Source: an uncultured Alphaproteobacteria bacterium (GTDB lineage Bacteria > Pseudomonadota > Alphaproteobacteria > Rhizobiales > Beijerinckiaceae). From it: a stretch of DNA of 64,000 bases. The stretch spans positions 2,459,557-2,523,556 of the forward strand of contig OY970391.1 in NCBI GenBank assembly GCA_963720425.1, in the 5' to 3' direction. Shown here piece after piece: positions 1 through 64,000 of this stretch (positions are counted from its first letter, which is position 1; each line of letters starts with the position of its first letter). The notes below the pieces were generated by a model, which saw nothing but the letters and a program-made list of their open reading frames with translations, was not told the origin of the DNA and ran no database searches. The position numbers were made by a program, and so were the translations under genes.

Positions 1-384
1 ACGACGATCGACCGCGGCGCGATGCGCGATACCGTGATCGGCGAGGGCACGAAGATCGACAATCTGGTGCAGATCGCCCACAACGTGCGGATTGGCCGGC
101 ACTGCCTCATCGTGGCGCAGGCCGGCATTTCAGGCTCCACGGAACTCGGTGATTTCGTGGGCGTCGGCGGGCAGGCCGGTTTTGCCGGTCATCTTCATGT
201 CGGCGCGGGCGCGCAGATTGCCGCGCAGGCGGGGGTCATCAAGGATGTGCCCGGTCAGGCGCGTCTCGGCGGAACGCCGGCGCGCTCCTTCCGGACCTGG
301 CTGCGCGGTCAGGCAGCGCTCGACAAACTCGCCAAGGCCGAGCCACGGGCGCGCAAGGGCCACGTCAGGAAAAAGGTTCGCTGA
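1..384 (+). CDS. lpxD: UDP-3-O-acylglucosamine N-acyltransferase LpxD, C-terminal part (5' end outside window)
   Basis: Frame open from base 1; hexapeptide-repeat beta-helix sequence ([38 protein letters not shown]); its usual neighbours fabZ-lpxA-lpxB resume at 56.6 kb. Confidence 0.85.
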
Positions 385-395
385 TGGACGAACAG
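379..395. repeat. attL core: CGCTGATGGACGAA(C)AG, direct repeat of 56575-56591
   Basis: 14 nt identical (379-392 = 56575-56588), 16/17 overall; contains lpxD TGA and an ATGGACGAA copy of the fabZ start. Confidence 0.7.
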
Positions 396-499
396 TTATG
401 AACGTCAGACACGACCAGACACATCAGGACACTTGTCCAGTGCAAAAGCAAAAATTGCACTCGTAAGAGACCACATTGTCCGCTATCGTCTAGGACACA

Positions 500-543
500 G
501 GGTAACACGTTAAGACAGGCCGTTTTGGTTACCCCTGTTACCC
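500..543. promoter_or_regulatory. three GTTACCC heptamers (500-506 inverted, 528-534, 537-543): candidate arm-type recombinase sites
   Basis: Same heptamer occurs twice at the other island end (56466-56472, 56478-56484). Confidence 0.3.
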
Positions 544-573
544 CCGCTGTTATTTCCTGATTTGGCGGACGAC

Positions 574-1827
574 ATGGCAAGGGCACTCACGGTCAAGGCG
601 ATCGAAACGATGAAGCCGGGCGAGACTCGGCGCGAGATCCCGGATGGTTACGTCGCCGGGCTGTTCTTTATACTGCAGCCGAGCGGCAGAGCGAGTTGGG
701 CAGTGCGCTACCGCGTCGCTCGACACACGCGCAAGCTCACACTTGGCACCTATCCCGGCATCGATTTAAAGTCGGCGCGCGAACTCGCCCGCACCGCTTT
801 GGTAAAAGTCGCCGGAGGTGAGGACCCTGCTGCGGATAAGAAAGTCGCGAGGGCAGCGGCACGATTACCAGCTGATCGGGGTCTTGTCGAGAAGGTCGTC
901 GCCGTCTTCATCGAGCGCCACGCCAAGGCCAATACGCGGGAGCGGTCATGGCGCGAGACTCAACGGATCCTTGAGAAGGAAGTAGTCGGCGCATGGAAAG
1001 GACGGCATCTTTCTGACATCAAGCGCGCCGACATCCATGAATTGCTCGACGGCATTGTCGATCGCGGCGCTCCAATCATGGCGAACCGTGTCCTCGCGGC
1101 GTTGCGGGGACTGTGCGCCTGGGCAGTGGGGCGCGACATCATCTCGGCTTCGCCATGCGAGGGCGTGAAGCCGCCATCGGTCCAGCGCAGTCGCGATCGT
1201 GTCTTGAGCAATGACGAGCTTCGGTCTGTCTGGAAGGCTTGCGACGCGATTGCGTGGCCGTTCGGTCCGCTTATTCAGCTTTTGGCTCTCACTGGTCAGC
1301 GGCGCGATGAAGTCGCGGGCATGCGCTGGAGTGAGGTAAACCTTGAAGCAAAGACATGGACGTTGCCAAAGGAGCGCTGCAAAAACAATGTTGAGCATTA
1401 CGTCCCGCTTTCGGATGCCGTCGTTGCGATTCTTACGTCGCTCCCACGGATCAAAGGGAGAGGCGATTGTGAGTTCGTTTTCACGAGCCGAGGAGACACG
1501 CCGGTTGCGGGCTTCGCTAGGGCCAAACGGCTTGTCGACGCGCGCATGCCTAGCGAACTTGGAGAAGAACCCAACAAATGGGTTTTCCATGACCTCCGGC
1601 GAACTTTCGCGAGCGGGTGCGCCAGCCTCGGCATCAACTTGCCCGTCATCGAGAAGATTTTGAATCACACCGGGGGCAGCTTTCGCGGAGTCGTCGGCAT
1701 ATATCAGCGGCACAGCTTCGCGGACGAGAAGCGCGCTGCGCTCGAGGCCTGGGCGCGCCATGTCCAAGCGGTCGTCAGCGGCGAGTCGGTCGGCAATGTT
1801 GTCGAGTTGGCGACGGCGCGAGCGTGA
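574..1827 (+). CDS. int: tyrosine integrase, P4-type with DUF4102-like N-terminus
   Basis: N-terminus LTVKAIETMKPGE..GLFFILQPSGRASWAVRYR; catalytic region HDLRRTF..LNHTGG..GIYQRH; ATG 574 preferred to TTG 562; lies next to attL. Confidence 0.9.
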   Translation: MARALTVKAIETMKPGETRREIPDGYVAGLFFILQPSGRASWAVRYRVARHTRKLTLGTYPGIDLKSARELARTALVKVAGGEDPAADKKVARAAARLPADRGLVEKVVAVFIERHAKANTRERSWRETQRILEKEVVGAWKGRHLSDIKRADIHELLDGIVDRGAPIMANRVLAALRGLCAWAVGRDIISASPCEGVKPPSVQRSRDRVLSNDELRSVWKACDAIAWPFGPLIQLLALTGQRRDEVAGMRWSEVNLEAKTWTLPKERCKNNVEHYVPLSDAVVAILTSLPRIKGRGDCEFVFTSRGDTPVAGFARAKRLVDARMPSELGEEPNKWVFHDLRRTFASGCASLGINLPVIEKILNHTGGSFRGVVGIYQRHSFADEKRAALEAWARHVQAVVSGESVGNVVELATARA

Positions 1828-1829
1828 AC

Positions 1830-2302
1830 TCGCTTTAGCCTCTTTCTCGGTCTTCGCCTCTTGTTCACTGCAGGCATCGCCGCTGGCCTTGCGGGCGCGG
1901 TCGGCGAGGTTCTTGTCGATGCCTTGCTTGGCAAGGGTAGCGGGCGCATTAGCTGGGTTTTTTCGCAACCCAGCTTTCTGCTTGCGGCCACCAGTATCGC
2001 CGCCCTTCACCAGTTGGTCGGCCTTGCGCTTTTCCTCTTCTCATCGAGCTTGATCTCGGCACGTTTTGTAGGCAAGCGGCCGCTCTTCCTTGCGCGCTGC
2101 GGCAGTCACCTTGTCCAGCTCGGCTTTTGGCAATGCCGCGATGCGTTGGGCTTCGATAGCGGTGGGTTTCGCGCGCGACAATTTTGCCGCCGTTGAGGTA
2201 TTCGGCCTGCACGGTGATGGCCGCCGCTTGGCGGTCTTTCTCTCGCCTCTCGAGCAGGTGCAAAGTGGTGCAGATTTCCACCTTTATGCCTTGACTGGCC
2301 AA
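1830..2302 (-). pseudogene. decayed gene of unknown function between int and the AlpA-like gene
   Basis: Three minus-strand frames read consecutively as one plausible protein (MASQGIKVEI..AEYLNGGKIVAR / AKPTAIEAQRIAALPKAELDKV / KGGDTGGRKQKAG..TLAKQGIDKNLADRARKA); needs 2-3 frameshifts. Confidence 0.3.
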
Positions 2303-2374
2303 ACTCTCGAATCAATAAGAACATAACGGGAACCTGCCTGACGTTTCCAGGCATGGAAAACAGGAGTTTAAGTC

Positions 2375-2587
2375 ATGAGTTACAGCGACGTCTCCAGCCG
2401 CAAGTTCGTCACCCACAGCGAAGCGGCTCGTATTCGCGGTGTCATCGGCCGCACAATCGACAGGTGGGCGCGCCAAGGGATTATCCCGCCGCCCGTGAAG
2501 ATCAACGATCGGAAATATCACGATATCGAAGGGCTCCTGGGTGCCCAAGATCCAGCGCACCCCAAAGAGTCCGAAGAAGCGGCGTGA
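2375..2587 (+). CDS. AlpA/excisionase-like small HTH protein
   Basis: 70 aa, AGGAG RBS; HTH-like THSEAARIRGVIGRTIDRWARQGIIPPP; position typical of AlpA/Xis genes beside P4-type integrases. Confidence 0.6.
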   Translation: MSYSDVSSRKFVTHSEAARIRGVIGRTIDRWARQGIIPPPVKINDRKYHDIEGLLGAQDPAHPKESEEAA

Positions 2588-2654
2588 GCCCAAGCGGGGC
2601 CGGGCCACCGATTGTCATTGACCCCCACCGACAATAGCCTTTCGGAGATTTCTC

Positions 2655-3209
2655 ATGACCTTCACGACCATTAGTCGGGGAGCCGCTTATCGGCCATTTG
2701 CCGATCGGCAAGAAGTTCTGCTCTTCGCTAAAGCCGTAAAGACGAGCGCCGTCCCTCGCCGTGACGAATGCGGCGACTACCGCTTGCTGGGCAAGGTCGG
2801 CCAAGTGTATGCGACCGGCATCGGTGGGAAACGCGAGTTCCAACTCATCGTGGGTACCGCCTTCGGCTGTGAAATCAGCGCACGTCAATGGGGGTTGATC
2901 AAGGAAGAGCTTCATTTCTGTAGGCTCACCAAGGACGGGCACTCGGAGGGCTCTCTGATCCTCGATCGCCTTCCAGCGACAGATGAGGCCGCCACGATCC
3001 GCAAATGTCTGGGCCTCCGCAAACTCCGGGAGCTAAGCGAGGAGGAGCGGCAGAGGCTCCGCGCGCTATCAGAAAAATGGGGATTTCGCCCCAAATTTCC
3101 GGCCGGAGCGACAATGCCGGTATCCCGGCATCTGCGGTTCTCGCCGGAGGAAAAATCGGCGCAAAGTCGCCTCTTAAGGATGCCCGTCTCGATGGCAGTG
3201 TCCAAATGA
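2655..3209 (+). CDS. hypothetical protein (island core)
   Basis: 184-aa ORF with GGAGA RBS; stop overlaps the next start (ATGA at 3206). Confidence 0.5.
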   Translation: MTFTTISRGAAYRPFADRQEVLLFAKAVKTSAVPRRDECGDYRLLGKVGQVYATGIGGKREFQLIVGTAFGCEISARQWGLIKEELHFCRLTKDGHSEGSLILDRLPATDEAATIRKCLGLRKLRELSEEERQRLRALSEKWGFRPKFPAGATMPVSRHLRFSPEEKSAQSRLLRMPVSMAVSK

Positions 3210-3763
3210 CGCGCGCGCATGATGATACCGGCCGCTCCACCGGGCGGCGGCGGAGTAATCGGCGAACGAGAATCGGTGGCCAGTTCGCTCCGCGATTGAT
3301 CGAAATGCTCGAAAGCTCCGCATACAGGGCTTTGAGCCTATCGGCTCACCGCGTGCTGGCGCGTTTGGAGATAGAACTAGGGCACCATGGCGGCGCTGAT
3401 AATGGCGCGTTACCAGTTACGCATGACGACTTCGAGCGTTACGGCATCCATCGTCACGCAATTGGCCCGGCGCTGCGCGAGGTAGCGGCGCTAGGATTCA
3501 TCGAAGTTACGCGGCCGGGTCGCGCAGGAAATGCGGAATTTCGCTACCCGAACCTCTTCAGGATCACCTATTTGCCAACTGACAATGCCGGCCCGACCGA
3601 TGAATGGAGACGGATCCAGACCATGCAACAGGCTGAAGAGTTAGCCACTGCTGCGAGACAGTCGCCCCCCTCGTCATGGCGGCCAAGGAGAAGTCCAGGG
3701 GCGGAAAACGCCATGTTTCACCCCGGAAACCGGCACCAAAACCTCAGTTTGCCCAGGGGCTGA
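3206..3763 (+). CDS. winged-helix / replication-like island protein (function unknown)
   Basis: ATG 3206 coupled to the upstream stop; MLESSAYRALSLSAHRVLARLEIE..YGIHRHAIGPALREVAALGFIEV is a type I recognise from alphaproteobacterial islands; the 3' tail may be frameshifted. Confidence 0.5.
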   Translation: MTRAHDDTGRSTGRRRSNRRTRIGGQFAPRLIEMLESSAYRALSLSAHRVLARLEIELGHHGGADNGALPVTHDDFERYGIHRHAIGPALREVAALGFIEVTRPGRAGNAEFRYPNLFRITYLPTDNAGPTDEWRRIQTMQQAEELATAARQSPPSSWRPRRSPGAENAMFHPGNRHQNLSLPRG

Positions 3764-3897
3764 AACCGCCACTACTGTTCATAGTGCGCAAACCACCACT
3801 ACTTCTATATCTCGGGATGGGGACGCCGGAGACAGGAGCATTTTCATAGCTTGTGCCTTTAGCCCGGCCGCCAGTCTTTCGTCCTGCTTTGTCCATT

Positions 3898-3924
3898 GGT
3901 CTATCCGTGGTCTATTTTTAGACC
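3898..3924. repeat. half-site plus palindrome TGGTCTATCC-G-TGGTCTATTTTTAGACC
   Basis: GGTCTA-N4-TAGACC at 3909-3924 preceded by a direct half-site; related sites at 43471-43503, 44061-44086, 47245-47270, 49524-49537. Confidence 0.6.
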
Positions 3925-3958
3925 CTTATCCATCGCAGCGGAGTTGGCGAGTTGGAAT

Positions 3959-4576
3959 TTAGCCGTCCTTATGGACAAGCAATCTCCCATGCATACACAG
4001 CGCCCTTGACATGTACAGGATGGATAAGCCCCTCGAAGGTGGCACCGGAGCAGAAAGAGATACATATTTGCGCGCGAGGCATTCAAATGCCGACATCGTC
4101 GGAGCAAGTGGCCAGCCGGGATATTCGTAGCCAAAAATAAGGATCGCATACCGGCCCGGAAACCCTGATCTCGATAACTTTTCGCAGTCAGTCAGTGCGC
4201 TGCGGTGTTGCGGATAAGGTGAAAGAATATGCGTCAGAATGTTATCGTTAGCCTTCCCATTATCTCCCATCAATCGCATCATTTTCGCTTCGACATACCA
4301 TGTGCCATCTGCACAATTGAGCACAAGGTCGCATCGCTGCCGGCTAACGTTCGGATATGGAACGTTCGTTTTTGCCGAGCCATAAACTGAGGGTTTCCAC
4401 TGGCGAAGCTCAGTTAGTACTAGATTGATCGTGTTGGACTCGGTGTGCGGACCTAGGCCCGCTTTATAGGACGCGCCGCCCGCCCGCTGGCTGATCGCAA
4501 CAGGTCTCTTAGCGTCGGCGGCATGAATACCCCATGCAAAGTCCGTAGCGAGTGCCTCAATAAAGCTGTCAGACAT
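3959..4576 (-). CDS. PD-(D/E)XK-type nuclease-like protein
   Basis: MSDSF start at 4576; D..E-A-K signature (RCDLVLNCADGTWYVEAKMMR); visibly lower GC than surroundings. Confidence 0.5.
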   Translation of the reverse strand: MSDSFIEALATDFAWGIHAADAKRPVAISQRAGGASYKAGLGPHTESNTINLVLTELRQWKPSVYGSAKTNVPYPNVSRQRCDLVLNCADGTWYVEAKMMRLMGDNGKANDNILTHILSPYPQHRSALTDCEKLSRSGFPGRYAILIFGYEYPGWPLAPTMSAFECLARKYVSLSAPVPPSRGLSILYMSRALCMHGRLLVHKDG

Positions 4577-4750
4577 CTCAACACTGCCGCCGCGTAGAAT
4601 TTTTCCCACTAGCAATCTAGCCGAGAGGGGAAGGCGGACCAACTGCCAGTCGCGCGCGTCGTGAAGCCGAAAATGCTATCGTAGCTAAGGTGCCGGGCCG
4701 GGTGGCCGCCCGTCGCACCTCACGCCGCCATCGCCTACAAGCGGACTGCT

Positions 4751-5227
4751 ATGCCCTTGTCCGTGCAACTTGCCACCGACCTCGCTCGCGGCGTGGCTTA
4801 TTTGTTCAGCGATTGGCCCAATCCCGCCGTCCCTTCTTTCGGTGTCGGGGTCTATACGATCTGGCATAATGATGGCCGCTTCATTTACGTCGGCATGTCC
4901 GGGCGCGGGGTAACTGCCGACACGGTTCATCGGAACACGCCCCAAGGCATCTACACGCGCCTGCAAAGCCACGCCAGTGGGCGGCGTAGCGGCGATCAGT
5001 TTTGCGTTTATGTGGCTGACCGTCTTGTCTTGCCGACCTTGTCGCAAGATGACATCACGGCCATTGCATCAGGCCGCCACCAAATGGATGCTTTCGTACG
5101 TCGATATATCCACGACAACCTTTCCTACCGCTTTGTAATACTGCCTGACGGGGCAACGGCATTGAAGGTTGAAGCGGCGATGAAGCGTGGCGAATGGGAG
5201 CATGGCCGTCCGCTCCTAAACCCTTGA
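4751..5227 (+). CDS. GIY-YIG domain protein
   Basis: GVYTIWHNDGRFIYVGMS (GIY..YIG spacing) followed by IYTRLQSHASGRRSG. Confidence 0.6.
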   Translation: MPLSVQLATDLARGVAYLFSDWPNPAVPSFGVGVYTIWHNDGRFIYVGMSGRGVTADTVHRNTPQGIYTRLQSHASGRRSGDQFCVYVADRLVLPTLSQDDITAIASGRHQMDAFVRRYIHDNLSYRFVILPDGATALKVEAAMKRGEWEHGRPLLNP

Positions 5228-5235
5228 GGGTGACA

Positions 5236-6113
5236 GTGCCGTCCTCCTTTAAACATCTGCGCGATTTCATCCAAAACCAAATGCGGATGTCGCACATCTA
5301 TCAGCCCGTCATGATTCGGGAGCTTCTCGAACACGGGGGCAAGGCCAGCATCCGCAAGATCGCTGCGGCATTTCTGGTGCGCGACGAAAGCCAGCTTGAG
5401 TACTATGAGCAGATCACCAAAAACATGCCGGGTAAGGTGCTCGCAAAGCACGGCGTTGTAGTGCGTGACGGGGATCAGTATCGCCTCACTGTCGATCCGT
5501 CGGCGCTGTCCTCGCGGGAGCGGAATGAGTTAGTTCGGCTGTGTGATACGGCAATAAACACTTATCTGCAAAAGCGTGGCACGGCTGTCTACGATCATCG
5601 TAGGGCGGCGCTCCGTCATGAAGTGTTGAAGCGCGCGGGATTTCGCTGCGAACTATGCGGCGTCTCGGCAGATGAACGAGCTATTGAGGTTGACCATATC
5701 GTGCCGCGAAAGCACGGGGGCGAGGATGACCTAACCAACCTTCAAGCTCTGTGTTTCAAATGCAATGCGAACAAGGGTGCGCGTGACGATGCTGATTTCA
5801 GAGTAATCCGCGAAGGAATCAATGCCCGCCAGCCCGATTGCATCTTCTGCAATATTCCAGACAAGCGCATCATTGCCTCTAACCCCCTCGCGTTTGCGAT
5901 CCGCGACAAGCATCCAGTAGCTGAACTGCACACGCTTGTAATACCCAAACGGCACGCTGCGCGACGTTCTTCGACCTGTTCGAGCCGGAACGGCGAGCAA
6001 TCAACCAATTATTGGACAAACTCCGTAGCGAGATAATTAGTGAGGACACTTCGGTGAGCGGTTTCAACGTTGGGATTCAACGTCGGCGGCCATGGCCGCT
6101 TTTCGCGGCATAA
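5236..6113 (+). pseudogene. HNH endonuclease fused to a HIT domain, frameshifted and truncated
   Basis: HNH motif CELCG..EVDHIVPRKHGGEDDLTNLQALCFKCNANKG; HIT N-half CIFCNIP..HTLVIPKRH; +2 shift near 5959, continues in frame 3 (TFFDLFEPERRAINQLL..GFNVG); stop at 6113 before any HxHxH triad. Confidence 0.6.
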
Positions 6114-6275
6114 GGGCCTTTGGGTACTGTCCGAACTTGAGAGCGAGTGTCTCTAAATTGCAGGATGAGGTGTCCTAATTCAAACGACTAACAGATAGCG
6201 ACACACAAACGTACGGGCCGAGCTGAAGAACAGCTCGCCCGGCGGAAGCAGCCGAGAATATCGGTCCAGCGTCTA

Positions 6276-6515
6276 TTAATGCATCATCACTTTTGTGACC
6301 TGCTGATGCAGATAGTCAGGGAGATTATCCACTGGGATCATCACATACATGTGGCCGTGCATCTTGACGATGTCGGCGTGCATCTTCGTGCCGTCTTGCA
6401 TCACCAGATCCGTGTGAGTGATCATCTGGACAACTTCGGAGACGTTGACGGCATAGGCACTCGAAGCCATCAAAAGTCCAATCGACACGGCGATAATTTT
6501 TGCCTTGGCTCTCAT
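6276..6515 (-). CDS. small secreted Met/His-rich protein (possible metal, e.g. copper, binding)
   Basis: 79 aa, GGGAG RBS, signal peptide ending SSAYA; the 57-aa mature part has 8 Met and 6 His (KMHADIVKMHGHMYVM..VMMH). Confidence 0.6.
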   Translation of the reverse strand: MRAKAKIIAVSIGLLMASSAYAVNVSEVVQMITHTDLVMQDGTKMHADIVKMHGHMYVMIPVDNLPDYLHQQVTKVMMH

Positions 6516-6650
6516 ATTGGCGCTCCCACTAAGGATTTCCTTCTCGAGCTCAAGCTTTATCAGCCGCCCAAGGAAGAACTCCCTTCTAGGAGCTGTGGTT
6601 CCACCGCCTCAGACGGTTCGCGCTCGGCTTATACGCTCATTATCCTAATT

Positions 6651-7022
6651 TCAGATTGAGTGTCCTAGTTCGGGGCAGTACGGGCCTTTCGCGTTCAGCC
6701 GGAGCCGAGGCGGCGGCGCGAAGCCTAATGCGCCGGTTTCCTCCACAAGCTCACTGAGCCGTCCGTCAACCACCGCCTCCATCTTCTCTTCCAGCGCGAC
6801 GCTCAGGTGCAGCGCCACCCTTATGCGGCTCGGCAGCGACGGGAATGCCGACCTCCATAACTGCGCGAACTGCCGCAACAGGGCCTCAGCCTCGCTCATC
6901 GGGATGAACTCACCCGACAAGCGCCGGAGCTTGATCTCGTTCAACCGAGCGGCGCTCTCTTTGAGATGGGTGCCCGCCCTGGCGGCCGGGCTATCGGATT
7001 TATTGCTCGCGACGTTGCGCAA
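6651..7022 (-). CDS. hypothetical protein; weak resemblance to the C-half of phage Nu1-type small terminase
   Basis: ARLNEIKLRRLSGEFIPMSEAEALL; no ATG start; the frame opens just after a TAG. Confidence 0.25.
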   Translation of the reverse strand: MRNVASNKSDSPAARAGTHLKESAARLNEIKLRRLSGEFIPMSEAEALLRQFAQLWRSAFPSLPSRIRVALHLSVALEEKMEAVVDGRLSELVEETGALGFAPPPRLRLNAKGPYCPELGHSI

Positions 7023-7680
7023 ATGACCAACGTACTTCTTGGCCGACTTCGCCTACGCGGAACTTTGCAAAGGTGCCGGAGTAGCCGAAAACAACGGGGA
7101 CACAGCCGGGCAAACTATCCACCACACCCATGTTCACTTGATCCCTCGCCGTCAGGGTGATCTCCAAGACCCGAGAGGCGGCGTAAGAGGTATAATTCCC
7201 GGCAAGGCCACCCACTGAGCTGTAATTAAGGGGTGTTTCAGCCGACCGCGCAGCCTGCCAGGCAGCACGACGATCGGCGCGCTGCGGTGGTGAGCCGACT
7301 TAGGTCGCTCGTTGCGGGCGAGTCCGTGCCCGCGTGATGTAACGCATTACGACGTGACGCAGCGGGGGAGGGTATGGATGGACGTGCGCGGATTCGGCAT
7401 CGACGCTGCGAAGTTCAACTCCGCGCCGCTCAGTGATCGGCGCGAGATGCTGGTCGCCGCTAAGGGTCAGACTCGCAAATCAGCGAGATGAAAGTCCGCG
7501 TTGCCGAGTCTCGCGGCCGCTTCGCGCGCGGCGATCCACGCGCGCTTGGTCGGGCCGCTTATCTCGCGCTGATCGCCGACCTTGAAGCAGGGAAGGCGAA
7601 GGCCACGTGCCTTCACGCGGCACTAGCACCGATCTGTCGAGAGCTGAAGCGCGCCAACAGCGAGCATGGCGCGCTGGGAT

Positions 7681-8202
7681 ATGAGCGGACATTTGTCGTT
7701 CTCGAATGATATGGGTCTTGACGTCTGGGTGGCAAAAAATGATCGAAATCGAAATTTCAAGGGTCAGGCGTTTTCCGCGATACCGCACATAAAGCAAAAA
7801 TTACCGCTTCAATTTGACGAAGCAACGAATTGAACAATCGAACTGATCGATGTGCTGTGGTTGAAGGGAAACTCAATTCAAGCTGCATTTGAAATTGAGA
7901 GTACAACGTCGATTTTTTCAGGGCTCCTGCGCATGCCTGATCTTATAACGACGCAGCCTAATAACAACATTCCACTTTATATTGTGGCTCCTAGTGAGCG
8001 CAGGAATAAAGTTATCGTAGAGGTCAATCGACCAACGTTTGCCAAACTCTTGCCCCCGATGTCGGAAATGTGCCGCTTTATTTCCTTTGAAGAACTACGC
8101 AAGCAGGTGGAAGCAACAAAGGAGCTATTGCCGTTTTTGAAGCCTGAATTTCTCGATTGTTTTCTGAAAGTTGTGAGATTGAAGATGCTTGACAGGCCAT
8201 AA
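7681..8202 (+). pseudogene. restriction-endonuclease-like gene remnant (N-terminally truncated, in-frame stop at 7831)
   Basis: GLDVWVAKNDRN..FDEATN*TIELIDVLWLKGNSIQAAFEIESTTSIFSGLLRMPDL..PLYIVAPSERRNKV; strongly AT-rich relative to the window. Confidence 0.5.
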
Positions 8203-8692
8203 TGTTCACCGCTTTCGTGCCCTTGACGACCCTTCAAGGCAACGGGGTGAAACATGGTTACCTGGTGCGGATGGGACGGTACTCCAAATCAACCTCTGAG
8301 ACAAAGCGATAGGCACATGGTTCGATATGTGTTCAGGAAGGGCAGCTATCCCTCGGCGATGGGCGCGCGCCTCTGATGTCCATCAGATGCGCAGTCCTTT
8401 AAATCGGATGATAATCAATACTTTATGACGCACTCCGCGCGCTCTCATCGCGCCGGGTAACACCGAGGTAACGTAATGCAGGGAATATCGAACGCCGGTG
8501 CTTCGCAGCCGGGTCGTGCGGGCAGCGCCGCTTTACCTCGTAGCCAGCGCGCGAAGCGAACGAATGATCCATGCGCCGGCCTCGATCGGAACACGGCTCG
8601 CGGGAAGCGGCGGCCATGAGCGAGCGCGACCTCCAGATCAAGCACTGCGAAAGTGAACCGCGTCGAGTGAAGGCACGCCGCGTTCGCCCAGG

Positions 8693-8887
8693 TCACACAT
8701 CGTCACGCAGCACGCCCCAGCCGACTGGGTACATGGACCCGAGATTATACTGAGCCTTAGCGTTGCCTTGGTCGGCCAGCGGACGAAAAAGCCGCAGCGC
8801 GGTCGCATAGTCGCCTTTGGCATACGCGGCCTCGGCATCCTCAAGCTGCCTGGCCGCGACAGGCGCAGCAAAGCTCAACACCAGCAT
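8693..8887 (-). pseudogene. Sel1-repeat protein fragment
   Basis: AYAKGDYATALRLFRPLADQGNAKAQYNLGSMY; only one repeat, abuts a Zn-ribbon-family fragment at 8640-8700. Confidence 0.5.
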
Positions 8888-9162
8888 GACGCGATGACGG
8901 GGTTGAAGGCGCGTTTCATGTTGGTCGCCATTCGGCGGTTTTCGGACCTAACCTAGCCTCAAACACGCCCTCTTCGGCAGCACGCAGTTCTCATCGCCGT
9001 GCTGCATTGCGGCCGTCCTTGACCCCTTTCCGGGCTCTCAATCTGTCAAGTTTCCACTCTGACCGAAGAGAGATTGACCGAGGGATGACTATAGGCGGCG
9101 CGTGATATACTTCGCGAGCGAAGCAATTGATTCGCGCTATTTTCTTTTGGAGAAATTTTCAA

Positions 9163-9453
9163 ATGAATGCACTTGCAACAAGTGGAACTTTTCTGACTAG
9201 CAAAACTAACGATCAGCGGTTCCGGTACACGACATGCTGCAGCGACTTAAACACTGCGGAAACAAAGTATGCTGTTGGGTATGACGATGCTCGACTCGCG
9301 GCCGAAGAGGCGAAACGTTTTCATCGCTTGAAAAAGTTTTCCGAGGTGATCCGGGTTCGCGGGCCTTGCGACGCCACGCCCGCCGAACGGGCCGAGTTCG
9401 CCCATCGGGACTCCGATGGAGTTGGCTTCACAGCGGACCCTTGGCTGCAATGA
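9163..9453 (+). CDS. hypothetical protein
   Basis: 96-aa ORF from ATG 9163 with GGAGA RBS; no motif recognised. Confidence 0.35.
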   Translation: MNALATSGTFLTSKTNDQRFRYTTCCSDLNTAETKYAVGYDDARLAAEEAKRFHRLKKFSEVIRVRGPCDATPAERAEFAHRDSDGVGFTADPWLQ

Positions 9454-9568
9454 AATGATCGGCGGCGCTGGTTCATCCGCAGACGCCAGGTACATTACGG
9501 TCACGACCCCAAGACAAACAGCAGCCTCCCCAACCGCCATGGCCTCAGCTTGTGTCGAAGCTCTCACG

Positions 9569-9721
9569 TTACGGGCAGGGATGGTACCGCTTATCATTGC
9601 CCAGATACATTCCGGTCGCCGGATTGTAGGAGCGGAAATGCGCCTCGCAATAGGCGACACCCCCACCGCCCGGCACATTCGGGTAACCACCATAGCCATA
9701 GCCGCCATAGCCATAGCCGAA
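9569..9721 (-). pseudogene. BA14K-family protein, C-terminal fragment
   Basis: FGYGYGGYGYGGYPNVPGGGGVAYCEAHFRSYNPATGMYLGNDKRYHPCP*; 5' part missing. Confidence 0.55.
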
Positions 9722-10065
9722 AAGTCTGGCGCGCGCTCACGCAACCACGCCTGATCGAGGAGTGGCTCATGAAGAGCGACTTCAAGCCTGTCGTGGACCA
9801 CCGTTTCAATCTTCGCGCAGACTGGGGCGCTGTCGACTGTCAGGTCCTTGCAGTCGAGCCGAACAAAACGCTGTCTTACACGTGGGCGGCCTATGGTCTC
9901 GAGAGTGTTGTCACCTGGACTCTTACCCCTACGAGCACGGGGACCCACCTACGCATGGAGCAGTCAGGCTTCCGGCCGGATCAGCAGCAGGCTTACCAAG
10001 GCGCCAAGGCCGGGTGGCAACGGTTTTTTGGGGAACTGGAACGCGTGCTCAGTGGCCTAACGTAG
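9721..10065 (+). pseudogene. SRPBCC/AHSA1-family protein, N-terminally truncated
   Basis: KVWRALTQPRLIEEWLMKSDFKPVVDHRFNLRADWGAVDCQVLAVEPNKTLSYTW..GTHLRMEQSGF; abuts the BA14K fragment. Confidence 0.55.
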
Positions 10066-10089
10066 GTCTCCGCGTTCAACCTTCTCTCA

Positions 10090-10241
10090 TGGCACTGATA
10101 GGCAACGCTGACGCCCAGACCGCTCTTGGGACCATGTACGCCCAAGGCCAGGGCGCTCCGCAGAACTATACCGAAGCGGCGAAGTGGTTTCGCCTCGCTG
10201 CGGATCAAAAAGAGGCCACGGCCTCGAAGGCCTATTCGTGA
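10090..10241 (+). pseudogene. Sel1-repeat fragment
   Basis: GNADAQTALGTMYAQGQGAPQNYTEAAKWFRLAADQ; runs into a Zn-ribbon-family 5' fragment at about 10205-10270. Confidence 0.45.
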
Positions 10242-10402
10242 TCTGCACGAACGTGGCTTGCTTGCACGCTCCCCGCGCCATCCTCTCTAGTCGCGATCGT
10301 GAGCAAGGCCGCGGCTAAGCCCACGACACAGAGCATCAAAGCGAACGGAATTAGAAGGCGTCGAGCCATTTTGACCTTGATGGCGAGAACAGCAGAAAAA
10401 GC

Positions 10403-10652
10403 ATGACGCTGCAACCACCGACCATCGCGCATCTCAAAGGCCACAGCCTCGAAGGCCTGTTCGTCACTTGCGCCAATGCGGCTTGCCTTCACTCTGCGCC
10501 CTTTACCTTCCCGGCGCTCGGGCTTACCGATGATGTGCGGTTTCCGACGATCGCGCGATGCCGCCGCTTCGTCTGCACGCAATGCGGCTGCCGAACCGTG
10601 AACGTGTCGGCCGGATTGGCGAGCGCATCGCGCGGTTGGGATAGGGCGATAG
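10403..10652 (+). pseudogene. small Zn-ribbon ORF family member, near full length with 1-nt insertion
   Basis: MTLQPPTIAHLKGHSLEGLFVTCANAACLHSAPFTFPALGLTDDVRFPTIARCRRFVCTQCGCRTVNVS, then an extra G near 10607; corrected frame gives PDWRAHRAVGIGR*. Confidence 0.55.
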
Positions 10653-10809
10653 GTTCGTTCGCACCGTCGCCGCCTAACGATCCGCAATCACAAGGGCGAC
10701 GCGGCGTTGATCGCATCGGCACCATTGGACGGAACATCGCCGGCGGTTGCCGCCGCGCCGCAACAGTGCTGCCTGTGCAAAAGCGATAGGCTCCCTTACG
10801 GAAACTCCT

Positions 10810-11007
10810 TCAGTAAACTCGCCGGTGCACCACAACGCCCCCGTGATAGTAGTGGTGATAGTAAGGTGCGCGGACGCCAACAGCGCCATAACGCCCGACG
10901 CAGCCGGCCCGATAGACGCCACGCGCACAAACGATTGCGTTGGCGTTATCCGTAGCAAAAGTAGTCAAGACGAATCCGACCAGCAAAGTTGAAATGAGAA
11001 GCTTCAT
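10810..11007 (-). CDS. small secreted Gly/Tyr/His-rich protein
   Basis: 65 aa; signal peptide MKLLISTLLVGFVLTTFATDNANA; two Cys, YYHHYYHGG. Confidence 0.45.
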   Translation of the reverse strand: MKLLISTLLVGFVLTTFATDNANAIVCARGVYRAGCVGRYGAVGVRAPYYHHYYHGGVVVHRRVY

Positions 11008-11291
11008 TGAGAGTCTCCCCGATGTTTTGTCGACAGAATCGGTAGTCTACAAGTTTCGCCTGACTTTTGCGATTCTGCTCAGTGGGCTAAAATTGGAACG
11101 ATATTCGCTCAATCGCCGAGTCGCCAAAATGTTCCGAAGATCGCGGCTTTGTGATAATCGTGCGCTCCTGTTGAGCTAAGGGCTCGCACCTCAACTAGAA
11201 TTTACTTTTCCGTTCATAAAAATGACTCCCGGCGCGCGTCTGGTGCGACCAGAGCTACGGGGCAGTCTGCTGCGCGAATAAGGAGATCACT

Positions 11292-11528
11292 ATGGCGCGA
11301 CTTGACGAGCCAAGTGCGTGGGAATTTTCGACTGTTGAACGCCTCATAATGGCGCTGGACGATGCGACGCAGCGCGCTTTCGCAGAAGGTATCCGCACTG
11401 ATATGGACGGTGAGCCTCTTCGCAACGTTTTGGCGAGGCATATCCTCGAATTGGCGAAACAAGGCCAAGCCCAGGAGTATCTGGTCGAAGGCGCGTTGCG
11501 GCGACTTATGACAGTGAAGGCGCCGTAG
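11292..11528 (+). CDS. hypothetical protein
   Basis: 78 aa with a strong AAGGAG RBS. Confidence 0.5.
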   Translation: MARLDEPSAWEFSTVERLIMALDDATQRAFAEGIRTDMDGEPLRNVLARHILELAKQGQAQEYLVEGALRRLMTVKAP

Positions 11529-11560
11529 CGCCTGGCACTGCCGGAAGATATAATGAGCGT

Positions 11561-11870
11561 ATGGCTGAATTTGTGAAGGTGGCGAACACGAACGAGGTCG
11601 CGCCCGGTCAGGCCCGGCTCGTGAACATCAAGGGCAAAGAGATAGCGCTTTTCAACATCGAGGGGACTTTCTTTGCCCTCGAAAATGCCTGCACGCACGA
11701 GGAAGGGCCATTAGCCGAGGGAGAAATCGAGGGTCACGAGGTGACCTGCCCGTGGCACGGCGCAAAGTTCGACGTGCGCACGGGAGAGGTCCTCTGTCCG
11801 CCAGCCTATGAAGACCTCCAAGCGCTACAGCGTGCGCGTGATCGGAAACGACATAGAAGTCGAAAATTGA
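11561..11870 (+). CDS. Rieske [2Fe-2S] ferredoxin-like protein, apparent 1-nt insertion near the 3' end
   Basis: CTHEEGPL..CPWHGAKFDVRTGEVLCPP; an extra C near 11819; corrected frame ends KRYSVRVIGNDIEVEN*. Confidence 0.65.
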
Positions 11871-11935
11871 CGCCCCGCGCTGACCGCCCGATGCGGGTAT
11901 TCGGTCGAGCTGATAGCGTTTCTAGCTGTCGCGCC

Positions 11936-12040
11936 ACCCGCTTTGATGGCGATCTTAACGGCACCTTCCATCGGATCTTTGAAGGGCACCTCAATTCGGA
12001 GCAGCCCGTGCTCGTAGGTCGCTTCGGCTTTGTCAGGTTG
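11936..12040 (-). pseudogene. Hsp20/alpha-crystallin C-terminal fragment
   Basis: QPDKAEATYEHGLLRIEVPFKDP directly after a TAG; no upstream part. Confidence 0.35.
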
Positions 12041-12139
12041 TAACCTCTAGAGCGGAGCGCGACCATAAATCATCATCGTTCTTTCCGACAGACGGGTATC
12101 TTCTCTCTCTTCCGTCTTGCGTTTCTTGTCTTCGCCTGC

Positions 12140-13054
12140 GTGGAAACATATGAGAGCGGCGCGTCGGCCGCTGCCACATGGTCCACGACGGATCTCGAAT
12201 CGCATGTGGCGCTACCTTCAGGCACGACCATCGTAAATTCCGTGACCGTAACCTGGCAGGTCGGGAACTACCTCTCCGATGGCCTCCAGATTTATGGGCT
12301 TCTCTGCACCCCGACTTCGCTCCCGGGGCCGTATCCGGTGGCGATTTTGAACCATGGGCTCACGGACGCGCCACCGCTTTATCCGGCGATCGAATCGATG
12401 GGGTGGACTGGCTGCACAAACATGGCTGGAAACGGTTGGCTTACCGCCATCAGCACGTACCGTGGCGAGACAATCGAGGACCTCCCCGCGCCGTACACGA
12501 GCTTCGTTAAGACCTCGGGCGGACGAGTCGAGCTCTGCCTCGGCGAAGTGGACGACGTCCTCAACCTACTTTTCGCCGTGACGGCGATGCCCGACGCCAA
12601 TGCAAACCAAGTCCTTATGTGGGGCCATTCGCACGGCGCGTGCATCACCGAGCGCGCGGTCGAGCGTGGCGCTGCAGTGAAGATCGCAGTCTCGCTCGAC
12701 GGTCCGACCGATTTCACGACCTGGAAACAAAACCCTTTTCCGACCACGGCCGGTCAGGACGCGCGTTCGTCCGCATGGGCGGGGAATGACCCGATCGCGC
12801 TCACCAAGGTGAGGTTTCTCCGCGTGCAGGCTGAAGGGGACACAACGGTGACCCTCGATCAGGCCTGTGAGCTCATGTCGAAGCTCCCCGGGAGCGCGAA
12901 CTACTATCTCTATTCGGCCATTAGCCCCCCCGGCGTCTATTACGTGCCACCCAAAGAGTGCTCCCCCTTTTTCGATGCCATTGAAGAAGGGACAGCTCCT
13001 ACCCGACGAGGTCGCGGGTGGAACATGGACGTCGCCGACCCTGCTCATGTATAG
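12140..13054 (+). CDS. alpha/beta hydrolase (S9/dienelactone-hydrolase-like)
   Basis: GHSHG nucleophile elbow; the upstream in-frame hydrophobic stretch (IFLLFRLAFLVFAC) lacks a start codon, so the 5' end is uncertain. Confidence 0.55.
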   Translation: METYESGASAAATWSTTDLESHVALPSGTTIVNSVTVTWQVGNYLSDGLQIYGLLCTPTSLPGPYPVAILNHGLTDAPPLYPAIESMGWTGCTNMAGNGWLTAISTYRGETIEDLPAPYTSFVKTSGGRVELCLGEVDDVLNLLFAVTAMPDANANQVLMWGHSHGACITERAVERGAAVKIAVSLDGPTDFTTWKQNPFPTTAGQDARSSAWAGNDPIALTKVRFLRVQAEGDTTVTLDQACELMSKLPGSANYYLYSAISPPGVYYVPPKECSPFFDAIEEGTAPTRRGRGWNMDVADPAHV

Positions 13055-13390
13055 CGGGCTCAATCATTCGCTGATTCGTGGAAAGGCTTGGCCGGAGTTT
13101 GCTAGCTTCGTCAACGTCATCGCAAAGAGCGGCGGCTGGCACGCGTCGATTCCGTTGCAGTACTCGCCGTTCGAGAACTAGCAATTCCTATCCAGAGCAG
13201 CCAAGCCTTCATTACTCGAACCATCATTCTAAATTTTGACTTGATGCAGAGTGAACTGAGCGCTTCCATCCCATCGTTCATGCCGTAGCCGCGGTCAATC
13301 GCAAAGCGGCAAATGCAGTCGCGGATCAAGAGAGACGCGAAGCGGCGGTCGAGAACCGAAAGGCTGGGCCGTTCACTCACTGATTTATTG

Positions 13391-13525
13391 CCCCAGTACA
13401 ATCTCGGGGTCGCGTACTCCAACGGCAACGGCGTGCTGCAGAGCTACGCCGAGGCGATCAAATGGTATCGCCTCGCCGCCGATCAAAGCCTCGCTGTCGC
13501 CCAGACCAATCTCGGCGACATGGAA
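13391..13525 (+). pseudogene. Sel1-repeat fragment
   Basis: QYNLGVAYSNGNGVLQSYAEAIKWYRLAADQSLAVAQTNLG. Confidence 0.4.
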
Positions 13526-13532
13526 AGAGCTA

Positions 13533-13898
13533 TTAGGCGGCAACGATCCATTCGTGTGCCTGCCGTGCTTCGCTCGTCGAAAATACCTTCAGCTCTCCAG
13601 GCATGACGAAGCCGAACATCTTTGTCGTCAATCTGATCCACTCCACATCCGTCACGACGGCGACCCGCTCCCAACGTCGCCAATGTTCGATGCCGACCTT
13701 TGTGTCTGCCCACACTGCGCCGGGCTCGATGCCGGCGAAGTCGCTGGCGGTCTCGTAGTAGAGCCGGACCTTGTCGTGCTGCGCGAGCATTTTCTCTACA
13801 GCAGGGACCAGTACGGTCGCATAGTCGCGCTGAGTTACCTGCCCGTGACAGACGAAGGCAGCGACATTGTCGGGGAAGTCTTTCAGGGTTTCGATCAT
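13533..13898 (-). CDS. STAS/SpoIIAA-like (DUF3478-type) protein, paralog 1
   Basis: MIETLKDFPDNVAAFVCHGQVTQRDY..VRLYYE..WERVAVVTDVEWIR; GGAGG RBS. Confidence 0.7.
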   Translation of the reverse strand: MIETLKDFPDNVAAFVCHGQVTQRDYATVLVPAVEKMLAQHDKVRLYYETASDFAGIEPGAVWADTKVGIEHWRRWERVAVVTDVEWIRLTTKMFGFVMPGELKVFSTSEARQAHEWIVAA

Positions 13899-13929
13899 CG
13901 CGGTCCTCCAGATCAAGGCCGGTAGATGC

Positions 13930-14967
13930 TCAATCGCGGTTTGAGTTTCCAAAGATGTTCAGCTTGACCTTTCTGGCATTGGGAAACGCTGCGTCGAATG
14001 CGTCGCGTGTCATTGTCACGCCGTCCTTATTTCGCAGGTATCCATCGCCCGCGTACGACCCAACATGCAAACTTGAGCGGGCCGACATGGTGCCGAGCTT
14101 CAAGGGCGGCATGGTGCAGAAGCAGGTCGGGCACACCATGGTGCAATTGCCGCAGGTCAGGCAGCGCTGGGCGACGTCGTCCCACCGGGGATGGTTCACA
14201 TTCTCCTGGAGAAGCTCTTTGATGCCGTCGGTCTCCAAGGCGCGTCCCATCTGGCTCGCCGTATGCGCGACGACCGCTTCGGCGGCCGCAAGTTCCGCGT
14301 CCGAAGCCGGGCGATGACGCACTTGCTCAAATACTGCGGCGCCCGCTTCGCTGCCAATCTCGACCAGAAAGTCGTGTCTATTTTCGTCGATGAGTTCGGT
14401 CAGCGCCAGATCGAAGCCCGAGTCGACCTTTGGGCCGGTCTTCATTGAAACGCAGAAGCATGTGCCGCCGGCCTGTCCGCAGTTGACAGCGATGATGAAG
14501 GCGTCGCGTCGCCGTAATTCATAGGCCACGTCCGGATAGGGGCCTTTGCAGAAGACCTGATCCTGGATGCTGATGGCGTTGATTTCACGGGCGCGGACGC
14601 CGATGAACGCGAATTTGGGCGGTCTTTTGTATTCAGCTGTGATCGTGACGTCGTCATCATTCTTGCGCGCGCTCCACAGGGTCTTGACTGGCGGATGCAG
14701 AAATCGCTTCCACGATTGCGGCCCGACGGCAAAGCCAAACAGCGCGCCGTCGTCGCGACGTTCCAAATGATAGCGACCGGGCTCCTGCCGATCCGTCCAA
14801 CCCGCCGGCAGATCGAGAAGATTCGCAATCGCGTCGTAGACGATGGCGGCGTCGCGGACAGTTGGCCCCAGGACTCGATAGCCGCGGCTGGCAAGTTCAT
14901 GGATGAGCGCCTGCAGACCCTCGCAGGTGATCACCATTCTTGTCTGTTCCACCGGAGGGCCTTCCAT
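13930..14967 (-). CDS. Fe-S protein, AsrA / hydrogenase-associated 4Fe-4S subunit-like
   Basis: NCGQAGGTCFC and CLTCGNCTMVCPTCFC cysteine clusters; the C-terminal ~60 aa look atypical; partner genes absent. Confidence 0.55.
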   Translation of the reverse strand: MEGPPVEQTRMVITCEGLQALIHELASRGYRVLGPTVRDAAIVYDAIANLLDLPAGWTDRQEPGRYHLERRDDGALFGFAVGPQSWKRFLHPPVKTLWSARKNDDDVTITAEYKRPPKFAFIGVRAREINAISIQDQVFCKGPYPDVAYELRRRDAFIIAVNCGQAGGTCFCVSMKTGPKVDSGFDLALTELIDENRHDFLVEIGSEAGAAVFEQVRHRPASDAELAAAEAVVAHTASQMGRALETDGIKELLQENVNHPRWDDVAQRCLTCGNCTMVCPTCFCTMPPLKLGTMSARSSLHVGSYAGDGYLRNKDGVTMTRDAFDAAFPNARKVKLNIFGNSNRD

Positions 14968-15128
14968 TTATACCAGCTCCGTTGCGTTACAATGTTAAAT
15001 CAAATTAGCGAAGCGGCAACGCGCGATGCGTTTGATTTAGGCCGAGCCGAAGAATTATGGCAGCGCAATACCGAATTGCACTCGGAATACCAATTGTTCC
15101 AAAAGATGACACCGCACGCGATGGTTCC

Positions 15129-15142
15129 TTGATCGGCGTCAA
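15129..15142. promoter_or_regulatory. FNR/FixK-type box TTGATCGGCGTCAA
   Basis: Perfect TTGA-N6-TCAA, 94 bp upstream of the STAS ATG at 15236, in a divergent intergenic region. Confidence 0.5.
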
Positions 15143-15235
15143 CGTGAACTGGCCGAGGTACCCGTTATTTGTTCCAAGAGGCGAAGCACCGACAGCCTGG
15201 GGGCGGCTTCCCGGCTGCACTCTTTGGAATCGAAC

Positions 15236-15601
15236 ATGATCACGCCGCTGAGCGGTTTTCCGGGGAACGTCGTCGCCGTCGCCTGCAGCGGCCGGGTGAC
15301 GCGGGGCGACTATAAGACGGTCCTAATTCCGGCCGTGCAAGCGGCCCTGAAGGCGAATGCGAAGGTCCGCCTCTACTACGAGATCGACCCCGATTTCAGC
15401 GGTCTCGAACCGGCCGCCATGTTGGAGGACTTCTCGATCGGCATGGAGCATCTCTCGCGTTGGGAGCGGATCGCTGTCGTCACTGACGTCGAGTGGATTC
15501 GGCTAGCGGTGCACGCGTTCGGCTTCCTGATGCCGGGCAAGGTGCGGATCTTCCCACTCAAAGAGGCGATAAGTGCTCGCACCTGGATCGCCGCCAACTG
15601 A
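15236..15601 (+). CDS. STAS/SpoIIAA-like protein, paralog 2
   Basis: MITPLSGFPGNVVAVACSGRVTRGDY..VRLYYE..WERIAVVTDVEWIR. Confidence 0.7.
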   Translation: MITPLSGFPGNVVAVACSGRVTRGDYKTVLIPAVQAALKANAKVRLYYEIDPDFSGLEPAAMLEDFSIGMEHLSRWERIAVVTDVEWIRLAVHAFGFLMPGKVRIFPLKEAISARTWIAAN

Positions 15602-15879
15602 ACGCGGACGACATCGTTCGCGGGACGGGCTCCGCGGGAGTATGTTCAATGAACATCGCGAATGCTTTGGGTAAGCCCATGACGGCTGAATCTTAACTCC
15701 TGTCGGCGTCCTCACAAATGCCAACGCGCGAGCGGGCGCGAGGCCCGCATCGATGGGTGCTGACACTCGCCTAGTCCTTGGCCCCAGTGGCAGCCTTTTA
15801 CTCCGCCGTTGACAGCTTGGCGAGCGCAGCTAGCAGATACTGATGATGCACTGAGAACCGGCGGTTTTGGAGCGAACAC

Positions 15880-16321
15880 ATGAGCGATGAGGTCTCCGTC
15901 ACCGTCACGCGCCAAGACAAATATCGATCTCTAGTTGATTTCGGACCCGGCATTGCGCAGCCGTAGCGGACGAGCCCACCCCGCTTGGTGACGGCGACGG
16001 TCCTTCGCCCTCGCAATTGCTGGCGGCGGCGATTGCAAACTGTCTCTCTGCAAGCCTTGTCTTCGCTCTCGGCAAGTTCAAAGAGGATCCCGGGCGTTTG
16101 ATGACGACGGCCGTCTGCGAGATCGGGCGGACCGAGAAGAACAGGCTACGTGTTAACCGAATTAAGGTCACTATGACTCTGGGCGTTGTGCCGAATCGCT
16201 TAGCCATCTCGACCGGGCTTTGGCGCAGTTCGAGGATTTCTGCACGGTTTCCCAAAGCGTTCGAACCGGCATTCCCTTCACCGTGACCGTCAAGGGCCCG
16301 GACGGCCGCATTCTCAAATGA
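15880..16321 (+). pseudogene. OsmC-family protein, two 1-nt frameshifts (copy 1)
   Basis: MSDEVSVTVTRQDKYRSLVDFGPGIAQP* / VADEPTPLGDGDGPSPSQLLAAAIANCLSASL.. / PESLSHLDRALAQFEDFCTVSQSVRTGIPFTVTVKG; about 90% identical to 28043-28322. Confidence 0.65.
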
Positions 16322-16445
16322 AGGCAAACACGCGGGCCCGTGCAGAGGGACTTTGGATCTAGCGGGCACCTTGGGCTCGCAGCGTCGTCTCTAGCCGACG
16401 CGCTACGCCGCGTTCGCGGTGAAGATGCTGGTCGTCTCCATATGC

Positions 16446-17168
16446 CTATGCCATGTACTTTCCACCATTGATCGAGAGCGTTGCGCCGGTGATAAAGCCG
16501 GCATCGTCGCTGGCAAGAAAGACCACGCCGCGGGCAATCTCCTCCGGCTTGGCGAGCCGGCCGATCGGCACCGACGCCACGATCTGCTTCAGCACATCAG
16601 CACGAACAGCGGCCACCATGGCGGTGTCGGTGTAGCCCGGGGCAATCGCGTTTGCGGTGATGTTGCGCGCGGCTCCCTCCCGCGCCAGCGACTTGGTGAA
16701 GCCGATGATCCCGGCCTTGGCCGCGGCGTAGTTGGTCTGGCCGAATTGTCCGGCCAGGCCGTTGATCGAGCTGACGCTGATGATCCGACCGTAGCGCCGC
16801 TCGCGCATCCCTTCGACGACCGCGCGGCACATGTTGAAGCAGCCGCCGAGATCCACATCGATGACCGCGCGCCATTGTTCCTTCGTCATCTTGTGGAGGG
16901 TACTGTCGCGTGTGATTCCGGCATTGTTCACAAGGATGTCGATTGGGCCAATCTCGCCCACAACCTTCGGAACGCCGCGCTGGCAGGCGTCAAAATCGGC
17001 GACGTCCCATTCAAAGACGGCGATACCGGTCTCCTTTCGAAACTGTTCGGCCGCTGCCGCATTACCAAAGTAATTTGCAACGACGGTATGCCCGGCCTTC
17101 TTTAGAGCCTTACATGTTGCGGCGCCAATACCCGTGACACCGCCGGTAACGAGTGCAATACGTGCCAT
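16446..17168 (-). CDS. phaB: acetoacetyl-CoA reductase paralog (SDR)
   Basis: MARIALVTGGVTGIGAA..NNAGITRD..NYAAAKAG..; 240 aa, paralog of 21637-22359. Confidence 0.8.
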   Translation of the reverse strand: MARIALVTGGVTGIGAATCKALKKAGHTVVANYFGNAAAAEQFRKETGIAVFEWDVADFDACQRGVPKVVGEIGPIDILVNNAGITRDSTLHKMTKEQWRAVIDVDLGGCFNMCRAVVEGMRERRYGRIISVSSINGLAGQFGQTNYAAAKAGIIGFTKSLAREGAARNITANAIAPGYTDTAMVAAVRADVLKQIVASVPIGRLAKPEEIARGVVFLASDDAGFITGATLSINGGKYMA

Positions 17169-17374
17169 GATCATTCTCCGAGCTTGAATAGACCCTTGCG
17201 GTTCAAGATCATCAAGTGCGGACTCCATAGTGTAGGCTTTGATGTGAACCACTTGCCGGTATTTGGAAATCGCTGAACCCTGGCGTAAGCCGCGCGCGCA
17301 CCAATAGCTTTCCCCGGGCCTCAGTGAGAGAGCGTCATTAGTCACGCGGCGCAGGAGGTTGACGCGTGACCCTA

Positions 17375-17667
17375 CCGCAACCGTCTGATCGAGCTCATCC
17401 AATACGCACCGATGACGCAGGAAGTCCAAGCCGAGCCGATTCTTATCGTCCCTGCCTGGATCATGAAGTACTACATTCTCGATCTGTCGCCGAAGAATTC
17501 GCTCGTTCGTTACCTCGTCGAGAATGGGTACACCGTCTTCCTCATTTCGTGGAAGAATCCGACCGAGAAAGAGCGCGACCTCGGCATGGAGGACTATCGC
17601 CGACTGGGCGTCATGGCCGCACTCGATGCCGTTGCGGCGATACTGCCAAATCAGCAAGTCCATGCGG
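17375..17667 (+). pseudogene. internal fragment of a class I PHA synthase gene
   Basis: About 97% nucleotide identity to 25005-25297 of the intact phaC. Confidence 0.85.
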
Positions 17668-17837
17668 GACGAACCCCGTGCGGAGTATTTCCTCGACGGC
17701 TGACACGCCACTTCCATCGCCCAACCCCGCATCGACGATCATAAGGTCTAGTTTGCATCGAACAGCGGCGGCAACCGCATCAGCCTGGGTGGCTTCGATT
17801 GCGCAAACGTCGTGTCGCCTCGCCTATCAATGTCGGG

Positions 17838-18566
17838 TCAATCGAAGTCGATGAACGCCTTCAATTGGTCGAGCTTGAGTTTGAGGTCTCGCGGCGTAAC
17901 CCGGTGAAGCATGCCCTCCCCTTCAAGACGGACCAGCGCGCGGGTCACCGTTTCCGCCGATGTGCCGAGATAGTCCGCGATATCGTACCGGCTCATCGGA
18001 AGGGTCAGAATTTGTTTGCTCTGATCGAAGTAATGCTCATGGGCCGAACAATCGACCAGGAAGACGGCAAGGCGTCGCTGAATGTTAAACCGCCCCATCA
18101 CAATGAGTTGGCGTTGCGTGTTGCGCAGGTCGTACACCGCCTTGATGAGGAATGCATCCTGAATGTTCGGATTCTTCAGAAGGAAGCGCTCAAGCTTTCT
18201 GACCGGGAACCGGTAGACCCTGGACGAGGCGATGGTCTCCGCTGAATTGACGTACTTTCCATGATCCGCGAGCCCGAACAGGTCGCCAGGCCAATGAAAT
18301 GCCAGGATCTGACGTTCGCCATTGCGCAGCGTGTGATAGATCCGAACCACTCCGTCGGTTAGGAGATAAGTGAAAGCAGCGTCATCGCCTTGCGAAAATG
18401 TTTCCGAACCGGTCCGGAAGTCAATAATCTGCGCCACCCGCCTGAGGTCGGCCTTGTCGGAGGCGGTGAGTGCAAGATACGGGGCTTCCTCGCCGTGTTC
18501 GCGCGGCCAGCTGCGGGCCGCGCGTATCCGGATGTCGGCACGGCTTGGGTTGCTGGAGCGTAGCAT
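17838..18566 (-). CDS. Crp/Fnr (FixK-like) transcriptional regulator
   Basis: cNMP-binding-like fold (FSQGDDAAFTYLLTDGVVRIY) and C-terminal HTH (YLGTSAETVTRALVRLE); no N-terminal Cys cluster. Confidence 0.8.
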   Translation of the reverse strand: MLRSSNPSRADIRIRAARSWPREHGEEAPYLALTASDKADLRRVAQIIDFRTGSETFSQGDDAAFTYLLTDGVVRIYHTLRNGERQILAFHWPGDLFGLADHGKYVNSAETIASSRVYRFPVRKLERFLLKNPNIQDAFLIKAVYDLRNTQRQLIVMGRFNIQRRLAVFLVDCSAHEHYFDQSKQILTLPMSRYDIADYLGTSAETVTRALVRLEGEGMLHRVTPRDLKLKLDQLKAFIDFD

Positions 18567-18644
18567 CAGGGGGGCAGCCGCCGCGCCACCGGAAGGGTTG
18601 GGTGGACTTTGTTGTCCGCGGACGGTGCTGGCGTGAGCAGGCTC

Positions 18645-18895
18645 CTAGCAGGAATCGGCGCTGGTCGGCAAAGGCTTCTTACGACCGGGTTTTGCAGCGC
18701 GGTGGAGCAGCGTGTCCGTTTCGACACCCAGTACGGCTGCGAGCTTGTCGACCATGTCGATGCTGGCGCTGTAGACGTAGCGCTCGAGCGCGCTGACATA
18801 GGTTCGGTCGACGCCGGCCTCGAGTGCGAGAGGCTGAGAGTAGCCTTTTTCGTGTCGGGCCCGACGTAGGTTCCGAAAACCTCCCGTATGTCCAT
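18645..18895 (-). pseudogene. XRE-family HTH regulator with 1-nt deletion
   Basis: MDIREVFG / NLRRARHEKGYSQPLALEAGVDRTYVSALERYVYSASIDMVDKLAAVLGV; frame change near 18872. Confidence 0.55.
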
Positions 18896-19053
18896 ACAGG
18901 AGTAGAGCATCGTTGCGATGTGTATTTCCCCACGGAGTATGCTCGAAATTCGGTTATTTCTCCCGTCTAGGGTCCGAAATTTGGGCCCATCATTCCTGAC
19001 TTTCGTCAGGGCAGCAAGGGCTATCCACCCCTAGTTTTGCAGACGGCGGCGTC

Positions 19054-19281
19054 TATGCCAATGATCCGATCGCCTTTCATTTGCGGGCGATGAACATGCT
19101 CTATGAAGGATTGAAGAGCAACAACACCAAGATCGTCATCGTGCCGAGCACGGCGGTCGAAACGATGCAGCTCGGCGGCTTGGCCGGTTTAACGGCATTG
19201 ACTACGACGTTGCGTCAGGAGCGCGCGCCGGGCGCGCCGCCGCCGGGGCCTTGGTCTGGCTCCGCGCCCGAGGCCGAGTGA
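19054..19281 (+). pseudogene. SPFH/band-7 gene, 3' fragment
   Basis: About 88% identical to 20871-21089 (ANDPIAFHLRAMNMLYEGLKSNN..). Confidence 0.75.
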
Positions 19282-19362
19282 ATAGTTTCGCTTATTGTCA
19301 TCAACGCCGCTACTGGCGAGTTAGGTTTTAGGCAAGACGGCGACAATCGTGAGGAGAGAGCC

Positions 19363-19740
19363 ATGAAAGATGACGTTACATCACCGGACAAGTCAAAGCG
19401 AGCGAGCGAAGGAAATGGCGCGGACTTCAGCGCTTGGATGGGCAGCAGCATTCATGTCTGGGAAAGCTGGGCACATTCCAGCTCTTCCATGATGAAAGAC
19501 TCCTACGAACTCGCACAGGAGATGCTGAAATTCTGGCAGACGCGCTTTCAGGCTGACATCGATGCCTTGAAGGCTCTTACAGCCTGCGGGAGCCCCAGCG
19601 CTCTGTTCGAGTGTCACAAAGCGTTCGTGGAGAAGGCCACTGCTCAGTACGTCGAGGAAGCGAGCAAGCTCAGCAACCGGATGATCAGCATCATGAGCAA
19701 TGTCGCCGTTCCCTTCCGGGATCAGGGGACAAAATCATGA
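19363..19740 (+). CDS. phasin-like protein
   Basis: 125 aa, GAGGAG RBS; helical sequence FWQTRFQADIDALKALTACGSPSALFECHKAFVEKATAQYVEEASK resembles phasin family 2. Confidence 0.45.
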   Translation: MKDDVTSPDKSKRASEGNGADFSAWMGSSIHVWESWAHSSSSMMKDSYELAQEMLKFWQTRFQADIDALKALTACGSPSALFECHKAFVEKATAQYVEEASKLSNRMISIMSNVAVPFRDQGTKS

Positions 19741-20047
19741 TGAGGTCCCCTCGGTGCCTCGCAAACTAAACAGGAGTCCCGACACTGGTTCTGGGCCGAG
19801 CCCTGACCTAGAGGCGCCCTCCGTACAACCCTGCTCCGCGATCCTGCACGCGAAAAGCGCATTAGGCGGAAAAAGCAATGGCGGAAGTTTCTCCGTATTT
19901 TCCGAGTCTCCCGCTCGCGTCCTCGGATGCCTATCCTCTTTTTTGCCGTTGCCGGTCTGCAAGTCGTCATAGAGAAAGTCGTGCCGACCTTTCGGCCCGG
20001 TACTGATTTGCGTCAAGGCGACGAGAGTCCGAATGCGCCAAATGTGT

Positions 20048-20135
20048 GAGTGTCTTGCGAGCGAGATCTGAGTGTCTTGCGAGCGAGATTTGGGTGTCTT
20101 GCGAGCGAGATCTGAGTGTCTTGCGAGTGAGATCA
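20048..20135. repeat. 4 x 22-bp tandem direct repeat GAGTGTCTTGCGAGCGAGATCT
   Basis: Units at 20048, 20070, 20092 and 20114 with 0-3 mismatches; ends 22 bp upstream of the SPFH start. Confidence 0.9.
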
Positions 20136-20156
20136 ACGCGGAAGAGGGGAATCGAG

Positions 20157-21089
20157 ATGAGGAAACCTAGCTCTCTGCCAGGATTGATCTTCGTCGTCAT
20201 CTTCGCCGCCGGCTTGATCTTCGCCTATCCAATCTTTTCCTTTGCCGGCTACGAGGAGAGCCTCCTGATTGCCGTCTGTTCTTTTATCATCGCTTCTATT
20301 GTCTCCTATTCCATCAAGGTCGCGGATCAGTGGGAACGGGTTGTCGTTCTGCGGCTCGGTCGCTTCCGTTCGCTTGAAGGACCGGGCCTGTTTTTCATTA
20401 TTCCGATCATCGAGACCGTGGCCTATTGGATCGACACGCGCGTGATTACGAGCACGTTCAAGGCGGAAAAGACCCTCACCAAAGACACAGTGCCTGTGGA
20501 CGTCGATGCCGTGCTGTTCTGGAAGGTTATCGATCCGAAAAAGGCGGCGCTCGACGTTGCCGATTACGTCAGCGCCATTAATTGGGCAGCGCAGACCGCG
20601 CTTCGCGACGTCATCGGCAAGACCATGCTTTCGGACATGCTGGAAGGCCGGGATAAGATCAGCAGCGAGCTGCAGAAGATCATCGACGTGCGGACTGAGC
20701 CATGGGGCATCAACGTAATTTCGGTAGAGGTCAAGGACGTGCTGATTCCGCCGGCGCTGGAAGACGCGATGTCGATGCAGGCGCAGGCGGAGCGCGAACG
20801 CCAGGCGCGCGTCATTCTCGGCGATTCAGAGCGCCAAGTCGCCGAGAAATTTGCCGAGGCAGCAAAGACTTACGCCAATGATCCGATCGCCTTTCATTTG
20901 CGGGCGATGAACATGCTCTACGAAGGATTGAAGAGCAATAATGCCAAGATCGTCATCGTGCCGAGCACGGCGGTCGAAACGATGCAACTCGGCGGCCTGG
21001 CGGGACTGACGGCTTTGACCACGACCTTGGGTCAAGAACCGGCGCCGCCGGCCAGCGTCCCGGGTCCATGGTCCGGCGCCACCCCGTGA
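20157..21089 (+). CDS. SPFH/band-7 (stomatin-like) membrane protein
   Basis: N-terminal TM segments, then ERVVVLRLGRFRSLEGPGLFFIIPIIE..VDVDAVLFWKV..; GAGGGGA RBS. Confidence 0.85.
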   Translation: MRKPSSLPGLIFVVIFAAGLIFAYPIFSFAGYEESLLIAVCSFIIASIVSYSIKVADQWERVVVLRLGRFRSLEGPGLFFIIPIIETVAYWIDTRVITSTFKAEKTLTKDTVPVDVDAVLFWKVIDPKKAALDVADYVSAINWAAQTALRDVIGKTMLSDMLEGRDKISSELQKIIDVRTEPWGINVISVEVKDVLIPPALEDAMSMQAQAERERQARVILGDSERQVAEKFAEAAKTYANDPIAFHLRAMNMLYEGLKSNNAKIVIVPSTAVETMQLGGLAGLTALTTTLGQEPAPPASVPGPWSGATP

Positions 21090-21197
21090 AACCGTAATCG
21101 CGTCGCGGCCTGTAGATGGCAATGAGAGTGCGTGCGGCTGCGTCCCTGCTTTGCAAACAAAGGAAACGGATGCGGAGCGCAGTGAGAGGAGAGAGTG

Positions 21198-21584
21198 ATG
21201 ACCAACAATTTCGATGAAATCCAGAAGGTGGGCGAGGAACAGCTTGAGACGGCCAGTTCGGTTGCCGCTTCACTTGCGAAGGGTCTCCAGACGATCGCGG
21301 CCGAGACTGCCGATTTCTCAAAAGGGTCGATCGAAGCAAATTCGGCCTATGTTGAGAAATTATTGGCTGCAGAGTCACTCGAAGAGCTGATTCAGATCCA
21401 CTCCGAATATGCCAAGTGTAATTATGACAGGCTCACTGCTCAGGTAACGAAGATCGGCCAGCTCTACACCAACCTTGCCAAGGATGTTTTCAAGCCGGCT
21501 GAAGCCGCTTTTGCGAAGCTTCAGGCTTCCACGGCGGATCATTTTTGCGAAAGAGCCATGGCTGCGGCGGATCCAATGCCGTAG
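21198..21584 (+). CDS. phaP: phasin (PHA granule-associated protein)
   Basis: FDEIQKVGEEQLETASSVAASLAKGLQTIAAETADFSKGSIEANSAYVEKLLAAESLEELIQIHSEYAK. Confidence 0.65.
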   Translation: MTNNFDEIQKVGEEQLETASSVAASLAKGLQTIAAETADFSKGSIEANSAYVEKLLAAESLEELIQIHSEYAKCNYDRLTAQVTKIGQLYTNLAKDVFKPAEAAFAKLQASTADHFCERAMAAADPMP

Positions 21585-21636
21585 CGGCCTGAGAGTGCGG
21601 CGTACGCATCGCCGAAAGTTGCAGAAGGAGCGAACC

Positions 21637-22359
21637 ATGGCTCGCACAGCAATTGTCACAGGCGGGGTGACCGGCATCGGTGCATCGACATGCCGGGCCT
21701 TCAAGAAGGCTGGATATCAGGTCGTGGCGACATATTTTGGGAATGGAGCCGACGCCAAGAAATTTCATGAAGAGACCGGAATTCAAACATTCGAGTGGAA
21801 TGTTGCCGACTTCGATGGTTGCCAACGCGGAGTTGCAGATGTCGTAAAGGCGATCGGGCCGATCGATATATTGGTCAATAACGCCGGTATTACGCGGGAT
21901 GCAACCTTGCACAAGATGACATACGAGCAATGGCGTTCAGTGATCGACGTCGATCTCGGAGGCTGTTTCAATATGTGCCGTTCGGTGATCGAGTCGATGC
22001 GCGAGCGACGCTTCGGCAGAATCGTGAACATAAGCTCAATCAACGCTCTGGCGGGGCAATTCGGCCAGACTAATTACGCTGCCGCGAAGGCCGGGATTAT
22101 CGGCTTCACCAAGGCCCTTGCGCTCGAAGGGGCTGCTCGCGGCATTACTGTCAATGCCATCGCACCCGGATATACGGACACTGCGATGGTTGCAACGGTG
22201 CGCCGAGACATCTTGGACAAAATCGTCGCGACCGTGCCTGTCCGACGTTTGGCAAAACCGGAAGAGATCGCGCGCGGCGTTATGTTTCTTATCGATGATG
22301 ATGCGGCTTTCATCACAGGTACCACCTTGTCGATCAACGGCGGCAAGTACATGCAGTAA
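21637..22359 (+). CDS. phaB: acetoacetyl-CoA reductase
   Basis: MARTAIVTGGVTGIGAST..; SDR motifs; GAAGGAG RBS. Confidence 0.9.
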   Translation: MARTAIVTGGVTGIGASTCRAFKKAGYQVVATYFGNGADAKKFHEETGIQTFEWNVADFDGCQRGVADVVKAIGPIDILVNNAGITRDATLHKMTYEQWRSVIDVDLGGCFNMCRSVIESMRERRFGRIVNISSINALAGQFGQTNYAAAKAGIIGFTKALALEGAARGITVNAIAPGYTDTAMVATVRRDILDKIVATVPVRRLAKPEEIARGVMFLIDDDAAFITGTTLSINGGKYMQ

Positions 22360-22388
22360 GCGAAGCGCAAATTCGAGGAGAAGTCGTC

Positions 22389-23576
22389 ATGGGTGAACCT
22401 GCTGTCGTTCTCTGCGCACCGGTTCGCACAGCCATCGGCGCCTACAAGGGTACGCTGAAGGATATCCCTGCACCCGACCTCGGCGCGGACGTCGTCAAAG
22501 CGACCTTGGCACGAGCAAGGCTCGACGCGGGGAAAGTCGAGACGACTGTCATGGGCCAGGTCATACAGGCGGGCGCCAAGATGAACCCGGCGCGACAAGC
22601 TTCGGTTAAAGGGGGCGTTCCGGTGACGGTGCCCGCCATGACAGTCAACCGGGTGTGCGGTTCCGGCGCGCAAGCCATCGTGAGCGTTGCGCAAGAGATC
22701 ATGCTCGGTCTCGCTCGATGCGGCATCGCGGGGGGCATGGAGAATATGGATCAAGCACCTTACCTCATGTCCGGCGGGCGCTGGGGCTATCGCATGGGCG
22801 ATGCCGAAATCTATGACAGCATGTTACGCGATGGCCTGAACGACGCGTTCTGCGATCAACATTCGGGTTGGGTTACGGAGGACCTCGTAGCGAAATTTCA
22901 AATCACGCGCGAGGCTCAGGACCGTTGGGCCTGCCGTTCGCAGACGAGGTTCAGCGCCGCGCAGGCTGCGGGAAAATTCAAGGAAGAGATCGTCGCGGTC
23001 GAGGTGCCAACCCACAAAGGCCCTGTCGCATTCGACCGCGACGAAAATAACCGGCCGGACACGACCGTCGAAACGCTGGCCAAGCTAAGACCCGCGTTTC
23101 GTAAGGACGGGACCATAACTGCGGGAAACTCCCCCGGACTCAACAGCGGCGCTGCTGCGATGGTTGTCGCCGACGCAGCCTGGGCCGAAAAGCAAGGCAT
23201 CGAACCAATGGCGCGGCTCGTATCATTCGGCGTTGGAGCCGTCGAGCCCGGGATGTTCGGCTTGGGACCCGTGCCTGCCGTGCATCAGGCCCTGGAACAA
23301 GCCGGTTGGAAGATTGGCGATGTCGAACGCGTTGAAATCAATGAAGCATTTGCAGCCATCGCTTTGGCCTTGATTCAGGAACTAGGACTTCCTGAAGACA
23401 TCGTGAACGTCGAAGGCGGGGCCGTGGCTCATGGCCACCCGATCGGCGCGACGGGCGCCGTGCTGGCGACACGGTTGATCCACGCGATGCGGCGCGATCA
23501 CCTTCGGCGGGGTTTGGTGACGATCTGCATCGGCGGTGGCCAAGGCATAGCTCTGACACTCGAGGCGGTGCACTGA
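22389..23576 (+). CDS. phaA: acetyl-CoA acetyltransferase (thiolase)
   Basis: 395 aa; NRVCGSGAQAI, ..NEAFA.., CIGGGQGIA thiolase signatures. Confidence 0.9.
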   Translation: MGEPAVVLCAPVRTAIGAYKGTLKDIPAPDLGADVVKATLARARLDAGKVETTVMGQVIQAGAKMNPARQASVKGGVPVTVPAMTVNRVCGSGAQAIVSVAQEIMLGLARCGIAGGMENMDQAPYLMSGGRWGYRMGDAEIYDSMLRDGLNDAFCDQHSGWVTEDLVAKFQITREAQDRWACRSQTRFSAAQAAGKFKEEIVAVEVPTHKGPVAFDRDENNRPDTTVETLAKLRPAFRKDGTITAGNSPGLNSGAAAMVVADAAWAEKQGIEPMARLVSFGVGAVEPGMFGLGPVPAVHQALEQAGWKIGDVERVEINEAFAAIALALIQELGLPEDIVNVEGGAVAHGHPIGATGAVLATRLIHAMRRDHLRRGLVTICIGGGQGIALTLEAVH

Positions 23577-23686
23577 TAGGCAAAGAACAGGCAATCTGAC
23601 CTGCCGGTGGCCCAAGTCAAATCGCGTTGGTGCATCGATGCAAGTGGAATAAAGACGTGCAACACAAGCCTGAGGAGGACGGGAGA

Positions 23687-24172
23687 ATGAAACCGAAGTA
23701 CGATGCTCTCACGGCAGGCGCAGACCGGTTGAACGCATTGCTTGGCTGGTGGGGAGCCCCAATTGCCAGCGGCAATGGCAAGATGGACGGGCAGATGAAG
23801 TTGCTCCAACAACTCGCGTCGGACCTGCAGAAGACATGCAGGGATGCCGATAGCGGCCAGATGGAAGGTTTGTTCAGCAGCAACGATCGGCTCATCCACT
23901 CGTGTCAGGAGCTGTTGCACAGCCGGCAGCCGCAAGAGGTGATGGCCGCAGAATTGGATATTTTGGCGACTTTTCTCGATAGCGCGTCGCTGCGCGCGAG
24001 GCGATGGGCCGAGTTGACGCAGAAGCTGGAGGAATACTGTGCCACACTGGCGCGCGATGCGGCCGAGGAGCTTTGTCAACAAGCTCAGGAGACAGTTCTA
24101 CGACGGGATCGGAGGAGTCCAAACAGGGCTCCTTCGAGCAGATGCGCAAATAGTCGGCGCACGCATAAATAG
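23687..24172 (+). CDS. hypothetical helical protein (possibly phasin/PHA-related)
   Basis: 161 aa from ATG 23687 with GAGGAGGA RBS; lies between phaA and phaC. Confidence 0.4.
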   Translation: MKPKYDALTAGADRLNALLGWWGAPIASGNGKMDGQMKLLQQLASDLQKTCRDADSGQMEGLFSSNDRLIHSCQELLHSRQPQEVMAAELDILATFLDSASLRARRWAELTQKLEEYCATLARDAAEELCQQAQETVLRRDRRSPNRAPSSRCANSRRTHK

Positions 24173-24210
24173 TGACGCCGGCGTAGGAGCAAAACCGATG
24201 GAGCATCGCT

Positions 24211-26115
24211 ATGACTGAGTCCAGGAACAAGCAAGCGACCGACCGACCGGAGACGCTGCTTCTTGGCGCGAGTGACGCGAAGCCTCCGCAACGAAATCTC
24301 ACACCGTCGAAGGCCTCGTCTTCCGCCAGCAGAGCGATAATACCTGTCGCACGAAGTGTTTCGGCCGAAGCGCCGCGCGAAACCAGTTACGCACCCGGAA
24401 TGCCGCCGACCGGCTTCGACCAGCCGTTTAACGAGGCGATCGCGCGCCTGACCGGCGGTTTGTCGCCGCTCGCACTGAGCCTGGCCGGCGCGGACTGGGC
24501 GCAGCATCTATTGCTATCGCCTGACAAGCAACTCGCACTCATCCATAAGGCGGCACGAAAGTGGCAGCGGTTCCTATCCTATTGCGGACGCGCATGCGCC
24601 GACAGCGAATGTCCCGTCTGCATCGAACCGCTGCCTCAGGATAGGCGCTTTGTCGATCCTGCATGGCAGCGTTGGCCTTTCAATGCGATGTATCAAGGCT
24701 TCCTGCTCAACCAGCAATGGTGGTACAATGCGATGAAGGGGGTACCGGGCGTCTCCAAACATCACGAGGACGTTGTATCCTTCGTTGCCCGTCAGTTCCT
24801 CGATATTGCCTCTCCGTCCAATTTTGCGCTGACGAACCCGGTGGTGCTCGATCAGACTGTCAAGCAAGGCGGAGCAAACTTTCTCAGGGGCGTTCAGAAC
24901 TTTTGGGAAGACTGGAGCCGGATCGCCAATAATGACAAGCTTGTAGGGGCGGAGGCTTTTCGCGTCGGCCACGAGGTTGCCGCGACACCAGGCAAGGTTA
25001 TCTTCCGCAACCGTCTGATCGAGCTCATCCAATACGCGCCGATGACGCAGGAAGTCCAAGCCGAGCCGATTCTTATCGTCCCGGCCTGGATCATGAGGTA
25101 CTACATTCTCGATCTGTCGCCGAAGAATTCGCTCGTTCGTTACCTCGTCGAGAATGGCTACACCGTTTTCGTCATTTCGTGGAAGAATCCGACCGAGAAA
25201 GAGCGCGACCTCGGCATGGAGGACTATCGCCGGCTGGGCGTCATGGCCGCACTCGATGCCGTTGCGGCGATACTGCCAAATCAGCAAGTCCATGCGGTCG
25301 GTTATTGTCTGGGCGGGACGCTCCTTGCTATCGCAGCGGCCGCGATGGCGCGCGACGGTGACGAGCGGATTAAGAGCGTCACGCTGTTTGCGGCCCAAAC
25401 GGACTTCACCGAGGCGGGCGAGCTTATGCTCTTCATCGACGAGGATCAGGTCAGGTTCCTCGAGGACATGATGCAGGATAAGGGCTATCTCGACGCCAAA
25501 CAAATGGCTGGAGCATTCCAGCTTTTACACTCGAACGACCTCATCTGGTCGACCATGGTGCATGAATACCTGATGGGCGAACGCAGGCCGATGATCGACC
25601 TCATGGCCTGGAACGCCGATGCCACTCGCCTGCCCGCCCGCATGCATTCGGAGTACCTGCGGCACTTGTTCCTCGACAACGATCTGGCCGAGGGACGCTA
25701 CGAGGTCGACGGCAAGCCCGTCTCCTTGCGGGATATCCATGTACCGCTCTTTGCCGTCAGCACCATCAGGGACCACGTCGCACCGTGGCGCTCCGTCTAC
25801 AAGATCCAGATGCTAACTGACGCCGATGTGACTTTCGTTCTGTGCAATGGCGGCCACAACGCCGGTATCGTCAATCCGCCCACCCATCCGCACAGCCGCC
25901 TGCAGATCGCGACCCACAAGGAACGCGAGGCCTATCTAGATCCAGACGCCTGGCAGGCGGAGGCTGTTCATCACGAAGGGTCGTGGTGGCCGTGGTGGAT
26001 GGAATGGCTCCATCGTTACTCCTTCGGGAAGATGGCACCACCGGCCATGGGCGCGCCCGACAAAGGCTACGTGCCGATCGGAGACGCGCCAGGCACCTAC
26101 GTCAGAGAACCTTAA
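24211..26115 (+). CDS. phaC: class I poly(3-hydroxyalkanoate) synthase
   Basis: 634 aa; lipase-box-like GYCLGGT; PAWIMRYYILDL, WNADATRLP. Confidence 0.9.
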   Translation: MTESRNKQATDRPETLLLGASDAKPPQRNLTPSKASSSASRAIIPVARSVSAEAPRETSYAPGMPPTGFDQPFNEAIARLTGGLSPLALSLAGADWAQHLLLSPDKQLALIHKAARKWQRFLSYCGRACADSECPVCIEPLPQDRRFVDPAWQRWPFNAMYQGFLLNQQWWYNAMKGVPGVSKHHEDVVSFVARQFLDIASPSNFALTNPVVLDQTVKQGGANFLRGVQNFWEDWSRIANNDKLVGAEAFRVGHEVAATPGKVIFRNRLIELIQYAPMTQEVQAEPILIVPAWIMRYYILDLSPKNSLVRYLVENGYTVFVISWKNPTEKERDLGMEDYRRLGVMAALDAVAAILPNQQVHAVGYCLGGTLLAIAAAAMARDGDERIKSVTLFAAQTDFTEAGELMLFIDEDQVRFLEDMMQDKGYLDAKQMAGAFQLLHSNDLIWSTMVHEYLMGERRPMIDLMAWNADATRLPARMHSEYLRHLFLDNDLAEGRYEVDGKPVSLRDIHVPLFAVSTIRDHVAPWRSVYKIQMLTDADVTFVLCNGGHNAGIVNPPTHPHSRLQIATHKEREAYLDPDAWQAEAVHHEGSWWPWWMEWLHRYSFGKMAPPAMGAPDKGYVPIGDAPGTYVREP

Positions 26116-26147
26116 GGACGAATCCCGGTGCTCATTGGGAGACGAAG

Positions 26148-26921
26148 ATGGAGGCCACGCTGTCGCTTCGGGGCAAGAGAGGATTGGTCGCCGGCATCGC
26201 CAATGAGCACAGCATCGCCTTCGGCTGCGCCAAGTCGTTCCGCGACGCCGGTGCGGAGCTCGCCGTCACCTATCTCAACGCGAAGGCCGAGCCCTATGTA
26301 CGTCCCCTGGCCGAGCAGCTCGCAAGCCCGATCATTGTTCCTTGCGACGTGCGCGAGCCGGGCCAGCTTGAGGCCGTTTTCTCGCGCATAAAGCAACAAT
26401 GGGGCCGGCTCGACTTCCTGCTCCATTCGATCGCCTATGCGCCGGAAGAAGATCTGCATGCCCGCATCACCGACTGTTCGCAGGCCGGGTTCGCAATGGC
26501 GATGGAGGTCTCCTGCCATTCCTTCATCCGCATGGCGCATCTGGCCGAGCCGTTGATGACGCAGGGCGGATGTCTGCTGACTGTCACCTTCTACGGCTCA
26601 GAAAAAGTCGTCGAGGAATATAATCTCATGGGCCCTGTCAAGGCGGCGCTCGAAAGTTCGGTTCGCTACATGGCGGCCGAGCTTGGAGAAAAACGCATCC
26701 GCGTGCACGCACTTTCGCCGGGACCGCTCAAGACGCGCGCCGCGTCCGGCATCGAGCGATTCGACGAGCTTCTCGAGCGGGCGCGCTCGCGCGCGCCCGA
26801 GCATCGGCTGGTGAGCATCGAGGACGTGGGCAATGTCGCGGCCTTCCTCGTCAGCGACGGTGCAACGGCGCTCACGGGGAACATCGAATATATCGACGCC
26901 GGTTACCACATCGTCGCCTGA
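26148..26921 (+). CDS. fabI: enoyl-[ACP] reductase FabI-type
   Basis: LRGKRGLVAGIANEHSIAFG..YNLMGPVKAALE.. Confidence 0.85.
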   Translation: MEATLSLRGKRGLVAGIANEHSIAFGCAKSFRDAGAELAVTYLNAKAEPYVRPLAEQLASPIIVPCDVREPGQLEAVFSRIKQQWGRLDFLLHSIAYAPEEDLHARITDCSQAGFAMAMEVSCHSFIRMAHLAEPLMTQGGCLLTVTFYGSEKVVEEYNLMGPVKAALESSVRYMAAELGEKRIRVHALSPGPLKTRAASGIERFDELLERARSRAPEHRLVSIEDVGNVAAFLVSDGATALTGNIEYIDAGYHIVA

Positions 26922-26940
26922 CGCGCCTGCGGAGGACGCA

Positions 26941-27414
26941 ATGGAGCGGATCGAAAACCGAACGTTCGACGAACTGAAACCGGGAGACGCGGCAAAGACC
27001 TTGTCCGAACGCTCACCCACAAGGACATCGAGCTGTTCGCGATCATGTCCGATGACGCCAATCCCGCCCATGCGGACGAGGCCATTGCCAAGAGCGACAT
27101 GTTCCACAAGGTGGTGGCACTTCGTCTACCGCATCGGCCGCGAGTTGGGCTCCCTGGCCGCCAGCCTCGGCGGAATGGACGCATTGGTATTCACCGCGGG
27201 AATTGGCGAGAATGCAGCCGAGATCCGGCGCCGGGTTTGTGAGGATGCCGCCTGGCTTGGTGTCGATCTCGACGAAGGCGCCAACGCGACCGGCGGTCCC
27301 CGGATCACGCGCGCGAACAGCCGGGCGTCGGCCTGGGTCATCCCGACGGACGAAGATCTGATGATCGCGCGGCACGCTTGGACATTAATGAACGCACAGG
27401 CGGTCAGTAGTTGA
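26941..27414 (+). pseudogene. deletion remnant: MaoC-dehydratase N-terminus joined to acetate kinase C-terminus
   Basis: MERIENRTFDELKPGDAAK / LVRTLTHKDIELFAIMSDDANPAHAD..FHKVV, then YRIGRELGSLAASLGGMDALVFTAGIGENAAEIRRRV..WVIPTDEDLMIARH. Confidence 0.65.
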
Positions 27415-27538
27415 GGAACATCGTGCCCATAAGATCGCGGAGACTGACATGCGCGTACAGCGCCCACCAAGCCCGCATTCGCATTGGCTAGGACATAGCG
27501 AGCGCCGGGGACTCGTGGTGCCTATTGCGCATCGGCTG

Positions 27539-27895
27539 TTATCCGACGATCCATTGCAGCGCTTCGTGTTCGTGGCCCTTGTCGTAGGCTTTTACCTCCG
27601 GATGCAGAAACATTCTCACCGCGCCAATAAGATAATGCTGCCAATCATGCCCGACGATGACTGCGATTCGCTCTACTTTTTGCTGATGACTTCTTACGAA
27701 CTCCGCATGATGTTCAAACGCCGCAATATTTTCCCATCCACTGAGTTTGGATGCATCAACCAGCAATCGGATCTTCCCGTACTGACTGATAAGGGAATCG
27801 ACCTGCGGCGTAATTTGGCGGAAGTCGTCGGCTTTCAATTTCTCCGGCGCCACGATCTTCAATACATTGGCGGAAATAATTTCTGTCTTGATCAT
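27539..27895 (-). CDS. STAS/SpoIIAA-like protein, paralog 3 (divergent)
   Basis: MIKTEIISANVLKIVAPEKLKADDF..IRLLVD..VERIAVIVGHDWQ. Confidence 0.6.
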   Translation of the reverse strand: MIKTEIISANVLKIVAPEKLKADDFRQITPQVDSLISQYGKIRLLVDASKLSGWENIAAFEHHAEFVRSHQQKVERIAVIVGHDWQHYLIGAVRMFLHPEVKAYDKGHEHEALQWIVG

Positions 27896-27990
27896 GGTGA
27901 AACGTCCCTCAGCTTGAAAGAACGCCGCATTTAGCGGCGACGCGTTGTGCAGTCTTCTGGAACCAGAATAAAGGCGAGGTCGCAAGAGCA

Positions 27991-28500
27991 ATGGAGGACA
28001 GCAATGTTCAAATTCACCGAGGGCCTGCCGCAGGACGTGATGGCGCCGGTCCCTCGCCCTCGCAGTTGCTGGCGGCGGCGATTGCAAACTGTCTCTCTGC
28101 AAGCCTTCTCTTCGCTCACGGCAAGTTCAAGGAGGATCCAGGGCGTTTGGCGACGACGGCCGTCTGCGAGATCGGGCGGAACGAAAAGAGCAGGCTACGG
28201 GTCACCGGAATCAAGGTCACCATGACTCTCGGCGTTGCGCCCGAATCGCTTAGCCATCTCGACCGGGCTTTGGCGCAGTTCGAGGATTTCTGCACGGTTT
28301 CGCAAAGCGTTCGAACCGGCAGGCCCTCACGGATGGAACATGAGCCTGACAACGCGCCGCATGCAACTCATGAAACCTGTCGCCTGCGCAAAGACAGAAG
28401 GAATACCCATCATGGCCCCCAATGCCGCCCAGCCCAGACTCTCCTTGAGGAGATTGCGCCAGCTTCAGCTACACCAACAATCGACTATGGTCGGGACTGA
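27991..28500 (+). pseudogene. OsmC-family gene copy 2, short N-terminus and replaced 3' end (chimeric)
   Basis: GPSPSQLLAAAIANCLSASLLFAHGKFKEDPGRL..FCTVSQSVRTG, then unrelated sequence including a copy of the ATPase leader (28396-28441). Confidence 0.55.
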
Positions 28501-28645
28501 CACGTCTTTGATCTGACCGCTGCCTCCATGTTCACTGCCTTACCGGTGAAACCCAATGCCCTGCAAGGGGGATTTAGCTTCTGAAGGAGCGCGCCGCCAA
28601 AGCTAACCCACTCATCGTCGCTCCAAACGGGGTTCTCGGGGAGGA

Positions 28646-28659
28646 TTGATCCGTCTCAA
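28646..28659. promoter_or_regulatory. FNR/FixK-type box TTGATCCGTCTCAA
   Basis: Perfect TTGA-N6-TCAA, 75 bp upstream of the DUF3141 gene start. Confidence 0.5.
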
Positions 28660-28733
28660 TGAGCCATTCGGCGATCCCATCGATACTGAACTAGAGGAGC
28701 GCCTCGACCAATCGAATGTGAAGGGACAAATCC

Positions 28734-31028
28734 ATGAAGATAATGCACGAATCAATGGCAAGGGCGGTGTCGGCAATGAGCCCGTTTGGCCTCGCGCTGC
28801 CCACTTTTCCGAATCCCTTCGCGGCGGCTCGCGGCAACATTATGACGGCTTGGCCAGAATACATGGTTGATGCGCTCCAGCGCAGCGTGCTCTTCCTCGA
28901 CCTGCTGCGGGAACGTGGCAACGAGGAGATCGAGATCACGTCGCGGCCGATGGCGACCGTGCTGCGCTTCGGCCATGAGGTGCTGATGAGCGGCCGATCG
29001 CTGCCACGGCCGATTAACTATGCGCTGTCGCGCATCGTGCCGCCGTCAGGGGTCCCGACAGACACGCGCAAGCGGCCGGTCGTAGTGGTGGATCCGCGCG
29101 CCGGCCAGGGGCCGGGCATCGGTGGCTTCAAGGCTGAGAGCGAGATCGGCGATGCCCTGAATGCGGGCCATCCGGTTTATTTCATCGGCTTCGGTGCTGA
29201 GCCCGCGCCCGGCCAGCAATTCCTCGACGTTGTCGAGGGACAGGTGAAGTTCTTCGAGCGTGTGGTCGAGCTCCATCCCGACGCACCGCGTCCGTTTGCC
29301 ATCGGCAATTGCCAGGCGGGCTATCAGACGCTGATGGTGGCCATGCTCCGGCCGGATCTGTTTGGGCCCTGCTTGGTCGCTGGCTCGCCAATGTCATACT
29401 GGCAAGGCGTGCACGGGAAAAACCCGATGCGCTATTCCGGCGGGCTGCTCGGCGGCAGTTGGCTCACCACAATGACCGGCGACCTCGGTAAGGGGAAGTT
29501 CGATGGGACTTGGCTGATCCTGAACTTCGACAGCCTTAATCCGGCAAACTCTCTGTGGGGCAAGCAGTACGAGGTCTATACCAACATCGACACCGGAGCA
29601 GAGCGCTTCCTCAAGTTCGAGAAATGGTGGGGCGACTTCATCGATCTGAATGACGACGAGCTGCAGTTTCTGGCGGATAAACTGTTCATTGGCGACAAGC
29701 TGACTCGCAACCAGCTGCAGTCGCGCGATGGCACGACCTTCGATGTCCGCAACGTCACCTCGCCGATCATCGTGTTCACCTCGTCGGATGACAATATAAG
29801 TCCACCGCCGCAGACGCTCGGCTTTATCCTCGATCTGTATCGGGATGTCGACGACATCCGCGCCACCGGCCGGACGATCGTGTACTGCTTGAACCACAAG
29901 ATCGGGCATCTTGCCCTCTTCGTATCCTCCAAGGTGGGTGCGAAGCAGGATGAGGAGTTCGTGCAGCTGATGGACGTCATCGACTGCCTGCCGCCTGGTC
30001 TCTATGAGATGGTCATCTCGCCGCGGCCGGCGGACGAGCCCCCGGGCGGCTTCGCCACCGGCGACTGGACGGCCCGCTTCGAAACCCGCTCGCTCGACGA
30101 CATCCGCGCGCTCGGGCGCAACAGCCCTGAGGACGACCGCGCCTTCGCCGCTGTGGCGCGGCTGTCGGAACTGAACCTCTCGATCTATCGTACCTTCATG
30201 CAGCCTCTGGTGCGCGCGCTCGCCAACCAGCCGGCGGCGGACATGGCCCATGCCCTGAACCCATTGAGGCTCAGCTACACGATCTTCGCCGACAGCAACC
30301 CCTGGATGAAGGGCGTACAACAGCTGGCAGCGGGCGTGGCGACGGTCCGCAAACCGGTGGCGCCCGACAATCCGTTTCTCGCGCTGCAGACGCAGGTCTC
30401 GGACAAGATCGTTGCCAGCTTGGATTCCTATCGCGTGGCGCGTGACAAATTGGCCGAGCAGATGTTTTTCGGCTTCTATGGATCGCCATTCGTGCAGGCG
30501 CTTCTCGGCCTCAACGCTCAAAGCGAGGTGCGGCCGTTGCCCGGCATCTCGCCTGAAAAACTGTCGGCACGAGAAGCTCTGGAAAATGCCGATGCGGCGA
30601 AGCTGCAGACCGGGGGCTTCGACGAAGCGCTGACCCGAGCGGTGCTGTACGTCAACGCGGCCGACCGGGCGTTCGACCAGCGCTGCGCCTTCGCATTGAA
30701 CGTCGCTCGCCAGCAGCTCATGCATCTCACGCTCGCCGAGTTCAAGGCGCTGGTGCGAGACCAAGCATTCATGCTGCAGCTCGACCGCGACCGTGCGGTG
30801 GAGGCGCTTGCGTCTCTGGTGCCGGCGGCGGACGCGCGGAAGGAACTCTTGAAACAGGTTCGCGCGATCATTGGTGCCGGCGTTCCCCCGGTCGCCGCGC
30901 AGCGCGAGCGCCTGGACCGACTGGCACAAGTGCTGGCAGTGCCGATTGAGAAGCCAGTGGCTCTTGCGGCGCCTAGCCGAACCTCTGCCGCTAGCGCGAC
31001 CGCACAGCCCGCCACGGTGTTGCACTGA
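28734..31028 (+). CDS. DUF3141-type large alpha/beta hydrolase with Cys nucleophile box
   Basis: 764 aa; AIGNCQAGYQ box; length and neighbourhood (MaoC-Pta, ackA, fabI) match what I recall for DUF3141 proteins. Confidence 0.7.
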   Translation: MKIMHESMARAVSAMSPFGLALPTFPNPFAAARGNIMTAWPEYMVDALQRSVLFLDLLRERGNEEIEITSRPMATVLRFGHEVLMSGRSLPRPINYALSRIVPPSGVPTDTRKRPVVVVDPRAGQGPGIGGFKAESEIGDALNAGHPVYFIGFGAEPAPGQQFLDVVEGQVKFFERVVELHPDAPRPFAIGNCQAGYQTLMVAMLRPDLFGPCLVAGSPMSYWQGVHGKNPMRYSGGLLGGSWLTTMTGDLGKGKFDGTWLILNFDSLNPANSLWGKQYEVYTNIDTGAERFLKFEKWWGDFIDLNDDELQFLADKLFIGDKLTRNQLQSRDGTTFDVRNVTSPIIVFTSSDDNISPPPQTLGFILDLYRDVDDIRATGRTIVYCLNHKIGHLALFVSSKVGAKQDEEFVQLMDVIDCLPPGLYEMVISPRPADEPPGGFATGDWTARFETRSLDDIRALGRNSPEDDRAFAAVARLSELNLSIYRTFMQPLVRALANQPAADMAHALNPLRLSYTIFADSNPWMKGVQQLAAGVATVRKPVAPDNPFLALQTQVSDKIVASLDSYRVARDKLAEQMFFGFYGSPFVQALLGLNAQSEVRPLPGISPEKLSAREALENADAAKLQTGGFDEALTRAVLYVNAADRAFDQRCAFALNVARQQLMHLTLAEFKALVRDQAFMLQLDRDRAVEALASLVPAADARKELLKQVRAIIGAGVPPVAAQRERLDRLAQVLAVPIEKPVALAAPSRTSAASATAQPATVLH

Positions 31029-31072
31029 GCGGGCCTGTTTTGCCGCACGCCTGACCCTACGGAATTGCAGCA

Positions 31073-32434
31073 ATGAAGACCATCGTAAACAAGACGTTCG
31101 AAGAGATCGCTCCCGGCGACTCTGCATCAATCCAGCGCAGCTTGCAGGCTGGTGACGTGCGGGCCTGGGATGCAGCCTTCGGCGATCCGGAGCTGCCCGC
31201 CGGTCCCGGCGAAAGCCAGTCCGCGACCGGAATCGTCACTTCTATCCTGGCGGCGCTGGTCGGTTCGGCTCTCCCAGGACCCGGGAGCGCGATCCGCACG
31301 ACTTCGGTGCAGATCAAGGGTGCCCTGCCGATCGGCGTGGTGATGACGGCGCGCCTCGTCGTGCGGGAGAAGCGGTCGGATCGGGGGATCGTCGTGCTGG
31401 ACGGCCAGTGCACCGACCCGGCGGGTCAGGTCGTCGCGACCGCGATCCTGGAAGTTGTAGCACCGACGACGCGGCTGCAACGCCAAGTGCCGGAGCACCG
31501 GCTCGAGGAGCTGGTCGAGCGCTGTCACGGTCTCAAGCCGCTGCTGACCGGCGTGGTGCACCCTTGCAGCGCCGATGCGCTCACCGGCGCCGTGGAGGCC
31601 GCCGAGGTCGGGCTGATCGTGCCCGTGCTTTTCGGCCCCGAGGCCGAGATCCGGCAGATTGCTGATCAGGAGCATCTGGACATCACTAAATGCCGGATCG
31701 TGGCCACGCAGAGTGCCGAGGATTCGGCGCAGAGGGCGGCCATGGCCGCGGGCGCCGGTGACGTCGCGGCGCTGATGAAGGGCAGCTTGCATACGGACGT
31801 GCTTCTGCACGCGGTCATGGAGAAGGAAGCGAAACTGCGCGGCGGGCGGCTGATTAGCCACTGTGTCATGATGTCGGTACCGACCTATGCGCGCCGCATG
31901 GTCATCAGCGACGTGGCGCTGAATATCGCACCGGACACCGACCAGAAGCGCGACATTTGCCAGAACGCGATCGGCTTCGCGCGCGCGCTGGGCATCGAGC
32001 TGCCCAAGGTGGCCGTGCTGGCGGCGGTGGAAATGGTGCGGACCAAGATGTCGGCTACCCTGGATGGCGCGATCCTCGCGAAGATGGCCGACCGTGGCCA
32101 GATCGTCGGCGGCATCGTCGACGGGCCGCTCGACCTCGATGCCGCGGTGGATGCCGAAGCGGCGCGGATCAAGCATATCTCGTCACCGATCGCGGGCCTC
32201 GCCGACGTGCTGATCGTGCCGAACATCGAAGCCGGCAATATGGTCTATAAGAACCTTGCCTTCATGGCCGATGCGCAGGTCGCGGGCCTTGTGGTGGGCG
32301 CGCGCGTGCCGGTGATTTTGACCAGCCGGGCCGACACCGCCGCAGCGCGCCGCTTCTCGGCCGCCGCCGCCGCGCTCTACGCCGCCGCGCTGGCGCGCGA
32401 TCCCACGATCCTCTCGCCCGAAACTGCGGAGTGA
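31073..32434 (+). CDS. bifunctional MaoC-type enoyl-CoA hydratase / phosphate acetyl(butyryl)transferase
   Basis: N-terminal hot-dog segment (NKTFEEIAPGDSASIQRSL) plus a C-terminal Pta-like domain (GSLHTD, VPNIEAGNMVYK). Confidence 0.8.
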   Translation: MKTIVNKTFEEIAPGDSASIQRSLQAGDVRAWDAAFGDPELPAGPGESQSATGIVTSILAALVGSALPGPGSAIRTTSVQIKGALPIGVVMTARLVVREKRSDRGIVVLDGQCTDPAGQVVATAILEVVAPTTRLQRQVPEHRLEELVERCHGLKPLLTGVVHPCSADALTGAVEAAEVGLIVPVLFGPEAEIRQIADQEHLDITKCRIVATQSAEDSAQRAAMAAGAGDVAALMKGSLHTDVLLHAVMEKEAKLRGGRLISHCVMMSVPTYARRMVISDVALNIAPDTDQKRDICQNAIGFARALGIELPKVAVLAAVEMVRTKMSATLDGAILAKMADRGQIVGGIVDGPLDLDAAVDAEAARIKHISSPIAGLADVLIVPNIEAGNMVYKNLAFMADAQVAGLVVGARVPVILTSRADTAAARRFSAAAAALYAAALARDPTILSPETAE

Positions 32435-32439
32435 TCGGC

Positions 32440-33618
32440 ATGAGCGAGGCCATCCTCGTCATCAATGCAGGCTCCACCAGCGTGAAGTTCGCTGCCTATG
32501 CGATAGACGGACAGCGGGCTCTGACCTTGATCAGTCAGGGCGAGGTGAGCGACATGGAGACCGACCCGCAGTTCATTGCGAAAAGCTCGGCAGGCAAACA
32601 GCTGGAGGGGCATAAATTTGGCAATGGTCACGCGATCGACCACAAGACAGCGCTGCACTTCGTCATCACTTGGCTCGAGAAAAACATCGGGGGCATGAAG
32701 GTGGTTGCGGCCGGCCACCGCGTGGTGCTCGGCGGCACCAGGTTCGAGGCGCCCGTGTTGATCGACGCCGATGTCCTGGCCTATCTCGACTCGCTGGTGG
32801 TGATGGAGCCGTCGCACCAGCCCTACAATGTGCGCGGCGCCCGCGCGCTGGCTACGGCCTTCCCCGGCCTGCCGCAAGTGGCTTGTTTCGACACTTCGTT
32901 CCACCGGACGATGCCGGAGGTGGCGCAGATCTACGCCTTGCCGAAGGACGTCCTGGACGACGGCGCGCGGCACTGGGGCTATCATGGCATCTCTTACGAC
33001 TATATCAGCCGGCAGGTCCCGAAATACGCGCCCGAAGCGCGGCGGGTGATCGCCGCGCATCTCGGTGGCGGCGCCAGCATGTGCGCCATGCTGGAGGGAA
33101 AGAGCGTCGAAACGACGATGGGCTTCGGCGCACTGACCGGTCTGCCGATGGCGACGCGCTCGGGCGACGTGCCGCAAGATCTCCTCTTCTATCTGCTGCG
33201 CCGCAAGCTCTTCGACGACGTGACGTTGGAAAAGATGTTGTACCAGCGTTCGGGCTTGCTCGGCCTGTCGGGCATCAGCGACGACATGCGCGAGCTGCAG
33301 GCGAGCGATGATCCGCGCGCCGCCGCAGCGATCGCCTTCTTCATCTACGCGATGACGAAATACGCTGGCGCCTACGCATCTGTGCTGGGCGGCCTCGATG
33401 CGTTCGTCTTCACAGCCGGCATCGGCGAGAATTCGGCCCCGGTGCGGGCGGGGCTGTGCCGCGCCCTCGGCTGGCTCGGCGTGGTGCTTGACGAGGCGGC
33501 GAACGAGCGCGACGGACCGCGCATTTCCACCGAGGACAGCCACGTCTCGGTGTGGGTCATTCCGACGAATGAGGAACTGATGATCGCGCAGCACACGCTG
33601 GCGCTCGTTCGCCCTTAG
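32440..33618 (+). CDS. ackA: acetate kinase
   Basis: ILVINAGSTSVKF, GHRVVLGG, FDTSFH, HLGGGAS, FTAGIGEN, PTNEELMIA. Confidence 0.9.
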   Translation: MSEAILVINAGSTSVKFAAYAIDGQRALTLISQGEVSDMETDPQFIAKSSAGKQLEGHKFGNGHAIDHKTALHFVITWLEKNIGGMKVVAAGHRVVLGGTRFEAPVLIDADVLAYLDSLVVMEPSHQPYNVRGARALATAFPGLPQVACFDTSFHRTMPEVAQIYALPKDVLDDGARHWGYHGISYDYISRQVPKYAPEARRVIAAHLGGGASMCAMLEGKSVETTMGFGALTGLPMATRSGDVPQDLLFYLLRRKLFDDVTLEKMLYQRSGLLGLSGISDDMRELQASDDPRAAAAIAFFIYAMTKYAGAYASVLGGLDAFVFTAGIGENSAPVRAGLCRALGWLGVVLDEAANERDGPRISTEDSHVSVWVIPTNEELMIAQHTLALVRP

Positions 33619-33662
33619 AGAAGGCCCACGTGTTGGCGGCGAAAGCTAGAAGGAATACCCAC

Positions 33663-36600
33663 ATGGCCCCCAATGCCACCCAGCCCAAGACTCCCGAATC
33701 CAAGCCGGAATCGAAGCCTAATGCGAAAGACGATTTGAGATCTCTGCCCCTGGCGGAGGTGGAGAAAAAGCTGGGTTCGTCACCAAATGGCCTCACGCAA
33801 GCCGCGGCGCAAAAGCGGCTGATCCAATATGGGCCCAACGAGATTGAAGAAAAGAAGACCAATCCGTTCCTGAAATTCCTCTCCTATTTTTGGGGTCCGA
33901 TTCCGTGGATGATCGAAGCGGCGGTGATCCTTTCGGCGATAGCCCGGCATTGGCCGGGATTTGCCATTATCCTGCTTCTGCTTTTGACCAACGCCGTGGT
34001 CGGCTTCTGGGAAGAACGCCAAGCGGGAAACGCCATAGCCGCGTTGAAGGCGCAGCTCGCGATCAAGGCCCGCGTGAAACGTGATGGGAAGTGGATCAAT
34101 CCGCCGGCATGTGAGCTGGTGCCGGGCGACATCATCCGGTTGCGCTTGGGCGACATTGTGCCGGCGGATGCCCGCTTGTTGGACGGCGACCCGGTGGAGG
34201 TGGATCAGTCGGCGCTGACGGGAGAGTCCTTGCCCGTGACTCACATGCCGGGCGACGCGGTGTTTTCCGGCTCGATCATTCGCCAGGGCGAAATCGGCGC
34301 CCTGGTCTATGCCACGGGTACGAACACGTATTTCGGCGAGACGGCGCAGCTGGTGCAGCAGGCGCATACCGTCAGCCATTTTCAACGCGCGGTGCTGAAG
34401 ATCGGCAATTACCTGATCGTCCTCGCGGTGGCTTTGGTGACAGTGATCATCGCCGTCGCGATCTTCCGCGGCGACCCGATCCTTACGACGTTGCAGTTCG
34501 CCCTGGTGCTGACCGTCGCCGCAATTCCCGTCGCGATGCCGACGGTGCTGTCGGTGACGATGGCCGTCGGCGCGCGCCTGCTCGCGAAGAAACAGGCGAT
34601 CGTGAGCAAACTAGTGGCGATCGAGGAACTGGCGGGCGTGGACGTGCTCTGCGCGGACAAGACCGGCACCCTGACCCAGAACAAGTTGACCCTGGGCGAT
34701 CCGTTCAGCGTGAACAATATTTCCGCCCACCAAGTGATCCTGAATGCCGCGCTGGCGTCGCGCGCGGACGATAATGACACGATCGATCTTGCCGTTCTGG
34801 GCGGCCTGAAAAATGATCAGGCCTTGAAAAGCTACCAGGTGACCCATTTCCAGCCGTTCGATCCGGTGCATAAGCGCACCGAAGCCACCGTCAAGGGCCC
34901 GGACGGAAAGGCGTTCAAGGTGACGAAGGGCGCGCCGCAGGTGATCCTGGCGCTGTCGGCCAATGCCGCGCAGGTGAAGGCCGCCGTCGACAAGGCGGTC
35001 AATGATTTTGCGGCGCGCGGGTTTCGTTCGTTGGGCGTTGCGCGGGCCGATGGCGATGGACAATGGCAGTTTCAGGGTGTGCTGCCCCTGTTCGATCCGC
35101 CACGCGACGATGCCGAGGCGACCGTGGCGACCGCGCGAAAGATGGGGGTGAAGATCAAGATGGTGACCGGCGATGCGCTGGCCATCGCCGTGGAAACCGC
35201 CAAGAAACTCGGGATGGGCACGGACATCCTCGATGCCAGCGGCCTGGGCGACGCAAAACATAAGGAGACCGCATCGGAAACTGCGTCCATCGAGAAAGCC
35301 GACGGTTTCGCTCAGGTGTTCCCCGAACAAAAGTTTCACATTGTGGATGTCCTGCAAAAGCATGGCCATATCGTCGGCATGACGGGCGATGGGGTGAACG
35401 ACGCCCCCGCGCTGAAGCAAGCCGACTGCGGCATCGCTGTTTCGGGCGCGACGGACGCGGCGCGCGCGGCGGCGGCCATCGTGCTGCTGACGCCCGGCCT
35501 GTCGGTGATCATCGACGCGGTCAAGGAGAGCCGCCGCATCTTCCAGCGGATGAACAGCTACGCGATGTATCGCATCGCCGAGACGCTGCGTGTGCTGTTC
35601 TTCATGACGTTGGCGATCCTGATCTTCAACTTTTATCCATTGACGGCGGTGATGATCGTCATGTTGGCGTTGCTCAACGACGGCGCCATCCTGTCGATTG
35701 CTTATGACAATGTTCATTACAAGGATCAGCCCGAGGCCTGGAATATGCGCCTGGTGCTGGGGATCGCCACGGTGTTGGGCGTTATCGGCGTCGTGGCCGC
35801 GTTTGGCCTGTTTTATCTTGGCGAGCGCGTCTTTCACCTCGACCACGCGCACATCCAGACGCTGATGTATCTGAAGCTGTCCGTGGCCGGGCATCTGACG
35901 ATCTTCTTGACGCGGACGCGCGGCCCGTTCTGGTCCATACGCCCCGCGCGGATTCTATTGATAGCGGTGTTCGGCACGCAGACATTGGCGACTCTGATCG
36001 CAGTCTATGGGCTGTTTATGACACCGCTGGGCTGGGGTTGGGCAGCGTTCGTTTGGTTCTATGCCGTGGCTTGGTTTCTCGTGAATGACCGCGTGAAGCT
36101 GCTCGCCTATCGGATCTTCGATCCAGTGAAAGCCGAGCCCAAACCGGAGGCCAAGGCCGAGCCTGAGCCTGACGCCAAGGCCGCCCCTCAGCCCGACGCC
36201 AAAGCCGGGGCCAAGCCCAAACCGGAAGCCAAGGCCGAGCCCAGGCCGGAAGCCAAGGCCGAGCCTGAGCCTGACGCCAAGGCCGCCCCTCAGCCCGACG
36301 CCAAAGCCGGGGCCAAGCCCAAACCGGAAGCCAAGGCCGAGCCTGAGCCTGACGCCAAGGCCGCACCTCAGCCGGAAGCCAACGCCGAGCCTAAACCTGA
36401 AGCCAAGGCCGGGGCCAAGCCCAAACCGGAGGCCAAGGCCGAGCCTGAGCCTGACGCCAAGGCCGCCCCTCAGCCCGACGCCAAAGCCGGGGCCAAGCCC
36501 AAACCGGAAGCCAAGGCCGAGCCCAAACCGAAAGCCAAGGCCGAGCCTGAGCCTGACGCCAAGGCCGCGCCTCAGCCGGAAGCCAACGCCGAGCCTAAAC

Positions 36601-36869
36601 CTGAAGCCAAAGCCGGCGTCGCGACACCGCTCAACACGTCGCTCGGTGACCTCCTCCTGGCTGGCCTCGTCAAAGACCCGGAGGATGCGGGGCGTATCAT
36701 CGCCGCGGCTATCACCCAGGCTGAGGCGCCCATCGCGGCCGCAAAGGCGCCTGAAACCAAAGCCGAGCCTCAGCCTGAGGCCAAAGCCCAGCCGGAAACC
36801 AAAGCCGCGCCCAAACCAGATGTCGTAGCCAAGACGCCGTCCGATTCGACGCCGCGGACCGCCAAGTAA
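33663..36869 (+). CDS. P-type ATPase, plasma-membrane H+-ATPase (type IIIA)-like, with a long repetitive C-terminal extension
   Basis: [40 protein letters not shown]; about 250-aa PEAK-rich tail. Confidence 0.85.
36127..36615 (+). repeat. in-frame tandem repeat (units of 102/78/102/102 bp) encoding the Pro/Glu/Ala/Lys tail
   Basis: GCCGAGCCTGAGCCTGACGCCAAGG recurs at 36156, 36258, 36336, 36438 and 36540. Confidence 0.85.
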
Positions 36870-36873
36870 GCCG

Positions 36874-37782
36874 ATGAACCCTATGAGCGGCGAACGCGCT
36901 GGAAGGAAGACGATGAAAATACATACGAGGGACTTCCGCGTGCGCGAAGGAGACGAGGTCGATCTCGAGAAGTGGCCGACGAAGGTCGATCCCGTGTACA
37001 AGTCGAAGGATCAATACGAGAAAATTTTGCAGGAGCACGTTGAGCAACTGAGCTCGCTGCAGCACCTGCACTACGCATCCAACCGCTATGCGATCCTGTT
37101 GATCTTTCAGGCGACCGATGCGGCGGGAAAGGACGGCGCCATCAGGCATGTGATGTCCGGCGTCAATCCCCAAGGCTGCCAGGTGTTCAGCTTCAAACAT
37201 CCCAGTCCCGCCGAATTGGAACACGATTTTCTTTGGCGCACGACACGCGATCTGCCGGCACGCGGGAAGATCGGCATTTTCAACCGATCCTATTACGAGG
37301 AAGTGCTGATCGTCCGCGTGCACCCCGAGATTCTTCGCAGCGAAGGGCTCGTGGATCCGCCGAGCGATGACAAAACGCTTTGGCAAGACCGGTATCGTTC
37401 AATCGTGGATTTGGAGAGACATCTCCATGACAATGGAACCCGCATCATCAAGTTCTTCCTCCACCTCTCGAAGGAGGAGCAGCGAAAGCGCTTCCTCGCA
37501 CGCATCGATGAACCGCAGAAGAATTGGAAATTCAGCATGGCGGATATCGAAGAGCGGAAATTCTGGAAGGATTATGTGAAGGCCTATGAGGAATGCCTCG
37601 GTGCGACAAGCACGAGCGACGCACCCTGGTATATCGTTCCTGCTGACGACAAAGAGAATGCGCGGCTGATTGTATCTCAGATCGTCCTCGATACGTTCGA
37701 GGAACTCAAGATGACTTATCCTAAAACGACCGAAGAGCGTCGGCAGGAATTGCTGTCTATCCGTAAGGAACTGGAGAAATGA
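36874..37782 (+). CDS. ppk2: polyphosphate kinase 2 family protein
   Basis: [49 protein letters not shown]; the start may be ATG 36913. Confidence 0.85.
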
Positions 37783-38148
37783 GAATCGAGTTCGCAGACG
37801 CAAGCAGATTATGATGAAAGAGAGTGCGAGGGAATCAGATGCCTCTAATCGACGACAACGTTGGAGCGGAAGGTGTCGAACCTGGACCGCCAGCTGTCGC
37901 GTCGATCCCCTCAGCCACAGGAAGCGGTTCTGAAGGCGGTATGAGAGGCCAGCGAGCCGAGCCGCATATGCTGGCTGATGAACGCCTATCGGCTACTCGG
38001 TCATCGCGCTGGCCACCAATCCCGTCATCTCCGCCGTATCGAACGGCGCATCGCGGCACGAGCCCGGAAGCCGCCTAAGGTTGTTGCAGGAATTGTGGCG
38101 GCCGATTGTCCGCCGCAACCTTTGGGGCATGTCGATGTGAAAGGAACA

Positions 38149-39267
38149 ATGATGCCGAAGACGCCATCCGTCAAATCCTCCGAATTATCGCTGATGAGCG
38201 TGCCGGCGTTCTGGCCAATGGCAATGGCGACGGCGCTGCTCGAGGAAGGAACCGAGCTTTATGCGAAGAACCTCAAATTCGTCGATGAAGAGATCAAGAT
38301 TCACGACGAGCTGAGGCCGAAGCTCGCAACGCCAAACCAAGCCCGGCTCGATCTGCGGATCATGGTCCTACGCGACTATGGAAAGCCCGGCGGGATCCCT
38401 ACGCTCGTCGACGCGCCGCATGCGGGCCACACGGCTATGATCGCAGACTACCACAAGGGCCAGAGCCTGATCGAGACGCTTCTCGCCAATGGCATCGCGC
38501 ATGTCGCCTTGACCGATTGGAAGTCGGCGACCGACGACATGAAGGATCTTGAGATCGACAATTACCTCGCCGAGATCGTTGTGGCGATCGACGATCTCGG
38601 CGGCCGCGTCAATCTCGTAGGGCTGTGCCAGGGCGGCTGGGTCTCGGCGATGGTCGCAGCGCGTTTCCCTAACAAGGTAAATTCGCTCGTGCTCGCTGGT
38701 GCGCCTATCGACACGGATGCCGGCAACGGGCCGATCAAGCGCATGGCCCATGACTCCCCAATGTCCTTCTACGAGGAACTCGTTGAAATGGGCGGCGGCC
38801 TCATGAAGGGCAAATTCATGCTGCAGGGTTGGAAAAATATGCACCCTGAGCAGCATTACATTCAGGACCAGATCGATCTCTACGAGAACATCGATGACCC
38901 CGCCTATCTGAAAAAGGAGGAGACGTTCAACAGCTGGTACGAAAACCCGATCGACCTGCCGGGGCGTTGGTATCTTCAGGTGATCAAACAGCTCTTCAAG
39001 GAGAACAGGCTCGCCAAGGGTAAGTTCATTGGGCTTGGTCGTACCCTCAATCTCCGCAACATCACGTGTCCGACCTATTTACTGGCCGGCGCATCCGACG
39101 ATATTACGACGCCGGAGCAAGTCCTCGACGCCGCTAAATACCTCGGCACGCCCAAAGCCAAGATCGTTCAGAAGACCGTGCCTGGCGGCCATATCGGCCT
39201 GTTCATGGGAGCCCGCACGCTCAAGGAGCACTGGCCGGAAATTGCTCAGTGGATAGCCGCCCAGTAG
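38149..39267 (+). CDS. alpha/beta hydrolase with Cys box, intracellular PHB depolymerase / class III PHA synthase-like
   Basis: 372 aa; DAPHAGHTAMIADY..VALTDWKSA..LVGLCQGGWVSAM; GAAAGGA RBS. Confidence 0.55.
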   Translation: MMPKTPSVKSSELSLMSVPAFWPMAMATALLEEGTELYAKNLKFVDEEIKIHDELRPKLATPNQARLDLRIMVLRDYGKPGGIPTLVDAPHAGHTAMIADYHKGQSLIETLLANGIAHVALTDWKSATDDMKDLEIDNYLAEIVVAIDDLGGRVNLVGLCQGGWVSAMVAARFPNKVNSLVLAGAPIDTDAGNGPIKRMAHDSPMSFYEELVEMGGGLMKGKFMLQGWKNMHPEQHYIQDQIDLYENIDDPAYLKKEETFNSWYENPIDLPGRWYLQVIKQLFKENRLAKGKFIGLGRTLNLRNITCPTYLLAGASDDITTPEQVLDAAKYLGTPKAKIVQKTVPGGHIGLFMGARTLKEHWPEIAQWIAAQ

Positions 39268-39437
39268 GGCTGTCATCCCGGCAAGGCTCTGCTCGTGCGC
39301 CGCACTGTTCACTGCGGCCCGCAAAGCGGCTAAGCCGCAAAGGCATCATCGCGTTAGGGTTTGCTGACCTTGAAGTCTGGCCCTTATTGTCAACCATGAC
39401 CAAGATAGGTCGGTTACCGCCTTCGCGCAATTTTCGC

Positions 39438-41366
39438 TCAGCTCGCCGTCGGATACATTCGGATGCTGCTGGCGACGGAGTCGGCGACGTGCTCTTTGGT
39501 TATCACGCCGGTGATGTTCTCCGGACGCGGCACGCCGCGGCCGCGCACAACGAGCGCCATCACAGCCTTTTTGTTCCAGATGCGCCGGATGACGTCGAAG
39601 ACGATGTCGTCCTCACGCACGATGGTGAAGTTGTGGCTGACGATCTCGCGCAGGGCGACGCTCGAGTGCGCTCCCTCTGAAGCATGCCTTAGCGCTGTAT
39701 TGATGCGCAGCACGCCCAGGATGTGATTGTTCTCGGTGACGGCGACATAACGTATCTGGCCGTCGTTGTCCGGTTGGGAGAGCAAGGCATTGAAACTCAT
39801 CTCGGCCGGCGCGAGCACCACGTCCGTATCCATTACCTCCTTGGCGCGGCGGACCAGGAACATGTTCGCATGCAATGCCTTGGGTATGACGTGCCCGCGG
39901 CGGAAAAGTTTCAGCGTATAGATATTCTCGGCCGACAAAAGGCGACGGACCCCGACGCTCAGCGCGACCGCCACAATCATCGGCATGACGATCTCGTATT
40001 GACGCGTCATCTCGAAGATCATCGTAACGGCGGTCATCACCGCCCCCGTGCTGCCGCCCACCATTGCTCCCATGCCGACCATGGCAAAGGACGGGATATT
40101 GATGTCGAGCGGCAGATGCAGCGCGGAGAAGAGGGCGGCAAAGGTGCCCCCGATCGTCGCGCCCATGAACAGGGAGGGCGAAAATATCCCGCCCGATGCG
40201 CCCGAGCCGAGACTAACGGAGGTCGCCAGTATCTTACAGAGAAAGAGCAAGAGCAACAAACCCACTGCGGACAATTGGCCGAGCAGAATCGCCTGTACCG
40301 TGGCGTAGCCGACGCCTGAGACGTAGTAGCGCCCGAAGCGCCAGTGCAGAACGTAGATCAAGACCCCCACCAGCAGCATGCCCAGCACATGCCGCGTGTA
40401 TGGTTCTTTGATCCTGGCGAAAATATCTTCTGCGGCATGCAGGCCGCGGACGAATCCCGCGGCTGCGATCCCGGTGAGGACGCCGAGCAACGCATAGAGA
40501 CAGAGCGTGATTGCCGAGGTGGCATCGACGCTCATGGGGGATAGCGGTGGGACCGCGAAAGCGGGCTGCGGGCCGAAGAAGAAGCGACCGATGAAGGTCG
40601 CCGCTCCGGTCGAGATCGCTACTGGCAAGAAAGTCAGCACGCTGACCTCGGGCATCATCAGCTCGATGGCGAACATGACCCCACCGATCGGCGTATTGAA
40701 GGTTGCCGCAATGCCGGCTCCGGCTCCGGCAGCAACGAGAACGATCCGCTGTCCGGCAGGCATTCGCACGATCTGACCCAAGGTAGAGCCGAGACCCGAT
40801 CCGATCTGGATGATCGGCCCCTCGCGTCCCACCGCAGCGCCGCTGCCGATCGAGATTGCTGAGGCCAGAGATTTCACGACCGCGACGACGGGCCGGATCA
40901 CGCCTCCCTTATAATAGATTGCATCCATGACCTCTGGCACGCCGTGACCCCGGGCCTCCGGCGCGAAGTTCTTGACGAGAAAGGTCACGGCAATCGCGCC
41001 GAGCACCGGCACAAAGATCACCAATGCTCCCCAGGGACTAGGCGGCGTGAAGATGTTGGCGTCGTAATGCACCGCGAATTTACCGAGGAATAGAGCGTTG
41101 TGGATGAGGCCAATGAGGTCGCGGAAGCCCACCGCGCCGAAGCCGGTCACGATGCCGACGATGAATGCCAGAATCGCTAGATAGACCTGCAGAATGGGTC
41201 GGATATCGTCGTCGACCATATCGGCAGGTGGAGTGCTCGCTTTCTGTGACGCTGCAAGACTTTGAATAGCCGAGGGGGGCAGCAAAGTCGGGCTTGGGTC
41301 ACGCGCCATCGCGTTTTCTTTCGTAAGATCGCGAGATTGATCATTTGGCCGGGGAGTGCCGTTCAT
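39438..41366 (-). CDS. ClC chloride channel/antiporter with C-terminal CBS pair
   Basis: GREGP, GSGASGGIFSPSLFMG motifs; about 10 TM segments; CBS-like C-terminus. Confidence 0.9.
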   Translation of the reverse strand: MNGTPRPNDQSRDLTKENAMARDPSPTLLPPSAIQSLAASQKASTPPADMVDDDIRPILQVYLAILAFIVGIVTGFGAVGFRDLIGLIHNALFLGKFAVHYDANIFTPPSPWGALVIFVPVLGAIAVTFLVKNFAPEARGHGVPEVMDAIYYKGGVIRPVVAVVKSLASAISIGSGAAVGREGPIIQIGSGLGSTLGQIVRMPAGQRIVLVAAGAGAGIAATFNTPIGGVMFAIELMMPEVSVLTFLPVAISTGAATFIGRFFFGPQPAFAVPPLSPMSVDATSAITLCLYALLGVLTGIAAAGFVRGLHAAEDIFARIKEPYTRHVLGMLLVGVLIYVLHWRFGRYYVSGVGYATVQAILLGQLSAVGLLLLLFLCKILATSVSLGSGASGGIFSPSLFMGATIGGTFAALFSALHLPLDINIPSFAMVGMGAMVGGSTGAVMTAVTMIFEMTRQYEIVMPMIVAVALSVGVRRLLSAENIYTLKLFRRGHVIPKALHANMFLVRRAKEVMDTDVVLAPAEMSFNALLSQPDNDGQIRYVAVTENNHILGVLRINTALRHASEGAHSSVALREIVSHNFTIVREDDIVFDVIRRIWNKKAVMALVVRGRGVPRPENITGVITKEHVADSVASSIRMYPTAS

Positions 41367-41683
41367 ACAATAACGGCTAAGTTATTTCATCCAATGCATA
41401 TTAAAGCATGTCGCGACTGTCAAAAACAAAGCCGTGCTCGCCGCGAACGCATTGGCGAGGAAATCAAAGCGATTCCGAAGGCGAGCGGTGGGCAAGCTCG
41501 TGCCGTCGAGAAATTCGAGATCGAGCACGGCGTCGTCGCGCATCGCATCGTGGATGAATTGCTCGGCGACGTCGAGGCGGCGCACGGGCTGCCGCGGCTT
41601 TGGCGTTTCGGTGCCGACGTTGGCCGCCGATGCTCCACCAACGTGCGGCTTTGTCGCGTGTATATCAAGCAGTTCCCATTGGC

Positions 41684-41697
41684 TTGATCAATGTCAA
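41684..41697. promoter_or_regulatory. FNR/FixK-type box TTGATCAATGTCAA
   Basis: Perfect TTGA-N6-TCAA, 71 bp upstream of the BON gene ATG. Confidence 0.5.
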
Positions 41698-41767
41698 GGC
41701 AGTTAACGCGTGAGATGGCCATTGTTAATAGTATCGTATAGACGCTCCCGATACTTTGGAGGGTCCT

Positions 41768-42418
41768 ATGTCTCAGGACAGTCAGCTGCAAAAAGCCGTT
41801 CTCGAAGAATTAAGCTGGGAGCCTAGTGTGAACGCCGCTCATATCGGCGTCGCTGCGAAGGACGGCGTCGTGACTCTCACAGGTCACGTCGAAAGCTTCG
41901 CGGAGAAAAGAGCGGCCGAGGCGGCAACGCGCCGAGTAAAAGCTGTCAAGGCAGTGGCCGAGGAAATCGAAGTACGGCTGCCGTTCGAGACCAAGCGCGG
42001 CGACGATGAAATAGCCCGCGCTGCCGTCGAGCGTCTCGCCTGGGACGTCTCCATTCCGCGCGACGCGATCAAGATCAAAGTCGAGAACGGCTGGGTCACT
42101 TTGACCGGCGAGGTCGACTGGTATTACCAGAAAAATGCGGCCGACCAGGATATGCGTCGGCTGTTTGGCGTCGTCGGCGTGACCAACCAGATTACGATCA
42201 AGCCAAGAGTGAACGTATCGAATATCATGAGTGATATCATACTTGCTCTGCACCGCTCATGGTTATTCGATCCGAAGACAATCAGGGTGAGTGCGCAGGG
42301 CGGAAAAGTCTGGCTCACCGGAACTGTTCACTCGCCGCATGATCGGCAAGTGGCAGCGAGGACCGCCTGGGCTGCGCCCGGTGTAACTGACGTCGAGAAC
42401 GACATCAATATCATTTGA
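41768..42418 (+). CDS. BON-domain (OsmY-like) protein
   Basis: Repeated GVVTLTGHVESFAEKRAAE / GWVTLTGEV / GKVWLTGTV BON units; GGAGGG RBS. Confidence 0.8.
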   Translation: MSQDSQLQKAVLEELSWEPSVNAAHIGVAAKDGVVTLTGHVESFAEKRAAEAATRRVKAVKAVAEEIEVRLPFETKRGDDEIARAAVERLAWDVSIPRDAIKIKVENGWVTLTGEVDWYYQKNAADQDMRRLFGVVGVTNQITIKPRVNVSNIMSDIILALHRSWLFDPKTIRVSAQGGKVWLTGTVHSPHDRQVAARTAWAAPGVTDVENDINII

Positions 42419-42715
42419 CCTCAAAGGGGTGTGTCCGCCGGGCTGATGATGAGCAATGAGGCTCGATCGGCGCATCCATATTGCAATTGGGGGTCGGCGA
42501 ACTGGCCTTTGTTGAAAGTGTCCTTACAAGTTCCGCGCGTTGCGCTTCGGGACAAATTTCAATCTCACTTTTTCTTGACCGACGATTTCGGTAACGTGGC
42601 CTCTCTGGCCACCGAAGAGCTTGGCAGGACTGGCACCGTCAGTCTGTCGCGCCGGCCGTATTCGAACGGTCCCGCCGCGTGTCGCAATGCCCCTCCTTCG
42701 AAAGGAATAATCGCT

Positions 42716-42925
42716 ATGAACATTAGGACCAAGATCAGCGCCGCCTCGATGGCTGCCGCGTTTGCGCTCATCCTCGCATCCGGCGCCGACGCCGCCACCC
42801 ATCATATGAAGTCGGCTCATCAGACCATCACCGCTATGGGCCGTACGACGGCCACCCTGAACGACGGCACCAAGCGCGGCGTCGAATCTGACCCTCTCCG
42901 CCAGCAGATTTTCAGGGTGATGTGA
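42716..42925 (+). CDS. small secreted protein
   Basis: 69 aa, AAAGGAA RBS, signal peptide ..ILASGADA. Confidence 0.45.
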   Translation: MNIRTKISAASMAAAFALILASGADAATHHMKSAHQTITAMGRTTATLNDGTKRGVESDPLRQQIFRVM

Positions 42926-42967
42926 CCCTCAGCGTGCTTCGTCGTGCACGCATGATTAACGGTACTC

Positions 42968-43022
42968 GAAAAACGCGCGGACGCTCCCGTCCTTGACGGT
43001 GCAAAGCGTTCGCGCGTTTTTC
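42968..43022. terminator. hairpin GAAAAACGCGCG..CGCGCGTTTTTC (bidirectional terminator-like)
   Basis: 12-bp arms at 42968-42979 and 43011-43022; T-run on the + strand, A-run mirrored. Confidence 0.45.
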
Positions 43023-43470
43023 TGCCTGGGCAGATCATGAGTAGGGCAAACATAAGGAGGATTTTTATGAGCAAATTTATTAAAGCCGCAGCCTTATCTG
43101 CAGAGGCGGGCGCCCAATACCCCGGATAGCTATCAACTGACAGAATCACCCAGCCAAACTAGGGATCGCCGCGCGGCTTGTTGACCACGAGGATCGCTAG
43201 CGCTTAGCCCTCGTTGTCGCGTCCGATAAGCGGTACGCCCTACGACAAACGTCCGCTTCGGGTCAACTCGCGTCATAAGACGCTCGCTGGCGGAACAAGC
43301 AAGAGAAGACGATCGACACCAGGAGCGGCGTTTTGAGTACGCGCCCTAGTAATCCGAATTATCGACCCGCGCCCATGGGCCAGCACATCTTCGGTGTCCC
43401 AGCGCGTTTTCGCGGCCTCGCGAGCTGCCGAGACCTCATTGCGGTTTCTTCCTTGTCTTGCTGCCCAACC

Positions 43471-43503
43471 TATCCATGGGTCTATTTTGGTCTATTATAG
43501 ACC
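43471..43503. repeat. half-site plus palindrome TATCCATGGGTCTATTTTGGTCTATTATAGACC
   Basis: GGTCTA-N3-TAGACC at 43489-43503; about 50 bp including the upstream flank resembles 3880-3924. Confidence 0.55.
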
Positions 43504-43807
43504 GGCCTTCAAAACGACCGGGGCGCGAATTCCTAGTTGCCTGATTCGCAAAAAGCTGGCCGTTTTCGAAGCTGATGTGCGTCAACCCTCTTCCCCTGAC
43601 AGGAACATCGAGTTCGCCTATTTGCACTCGGATTGGTAGGCCGATACGGCCGACTTGAAATCGGTTTGTGCCGATTGCACTGACAAAAACTCCGAGGAGC
43701 AGTCGCCGTTGCCGTTACTATGCGAAACACAAAGCTTATACCACCACCTCAGTGGTTCGATGACGTCGGCGTGCCGTCCACCCCATCACCGTAACGCCGT
43801 AACGCCG

Positions 43808-44290
43808 TCAACTCTGATGTCCGCCCGGCAGCGGCACGAAGGGAATGACCGCGCCGCCGAAAATGTCTGACCGCGTCACCCTGAAGGCGCCGTTGGCGCC
43901 GATTGTCTTGACCGCTTTCAGGATATGCTGCGCGTCCGCAGCGAGCGAGAATGTGGTCCCCTCCTCATCACCCCTTGCCAAGGCTTTCATGGCGCGCAAC
44001 AGCGTCGCAATCTCGCGGTTGGCAATCGCTTCGGCCGTGTAGCGGCCGCCGCTTAAGCCCTATCTATTTCTTATCTATTTTAGATATTCGTTGGGCTCCC
44101 TGATTGCGAGGTGCGGCGCCCGGGTGAGCCTTTCCGCGCTCATCTGCACATAGCCGCCGTTCACGTCACTGCCAAGTGAATGATTGACCAGCTTCTGATC
44201 GGTATTGTCGGAGTCACTAAAGAATGGGAACGGCGTCGTAAGGTAGGGCGGAGATTCATGAGTTTCGCAGGCGATAGGCGATAATGGAGG
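43808..44290 (-). pseudogene. two non-contiguous tyrosine-recombinase-like fragments (second, decayed integrase)
   Basis: 44075-44290: DQKLVNHSLGSDVNGGYVQMSAERL.. aligns with IEKILNHTGGSFRGVVGIYQRHSFADEKR of the intact int; 43808-44042: FSLAADAQHILKAVKTIGANGAFRVTRSD resembles the VPLSDAVVAIL..VFTSRGD region. Confidence 0.4.
44047..44124. repeat. 78-bp repeat (77/78 identical to 47231-47308) containing palindrome TATCTATTTTAGATA
   Basis: Direct comparison of the two stretches; palindromes at 44072-44086 and 47256-47270. Confidence 0.9.
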
Positions 44291-44401
44291 CGCACACCAT
44301 GATTAGCCGTTAAAGCGGAGTCGATGCCGACCGCAATCGGATTTCCTAAAGGCTCGGCATCTATCGGTTACCAAGCGCGACATCAAAAGGAGCCGTCCCG
44401 T

Positions 44402-45430
44402 TTAGGTCCGAATTCCAACTGATCGGAGCATGACGGCATCGTCCTCCGGGATTGATGGGTTAATCGCTGTCCCCGCACCAAGTTCAAACCCGCCCCACGT
44501 CGCCAAATCAGGCGCGATCCTTAGTCGCCAATGCAGATATGGGGACTGAAGCTGCATCCGATCGGCGGAATCAATAACAAAATTGTAAGGAGGATCGCCC
44601 CGCGCACATTTCAGTCGGCCTAACGTCCGGCGTAAGAGCCAAGCAAACTCGGCAAGTTGGGAGTCGTGCATGTAAAGGAATGAGGCCTGATGCTCTTTCG
44701 GAACGATCCAAATTTCATATGGATGCTCGGCGGCGAACGGGACTAACACCAAGAAACATTGTGTGTCTTCGACGATACGCGAATTGAGTTCTCGTTCGAT
44801 CGCAATTTCGTGGCAGGTCGGGCAGCAACCGTAATCGTGGTAATAGCGATCGCCGTGCTGCGCCAAAAGGCTAAGCATAGGTGGGACGAACCCGAGTGCG
44901 AGAACCTGGGCGTGTGGATGTGCCAGCGAGGCGCCCCCCTTTCCGGCCGTATTGCGAAACAACACGACCGCCTCTATTCCGTGCTGCTCCATAAGATGCC
45001 TAATTCGATCGTGATACGTGGAAACGACCGCTTCGATCTCGGCGTCGGTCATGGAGATCAGATCGGCGTCATGCCGCGGACTCTCGATTATCACTTCATG
45101 AAAGCCATATCCCGCAGCCACGCAGTGCCGGTTGGCATTCTTGATCTTGTGATCCGGCTGCAAAGCAGGAAACTTGTTTGGGACCACGCGCACAATCCAA
45201 CCTGGCGGGGAATCGAACGGAACCTCTGCAATGATTCCAGGCAGAGAAACCTCGTGACCCGGGCAGAATGGGCAATCAGCAGCAAATTGCCGCGTCCGTA
45301 CGCTTGCCGTAGATGATTGCTTGACGAGTCGCGATGCGCCAAGGCGATATCCTCGCTCCGGCGCGATTATGACCCAGCGCCCCGAAGTCCGATCCTGCCG
45401 CAGCTCACTCACAAGCCGCCTCGGCAACAA
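44402..45430 (-). CDS. galactose-1-phosphate uridylyltransferase-family (GalT/HIT class) nucleotidyl transferase
   Basis: CPFCPGHE, FHEVIIESPRHD, HPHAQV motifs; TTG start. Confidence 0.7.
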   Translation of the reverse strand: MLPRRLVSELRQDRTSGRWVIIAPERGYRLGASRLVKQSSTASVRTRQFAADCPFCPGHEVSLPGIIAEVPFDSPPGWIVRVVPNKFPALQPDHKIKNANRHCVAAGYGFHEVIIESPRHDADLISMTDAEIEAVVSTYHDRIRHLMEQHGIEAVVLFRNTAGKGGASLAHPHAQVLALGFVPPMLSLLAQHGDRYYHDYGCCPTCHEIAIERELNSRIVEDTQCFLVLVPFAAEHPYEIWIVPKEHQASFLYMHDSQLAEFAWLLRRTLGRLKCARGDPPYNFVIDSADRMQLQSPYLHWRLRIAPDLATWGGFELGAGTAINPSIPEDDAVMLRSVGIRT

Positions 45431-45592
45431 TGATCCACACAGATGCTGCGGCTTCGATCGAAAGCGCTTTGACGAAATCCAGCATCGGAAACCACAGATC
45501 GGAAACTCTTTGTTCCTCCAACTGATTCCCGCACGGCCAAGATCTTTGAACCGAAGAACCTGCGGTAATTACATTTCTCACATCGGTTTGTC

Positions 45593-46849
45593 CTATGTTC
45601 CCTTCGCGCCCCTTAGCTTGAAATTCGCCTCGAACGAGCCGATGAGATCGAGCCAATCCTCCATCAGGCGCGTCATCAGGAACCGACGACGTACCGCCTC
45701 TTTGGCCTTTTCTCCCAGTCGTAACGCAAGCGAGCGGTCCCTGAGCAATGTCACGATCCGCTCGGCTGCCTCTTCAACACTGTTAACAAGGAAACCGCTT
45801 ACGCCGTCTTCGATTTGATGCGCTATTCCGCCGGCCCTGCCGCCAACGACGGCCGCTCCTTTCCACATCGCTTCGGTTACGGTGAGGCCGAAGCCTTCTC
45901 TGATCGACTTTTGCACCACGACGGCGGCCTTGCGCTGCAGCGCATTGACCAGCGCGGAATCCTGCACCGAAAGGATTCGAATCCGCCCCTCGGCGCGGTG
46001 GCACAGCGCGGCAAAAACGTCTTGACCCTCGGGGTCGTCGGTGGCGACGTTGCCGACCAGCACCAGCGTGCAGTCGATTTCTTTGCGTGCAATTTGGAAG
46101 GCGTCGATCACCCCCTGGGGATCCTTCCATTTGTCGAAGCGCGAAATCTGCACCACCAGCGGAAGATCGGTCGGGATGTTGTAATGGGTGAGCCGCTCGG
46201 TGATCTCGGCGTCGCCAAGATCTTTGTTGGTCGTTGAGAACGGATTGATCGCGGGAGCTATGAATCGCTGCGGCACGCTCAGCTTTTGCGCATAAGCGGG
46301 CAGCGACAACACTACCGCGTCGTATCTTTCGATCAGTGGCGTGAGGTATGACCACAAAGCGGAATTCGGATGCGACAGGTCGACGTGGCAACGCCAGACC
46401 CATGGCGCCTTCCTGCGATAATGGCAGATCAAGGGAAGCGGCTGCGGGTCATGCACAATAATCACATCATGATCGATGTGATTGCGCGCCGCGTTCTCGA
46501 AGGCCACCTCCTCGTAAATCTGCATTTTGAGATCGGTCAGGTTGATCTCGTCGCCTTGTAGAGCGTTATGCATTTTCTTGGTGATGCTGAAAAAGTCGGG
46601 TCGCCCCTGGACAATGCGCCAGCCAGTCTTGATGCCGGCGGAATTCATCAACAGTATCATCGACGAAAGAATCTCTGCTACGCCGCCGCCGTAATAGGTT
46701 GAGCTTATGTTGACGACATGCAGATCACTGAGTTGCCGCGCCTTTGACAATATTCTGTCGACGGTGCGAGCGCCGGCCAGCGATTCGTAATCAGAAATCG
46801 AACTCAATTTGAATCGAGCATCGTCTTCGCCGTACTCGGGCAAGGGCAT
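45593..46849 (-). CDS. treT: trehalose synthase TreT-like GT4 glycosyltransferase
   Basis: Collinear with recalled archaeal TreT: YYGGGVAEIL, FFSITKKMHNALQG, VHDPQP, WVWRCHVDLS, SRFDKWKDP, SIREGFGLTVTEAMWKG. Confidence 0.8.
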   Translation of the reverse strand: MPLPEYGEDDARFKLSSISDYESLAGARTVDRILSKARQLSDLHVVNISSTYYGGGVAEILSSMILLMNSAGIKTGWRIVQGRPDFFSITKKMHNALQGDEINLTDLKMQIYEEVAFENAARNHIDHDVIIVHDPQPLPLICHYRRKAPWVWRCHVDLSHPNSALWSYLTPLIERYDAVVLSLPAYAQKLSVPQRFIAPAINPFSTTNKDLGDAEITERLTHYNIPTDLPLVVQISRFDKWKDPQGVIDAFQIARKEIDCTLVLVGNVATDDPEGQDVFAALCHRAEGRIRILSVQDSALVNALQRKAAVVVQKSIREGFGLTVTEAMWKGAAVVGGRAGGIAHQIEDGVSGFLVNSVEEAAERIVTLLRDRSLALRLGEKAKEAVRRRFLMTRLMEDWLDLIGSFEANFKLRGAKGT

Positions 46850-47023
46850 CGACTCTCTCCAAGCCTTAGCGACTTCAATCGCTGGCAGCCGCTCGACGAT
46901 AATCTATATGGTACCCGCTCACAAGAATGGCACCTTGACGTCGCATGGATCAAGCGTGGTGTCTGTCTGGGGCGGCATCGCCGCGTCATGCCGTGCATGC
47001 GGCGCCGTTCCCTTGCCTTCTCG

Positions 47024-47579
47024 GCCGGTCGATGTCTGTTTCGCCCCGAAAGCGGACTTGCGGCCGGGCCGGAGCAAGACCAGACCGTATTGAGATTGGT
47101 CATAGCCCCGCGAGATTGTAGACACTGAATCTCATACATAGCGGACTTAAGGGGGCTGCCACTCTCTCGATTATGCAGCTGTCTGCTTTGGCTTTGTCGC
47201 TGGTACCGAACGAGCCGCGCTTCCTGTTCTCGCCGCTTAAGCCCTATCTATTTCTTATCTATTTTAGATATTCGTTGGGCTCCCTGATTGCGAGGTGCCG
47301 CGCCCGGGCGATTCTTCTGCAGCTCAGCCGGCAGTTGATGTTCATCTTCCGGCGTCCACGGATCTGGCACGTCGTTGCCCCAGTTCATTGCGATCCAGTT
47401 CTCGCGAGTCACTTCGGTGGCGTGACCGGTCTTGACCGCCTGGCCGTCGCCGCTCGCCGCATGATTCGGCAGATGCAACGTCGCACGCGGCGCAAAGCCG
47501 GAGCGGTTAGCTCAGATCTTAGAACCAATCGCCATTTGTCGAGAGACCAACAATGTCGCCTGTGGACATTTTTTGCCGC
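47024..47579. repeat. direct repeat copy A (150 bp + 217-bp extra segment + 189 bp)
   Basis: 47024-47173 = 54881-55030 and 47391-47579 = 55031-55217, near identical; 47174-47390 is present only here. Confidence 0.9.
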
Positions 47580-47599
47580 AACGCATTGGCCGTCGCATG

Positions 47600-47815
47600 C
47601 GGCAGATCGAAAATCGGGCATGACGTTCACGGCCCGGCCGCCGCAGCGCGTGCAGACGAAGCGCCGCTGCGCAATCGACGGGAACTGCACATCATCGGCG
47701 AGCCTGAGCGCCGCGAACGTGAAGGGCTTCGAATGCTAGGCAAGCCGCGTTCGTGCATGTGACGAACAGGCCTTCGAGGGCTTCAGTAATCACCTCAGCC
47801 GCCCACGGGCGTCAT
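47600..47815 (-). pseudogene. Zn-ribbon ORF family member with several lesions
   Basis: LEGLFVTCTNAACL / HSKPFTFAALRLADDVQFPSIAQRRFVCTRCGGRAVNVMPDF; an extra nt near 47737. Confidence 0.5.
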
Positions 47816-48076
47816 AAAGCCGACTTTGTTCTCATGTATCGATTCTGTGGCCAAAACATCGGGAGGATGATCACAATGGCAGCAGCGACAACGCCGCGAT
47901 GGAGCACAACAGTTTCGCCGACAAGCTACCACACATAACCCGTACGCCCCCAATATTCGCTTACACTGAAGGCAAACTACTCTGTATGCGGCGGCGTGAC
48001 ATCTTGTTTCCCCCAATTTCGAGGTAGCCTCGCGCCCGCAATCCGCGGCAGAGCGCGTGAACCACGAGGGTTGGCA

Positions 48077-48770
48077 ATGGCGACGCGACGAAGGTTTCTG
48101 CAGGCCGCCGGCGGGTTGGTCGGGGTGCTCTCCACCGAGCAGGTCGCGCGTGCCGAGCGGACGTTTGACGGTCCACCGAGCTTGCCGCAGACGCCCAACA
48201 TCATTGTCCTGTTGACGGACCAAGAGCGCTACCACATGCATTGGCCCGCGGGTTGGGTGGAGGCCAACCTGCCGGCGTTCGTGCGCCTGCAGCGTCACGG
48301 GCTAACGTTCCATCGCGCCTTATACCGCCGCCAGCGAGTGTTCGCCCAGCCGCGCCGTGATGCTGACTAGCCAGTTCGCGCCGGTGAACCGAGTGGCGCG
48401 AACTTTCCTGTGGCCAGGCCTGCCGAGCGCGCGGCAGCGCGTGAATATCGGTTCCCTACTACGGGATCGTGCTGGCTACCACGTGGTGTGGAAGGGCAAG
48501 TGGCACTTGGGCTTCGCACAGAATGCCAAGCCGGGGTCGGGCGGCGAGGAGTGGACGGCCGCCGATATCGCGTACCTGGAGCGCCAATACGGCTTGGCGG
48601 AGTGGAACCCGCCAGATGCCGGGAACGCCATCCAGGAGCGCCAGCCGGGCATGTTCGGCTATTTCAACGGACTGGCCACGCTCGGTGGCGGTACGCCGAA
48701 TAATGACGGACGTTATGTCAGCGGCGTCACGCCGGGCGCCTCTGGGCAGACGCCGAACTGCTGTCGCACA
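48077..48770 (+). pseudogene. sulfatase, N-terminal part, frameshifted and truncated
   Basis: Tat signal MATRRRFLQAAG, NIIVLLTDQ; an extra T near 48320 before AYTAASECSPSRAVMLTSQF. Confidence 0.7.
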
Positions 48771-48851
48771 AGCGTTTGTCGTGGCCGCGAAGATTGGGAA
48801 GATTGGGTTGACAGCGCGCTTCATGTGGATCGCCTTTCGCAGGGGGTAACT

Positions 48852-48992
48852 CTATCCTAATCGTCCCATCCGATGCACCCGCCAATCCGGCGACACGTTC
48901 ACTGCTCTCGCTCCGCATTGTGAGCACACGAAGCGCCGGCACCGCGTGATCGACGGGAAGTGCAATTCGTCGGCAGGCTCAGCCCCGTGAAG
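48852..48992 (-). pseudogene. Zn-ribbon ORF family, C-terminal half
   Basis: DELHFPSITRCRRFVCSQCGARAVNVSPDWRVHRMGRLG*. Confidence 0.5.
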
Positions 48993-49070
48993 GAGAACGG
49001 CGTCGAGTTTGGCGCTACTAGTTGACGGCGCGACCAAAAAGGAAACGGGTGCAAATACAAGGAACCGAGA

Positions 49071-49225
49071 ATGGTAGATACCCTCATCAAAAATGTCTCC
49101 GACACCGCATTCATGGTCGCCAGCTTCCGTGCCGTCGAAAGCGAGCGCGCGGATGCCCTCTTTCATGATCCGTTTGCTAGAAGGCTAGCGGGTGAACATG
49201 GGCGGAAGATCGTCGAGGGCATGTC
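49071..49225 (+). pseudogene. SAM-dependent (LCM/TcmP-type) methyltransferase, N-terminal fragment
   Basis: VSDTAFMVASFRAVESERADALFHDPFARRLAGEHG. Confidence 0.45.
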
Positions 49226-49289
49226 GGGAGGGATTCTAGGTGGCTGGGCGCCTGCGATACGCACAGGCATGGTGGCATGGACGGTGGCG

Positions 49290-49519
49290 ATCCGCACCTG
49301 CATTATCGCCACGTTGTCCCAAGAACCGTTGTCGCCGGAAGCCACGGCGACCGTAATGCCGAGCGCAGCCGCCTCTAACAACCTTAAATGCATCTCATTA
49401 ACGGAATCCTGAGGGAACACGTCTTCGGCCGCCCCCCAACTGATCGAGACCACCGAAGTTTGTGGATTAGAAATTGCCTCCAGGACCGCATATTTTACCT
49501 GGACGTCCTCGTCAGCCAT
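49290..49519 (-). pseudogene. S53 (sedolisin) peptidase internal fragment
   Basis: SISWGAAEDVF..MHLRLLEAAALGITVAVASGDNGS. Confidence 0.45.
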
Positions 49520-49688
49520 GGCTCTTATCTACTTTAGGGGGAGGCAATGTGGCTCACGCTCAACCTATTCATCCTGCCGCCGCTGCGCGCCCACGCGCAA
49601 GCAGCTGGCGCTTAGGAGCTTATTGAAGCGAACGCAGATGCGTCAAACCCACGTAGCCCTGGCATAGAGCCGACAGTGGAGGGGGAGC

Positions 49689-51611
49689 ATGCCGTTACCA
49701 GAAAGCACACCATCCGGTGCCGACGCCGCTGGCATTATGAGCACGCCATCTGCGCCCGACACGACTGCGGCATCGCTCGACCAAGCATTCCACGACCTCG
49801 ACGCCAACGTAAAGCCCGAGGAGATTGTCCGGCGCCTGTGCGAGCTCGAAGCTTCGTGCCAGGGCGGTACGCGCGACCAGGCGAGGCTTTTGCACGCGCG
49901 CGGATTGGCACTCAACCGTCTCGGCTTCGACTCGCTTGACGACCTGCAGACCGCGGCCAGTATATTCCAGGAGCTCGGCGACCGCCCGGCTACGGCTGAG
50001 GTGTGGCGCGCGATCGCCCTCGTTCACAATTGGCGCGCCAATGCTCGCGAGGCTTCGCTGGCGCTGTTGCGGACCATCGCCGAGGCCGGCGAGGACCATC
50101 TCAATCTGGCGCGCGCGGTTTTAGAGACCGGTCGATTGGGCATTGAGGTCGGCCGCGCCGACGAGGCGCATCGTTTTCTCGTGCGCGGGCTCGAGATCGG
50201 CGGCGCCGATCTCGAAGCTCTGGAGATGTGCAAGGCGCGCGTCAATGCGCTGCAAGCGCTGGTTGTTGGGGGCGATGTCAATGCGGCCGAAGCGATGTTG
50301 GCCAGCATCGATCTTGATGGTGCGACGACCCGCCTGCGACATCTCACCATGCTCGAACGCGCGCGCATCGCTTTGTTGAAGGGTAAGATCGACGAGGCGG
50401 AGAAGATCCTTGACGAGAGTTGCGGGCTCCTTTTACCGGACGATCCCGAAAACTTTAGCGACATCGAACAATCGCATGTCGAGGCCGAGACCCTTTTCGC
50501 CAAGAAGAATTATCAGCAGGCGTTGGACCGCATCGGCAAGGTGATCGCTCGCTATTTTGCCGATGATCTCCCCGGCCGCGAAATCGGCGCGCGGATCTTG
50601 GAAAGCAAGATCCTCGATCAATTAGGCCGCCGCGATGACGCCGACCGGACGCTCGCGGCGGCTTTGCAGCAGGCGGTTCAGCGTCAGCTCTCGTCCCACA
50701 GAAGAAATGTTCTCGAACAGCTCGCGGCAAGTGAGCGGACGGCCGGAGCCTGGCTGCCTGGAACGGCGCTGGCTATCACGACCGCCAATTCCAAAGATCT
50801 TTTCTATGGGCGCGAGCCGCTCGGCACAGGGGGTTTCGGGTCGGTGGAGAGCGCTTACGATTGCGAGACCGGCCGCAAGGTCGCGCTCAAGCATTTGCAG
50901 CTCCAAAGTATCTATGATCTTTCGGTACAGGCGGATCGCCTCCACGCCGCCGAAATGGAAGTCGCGGCGGCGTCGCGGGTCAAACACCCCGGCGTCGGGC
51001 AAGTTTTCGGGCTCATACGCGAGCCGGATGGCGAAGCTCTTCTCGTGCGCGAATTCATAGAAGGAGAGGCCCTTCGCGACGCCATGATGCAGGGCAAGTT
51101 GGAATTTTCCGAGAAATTCGGGCTCCTCGCCAACATGGCTTACGCGCTCGCGGCGATTTACGCCGCGTCAGTCGTCCATCGCGATATGAAACCGGAGAAC
51201 GTCGTCCTACGCAATAACAGCGCTCAAGCACCGGTCATCATTGACTTCGGCATCAGCGTGATAGGACGCGTCCGCGAAGCAAAGGATGCGCCCAAAACTC
51301 TAGTTTATGCCGCGCCCGAACAGATGAAGGCGGGATGGTGCGACGCGCGCAGCGACCTTTATTCGCTGGGCTTGATCGGCTACGAACTCTTCGTGGGACG
51401 ATTGCCCGAGCCGCCGGAATCGGGACTGCTGGGAATTGTCGAAGATGCGGGCCGCAGCAAGGCGATTGCGCATGAACTTAGCGGCGCCGGTCTCCGCGAC
51501 CCTCTAGTGGCGCTGTTGACGCGGCTTTTGTCGGTATCGCCGCAACATCGGCCTTCCTCGGCGCAGGACGTCGGAGCGATGATCAACGCGGCGAAGGGTG
51601 AAGGGGGATAA
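49689..51611 (+). CDS. Ser/Thr protein kinase with a long N-terminal helical (TPR-like) region
   Basis: GGAGGGGG RBS; GTGGFGSV, VALKHL, HRDMKPENVV, IIDFGIS, YAAPEQ in the C-terminal 270 aa. Confidence 0.85.
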   Translation: MPLPESTPSGADAAGIMSTPSAPDTTAASLDQAFHDLDANVKPEEIVRRLCELEASCQGGTRDQARLLHARGLALNRLGFDSLDDLQTAASIFQELGDRPATAEVWRAIALVHNWRANAREASLALLRTIAEAGEDHLNLARAVLETGRLGIEVGRADEAHRFLVRGLEIGGADLEALEMCKARVNALQALVVGGDVNAAEAMLASIDLDGATTRLRHLTMLERARIALLKGKIDEAEKILDESCGLLLPDDPENFSDIEQSHVEAETLFAKKNYQQALDRIGKVIARYFADDLPGREIGARILESKILDQLGRRDDADRTLAAALQQAVQRQLSSHRRNVLEQLAASERTAGAWLPGTALAITTANSKDLFYGREPLGTGGFGSVESAYDCETGRKVALKHLQLQSIYDLSVQADRLHAAEMEVAAASRVKHPGVGQVFGLIREPDGEALLVREFIEGEALRDAMMQGKLEFSEKFGLLANMAYALAAIYAASVVHRDMKPENVVLRNNSAQAPVIIDFGISVIGRVREAKDAPKTLVYAAPEQMKAGWCDARSDLYSLGLIGYELFVGRLPEPPESGLLGIVEDAGRSKAIAHELSGAGLRDPLVALLTRLLSVSPQHRPSSAQDVGAMINAAKGEGG

Positions 51612-51688
51612 GAATCGCGTTCGCCTTGAGGACGTCGAAGCCCGAGACTTGCGTCTTTTTCGGCGCTGCCGCCAACACAGGTGCGGCC

Positions 51689-51778
51689 CGGCGCCGCAAG
51701 TTCATCTGCACGCGCTGCGGCGCCCGAACGGTGAGCTTGATGCCGGATTGGCGGATGCATAAGGCTAGCGGAATGGGC
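51689..51778 (+). pseudogene. Zn-ribbon ORF family, C-terminal fragment
   Basis: RRRKFICTRCGARTVSLMPDWRMHKASGMG. Confidence 0.45.
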
Positions 51779-52022
51779 AGTCACACGCGGTCCCCGGTAC
51801 ACTGCCGAGAACTACGACTTTATGCGCCAGTATCGCGGCCAAGATGACGAAGAAGACATGCAGCGCCACCGCACCCTGCTGAAGCAGCATACACGAAAGC
51901 GACGATGACCTAATTTTTGGCTACCTGCCTGGATGCGATTGAAGAAAAAGCAGCTGCCGTTCAAACAATTCGCACTCTAGGCCATCACCTGATATTTTAG
52001 GTGCGATGGTGGTTTCGGCGAT

Positions 52023-54817
52023 TTGGGTTCCAGATTGCGTATTTTCCTGTCCTTCAATTCCAAGGATACGGCGCTGGCCGAGGCCATCCGTTTCGGCCTT
52101 TGCAGGTTTGAGCCCGATGCGAGTATCTATTTCTCTCCAGTGTCTCTTGGCAGCGGCTTTTGGCTGCCGAAACTGGCGACCGAGATCGGCGAGGCCGACG
52201 CGTTCCTGCTGCTGATCGGGCCCAAAGGGATCGGTTCCTGGCAGGAAGTCGAATACTTCGCCGCGCTGGACCGGCATGTGAACGAAAAAGCGTTTGCGCT
52301 TGTGCCGGTTATGGCATCCGGCGCGCAGGCGCCAGGATTGCTGTTCCTGCGCAGCCTTAACTGGGCGAGGCTCCGTCCGTCACTGAGGATACAACGCTGC
52401 ACGAAGTGCTTGCGGCGCTCAAGGGCGGCGCGGCGGAGAACGCGACGCCGCTGTGGAAGCTGGTCAATCCCTATCGCGGCCTCGAAGCGATGACCGAGGC
52501 CAATGCCGATTATTTTTACGGCCGCGGCGGCGAAACCGCCGGCGTGCTGAACGCGCTCGCCGCAAAACCGGATCGGCTGCCGATCCTGATCGGCGCTTCG
52601 GGGGTAGGCAAATCCTCGGTGGCGCAGGCCGGAGTACTGGCGGCGCTGAAGGCCATGCGCTGGCCCAGCATTGACGGGGCGGCATCAAATGCATGGCCGC
52701 CGGGGCTTTCGAACAGCCGCAGCTTTCTCACCCTGATGATGCGCCCCGGCGATGCGCCGCTCGAAGCGCTCGCCGGCGTGTTCATCGGCCTGTGGGGGCT
52801 CGACTCCACGGACCCCGAACAGGCCACTTTGCCGCGCAAATGGGCTAAGGGCCTGTCCGCCGGCGACAACAAGCTCGCCGACCTGATCGGCACGACCCAG
52901 GAGCGACTTAAAAAGCGGCAGGGCGAAGCACCGGAGCGTGTGCTCCTCTACCTCGATCAGGGCGAGGAGCTTTACACCCGCGCTGCACAACAGGAAGCGC
53001 ATCGTTTTTCGGAGGTGTTGAACGAAGGACTGCACGATCCGCGCATGTTCGCCTTTGCCAGCCTGCGCGCCGACTACTACGATCGCTTCCAGGCCGACGA
53101 GCCGCTATTTAACCGCCGCGAGCACGTCGACGTGCCGCCGCTCGATCGCGCCCAGCTTCAGCGGGTCGTCACCGCGCCGGCCGCCGCGCTTGGGGTCTCC
53201 TTCGAGGACGACAAGATCGCCGACCGCATCACGGCCGCCGCGGCGGCTGAACCCGGCGCGCTGCCGCTGCTCTCCTATCTTCTCACCGACATGTGGGCCG
53301 AGATGGTCCAGCGCGACAAGCCGGTCTTGGGATTGTCGGCGCATGCCATTGACATCGGCGGCGTGCTCGCAAGCCGTGCCGAAAATTTCCTCAAGGAAAA
53401 TCCAGAAGAGCAAAAGGCGCTGCGCCGCCTGCTGACGCTGCGGTTTGCGATCGTCCCGCCGGAAGGCGAACCGGTGCGCCGCCAGACATTCCGCGAGGAA
53501 TGCAGTGAGGCGGAATGGGCGCTCGCCGCCCGGTTGGCCGATTATCCGTACCGGCTCGTGGTGATGAGCGAGCGCGAGATTGACGGCCATGTCGTCGCCG
53601 AGGTCGCGCACGAAGCCTTTTTGCGCGCTTGGCCGCAGCTAGCGCAATGGCTACGCGAGGAACGCGATTTTCTGGTGTTCAAGGGCGAAGTCGAGCGCTC
53701 CGAGCGGCGCTGGCACGAGATGACGCAGGCCGATCGTGCCTTACTCACCGGGCTCGATCTCGCCCGCGCCGAAGAATGGCTGCCGAAGCGGTCCGGCGAT
53801 CTGTCTCCTGAAGTTACCGCCTACATACAGCGCAGTATCGCTTGCGACCGCGCCGCAAAGGAGCGGCAACTTCGCTTCCAACGGCGCGTGACCCTGGGTT
53901 CAGTGGCTGCAATGCTCGTTATATTGATTATCGGCGCTTTTGCCTGGATCAAATGGGGTGATGCGGATCAAGCTAGGTCGTTGGTCGTGAGCGAGCGCAA
54001 TCAAATGATCAAGATTGAAGCGAACTTTCTTGCTGGTCTGGCGCGCCAGGCTCACGACAGGGGTGACAACCGAACGGCGATCGCGTTGGCACTCCAAGCA
54101 CTTCCGGACCCAACTTTGATGGGCAGGATACCAAATACGGTTGAAGCCTTATTGCATGCGGCACTAGCCGACTATCGGGCCGCCAAAAGTCGAGGCATCA
54201 CAGTTTTTTTCTCGCCTGACGGTGGTCGCATCGCAACAGTGATGCCCGACTTTAGCATTCAAATTTCGGACGCTGCTACGCGCAAAGTAATCATTGTACT
54301 AAGGGGACCTGAAGATGAAATTACCAGCGGAGCTTTCTCGCCCGACGGCAGCCGCATTGCGGCTGCTTCTTTCGATAAGACCGTGAGGGTCTGGGATGCA
54401 GTGTCCGGTAAGTTACTGATCACGGACATCGGTCATTCGGACTTCGTCAGTGGAGTTGTATTCTCGCCGGATAGTCGTCTCCTTGCGACCTTTTCGGCGG
54501 ACCATACAGCAAGGGTGTGGGATGCAGCTGTGGGAAGGGAAATTACCGTACTATTGAATAATAGTGCGGTAGAAAGTGGCGCATTTTCGCCAGATGGAAG
54601 GCATCTTGCTGTTGCCTTGGATAGCGGCGCAGTTGTGGTGTTTGATATTAGAAGCGGTGAGGGACAATACAGTTTCAATTACGGGGACCGCCTTTTCGAA
54701 GTAGCTTACTCCCTCGACGGCAATCGTATTGCGGCTGCTTCTTCCGTTGGAGATGTGCCAATCTGGGATGTTGCTACGAGGCGTCTAATTTCAGTGCTCC
54801 GTGCAACACGGCAATAG
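52023..54817 (+). CDS. TIR - STAND P-loop NTPase - TM helix - WD40 protein, interrupted by one frame change at about 52365 and ending after 5 WD blades
   Basis: TIR-like IFLSFNSKD..DAFLLLIGPKGIGSWQEVEYF; NPYRGLEAMTEANADYFYGRGGE; Walker A GASGVGKSS; LLYLDQGEE; TM VTLGSVAAMLVILIIGAFAWIKW; FSPDG..VWD repeats. Confidence 0.7.
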
Positions 54818-54880
54818 CTTCCTGCGCAAAGTGGCATGTCTGAAGAGGGTCATTTTCGACCGACCCAGCCGGTTTTGCCT

Positions 54881-55217
54881 GCCGGTCGATGTCTGTTTCG
54901 CCCCGAAAGCGGACTTGCGGCCGGGCCGGAGCAAGACTAGACCGTATTGAGATTGGTCATAGCCCCGCGAGATTGTAGACGCTGAATCTCATACATAGCG
55001 GACTTAAGGGGGCTGCCACTCTCTCGATTACGATCCAGTTCTCGCGAGTCACGTCGGGGCGTGACGGTCTTGACCGCCTGGCCGTCGCCGCTCGCCGCAT
55101 GATTCGGCAGATGCAACGTCGCACGCGGCGCAAGGCCGGAGCGGTTAGCTCAGATCTTAGAACCAATCGCCATTTGTCGAGAGATCAACAATGTCGCCTG
55201 TGGACATTTTTTGCCGC
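54881..55217. repeat. direct repeat copy B (337 bp)
   Basis: See copy A at 47024-47579. Confidence 0.9.
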
Positions 55218-55461
55218 GGCCATAGCACCGGGTGAGAAATGCGAGTTTCCGTCTCGGCTTACTGCTAATCCTAATTGTGAATTTCAAAGAGCAAGCAATT
55301 GTGTTTCCATCTGATCTAGGCTCCTCCGGCGTGGGTTCCTCGGAGGAGTTAGGGCCGCCTGGGAAATGCCCGCCCTCTTAATCAGCGCGCCCAGGCGGCT
55401 CGCCATCACCCCTACCACTGATCCTTGGCTGATCGCCGTTGGCCACTGCGCCGCGCGAGTG

Positions 55462-55680
55462 TCAGTTTTCCGGCGGAAGCCGCTCACCAACCACGGTGCC
55501 GTCCGGTTGCGAGATCTGATATCCCGTGATCACACCGCCGGCTCGAACTCTTTCTTCGGCCAATGCGCGAATCTCCGCAAGAGTTTGGCCTGGCATGGAC
55601 TGCGATTCCTCGATCAACTCGACCGCCCCGGTCGTGGCCGAACGTCCGAGCCATGCAATCCCGAAGACGGTCTCATTCAT
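55462..55680 (-). CDS. hypothetical small protein
   Basis: 72 aa from ATG 55680, which overlaps the stop (ATGA) of a broken upstream minus-strand reading frame. Confidence 0.35.
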   Translation of the reverse strand: MNETVFGIAWLGRSATTGAVELIEESQSMPGQTLAEIRALAEERVRAGGVITGYQISQPDGTVVGERLPPEN

Positions 55681-56465
55681 CGCTGCGGTTCTCCGGCTGG
55701 CCTCACCGTCTTGCCTCCGACCCGGCGCTTTTTGCGATTCAGCTCTCGATCGGCTGCGTTCCGTTCCCGCGCGCCCGATAGTCGGCCCAGCACGCATGAA
55801 CCCTTGCGCGCCGCGACCCGCACCTTGCGCAACGGAACGTCCGGTGCCTGCCGATGTCTAGCATCGTCGGTTTCATCCGGCAGATCGAGCACTTCGAACG
55901 GCAGCCGCCCTTCATGATGGCAATAGAGCGCCGCGCATTCGATGACGACGGCGCTGAGGCCGATCCGCGCGCATGTCGGCGATCGTCGCGCAAGGGCCAG
56001 AATAGGTGGACCGGGGCATGGACAGGATGGTGCCGCCCGAAGGTCACTTCGTCAACTGGACGGTCCTGAGCAGATTTCGTGCCCGTCGCGACGACGCGGA
56101 GCGCGGGTCGTTCGTAGGCGTATTGGCAGGTGTAGGCACATGGCCAGCCTGCGGTTCATTCGGTGACTTCAGTGGCTCGGCTGGCGGCATAGCTGATGGT
56201 GTAGGCGGAGGGTGGCCTGCGATGGCCATAGCCTTCGAGAGGACTCTCGGGAGGACGAAGAAAATTACCGTGTAAAAGGCGCTCAGCGGCCGTAAGTCGA
56301 TCGATTAGTTTTTTGTCCTCGGCCATGTGTCGTCCAGCAGATTAGGAAACGCTATAGCAGGCACCGGGCGAACAGTACCGAGGCCGGTGACGTTTGACGT
56401 GAGGGATCTCGTCGGGTAGCTGTGGCGTCACATCGTAATCAGGGTCGGCGAAACGCCGCCGCACG

Positions 56466-56484
56466 GTTACCCGTGGCGTTACCC
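56466..56484. promoter_or_regulatory. two GTTACCC heptamers near attR
   Basis: 56466-56472 and 56478-56484; same heptamer as at 500-543. Confidence 0.3.
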
Positions 56485-56511
56485 CGCCGCCATATTCGGT
56501 CAGCTAAGTAC

Positions 56512-56541
56512 TTGAGAGAAGATCATTATCAGATTGATAAT
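56512..56541 (+). promoter_or_regulatory. candidate sigma70-type promoter TTGAGA-N18-GATAAT reading out of the island into fabZ
   Basis: AT-rich island end; -35-like hexamer at 56512-56517, -10-like hexamer at 56536-56541; 39 bp upstream of the fabZ ATG. Confidence 0.3.
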
Positions 56542-56574
56542 AATTGATTATTTGCTGTGCATTGACGGTGGTGA

Positions 56575-56591
56575 CGCTGATGGACGAAAAG
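56575..56591. repeat. attR core: CGCTGATGGACGAA(A)AG
   Basis: Direct repeat of 379-395; contains the fabZ ATG (56580). Confidence 0.7.
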
Positions 56592-57074
56592 GTGGCGCAT
56601 ACGCTCGAGGCCTATGACATCCAGCGGCTCTTAAAATCGCTGCCGCATCGCTATCCGTTTCTGATGGTCGACCGGATCATCGAGGCAAAGGGCGATGAGT
56701 TTTGCATCGGTATCAAGAACGTCAGCGTGAACGAACCGCAGTTCCAGGGGCATTTTCCGGACCGGCCGGTCATGCCGGGGGTGCTGCTCATTGAGGGCAT
56801 GGCGCAGACAGCAGGCGCGCTCTGCATCAATGCGGTCGGCCGGGTGAAGCCGCCGCTCGTCTATTTCATGACGATCGAAAAGGCGAAATTCCGCAAACCC
56901 GTCGTGCCCGGCGACAGGGTCGAGTTCCACATGACGAAACTCAATCGCCGTCGCACGATCTGGTGGTACAGCGGGCGTGCGCTCGTCGACGGCCAGCTCG
57001 TCTGCGAGGCGGAAATCTCGGCCATGCTTGTCGTCGACGACGCTGACGCCGGAGCCGCGGCAAAGGCTCCATGA
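56580..57074 (+). CDS. fabZ: 3-hydroxyacyl-ACP dehydratase FabZ
   Basis: [39 protein letters not shown]; start MDEKVAH preferred to the upstream alternative start. Confidence 0.95.
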
Positions 57075-57874
57075 GCGGCACGCATCCTTCCGCGGTGGTG
57101 GAGCCGGGTGCCCGTTTGGGACGGGGCGTCACAATCGGACCCTTCTGCCACGTCGGGCCTGATGTCGAGCTTGAGGATGGAGTCGAGCTCGTCTCTCACG
57201 TCGCGCTGGCCGGCCGCACCAAGATCGGCGCGAGGAGCCGCATCTTTCCCTTCGCCTCAATCGGTCATCAGCCGCAAGACCTCAAATATCGTGGCGAACC
57301 TTCGAGATTAGAGATCGGCGCGGATTGCTTGATCCGCGAGAGCGTGACCATCAATCCAGGCACCGAGGGCGGCGGCATGCTGACGAGGGTCGGCGATCGC
57401 TGCGCCATTCTCGCCAACGCGCATGTCGGTCATGATTGCCGAATCGGCAACGACGTTATTTTATCGAACAATGTGATGATTGCCGGGCATGTGACGATCG
57501 GCGACTTTGCGAGTCTCGGCGGCGGGGCGGCGGTGATCCAATTCACCCGGATCGGCGCGCATGCGTTCCTGGGCGGTTTGAGCGGCCTCGAACATGATCT
57601 CATTCCTTATGGGCTGGCGTTCGGCAACCGCGCTGCGCTCGCCGGCGTCAATCTCGTCGGCCTCAAGCGCCGCGGTTTTCCGCGCGAGACGATCAATGAT
57701 TTGCGCCGCGCCTATCGCCTGCTCTTCGCGCCGGAAGGCACGCTCGCCGAGCGGATCGCCGACGTGGCGCAACAATTTTCCGCTCAGCCGCAGGTTGACG
57801 AGATCCTCGCTTTCCTCAAAGAGGGCGGCGATCGCGCCATCTGCGTGCCGGCTCGCGACAGGGGAACGGGATGA
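57071..57874 (+). CDS. lpxA: acyl-ACP--UDP-N-acetylglucosamine O-acyltransferase LpxA
   Basis: Hexapeptide repeats; ATGA overlap with the fabZ stop; 267 aa. Confidence 0.95.
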
Positions 57875-57895
57875 AGGGCGCGGCTTCTTGCCGGC

Positions 57896-58546
57896 TCACT
57901 GCAAGCTGGAGACAACCGCCCTCGGTTGACGAATGGCAACCCAGACGTTTGGGTTTTCCTGCGACTGACGCTTGAGGAAATGATAGCCGGTTGCGTCCCA
58001 GGGGCGGATCTCGTCCGTCAGATTGTCGAGCGTGAATTCGCCCTTGTTTGTCTTCACCGTAAGGATCGTATGACCTTCGCCGTTCAGATCGCGGACGATC
58101 GTCATGAGCAACGCTTGCCGCGGCAGCCCCACCTGCATCAGCAATTTGCGCTTATAGAGCGCGTAGATCTTGCAATCGCCCTTGCCGTCGGTCGGATAGT
58201 CCCAATGGTCAAGCATCGTGCCCCAATGCGCGAAGTTCGAAAGCGGCTCGATCGTATGGTTCACGTGCTTGTTGATCTTATCAAGGATCTGCCAAGTTTC
58301 GGAGGTAAGGTTCACGTCAACGGCCTCAAGGACCGGCTGGTTGCATTCCTGCGGTTGGCGGCCACAAAAATCGACCCAGCCATAAGGCACGGAGGTGTCG
58401 CCGCCGAGCGTCGCATAGCTCGCAAGCGGCAGTTGGGTACCGGCTGCCGCGGCGCTGCCCATCAAAGCCACCGTCACTACGGATGACGCGAGCATTGCGC
58501 GAAAGATCGTCCCCTGGCCCATAGAAAGCTTCCCGTGTCCCTGCAC
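57896..58546 (-). CDS. transglutaminase-like cysteine peptidase (BTLCP family), secreted
   Basis: YGWVDFCGRQPQEC, GKGDCKIYALYKRKLL, GEGHTILTV. Confidence 0.8.
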   Translation of the reverse strand: MQGHGKLSMGQGTIFRAMLASSVVTVALMGSAAAAGTQLPLASYATLGGDTSVPYGWVDFCGRQPQECNQPVLEAVDVNLTSETWQILDKINKHVNHTIEPLSNFAHWGTMLDHWDYPTDGKGDCKIYALYKRKLLMQVGLPRQALLMTIVRDLNGEGHTILTVKTNKGEFTLDNLTDEIRPWDATGYHFLKRQSQENPNVWVAIRQPRAVVSSLQ

Positions 58547-58647
58547 GGGACCTTCCCGCCGCCCCGCGCGTCAACGGGGGCGAATGTGCCTGAGGGCGTT
58601 TGTCGAGTTCGGAAGCCAAAAGCTAAACTTTTATCGATCTGGGCTTG

Positions 58648-58783
58648 ATGTGTTTGCGCGCATGATCTCGGTGAATCATGTGTTGCGCGTAACGGTTTCG
58701 GATGTGTCGCTCGGTGAATAATGCGTTGCGCGCATAGTTTAGGTGAATGATATGTTGACCGCGTCGATCTCGGTGAATGATGC
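58648..58783. repeat. four imperfect ~30-43-bp tandem units (ATGTGTTGCGCGCAT..TCTCGGTGAATNAT) upstream of lpxB
   Basis: Units begin near 58648, 58678, 58721 and 58751; each ends in GGTGAAT(C/A/G)AT. Confidence 0.5.
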
Positions 58784-59968
58784 ATGAATATGCGGGTATT
58801 TATGATAGCCGGCGAAGCTTCGGGCGATCAGCTCGGCGCCGGATTGATGCGAGGACTACGCCGACTGAGCCCCGACATCGAATTTCTCGGCATCGGCGGA
58901 ACGGCCATGCAGACCGAGGGTCTCGACAGCCTCATTCCGCTCGAGGATCTCGCGGTAATGGGCTTTCTGCCGGTCATCCGGCATTTGCCGCGCCTGCTCG
59001 CGCGCATGAACGAGGCGGTCGCCGCGGTGCTTGCTTCAAAGCCCGACGTGCTCGTCATCATCGACAGTCCGGATTTCACCCACCGTGTAGCGCGGCGGGT
59101 ACGCAAGGTCATGCCGGACTTGCCCATCGTCGATTATGTGAGCCCGACGGTCTGGGCCTGGCGCAGCGGACGCGCCGGAAAAATGCGCGCCTATGTCGAT
59201 CACGTGCTGGCCTTGCTGCCGTTCGAGCCTGCGGCGCATGGTCGCCTCGGTGGGCCGGCTTGCACCTATGTCGGTCATCCGCTGCTTGAAAGGATCGGCG
59301 ATCTCGTGCCTGATGCCGAAGACCTGCGCCGACGCGAGGTCAGGCCGCCCTTGATGCTCGTTCTGCCTGGATCGCGGCGAAGCGAGATCGAGCGGCTGAT
59401 GCCAGTCTTCGCCGCGACGCTGGAACGGCTCGCCGACAAGATCGGCGCCTTCGACGCCGTGCTGCCCGCCGTTCCCCATCTCGAAGCCGAGATCCGCAAG
59501 AGAGTCGAGACCTGGCGCCTGCACCCGCGTATCATCAGCACCGAGGCTGAGAAATTTGCCGCCTTCCGTGCGGCGCGCGCGGCGCTTGCGGCGTCCGGGA
59601 CTGTGACGCTCGAACTTGCGCTGGCGCGCGTGCCGATGGTCGTCGCCTATAAGCTATCCTGGGTCGAAGCCCAGGCGCGGCATTTCATCAGCGTTTCTTC
59701 GATCGTCTTGCCAAATCTCATTCTCGGCGAGAATGTCATCCCCGAGTTTTTGCAGGAGAGGTGCGAGCCCAACGCGCTCGCGGATGCGCTTGCGAAGCTC
59801 ATCGTAGGCGGCCTCGAGCGAGAGAGCCAAAGCCTCGGATTTCTGCGGCTCGGCGAAATGCTGCGGCTTCAACCCGGCGAAACGCCGAGCGCGCGCGCCG
59901 CCGACATCGTCCTCTCCGTCGCCGCAATGAAGGGTGAGGGGCGAAAGACAGGAAGTCGAGTGAGATGA
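58784..59968 (+). CDS. lpxB: lipid-A-disaccharide synthase LpxB
   Basis: VFMIAGEASGDQLGA.. N-terminus; 394 aa; conserved cluster position. Confidence 0.95.
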   Translation: MNMRVFMIAGEASGDQLGAGLMRGLRRLSPDIEFLGIGGTAMQTEGLDSLIPLEDLAVMGFLPVIRHLPRLLARMNEAVAAVLASKPDVLVIIDSPDFTHRVARRVRKVMPDLPIVDYVSPTVWAWRSGRAGKMRAYVDHVLALLPFEPAAHGRLGGPACTYVGHPLLERIGDLVPDAEDLRRREVRPPLMLVLPGSRRSEIERLMPVFAATLERLADKIGAFDAVLPAVPHLEAEIRKRVETWRLHPRIISTEAEKFAAFRAARAALAASGTVTLELALARVPMVVAYKLSWVEAQARHFISVSSIVLPNLILGENVIPEFLQERCEPNALADALAKLIVGGLERESQSLGFLRLGEMLRLQPGETPSARAADIVLSVAAMKGEGRKTGSRVR

Positions 59969-60933
59969 TCAAAGCCGTCCGCGTGCACGAGGTCGGTCCG
60001 CCGGAAGTTATGCGGATCGAAGAGATCGAATTGCCCGCGCCGAAGCCGGGCGAGGTTCTTGTCGGCAATCATGCCATCGGGCTGAATTATATCGACGTTT
60101 ATTTCCGCACCGGCACCTATCCTGCACCACTGCCTTTCATTCCCGGCAACGAAGCCGCCGGCAAAATCGTCGAAATCGGCAAAGGGGTGAAGGGCTTCAA
60201 AGTCGGCGACCGGGTCGCCTATGTGGCGAGCCTCGGCTGCTATGCGCAGGCGCGGATCGTCGATGCCGGGCGGCTCGTCGCCTTGCCGAAAGCCATTTCT
60301 TATGAGACCGGCGCGGCCATTCTGCTGAAAGGCCTCACCGCCCAATTTCTGCTACGCCGGACTTTCAAGGTGAAAAAGGGCGACAGGATTCTCGTTCACG
60401 CCGCGGCCGGCGGAGTCGGACTCATTCTTTGCCAATGGGGGAGCGCGCTCGGCGCGCATGTGATCGGCACCGTCGGCTCGCCGGAGAAAGCCAAACTCGC
60501 CAAGAAGGCCGGCGCCAAAGATCTCATCCTTTATCGCGAGGAGGATTTTGTCGCGCGCGTGAGAGAGATCACCAAAGGCGAGCTCTGCGACGCCGTTTAT
60601 GACGGTGTCGGGAAGGCAACCTTCCCCGCTTCGCTCGACTGCCTGCGCCCGCGCGGCATGTTCGTGAGCTTTGGTTCGGCCTCGGGGCCGATCGAGGCCT
60701 TCAACATCGGCATGCTTGCGCAGAAAGGCTCGCTCTTCGCGACGCGCCCGACGCTGAACACCTATGCCGCCAACTCCGAAGATCTGCGGAAAATGGCCCG
60801 CGATCTCTTCCGCGTGATTACGAACGGAACCGTGAAGATCCCGATCTCAACGCGTCCGCTTAGTGATGTCGTGGCGGCGCACCGCGCGCTCGAAGCGCGA
60901 GAGACGACGGGGGCAACCGTCCTGCTGCCGTGA
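59965..60933 (+). CDS. qor: NADPH:quinone oxidoreductase (zeta-crystallin/MDR family)
   Basis: MIKAVRVHEVGPPEVM..GLNYIDVYFRTGTYP..HAAAGGVG; ATGA overlap with lpxB. Confidence 0.85.
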   Translation: MIKAVRVHEVGPPEVMRIEEIELPAPKPGEVLVGNHAIGLNYIDVYFRTGTYPAPLPFIPGNEAAGKIVEIGKGVKGFKVGDRVAYVASLGCYAQARIVDAGRLVALPKAISYETGAAILLKGLTAQFLLRRTFKVKKGDRILVHAAAGGVGLILCQWGSALGAHVIGTVGSPEKAKLAKKAGAKDLILYREEDFVARVREITKGELCDAVYDGVGKATFPASLDCLRPRGMFVSFGSASGPIEAFNIGMLAQKGSLFATRPTLNTYAANSEDLRKMARDLFRVITNGTVKIPISTRPLSDVVAAHRALEARETTGATVLLP

Positions 60934-60995
60934 GCGGGAAAGAAATGGCCGGGATGAGCCCGGCCATTTCAAATGCGCCTAAGGAACCGCTTCTG

Positions 60996-61517
60996 TCACG
61001 TGCCGCCCTTCAGCTTCTTGTTGCATTCGCTGTAGTAGCCATCGCCTTTCTCGATCCACGTCAAGCCGCCATTCGAGTTCGTGGTCTTGTTGGTGTGATA
61101 TTGGTCGAGGCAGGTATGGAAGCGCTGTTTGGCCGGTGTTTCACTTGCGTATTTCGGCGAGACCGCGGTCGGGAAAACGATTGGTCCGGTTGGCACGGGC
61201 GCTGGCGCGGCGGTCTCCTCCTTCTTCTTGTGCTTTTCCCGCGCCGGCGCGGCGGGCGCCGCCTGCGTCGTGGTGGCCGGCGGTGGGGATGCGGGAGCGG
61301 CGGTGCTCGCCGGGGCCGCCCCCTTCAGCTCGGCAGCGCATTGCTTATAAAACTCGTTCCAAGTCTGACCGTTCAGCGAATTCGCTGCCTTCGCCGCCTG
61401 ATATTTCACGCTGCATTGCTTCTCGACGGATTCGGCCCGCGCCGGCGTCATTGCGAGCCCGGCAATCAAGGCCGTGCCGGCACATACCAATCCCGGCCGC
61501 CAAACAAAATCAAACAT
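60996..61517 (-). CDS. secreted protein with two Cys-containing repeats separated by a Pro/Ala-rich linker
   Basis: GGAGG RBS before ATG 61517; signal peptide ..AMTPARA; repeats QCSVKYQAAKAANSLNGQTWNEFYKQC and TCLDQYHTNKTTNSNGGLTWIEKGDGYYSEC. Confidence 0.6.
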   Translation of the reverse strand: MFDFVWRPGLVCAGTALIAGLAMTPARAESVEKQCSVKYQAAKAANSLNGQTWNEFYKQCAAELKGAAPASTAAPASPPPATTTQAAPAAPAREKHKKKEETAAPAPVPTGPIVFPTAVSPKYASETPAKQRFHTCLDQYHTNKTTNSNGGLTWIEKGDGYYSECNKKLKGGT

Positions 61518-61724
61518 GAAAACCCTCCTCGTCATCGGCGCATTGGCCGCCCCTCAGCGGTCATCCGCCACAGGCCGCCTCCCAGAGTGTGTTGGCTCGC
61601 CATTCATTCGCGCGGCCTTTGGGTCAGGATCTAAGCAGCGATCTGGCGCCCGGTCAATTGCGCGCCGACTCGATCTGAGCCGGGAAGCGTATAGATTGCT
61701 GCGCGAGGCCGATCTTGCGCATCG

Positions 61725-62594
61725 CTATTTGGCGTCGAGCCTGGCAATGAGGCTGGACGTGTCCCAGCGCGCGCCGCCCATGTTTTTCACCTCGGAATAG
61801 AATTGATCGACAAGCGCGGCGACCGGCAGGTTGGCACCGTTGCGACGCGCCTCGTCGAGGGAGATCGCAAGGTCCTTGCGCATCCAATCCACGGCGAAAC
61901 CGAAGTCGAATTTGCCTTCAATCATGGTTTTGTAGCGGTTGTCCATCTGCCAGGATTGGGCGGCGCCTTTGGAAATCACGTCAACGACGGCCTCGACGTC
62001 GAGACCGGCGCGTCGGGCGAAATGCAGTCCCTCGGCAAGGGCTTCGACAAGCCCGGCGATGCAGATCTGATTGACCATTTTGGTGAGCTGGCCGGCGCCT
62101 GCCGGCCCGATAAGCCGACACGCCCGCGCGTAAGCTTTTATGACGGGTTCAACCACCGCGTAATCTTCCGGATCGCCGCCGCACATGACGCTGAGCACGC
62201 CTTTTTCGGCGCCGGCCTGGCCGCCCGAGACTGGTGCATCGACGAAGCCGAACCCGCGGCTCTTGGCGATGGCATGGAGCTCACGCGCGATCACTGCCGA
62301 GGCGGTGGTATGATCGACGAAGACCGCGCCGCGCTCCATGCCGTTGAATGCTCCGTCTTGCGCCAGAGTCACCGCGCGCAGATCGGCATCGTTGCCGACG
62401 CAGGTGAAGACGATCTCTTGGCCCGCGGCAGCCGCGCGCGGCGTCTTCGCTAGGGTGCCGCCGAATTCGCCGACCCATGTCTCGGCCCTTGCTAGGGTCC
62501 GATTATAGACGGTGACGGCGTGGCCCTTGGCTTTGAGATGGCCGGCCATGGGATAGCCCATGACGCCGAGCCCGATGAATGCGACCTTGGTCAT
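61725..62594 (-). CDS. NAD(P)-dependent 3-hydroxyisobutyrate dehydrogenase-family oxidoreductase
   Basis: MTKVAFIGLGVMGYPMAGHL..; 289 aa from ATG 62594. Confidence 0.8.
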   Translation of the reverse strand: MTKVAFIGLGVMGYPMAGHLKAKGHAVTVYNRTLARAETWVGEFGGTLAKTPRAAAAGQEIVFTCVGNDADLRAVTLAQDGAFNGMERGAVFVDHTTASAVIARELHAIAKSRGFGFVDAPVSGGQAGAEKGVLSVMCGGDPEDYAVVEPVIKAYARACRLIGPAGAGQLTKMVNQICIAGLVEALAEGLHFARRAGLDVEAVVDVISKGAAQSWQMDNRYKTMIEGKFDFGFAVDWMRKDLAISLDEARRNGANLPVAALVDQFYSEVKNMGGARWDTSSLIARLDAK

Positions 62595-62703
62595 AGCGTC
62601 CTTCCACTGGAACAGGCAGCCGCCGCCGTGCTGCGCCCGAATGTTACAGGAGGCTAGACCGCGGACGGATGTAAAACGAGTTTGCTTGCGGCCGCCGCGT
62701 AGC

Positions 62704-63984
62704 TTACTGCAATGGCAAAGTATCCGCGGCCTTCGCACCTTCGCCGGAATGTCCGCCGTGGCGAATGCGGGAGATGGCGCGTTTCCAGCGGCGCAATGTT
62801 GCAAAGACCTGCGGCTTTTGCTTGATCGCTCGTTTGAGCCGCGAGCTGAGCGCATGATAGGCCGCGAAAAGTTGGCCTTTGACGCCAAAAGCCATCACGA
62901 CATCGAAGAGCGGTATGGATGTGTCGCAATAGGTCTCCTTGTAGCGCGCCTCGCCTATGCCGAGGTCGAAGCTCGCTAACCCCCTTTCGCACTGCCGGGC
63001 CAAGAGCTTCATGAGCAGGAGATCGCCGGGACCCGACTTGGCGATCTCCGGATCGGAATAGAAGGAATTGACCATGGCGCTGAAGCGCCTGCGATGCAAC
63101 GCGCCCGCATAGGTGGCGATGATGCGCCCGTTCAGCGTCAATCCATAGAATTCGAGCCAGGGCTTGCGGGCACCGACGGGGTGGCTCAGCCGATCGAAAA
63201 AGGCGCGCATGGCAGGACTGGAGAAATCGGCGTCGATCGTCTGCTCTTCAAAGCGGGCGATCTTCTCGGCGAAAAAAGTATCGAGGATTTTGCGCGCATC
63301 GCTTTCGCGCTCATTGTCGATCAGCGCGACCTGACCCATGGCCGAGAGCCTCGTCTCCTTCTTGCGCAGTTTTTTGCGCGTGTCCTTGGAGAGTTTGCTG
63401 GCGAAGAAGGCTTCCGCGTCATGTGTAAGCTCGGTCCCATAGGCAAAGCTCGGGCTCGATCGATGCGGCAGAAGGGCAAACGGATTTCGCGCCTTCTCCC
63501 ATTCGAAGGGTTGGTTCTTCAACAGAAACACATCCGGAGCCTCTGCCCCGAGCGCCTCGACTGCCTCGTGCAACAAAGCAACGAGATCGACCGCCGCAAA
63601 TCCGGCATTCGGCCGGATGAGACCAAAGTTGAAATTCGATTCCTTGCCGCCGAGAAAGACGGCGCTGCGAAAGATTCCATGCCGCTCGATGCCGAGGCAC
63701 AAGAGGGCGAGAACCTGTTCCCGTCGGTCCTTCGCGATGACGAACAGGGGCTCGATCTTGCGGGCAACGCCGAGGGTTTCGAGCCAAGGGAGAAGAAAGG
63801 CGCGGGTCTGATAGGCCGAGGCCGGCGCGATCGCCTCAAGCTCCGCCCAAGCGGCGAGCACGGGCCCAGCATCGCGGTGGATTTCGACCTTGGCGAAGGC
63901 GAGCGTCTGCCGCAGGTCCTGAGCCGCGCGCGCCGCCGACGGATAGTCCATGACTGTCATGCCGCCATCCTGGATCGAGGCCAC
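62704..63984 (-). CDS. GNAT-fold acyltransferase, CelD/BioF2-like
   Basis: 426-aa ORF; the C-terminal half (LEFYGLTLNGRIIATYAGALHRRRFSAMVNSF..DLGIGEARYK) resembles the FemAB/CelD-type GNAT family. Confidence 0.6.
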   Translation of the reverse strand: MASIQDGGMTVMDYPSAARAAQDLRQTLAFAKVEIHRDAGPVLAAWAELEAIAPASAYQTRAFLLPWLETLGVARKIEPLFVIAKDRREQVLALLCLGIERHGIFRSAVFLGGKESNFNFGLIRPNAGFAAVDLVALLHEAVEALGAEAPDVFLLKNQPFEWEKARNPFALLPHRSSPSFAYGTELTHDAEAFFASKLSKDTRKKLRKKETRLSAMGQVALIDNERESDARKILDTFFAEKIARFEEQTIDADFSSPAMRAFFDRLSHPVGARKPWLEFYGLTLNGRIIATYAGALHRRRFSAMVNSFYSDPEIAKSGPGDLLLMKLLARQCERGLASFDLGIGEARYKETYCDTSIPLFDVVMAFGVKGQLFAAYHALSSRLKRAIKQKPQVFATLRRWKRAISRIRHGGHSGEGAKAADTLPLQ

Positions 63985-64000
63985 CCCCGGAAGATCTAGC

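Follow-up and report, generated by a model that had tools for sequence, protein, structure and literature searches.

A 56.2-kb island carrying an integrase interrupts the chromosome of a Beijerinckiaceae bacterium (Methylovirgula-like) exactly between the stop codon of lpxD and the start codon of fabZ. The insertion and its exact junctions were shown by comparison with relatives. The full reading, in which the island was site-specifically integrated, is retargeted from tRNA-Lys and now drives fabZ, is as a whole of high confidence. Positions refer to the window, i.e. the whole stretch of DNA analyzed (64,000 nucleotides).

Features of the island and its flanks, with positions in the window
Feature	Position	Strand	Basis
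lpxD 3' end, native through TGA (382-384)	1-384	+	Hexapep; 88-90% nucleotide identity to L086/L181/L182
attL core CGCTGATGGACGAA	379-392		Exact repeat of 56575-56588; ungapped onto relatives' attL anticodon arms
Stub ORF MDEQL*, fabZ codons 1-3 joined to island DNA	384-401	+	Read from sequence
P-arm: CAGAC/AGGACA repeats (407-433), GGGTAAC (500-506, minus strand), GTTACCC x2 (528-543), before int	393-573	+	
Tyrosine integrase (int), 417 aa, DUF4102/P4-like, apparently intact	574-1827	+	Pfam, PHROG, alignment
Two terminator-like hairpins past int (1951-1975, 2219-2236)	1951-2236	+	Consensus scan only
Backbone module: HTH, 184-aa ORF (2655-3209), ORF (3206-3763)	2318-3850	+	Common to L167 element
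MerR/AlpA-like HTH protein, 70 aa, candidate excisionase or regulator	2375-2587	+	Pfam, PHROG
Nuclease-rich accessory region, partly decayed: HNH-HIT (5194-6036), weak GIY-YIG-like (4751-5227), restriction-enzyme fragment (7852-8202), SRPBCC, Rieske	3959-12043		Profile matches
Metabolic cargo (PHB/acetate/proton pump)	12140-46849		Profile matches, gene calls
Defence-like module within 99%-identical direct repeats	47024-55217	+	
P'-arm: GTTACCC x2, motif also before int	56466-56484	+	
Island-derived fabZ upstream region, AT-rich	56512-56574	+	Consensus scan and sequence
attR core CGCTGATGGACGAA, then native AAGGTGGC	56575-56588		Exact repeat
fabZ (56580-57074), lpxA (57071-57874), lpxB (58784-59968), now apart from lpxD	56580-59968	+	
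C93 peptidase between lpxA and lpxB	57896-58546	-	

Junctions of the island and the uninterrupted site

The ORF at the left edge of the window is the C-terminus of LpxD (Hexapep domain; 96% amino acid identity to LpxD of L086), and its stop codon is overlapped by one base by an ATG (384-386). The fabZ gene (FabA domain, E = 7e-36) starts in the right core copy, and the public record uses the same ATG; domain matches and public gene call thus agree with the initial annotation, which had ended lpxD at 384 and started fabZ at 56580. Exact copies of the 14-nt core were found at the two junctions, these being the sole copies at 0-1 mismatch in 64 kb (0.02 expected from shuffles; two or more copies in 0/100 shuffles). 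Extended to 17 nt, the copies agreed at 16/17 positions (C393 vs. A56589), as initially described. The reading of the left copy as a short stub followed by an integrase was also borne out, the frame being ATG GAC GAA CAG TTA TGA. Internal att copies, as would be left by tandem accretion, were not found within the window (best ≥3 mismatches, chance level). A hairpin at attL (GTTCG-N8-CGAAC) was considered as a symmetric core and dropped, because it is missing from the reconstructed attP.

In three relatives (L086, L181 and L182; 86-90% nucleotide identity), lpxD and fabZ were contiguous with the junction ...AAGGTTCGCTGATGGACGAAAAGGTGGC... and no insert. Each junction equals the left flank of the window, one core and the right flank, and BLAST of these relatives against the window returned two blocks whose overlap is the core (17 bp in L086 and L181, 14 bp in L182). 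It follows that attP × attB recombination added 56,196 bp here, the direct repeats at attL and attR facing a single copy at the uninterrupted site as in an integrative element. L181 and L182, which have no island here, show the same order fabZ-lpxA-C93 peptidase-lpxB. As the initial annotation had it, lpxD and fabZ are normally adjacent, lpxD being upstream of fabZ at 63/80 surveyed fabZ loci. At most of the remaining 17 the upstream sequence was too short, and at five a GMP-reductase-like gene stood in place of lpxD; these five loci, with that gene on the opposite strand, look like a different synteny and not an island. No insert between lpxD and fabZ was found in any surveyed locus, no integrase near fabZ at the 80 metagenomic fabZ loci or in two further look-ups, and no lpxD, fabZ or lpxA beside integrase relatives at 80 genomic loci. 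A second occupied lpxD/fabZ site was not found among the fabZ loci, the integrase-relative loci or IMG/VR. Of the two observations that had been named as contrary to an insertion, the same 56 kb as an ancestral segment was not seen at the surveyed loci, and the empty sites of L086, L181 and L182 do have the core.

An ancestral 56 kb between lpxD and fabZ, lost in the relatives and leaving the repeat as a scar or coincidence, is very improbable and effectively refuted. The island has a G+C content of 0.55-0.66, a range that encloses the 0.60-0.63 of the flanks, and its cargo is to a large extent ordinary metabolism, but the junctions of three relatives are exactly flank, one core and flank, zero surveyed fabZ loci have an insert after lpxD, exact loss in all lineages is far less likely than a single gain, and next to the repeat stands an integrase, with arm sites at either end. 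Misjoining through a short common sequence is equally remote: the sequence comes from a metagenome-assembled contig (ENA ERZ25039501, 2.33 Mb), but two independent misjoins, each at a 14-bp repeat, would implausibly have to yield textbook attL and attR with int and matching arm repeats at the correct ends, and the exact FabZ is recorded on two contigs with the same neighbors.

The inserted element entered by conservative site-specific recombination between its attP (...GGTGGTGA-CGCTGATGGACGAA-CAGTTATG...) and the chromosomal attB (...AAGGTT-CGCTGATGGACGAA-AAGGTGGC...), the latter being the lpxD-stop/fabZ-start overlap; the position of strand exchange is a prediction. The proposed attL layout is a target half-site CGCTGA, a 7-bp overlap TGGACGA (385-391, position putative) and the island-side ACAG (392-395). 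The motif GTTACCC occurred 9 times against 2.25 expected, with 5/9 copies at the island ends, and its clustering at both ends indicates that these belong to one element. The position of the P-arm block is conserved across relatives, whatever the target.

The integrase and its tRNA-Lys relatives

The P4-type integrase of the initial annotation was confirmed by a DUF4102-type domain set, with Arm-DNA-bind_3 (PF13356, 3.9e-17), a SAM-like middle domain (Phage_int_M, PF22022, 3.1e-07) and Phage_integrase (PF00589, 1.2e-20), and by PHROG (phrog_1 integrase, 8e-69). The R-K-H-R-H/W-Y catalytic set was complete, R243, K270, H339, R342, H365 and Y377 being invariant or nearly so in an alignment of 26 sequences. 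The curated NCBIfam model NF007246 was not passed (100 bits vs. a cut-off of 434), and likeness to it is at family level only. The nearest integrase among 5.8 billion proteins was 81% identical, identity to phage integrases was 27-35%, and relatives in IMG/VR reached at most 35%.

The flanks of integrase relatives were recorded, as had been suggested initially, and at least 63/84 had a tRNA 3' fragment starting at the anticodon arm beside int (strict T-arm test), 170-275 bp upstream of it and mostly at about 180-210 bp. Under a looser test, of which a few tRNA calls are doubtful, 17/83 relatives were without a tRNA-like match. A first ARAGORN result at the relatives' loci had given the impression that the family avoids tRNAs; this was overturned by partial tRNA 3' halves, recognized by eye and by T-arm search. 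In the window itself ARAGORN found no tRNA or tmRNA, and with lpxD and fabZ as its flanks the island does not sit in a tRNA gene.

The closest full-length relatives of the integrase target tRNA-Lys. The window sequence CGCTGAT-GGACGAA-CAG aligned ungapped over CGCTGAT-CAAGAGT-CAG at the tRNA-Lys(CUU) site of P0004 (integrase 75% identical in amino acids), with CGCTGAT common at 7/7 positions and CAG common on the island side, and also with CCTGAT-TAAAAGT-CAG at the tRNA-Lys(UUU) site of P0001 (likewise 75%). The P-arm beyond the core is conserved across relatives and fixes the register independently, and the island-side CAG is conserved throughout the integrase subclade, the native right half-site AAAG being a poor match to it. 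In a Neighbor Joining tree, which carries no support values, the window integrase was nested among tRNA-Lys targeters. These alignments show that the lpxD/fabZ junction resembles, in register, a tRNA anticodon arm. It would mimic the arm through the half-site CGCTGA(T), a 7-bp loop equivalent TGGACGA as the presumed overlap, and the CAG half-site of the element. Given the tRNA habit of the family, the tRNA-Lys relatives and the arm-like junction, the most plausible reading is that the island descends from a tRNA-Lys-specific element and was retargeted, probably in the direction from tRNA to junction.

That the resemblance arose by chance, and the lpxD/fabZ specificity was gained without a tRNA-Lys intermediate, is rather unlikely. 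Just 7 + 3 positions are in common, a 7/7 in-register match has by our estimate p of roughly 1e-3 once about ten comparisons are allowed for, and the sites of sister integrases at 70-73% identity are unrelated (L082 after yjbQ, L085 at a gene start/start codon, L172 inside an MCP gene). Against this, the conserved P-arm sets the register on its own, one of the two closest full-length relatives provides the match, and the island-side CAG is kept across the subclade.

Expression of fabZ, cargo and mobility

The initial annotation had described insertion into the 5' end of fabZ with the start regenerated at attR. The insertion is site-specific and the core carries the start, but no fabZ codon was swapped, and both lpxD and fabZ coding sequences are intact. 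What the island replaced is everything upstream of the fabZ start, namely the RBS, the lpxD coupling and the promoter. The insertion breaks the TGATG translational coupling of fabZ to lpxD, and fabZ-lpxA-lpxB are no longer co-transcribed with lpxD. As the final island ORF (56156-56326) runs on the minus strand, read-through from the island cannot reach fabZ. The right end of the island would have to drive fabZ, through a promoter-like TTGAGA-18-GATAAT (56512-56541; 1 site vs. 0.3 expected, a weak consensus match) and an SD-like GGTGGTGA (56567-56574) 5 nt ahead of the fabZ ATG, both of putative function. RNA structure in the fabZ 5' region and leader was not notable (z = 0.53). Because no terminator-like hairpin separates the start of int from the lpxD stop (consensus scan only), lpxD transcription can enter int. 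If fabZ-lpxA-lpxB were transcribed and translated from island signals only and lpxD transcription ran on into int, the synthesis of envelope lipids would be coupled to maintenance or expression of the element, in an addiction-like or regulatory manner or as a switch upon excision. The combined proposal of such a capture of fabZ-block control and of a natural retargeting series in the integrase subclade, from tRNA arms to gene-boundary look-alikes (lpxD/fabZ, L085, L172, L082), is on the whole quite improbable.

The small HTH protein matched MerR_1 (6e-05), Exc (7e-03) and phrog_66 'excisionase and transcriptional regulator' (1.3e-05), and was 91% identical in amino acids to its homologue in L167, an element from another metagenome. 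The backbone module was 92% identical to L167 in nucleotides (int there 74% nucleotide and 81% amino acid identity), and L167 was its sole sharer; tblastx found no common backbone with the islands of close relatives. The metabolic cargo comprised STAS proteins, a Crp/Fnr regulator, phasins, SPFH, phaB/phaA/phaC, a FabI-like protein and DUF3141, then pta, ackA, a proton P-type ATPase, PPK2, a PHB depolymerase, a ClC channel, BON, GalT and trehalose synthase; the block from fabI to the ATPase was ~80% identical in nucleotides to Caballeronia plasmids. The defence-like module held a TPR-Ser/Thr kinase (49689-51611) matching PD-T4-6/MADS6-like, a TIR protein (51993-52493) and an nSTAND1-WD40 protein (52406-54817). 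Duplicated fragments and truncated genes in the cargo suggest long residence.

Judging from its sequence, the island may be mobile at present. That it is an immobilized relic, integrated as described and no longer excising or transferring, is a real possibility, against which we lean slightly. Conjugation genes (type IV secretion/coupling protein, relaxase) were absent across the island in Pfam, PHROG and NCBIfam scans and gene calls, as were mobilization and packaging genes in the island scans. Phage structural genes (capsid, tail, terminase large subunit, lysis) were also absent, the nearest to prophage genes being weak small-terminase-like HTH matches (PHROG). The cargo contains decayed duplicates and gene fragments, int is frameshifted in the related L167 element, and string searches of IMG/VR found no exact attP, attL or attR and no excised circle or attP junction. 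Set against a relic, int has its full length and lacks none of the catalytic residues, the 14-bp cores are identical, both ends retain intact arm-type repeats, and a Xis-like gene is on the island.

Significance and comparison with known systems

The element is of a familiar kind and the system is not of a new type; what is new is the target. The few protein-gene 5'-end targets on record (dusA, prfC) are joined by a precisely mapped attB in a lipid A/fatty-acid cluster, with an unusually clear comparative trail of 70-75%-identical integrases on tRNA-Lys(UUU), tRNA-Lys(CUU) and four non-tRNA sites, aligned in register by the P-arm. Rules of core-site recognition and retargeting are therefore directly testable by half-site and overlap swaps, and such rules for this family would be useful in integrase prospecting. 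The lpxD-fabZ-lpxA cluster is essential in E. coli, where the balance of LpxA, LpxD and FabZ matters for envelope homeostasis; how a cell tolerates fabZ/lpxA uncoupled from lpxD is the physiological question raised.

With P4/CP4-57-like islands (DUF4102, Arm-DNA-bind_3) the element shares the integrase architecture, flanking direct repeats, int beside one att site, arm-type repeats and a small HTH Xis-like gene, and relatives of its integrase sit at tRNA anticodon arms. It differs in that the target is neither tRNA nor tmRNA, the identity block is 14 bp and not a tRNA 3' half, and the island restores the upstream region of a gene and not an RNA 3' end. In lambdoid phages, new specificity arises when attP takes on the overlap/core of a look-alike site (secondary-site integration, affinity change), whereas here such a change is deduced from comparative sequence only. 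Literature searches for fabZ or lpxD as attB or integrase target found nothing relevant.

By analogy, the closest precedents are the dusA and prfC 5'-end islands. A target inside an essential, translationally coupled operon had fairly been called unusual in the initial annotation; the integrase's own family does favor tRNA anticodon arms, but there is precedent in kind at dusA and prfC (PMC4482086, PMC2791158). SXT/R391 ICEs integrate at the prfC 5' end (PMC2791158), but SXT is self-transmissible, the present island is without conjugation genes, and integrase and target are unrelated. Island DNA comes to lie upstream of dusA, with putative promoters described following integration (Farrugia et al., 2015, PMC4482086). 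The present island likewise has a protein-gene 5'-end target with the upstream side taken by island DNA; with lpxD/fabZ as its target, it is not an island at dusA, and the dusA-associated integrase (DAI) islands serve as an analogy only. The dusA 5' coding end is replaced, whereas here no codon is altered, and dusA is dispensable and stand-alone, whereas fabZ is internal to the lpxD-fabZ-lpxA cluster.

Occupied and empty lpxD–fabZ junctions

The initial annotation, made from the sequence alone, had described an island inserted site-specifically where the lpxD stop meets the fabZ start, and all elements of that observation (two cores, lpxD end, fabZ start, stub and integrase) were confirmed. 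Exact copies of the 14-nt core, CGCTGATGGACGAA, were located at 379–392 (attL) and 56575–56588 (attR), against 0.02 copies expected from shuffled sequence, and no third copy was found at 0–1 mismatch anywhere else in the window. Stretched to 17 nt, the repeat differed at one position (C393 vs. A56589). The lpxD TGA (382–384) overlaps an ATG (384–386) that opens a five-codon stub (MDEQL*), and the fabZ start in the public record is the same ATG as in the window. Downstream of fabZ lie lpxA, a C93 peptidase gene and lpxB; the position of the peptidase gene is kept in two relatives (L181, 4317–4940; L182, 3249–3875). The attL junction (376–393) forms a perfect 5-bp hairpin, GTTCG-CTGATGGA-CGAAC, flagged by the scan as a minus-strand terminator; its stem is only 4 bp at the empty site (attB) and is absent in the reconstructed element site (attP).

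Metagenome contigs were scanned by FabZ similarity, giving 80 fabZ loci. lpxD was detected 5' of fabZ in 63 of them, and in most of the remaining 17 the upstream sequence was too short; in five of these 17, lpxD was replaced by a GMP-reductase-like gene on the other strand, an arrangement that looks like a different synteny. None of the 80 carried an integrase. The loci closest to the window by FabZ amino acid identity were L086 (94%), L181 (95%) and L182 (96%), whose DNA was 86–90% identical to both flanks; gene order in L181 was bamA-lpxD-fabZ-lpxA-C93-lpxB. In all three, the junction was the attB sequence AAGGTTCGCTGATGGACGAAAAGGTGGC, i.e. the window left flank, one core and the right flank, with one flanking base differing in each of L181 (AAGCTT) and L182 (GAAAAAGTGGC). 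Alignments to the window fell into two blocks overlapping by the core (17 bp for L086 and L181, 14 bp for L182). Therefore, 56,196 bp was inserted and a 14-bp identity segment duplicated, attP being reconstructed as GGTGGTGACGCTGATGGACGAACAGTTATG.

These insert-free junctions support the insertion proposed at the outset. That the 56 kb represents ancestral synteny is implausible, as the three relatives are uninterrupted and hold a single core between window-like flanks; an assembly error is likewise implausible. The window contig is in the public record as ENA ERZ25039501 contig_7765 (2.33 Mb), and FabZ was 86–88% identical to named homologues, placing the host in Beijerinckiaceae near Methylovirgula.

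Coordinates of features in the window and of non-tRNA sites of related integrases
Feature	Position	Description
LpxD C-terminus	ORF 1–384	Hexapep domain
Tyrosine integrase, 417 aa	ORF 574–1827	Arm-DNA-bind_3, Phage_int_M and Phage_integrase domains
MerR/AlpA-like HTH protein, 70 aa	2375–2587	Candidate excisionase
Nucleases and fragments	Left third of island	HNH-HIT, weak GIY-YIG-like ORF, restriction-enzyme fragment
Small Cys-rich (zinc-ribbon-like) ORF family	10222–10630 vs. 47612–47779 and 48871–48978	Inverted copies near both cargo ends
PHB and energy module	Island centre	Phasins, phaABC, FabI-like protein, DUF3141, depolymerase
PHB and energy module, continued	Island centre	pta, ackA, proton P-type ATPase, PPK2, ClC, trehalose synthase
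Kinase-TIR-nSTAND1/WD40 module	49.7–54.8 kb	Right end of island
fabZ	Start ATG 56580, in right core copy	FabA domain, 7e-36
BTLCP (C93) transglutaminase-like peptidase	57896–58546, minus strand	Between lpxA and lpxB
P0003 site	L082 9780–9830	Downstream of yjbQ
P0002 site	L085 100–125	Start codon of divergent gene
P0005 site	L172 2290–2330	Inside chemoreceptor (MCP) gene

Element ends, cargo and flanking genes

The integrase catalytic set is complete (R243, K270, H339, R342, H365, Y377); the closest integrases in the protein collection were 81% (a partial sequence) and then 75% identical. GTTACCC occurs nine times in the window (2.25 expected), three times at 500–543, before int, and twice at 56466–56484, about 90 bp inside attR. 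This clustering is consistent with arm-type sites in a P arm and a P' arm, and both island ends belong to one element. Window positions 2318–3850 were 92% nucleotide-identical to L167, a contig of another metagenome, while the L167 int (2–1191), the closest relative and broken by a frameshift into ORFs of 336 and 60 aa, reached 74% (81% in amino acids); the backbone therefore circulates as a mosaic.

Searches of the island revealed neither conjugation or mobilisation genes nor virion genes, and its G+C was 0.55–0.66 vs. 0.60–0.63 in the flanks. The fabI-DUF3141-pta-ackA-H+-ATPase block (~28800–36200) was ~80% nucleotide-identical to Caballeronia sp. SBC1/SBC2 plasmids and the PPK2 gene (36874–37782) ~81% identical to a Mesorhizobium plasmid; from these matches, the PHB/energy module appears to move among classes of soil bacteria. 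The ATPase (ORF 33630–36869) carries a ~250-aa tail (36030–36870) from 24-nt tandem repeats, rich in Pro/Glu/Ala/Lys with a weak Trypan_PARP match; such a tail is unusual among pumps of this family. A 22-nt tandem repeat, TGAGTGTCTTGCGAGCGAGATC, is present in four copies at the start of an SPFH/Band-7 gene (20025–20133). Direct repeats (~150 bp, 99% identical, in 47024–47579 and 54881–55217) flank the kinase-TIR-nSTAND1/WD40 cassette, which suggests its gain or duplication by homologous recombination within the island. A phaC fragment (17372–17667 vs. 25002–25297, 97%) and a second segment (15988–16277 vs. 28037–28327, 90–97%) are duplicated and an acetate-kinase ORF is truncated (~26940–27415); together these indicate rearrangement and some decay of the cargo.

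Judged from sequence, translation of fabZ at the empty sites is coupled to that of lpxD through the TGATG overlap, and lpxD itself contains an SD-like motif. After insertion, the native lpxD end and all fabZ codons are kept, and the DNA upstream of fabZ is that of the island: an AT-rich tract with a promoter-like TTGAGA-18-GATAAT (56512–56541; 1 site vs. 0.3 expected) and an SD-like GGTGGTGA five bases before the ATG, a candidate RBS. As the last island ORF is divergent from fabZ, fabZ-lpxA-lpxB most likely rely on this putative island-borne promoter. Terminator-like hairpins were absent between lpxD and int, and two lie downstream of int, so that transcription of lpxD may possibly read into int.

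Register with the tRNA anticodon arm

No tRNA or tmRNA was found in the window, and no lpxD, fabZ or lpxA near 80 genomic relatives of the integrase. The idea that these relatives avoid tRNAs (ARAGORN placed almost none adjoining) was rejected, as partial tRNA 3' halves are present. A tRNA 3' half, anticodon arm to acceptor end, lay on the opposite strand within 450 bp upstream of int in 63/84 relatives, 170–275 bp (mostly about 180–210) from the int start; under a looser test, in which a few tRNA calls are doubtful, only 17/83 were without a tRNA-like match. Among the targeted tRNAs are those for Lys, Asn, Thr, His, Arg and Ala. In this family the displaced native tRNA 3' half stays at the int-proximal junction, and because these halves begin at the anticodon arm in most relatives, the family targets anticodon arms.

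Throughout the family, the stretch from junction to int is conserved (CAGAC/AGGACA repeats followed by GGGTAACA...GTTACCC..GTTACCCC), so the alignment register is independent of the target. Ungapped, the window reads CGCTGAT-GGACGAA-CAG, and two relatives (each 75% aa) read CGCTGAT-CAAGAGT-CAG at tRNA-Lys(CUU) (P0004) and CCTGAT-TAAAAGT-CAG at tRNA-Lys(UUU) (P0001). Thus the window core stands where relatives have the anticodon arm, with 7/7 bases common to the Lys(CUU) stem side and the element-side CAG common too. In the proposed layout, half-sites CTGA and (T/A)CAG would flank a 7-bp overlap, TGGACGA here and the anticodon loop in relatives. Such a layout would account for the identity block (CGCTGA + TGGACGA + A), for the base after it (C, from the element, at attL; A, from the chromosome as in empty sites, at attR), and for GGTGGTGA, the left flank at attR, being foreign.

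In a neighbor-joining tree (no support values), the window integrase was nested among tRNA-Lys targeters, as were the non-tRNA targeters P0003, P0002 and P0005. Integrases at these yjbQ, start-codon and MCP sites were 70–73% identical to that of the window, and their sites are in register with the anticodon-arm position. Given the nesting, we infer that retargeting from a tRNA-Lys site would be the most economical history of the window element.

Comparison with known systems

The finding is real. None of the papers searched connects an attachment site with fabZ or lpxD, and no second occupied lpxD/fabZ site was seen among the 80 metagenome fabZ loci and 80 genomic integrase relatives. What is new is an integration target within the lpxD-fabZ-lpxA cluster, together with a visible trail of putative tRNA-mimic retargeting among related integrases. 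The element shares its mode of working and integrase architecture with P4-type tRNA islands, but its target is not a tRNA and its integrase scores at the family level only. Its outcome at fabZ resembles that of the dusA 5'-end islands (PMC4482086) and of SXT at prfC (PMC2791158), in both of which the element sits at the 5' end of a gene and supplies the upstream side.

Follow-up and report, generated by a model that had tools for sequence, protein, structure and literature searches.

Introduction

The Avs and bNACHT proteins characterised so far sense phage proteins in the cytoplasm and follow a tripartite logic of effector, STAND NTPase and repeat sensor. Conflict systems centred on nSTAND1 (Pfam PF20703) were described by Kaur, Iyer, Burroughs & Aravind (2021, eLife, PMC8195603) and are known in combination with kinase and FHA modules (PMC8195603). 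Apaf-1-like WD40 STANDs are also found among bacterial NLR-like defence proteins (PMC13581612).

In the window, that is, the whole 64,000-nt stretch of DNA from an uncultured Alphaproteobacteria bacterium that was analysed, two conflict-type genes lie side by side: gene 1, which encodes a TPR-like/Hanks kinase protein, and gene 2, which encodes a TIR-nSTAND1-TM-WD40 protein. A first-pass annotation had proposed them as a conflict or defence pair and had regarded a TIR-STAND protein with a TM helix as a system it could not name. A name does exist, as the gene 2 family belongs to the nSTAND1 class and is a stand-alone, single-polypeptide NLR-like receptor family (Kaur et al. 2021, PMC8195603). 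Like the described systems, it joins in a single polypeptide an nSTAND1 core, an N-terminal TIR effector and a presumed sensor of C-terminal, superstructure-forming repeats. Unlike them, the window copy is frameshifted and truncated, and in its subfamily one TM helix is conserved between NTPase and sensor, a topology of which no description for nSTAND1 was found in the searchable literature.

Gene 2 shares the tripartite logic of Avs and bNACHT proteins, and TIR effectors and WD40 sensors both occur in defence-associated STAND clades. Its NTPase clade is nevertheless a different one, and the sensor of the family is predicted to lie outside the cytoplasm. In addition, no PADLOC-DB 2.0 model matched the TIR part, the NTPase part or the intact homologue P0004; gene 2 has a single PADLOC match, a weak one to HEAT-ARM in its WD40 region. 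As a functional analogy only, intact relatives of gene 2 resemble Toll-like receptors in a predicted architecture of extracytoplasmic repeat sensor, one TM helix and cytoplasmic TIR domain, although their order is reversed (N-terminal TIR), with a STAND NTPase in between and WD40 in place of LRR as the sensor. Homology between the two is limited to the TIR domain, and the topology on the bacterial side is a predicted one.

Gene 1 resembles the single-gene Ser/Thr kinase defences (PD-T4-6; Stk2 of staphylococci) in its Hanks domain with all catalytic residues. It differs from them in its N-terminal 370-aa TPR module, which marks a separate small family, and in the conserved neighbours of that family, a 4-TM protein and an FHA-TM-trypsin protease. 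To our knowledge, no defence phenotype has been reported for this TPR-kinase family.

Domain composition, two defects in gene 2, the absence of co-localisation elsewhere, alternative kinase partners and repeat boundaries together make it quite likely that the locus holds two unrelated conflict-type genes lying side by side in a decayed, repeat-bounded island, with gene 2 as a pseudogene of a stand-alone receptor and gene 1 as an orphan.

Domain composition of gene 1 and gene 2

Both open reading frames sit where the first-pass annotation had placed them, and they comprise the following features.

49689-51611, + strand: gene 1, 640 aa, intact; TPR-like helical repeats (residues 1-370) and Hanks Ser/Thr kinase (residues 376-626, nt 50814-51566)
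52023-52364, + strand: gene 2 part 1, TIR domain (TIR_2, profile against PDB, AlphaFold/Foldseek, homologue alignment)
52365-52366, + strand: frameshift site, 1 nt missing in a Val codon (LNWVEAP in homologues, ctgg-g-cgag in the window)
52367-53887, + strand: gene 2 part 2, nSTAND1 NTPase module (PF20703), with a helical region after the NTPase motifs
53888-53956, + strand: gene 2 TM helix VTLGSVAAMLVILIIGAFAWIKW, single, preceded by RFQRR (hydropathy scan)
54185-54817, + strand: gene 2 WD40 blades, about 5 (many WD40 Pfam matches), ending abruptly after ..ISVLRA with TRQ and a stop

The kinase domain of gene 1 is matched by Pfam Pkinase at residues 376-626 (E 1.5e-32), while the TPR matches stay below threshold (TPR_MalT at 119-332, E 1.2e-9, 38 bits against a cut-off of 45; TPR_12 at 63-128). 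All kinase motifs quoted in the first-pass annotation are present (GTGGFGSV 379-386, VALK 398-401, HRDMKPEN 497-504, DFG 519-521, APE 542-544) and sit on invariant columns of the family alignment, and its reading of TPR-like repeats followed by a complete Hanks kinase was correct. The protein aligns over its full length with 29 family members at 37-82% identity and shares its MPLPES.. N-terminus with homologues. The family counts about 44 full-length members; gene 1 carries its family-specific N-terminal TPR module, and an exhaustive search with a profile of this module recovered the kinase family, with 56 clusters (50% identity) at E <= 1e-30. At the DNA level, homology with the nearest relative (86%) is confined to 49736-51592 and ends at both borders of the kinase gene.

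In the PADLOC comparison suggested earlier, gene 1 is matched by the PD-T4-6 HMMs (best E 8.5e-42) and by a further kinase model, mad6, whereas the TIR and NTPase parts of gene 2 lack a match. The gene 1 matches cover the generic kinase domain only (residues 375-635, 41% of the protein). PknB/Stk1 models match this domain equally well, far under their cut-offs, and all NCBIfam kinase equivalogs are likewise far below cut-offs.

Gene 2 spans 52023-54817 on the + strand, with a likely TTG start at 52035 or 52023. Its TIR domain scores above the gathering threshold of TIR_2 (E 3.3e-8, 34.5 bits against 28) and contains a conserved W-Q-x-x-E-Y motif. When homologues were used to build a TIR profile, its conserved W-x-x-x-E fell on the corresponding motif of the Cat1 TIR and TIR-STING in the PDB, and the AlphaFold model (pLDDT 82, pTM 0.80) has the SARM1 TIR as its best Foldseek match (TM ~0.70). 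The second part matches nSTAND1 with E 1.3e-74 (252 bits against a cut-off of 27) and contains the NPYRGLEA..GR signature (52466-52525), Walker A (GASGVGKSS, 52592-52618) and Walker B (VLLYLDQGEE, 52940-52969). No solved structure was detectable by sequence. The catalytic Glu context of the TIR domain, the STAND NTPase with its motifs, the single TM helix and the WD40 blades had all been noticed beforehand and are borne out by these searches.

A decayed island between direct repeats

Both genes lie in a variable, decayed island that spans about 7.9 kb (47.0-55.2 kb) between 340-bp direct repeats that are 99% identical. Apart from genes 1 and 2, it contains the following features.

47024-47579, no strand: left direct repeat copy, with a 213-nt insertion at 47174-47386
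47586-47693, - strand: zinc-ribbon remnant (..FPSIAQRRFVCTRCGGRAVNVMPDFR..) of a multi-copy 82-aa gene (tblastn with remnant peptides)
47996-48860, + strand: sulfatase-like gene fragments in two frames, with twin-arginine signal MATRRRFLQAAGG and a weak Sulfatase match (E 0.049); probably a pseudogene
48855-48968, - strand: zinc-ribbon remnant ELHFPSITRCRRFVCSQCGARAVNVSPDWRVHRMGRLG of the 82-aa gene (tblastn)
49071-49412, + strand: N-terminal fragment of an LCM-type methyltransferase (Pfam LCM, E 3e-5; only profile positions 1-41 of 187)
51683-51778, + strand: zinc-ribbon remnant of the 82-aa gene between genes 1 and 2 (tblastn)
54881-55217, no strand: right direct repeat copy, beginning 64 nt past the truncated end of gene 2

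The left copy corresponds to the right one in two segments, 47024-47173 to 54881-55030 and 47427-47579 to 55065-55217 (99% each), and the insertion between them holds an 86-nt repeat with a second copy at 44047-44132. The zinc-ribbon remnant that the first-pass annotation had seen between the two genes is real, and is one of four remnants of this multi-copy gene family.

Repeats of such identity on both sides of the segment could indicate a mobile or excisable defence island cassette, in which both genes travel together as cargo without interacting. The conflict-type character of both genes and the frequent position of gene 2 relatives beside IS elements would fit this explanation. However, no integrase, transposase or tRNA was found within or beside the segment, and the two genes were found together nowhere else. 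With its length of 340-550 bp and its internal rearrangement, the repeat resembles a dispersed repeat more than an att site. A mobile cassette is therefore an unlikely explanation, and the segment is better described as a decayed island.

Two defects in gene 2

An alignment with 20 full-length homologues together with a motif census placed the homologues of gene 2 at 1345-1470 aa, from which it follows that about 450 C-terminal residues are gone from the window copy. Absent are about nine blades, so that some 5 of about 14 are left, and the conserved C-terminal Cys motif (PRC..PPAWC..KWPY cap). The second defect is the 1-nt deletion at 52365, after which the TIR frame stops at 52493. As this deletion splits the TIR domain from the NTPase, the C-terminal repeat sensor is not fused to it in one intact polypeptide. 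The first-pass annotation had been right on both the frameshift and the truncated propeller. Based on the frameshift and the loss of blades and cap, the window copy is best understood as a pseudogene of a family member and not as a working member. In this strain the deletion uncouples TIR and NTPase, and the sensor has lost two thirds of its length, which would leave gene 2 inactive.

Alternatively, gene 2 could be functional, if the frameshift arose as an error in long-read assembly and the propeller is one of the naturally shorter variants of the family. The assemblies are indeed long-read metagenomes whose mutual differences lie mostly at GANTC methylation sites, and an indel error at 52365, where the missing base comes after a GGG run, is thus conceivable. 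Shorter homologues with 5-8 blades also exist (e.g. P0021, P0023, P0027, P0041, P0044), but these keep the PRC..PPAWC cap that the window copy lacks. Furthermore, the deletion is common to two assemblies from two samples, with identical sequence at the frameshift site in the second (L109), homology breaks off 64 nt from a repeat copy, and other gene fragments fill the surrounding 7.9 kb. A functional gene 2 is thus decidedly improbable, and loss of function by pseudogenisation is the preferred interpretation.

Neighbourhoods of the two families

The neighbourhoods of the kinase family were compared at about 15 non-redundant loci and those of the gene 2 family at 5 distinct loci, both small samples with many short contigs. 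Of the 12 kinase loci whose downstream DNA extends to 1 kb or more, nine have an FHA-TM-Trypsin_2 gene after the kinase. In two more, which represent the two nearest clades with downstream DNA, a TIR-like/DUF4071 (MAP3K_TRAF_bd)/TPR-S gene is found there instead. Upstream DNA is present at 11 loci, and at 6 of these a 4-TM protein of about 680 aa adjoins the kinase. Elsewhere, the kinase belongs to a membrane-associated three-gene module, defined from these neighbourhoods, in which a 4-TM SLATT-like protein and an FHA-TM-trypsin-like protease accompany the TPR-kinase and where it presumably makes phospho-Thr marks that are read by the FHA domain of its partner. With the threshold relaxed to E = 10, tblastn still gave no credible match in the window for any of these partner proteins (4-TM, FHA-TM-trypsin, TIR-like/DUF4071/TPR-S). 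Lacking the partners it usually has in an operon, gene 1 is an intact orphan TPR-kinase.

A TIR-nSTAND1 gene adjoins the kinase in none of the roughly 15 kinase-family loci, and the five distinct loci that carry close homologues of gene 2 all lack a kinase. The neighbours of these homologues differ in all five and are often IS elements. Of only 8000 candidates that were scored, >1300 matched the gene 2 family at E <= 1e-10, and the sizes of the two families are more than tenfold apart. Five loci without a kinase and with ever-changing neighbours mark the gene 2 family as a widespread NLR-like family of single genes, and gene 2 as one of its pseudogenes.

Genes 1 and 2 are on the same strand and 411 nt apart. 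A distant nSTAND1 paralogue (26-29% identity) lies 3.5-6 kb from the kinase in only two of the ~15 loci (L006, L095), so that some island-level association exists. Co-orientation, the 411-nt gap, the conflict-type character of both genes and these paralogues count against chance neighbours.

A functional two-gene defence system, recently inactivated in this strain, in which for example the kinase senses infection and licenses the NADase or the reverse, is very improbable: co-orientation and spacing, the PD-T4-6 and mad6 matches, the paralogues less than 10 kb from the kinase in L006 and L095 and the known combination of nSTAND1 systems with kinase and FHA modules (PMC8195603) would favour it, but intact homologues do not co-localise at the roughly 15 kinase loci and five gene 2 loci compared. 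Moreover, the conserved partners of the kinase are different ones, and the FHA protein among them would account for what the kinase does. The homology with the nearest kinase locus stops where the gene stops, a relic of a dispersed repeat gene lies between genes 1 and 2, and the PADLOC matches are to a generic domain. By the refutation test that the first-pass annotation had itself set, the proposed kinase and TIR-STAND pair fails for lack of co-localisation at these loci, while the caveat attached to it, by which the two genes could be neighbours without any relation to each other and inactive here, agrees with the chance neighbourhood of a broken receptor gene and an orphan kinase favoured here.

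Predicted topology of the gene 2 family

The motif census found the TM helix between NTPase and sensor in 111 of 120 homologues, with a strong positive-inside bias, seen in 102 of 107. As the repeats lie beyond this single helix, the sensor is predicted to be extracytoplasmic. Among relatives of gene 2 the sensor is exchangeable (WD40, TPR, Sel1, FGE-sulfatase), and some of them carry an extra caspase or His-kinase module. Based on the conserved helix and its charge bias, there is perhaps an even chance that intact members are single-pass TM 'outside-in' NLR-like receptors, with TIR and nSTAND1 in the cytoplasm and a WD40/TPR/Sel1/FGE sensor with a conserved Cys-pair cap in the periplasm.

In such intact relatives, about 14 WD40 blades and the Cys-containing cap, predicted to be extracytoplasmic, would bind a ligand, and the signal would then cross the membrane to the nSTAND1 NTPase. 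NTP-dependent oligomerisation of the latter may cluster the N-terminal TIR domains, which could then hydrolyse NAD+ via the conserved W-x-x-x-E glutamate. NADase activity, membrane topology and the order of signalling are all predictions. This scheme applies to the gene 2 family, the window copy being presumably dead. If true, the family would unite the logic of Toll-like receptors with that of NLRs in a bacterial hybrid, and would sense envelope or extracellular cues, not cytoplasmic phage proteins.

A degraded island holds two unrelated genes

Gene 1, encoding a kinase with TPR-like repeats, and gene 2, encoding a TIR-nSTAND1 protein, are unrelated genes in a degraded island, and gene 2 is a pseudogene. 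Both ORFs are present in the window as the first-pass annotation had described them. Its proposal that they form a defence pair is unsupported, as intact homologues never co-localise within the sampled loci (~15 for the kinase and five for gene 2). Its own caveat, that they may be unrelated neighbours and inactive in this strain, was the correct reading. This ordinary reading of the locus avoids a false call of a "new system".

Features of the two genes and of the zinc-ribbon repeat gene
49689-51611, + strand, gene 1, ORF of 640 aa
52023-54817, + strand, gene 2
53888-53956, + strand, single TM helix of gene 2, after nSTAND1
47586-47693, - strand, zinc-ribbon gene remnant inside the island
48855-48968, - strand, zinc-ribbon gene remnant inside the island
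51683-51778, + strand, zinc-ribbon gene remnant inside the island
10403-10646, + strand, fourth zinc-ribbon gene remnant, outside the island

Kinase-family loci (n=23, ~15 non-redundant) were collected by exact-protein look-ups and by a metagenome-contig scan with a TPR-only alignment, since the full kinase alignment draws in unrelated kinases via its generic HRDLKPEN motif. In none of these 23 loci does a TIR-nSTAND1 gene adjoin the kinase. Paralogues of nSTAND1 (26-29% identity) lie 3.5-6 kb from the kinase in two of them, L006 and L095, an outcome that would be expected from defence-island clustering. Close homologues of gene 2 occupy five distinct loci (L088/89, L090, L091, L110, L111). 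The neighbouring genes differ completely from one of these loci to the next, IS elements being frequent among them, and kinase genes are absent. The sizes of the two families also disagree. Of only 8000 candidates scored, more than 1300 are homologues of gene 2 at E <= 1e-10. The kinase family comprises ~44 full-length relatives, and an exhaustive search with its TPR module across 1.84 billion representatives gave 56 clusters at E <= 1e-30 and 165 at E <= 1e-10.

The island (47024-55217) is bounded by two repeat copies that are 99% identical, the left one with a 213-nt insertion. It also holds pieces of a sulfatase-like gene, which lie in two frames and include a Tat signal, and an LCM methyltransferase stub consisting of the N-terminal 40 residues. 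The zinc-ribbon remnants derive from an unannotated family of 82-aa double-CxxC genes (consensus ..PPTIAHLKGHGLEGLFVTCANAACLHSAPFTFAALGL..FPSIARRRRFVCTQCGARxVNVxPDWRxHRAxGxGR) that neither Pfam nor NCBIfam covers with a model. The 3.2-Mb contig holds several paralogues, both intact and decayed, and Methylovirgula sp. has relatives; a tblastn search of plasmids with the peptide gave no match. In its behaviour the gene resembles a dispersed repeat. The island and its immediate flanks are free of integrases, transposases, tRNAs and Rfam elements, and since the whole window is without tRNA genes or Rfam matches, there is no tRNA-type att site. The region looks like a junkyard prone to recombination and not like an operon.

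Elsewhere, a tyrosine recombinase (Arm-DNA-bind_3 and Phage_integrase; 562-1827, + strand) stands at the window start; the window's left part may belong to an integrated element. Long duplicated segments surround the PHB gene cluster of phaC, thiolase and SDR genes (17372-17667/25002-25297, 15988-16277/28037-28327 and, inverted, 16452-17015/21790-22353), and in one of them 296 nt of phaC recur upstream of the SDR gene. Such duplications point to recent rearrangement. The P-type (E1-E2) cation ATPase at 33630-36869 (+ strand) is unusual in its C-terminal tail, ~170 aa of (AEPKPEAK)-like repeats (36132-36616; DNA-level period 24/102 nt).

Gene 2 is a decayed nSTAND1 protein

The N-terminus of gene 2 scores above the Pfam gathering threshold as TIR_2 (E 3.3e-8), and past the frame change nSTAND1 (PF20703, E 1.3e-74), one strongly hydrophobic helix and WD40 repeats follow. 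A TIR-region profile built from homologues matches Cat1 TIR, TIR-STING and SARM1 in the PDB, and the invariant W-Q-x-x-E of the family aligns with the W-x-x-x-E of these proteins, the motif in which the catalytic glutamate E642 of SARM1 sits. An AlphaFold model of the TIR (pLDDT 82, pTM 0.80) has the SARM1 TIR as its best structural match (TM ~0.70). Because of the PDB profile matches and this structural match, the TIR assignment made from the sequence holds in both kinds of test. A phmmer search of PDB sequences with the TIR-nSTAND1 region detected no solved relative, and no PADLOC-DB 2.0 model matches the gene 2 protein or an intact homologue. Gene 2 is a degenerate copy of a known kind of gene, that of nSTAND1, which Kaur et al. 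2021 (PMC8195603) defined as the central NTPase of conflict systems that combine TIR, caspase, trypsin, kinase or FHA modules with repeat sensors. The homologues of gene 2 show the same modularity as those systems, their C-termini being WD40, TPR, Sel1, FGE-sulfatase, caspase or His-kinase.

The decay is seen against 20 full-length homologues of 1345-1470 aa (closest 59-67% identity). One nucleotide is missing at 52365, in the Val codon of ..LRSLNW-V-EAPSVTEDTTLH.., so the frameshift of the first-pass annotation is borne out as a 1-nt deletion; the TIR frame runs to a stop at 52493, and that of the NTPase opens no earlier than 52361. The propeller truncation it had reported is equally real: the protein ends after ~5 WD40 blades (..ISVLRA, then TRQ and the stop), whereas full-length homologues have ~9 further blades and the C-terminal cap PRC..PPAWC..KWPY common to WD40 members of the family. 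Naturally shorter variants exist (including P0021, P0023, P0027, P0041 and P0044), but these have the cap that the window copy has lost. The homology ends 64 nt before a repeat copy.

The deletion at 52365 is also present in L109 (ENA ERZ25039501 contig_7765), a second assembly of the same strain that is 99.96% identical to the window over 21.9 kb. Between L109 and window positions 39689-61610 there are 7 substitutions and 1 indel, most of them at or beside GANTC (CcrM) motifs, which suggests methylation-related long-read base-calling errors. As the differences cluster at these sites, there is a small chance that the deletion, although shared by both assemblies, is a sequencing artefact, and the error pattern is a warning for pseudogene calls in this assembly. 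A programmed frameshift was considered and rejected, since the frame is uninterrupted in the homologues and the site shows nothing more than the loss of one base. With its effector uncoupled and its sensor amputated, gene 2 is considered dead, and it is very probably non-functional in this strain. In the close homologue P0007 (L090:3365-3692) the TIR domain seems to be split over two frames as well; TIR disruption, or long-read indel error, may be recurrent in the family.

Gene 1 is an orphan of a membrane module

Residues 376-626 of gene 1 are a Pkinase domain (Pfam, E 1.5e-32), and the first 370 residues give sub-threshold Pfam matches to TPR_MalT (119-332, E 1.2e-9) and TPR_12. Every Hanks motif initially quoted was found, and these motifs fall in invariant columns of an alignment of 30 family members. 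The kinase is probably still an active enzyme. The start is native, with an MPLPES N-terminus common to several homologues and GGAGGGGGAG just before it. A 5'-truncated kinase was considered and rejected, as this N-terminus and the ribosome-binding site also occur in homologues. The DNA match to the nearest relative (86% identity) is limited to 49736-51592 and 61 nt downstream; therefore, the kinase was cut off from its operon right at the gene borders. A promoter and terminator scan of 49.3-52.2 kb gave nothing informative.

In other genomes the kinase has regular neighbours. Downstream lies a ~600-aa protein with FHA, one TM helix and Trypsin_2 (9 of the 12 loci whose downstream DNA extends for 1 kb or more). 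Upstream, a ~680-aa protein with four TM helices and a weak SLATT_1 match adjoins it in 6 of 11 loci with upstream DNA, its place being taken in L006 by a 2-TM protein with a RyR domain. A phmmer search of PDB sequences with the 4-TM protein gave nothing useful.

Loci of the kinase family with partner genes
L006:8016-14109, L007:10001-13735, L094, L095, L097, L102, L105, L106, L108: membrane module in the order 4-TM protein (L006: 2-TM RyR protein), TPR-kinase, FHA-TM-Trypsin_2 protease
L001:11890-15291, L004:11936-15386: kinase and 447-aa TIR-like gene

In L001 and L004, the closest two clades with downstream DNA, a convergent 447-aa protein replaces the FHA protease. It combines MAP3K_TRAF_bd (DUF4071) and TPR-S, and its TIR-like N-terminal region matches the PADLOC TIR-effector model PDLC00733 (E 2e-8). 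The NAD-salvage genes pncB and pncA directly adjoin it in both loci and are absent from the window and the other kinase loci; the company of a TIR-like protein and NAD-salvage genes may be no coincidence.

The kinase, protease and 4-TM SLATT-like protein look like an uncharacterised membrane phospho-signalling conflict module. As the protease carries an FHA domain, phospho-Thr-dependent coupling to the kinase is suggested. In such a circuit, TPR-mediated sensing would lead to phosphorylation, to be read by the FHA domain of the membrane protease, with the 4-TM protein as the likely effector. None of the partner genes was found in the window, even with the threshold relaxed to E = 10; the normal circuit is missing in this strain and gene 1 is an orphan of the module, which is a lead at the level of the family and not a property of the window.

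Predicted membrane topology of the TIR-nSTAND1 family

Among the 120 best homologues of gene 2 (P0002-P0120 set), 111 have a single TM helix after nSTAND1, at about residue 620, including TPR, Sel1, FGE and caspase variants. Lys and Arg number 5.5 per 15 residues before the helix and 2.4 after it, and are more frequent before it in 102 of 107 proteins. Given the positive-inside rule and the cytoplasmic NAD+ and NTP needed by the TIR and NTPase domains, the sensor repeats are predicted to be extracytoplasmic, a topology that the conserved C-terminal Cys pair fits. No discussion of this helix was found in the literature searched; a side remark in a study of DGRs allows for periplasmic sensor domains in some STAND targets (PMC10907252). 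In intact relatives of gene 2, outer propellers would bind a ligand and the signal would be transmitted through the membrane, upon which nSTAND1 would oligomerise in an NTP-dependent manner and the TIR domains would cluster and hydrolyse NAD+, leading to growth arrest or signalling. The idea is likewise a lead for the family rather than a property of the window. If true, bacterial NLR-like immunity would include sensing at the envelope and not only in the cytoplasm.
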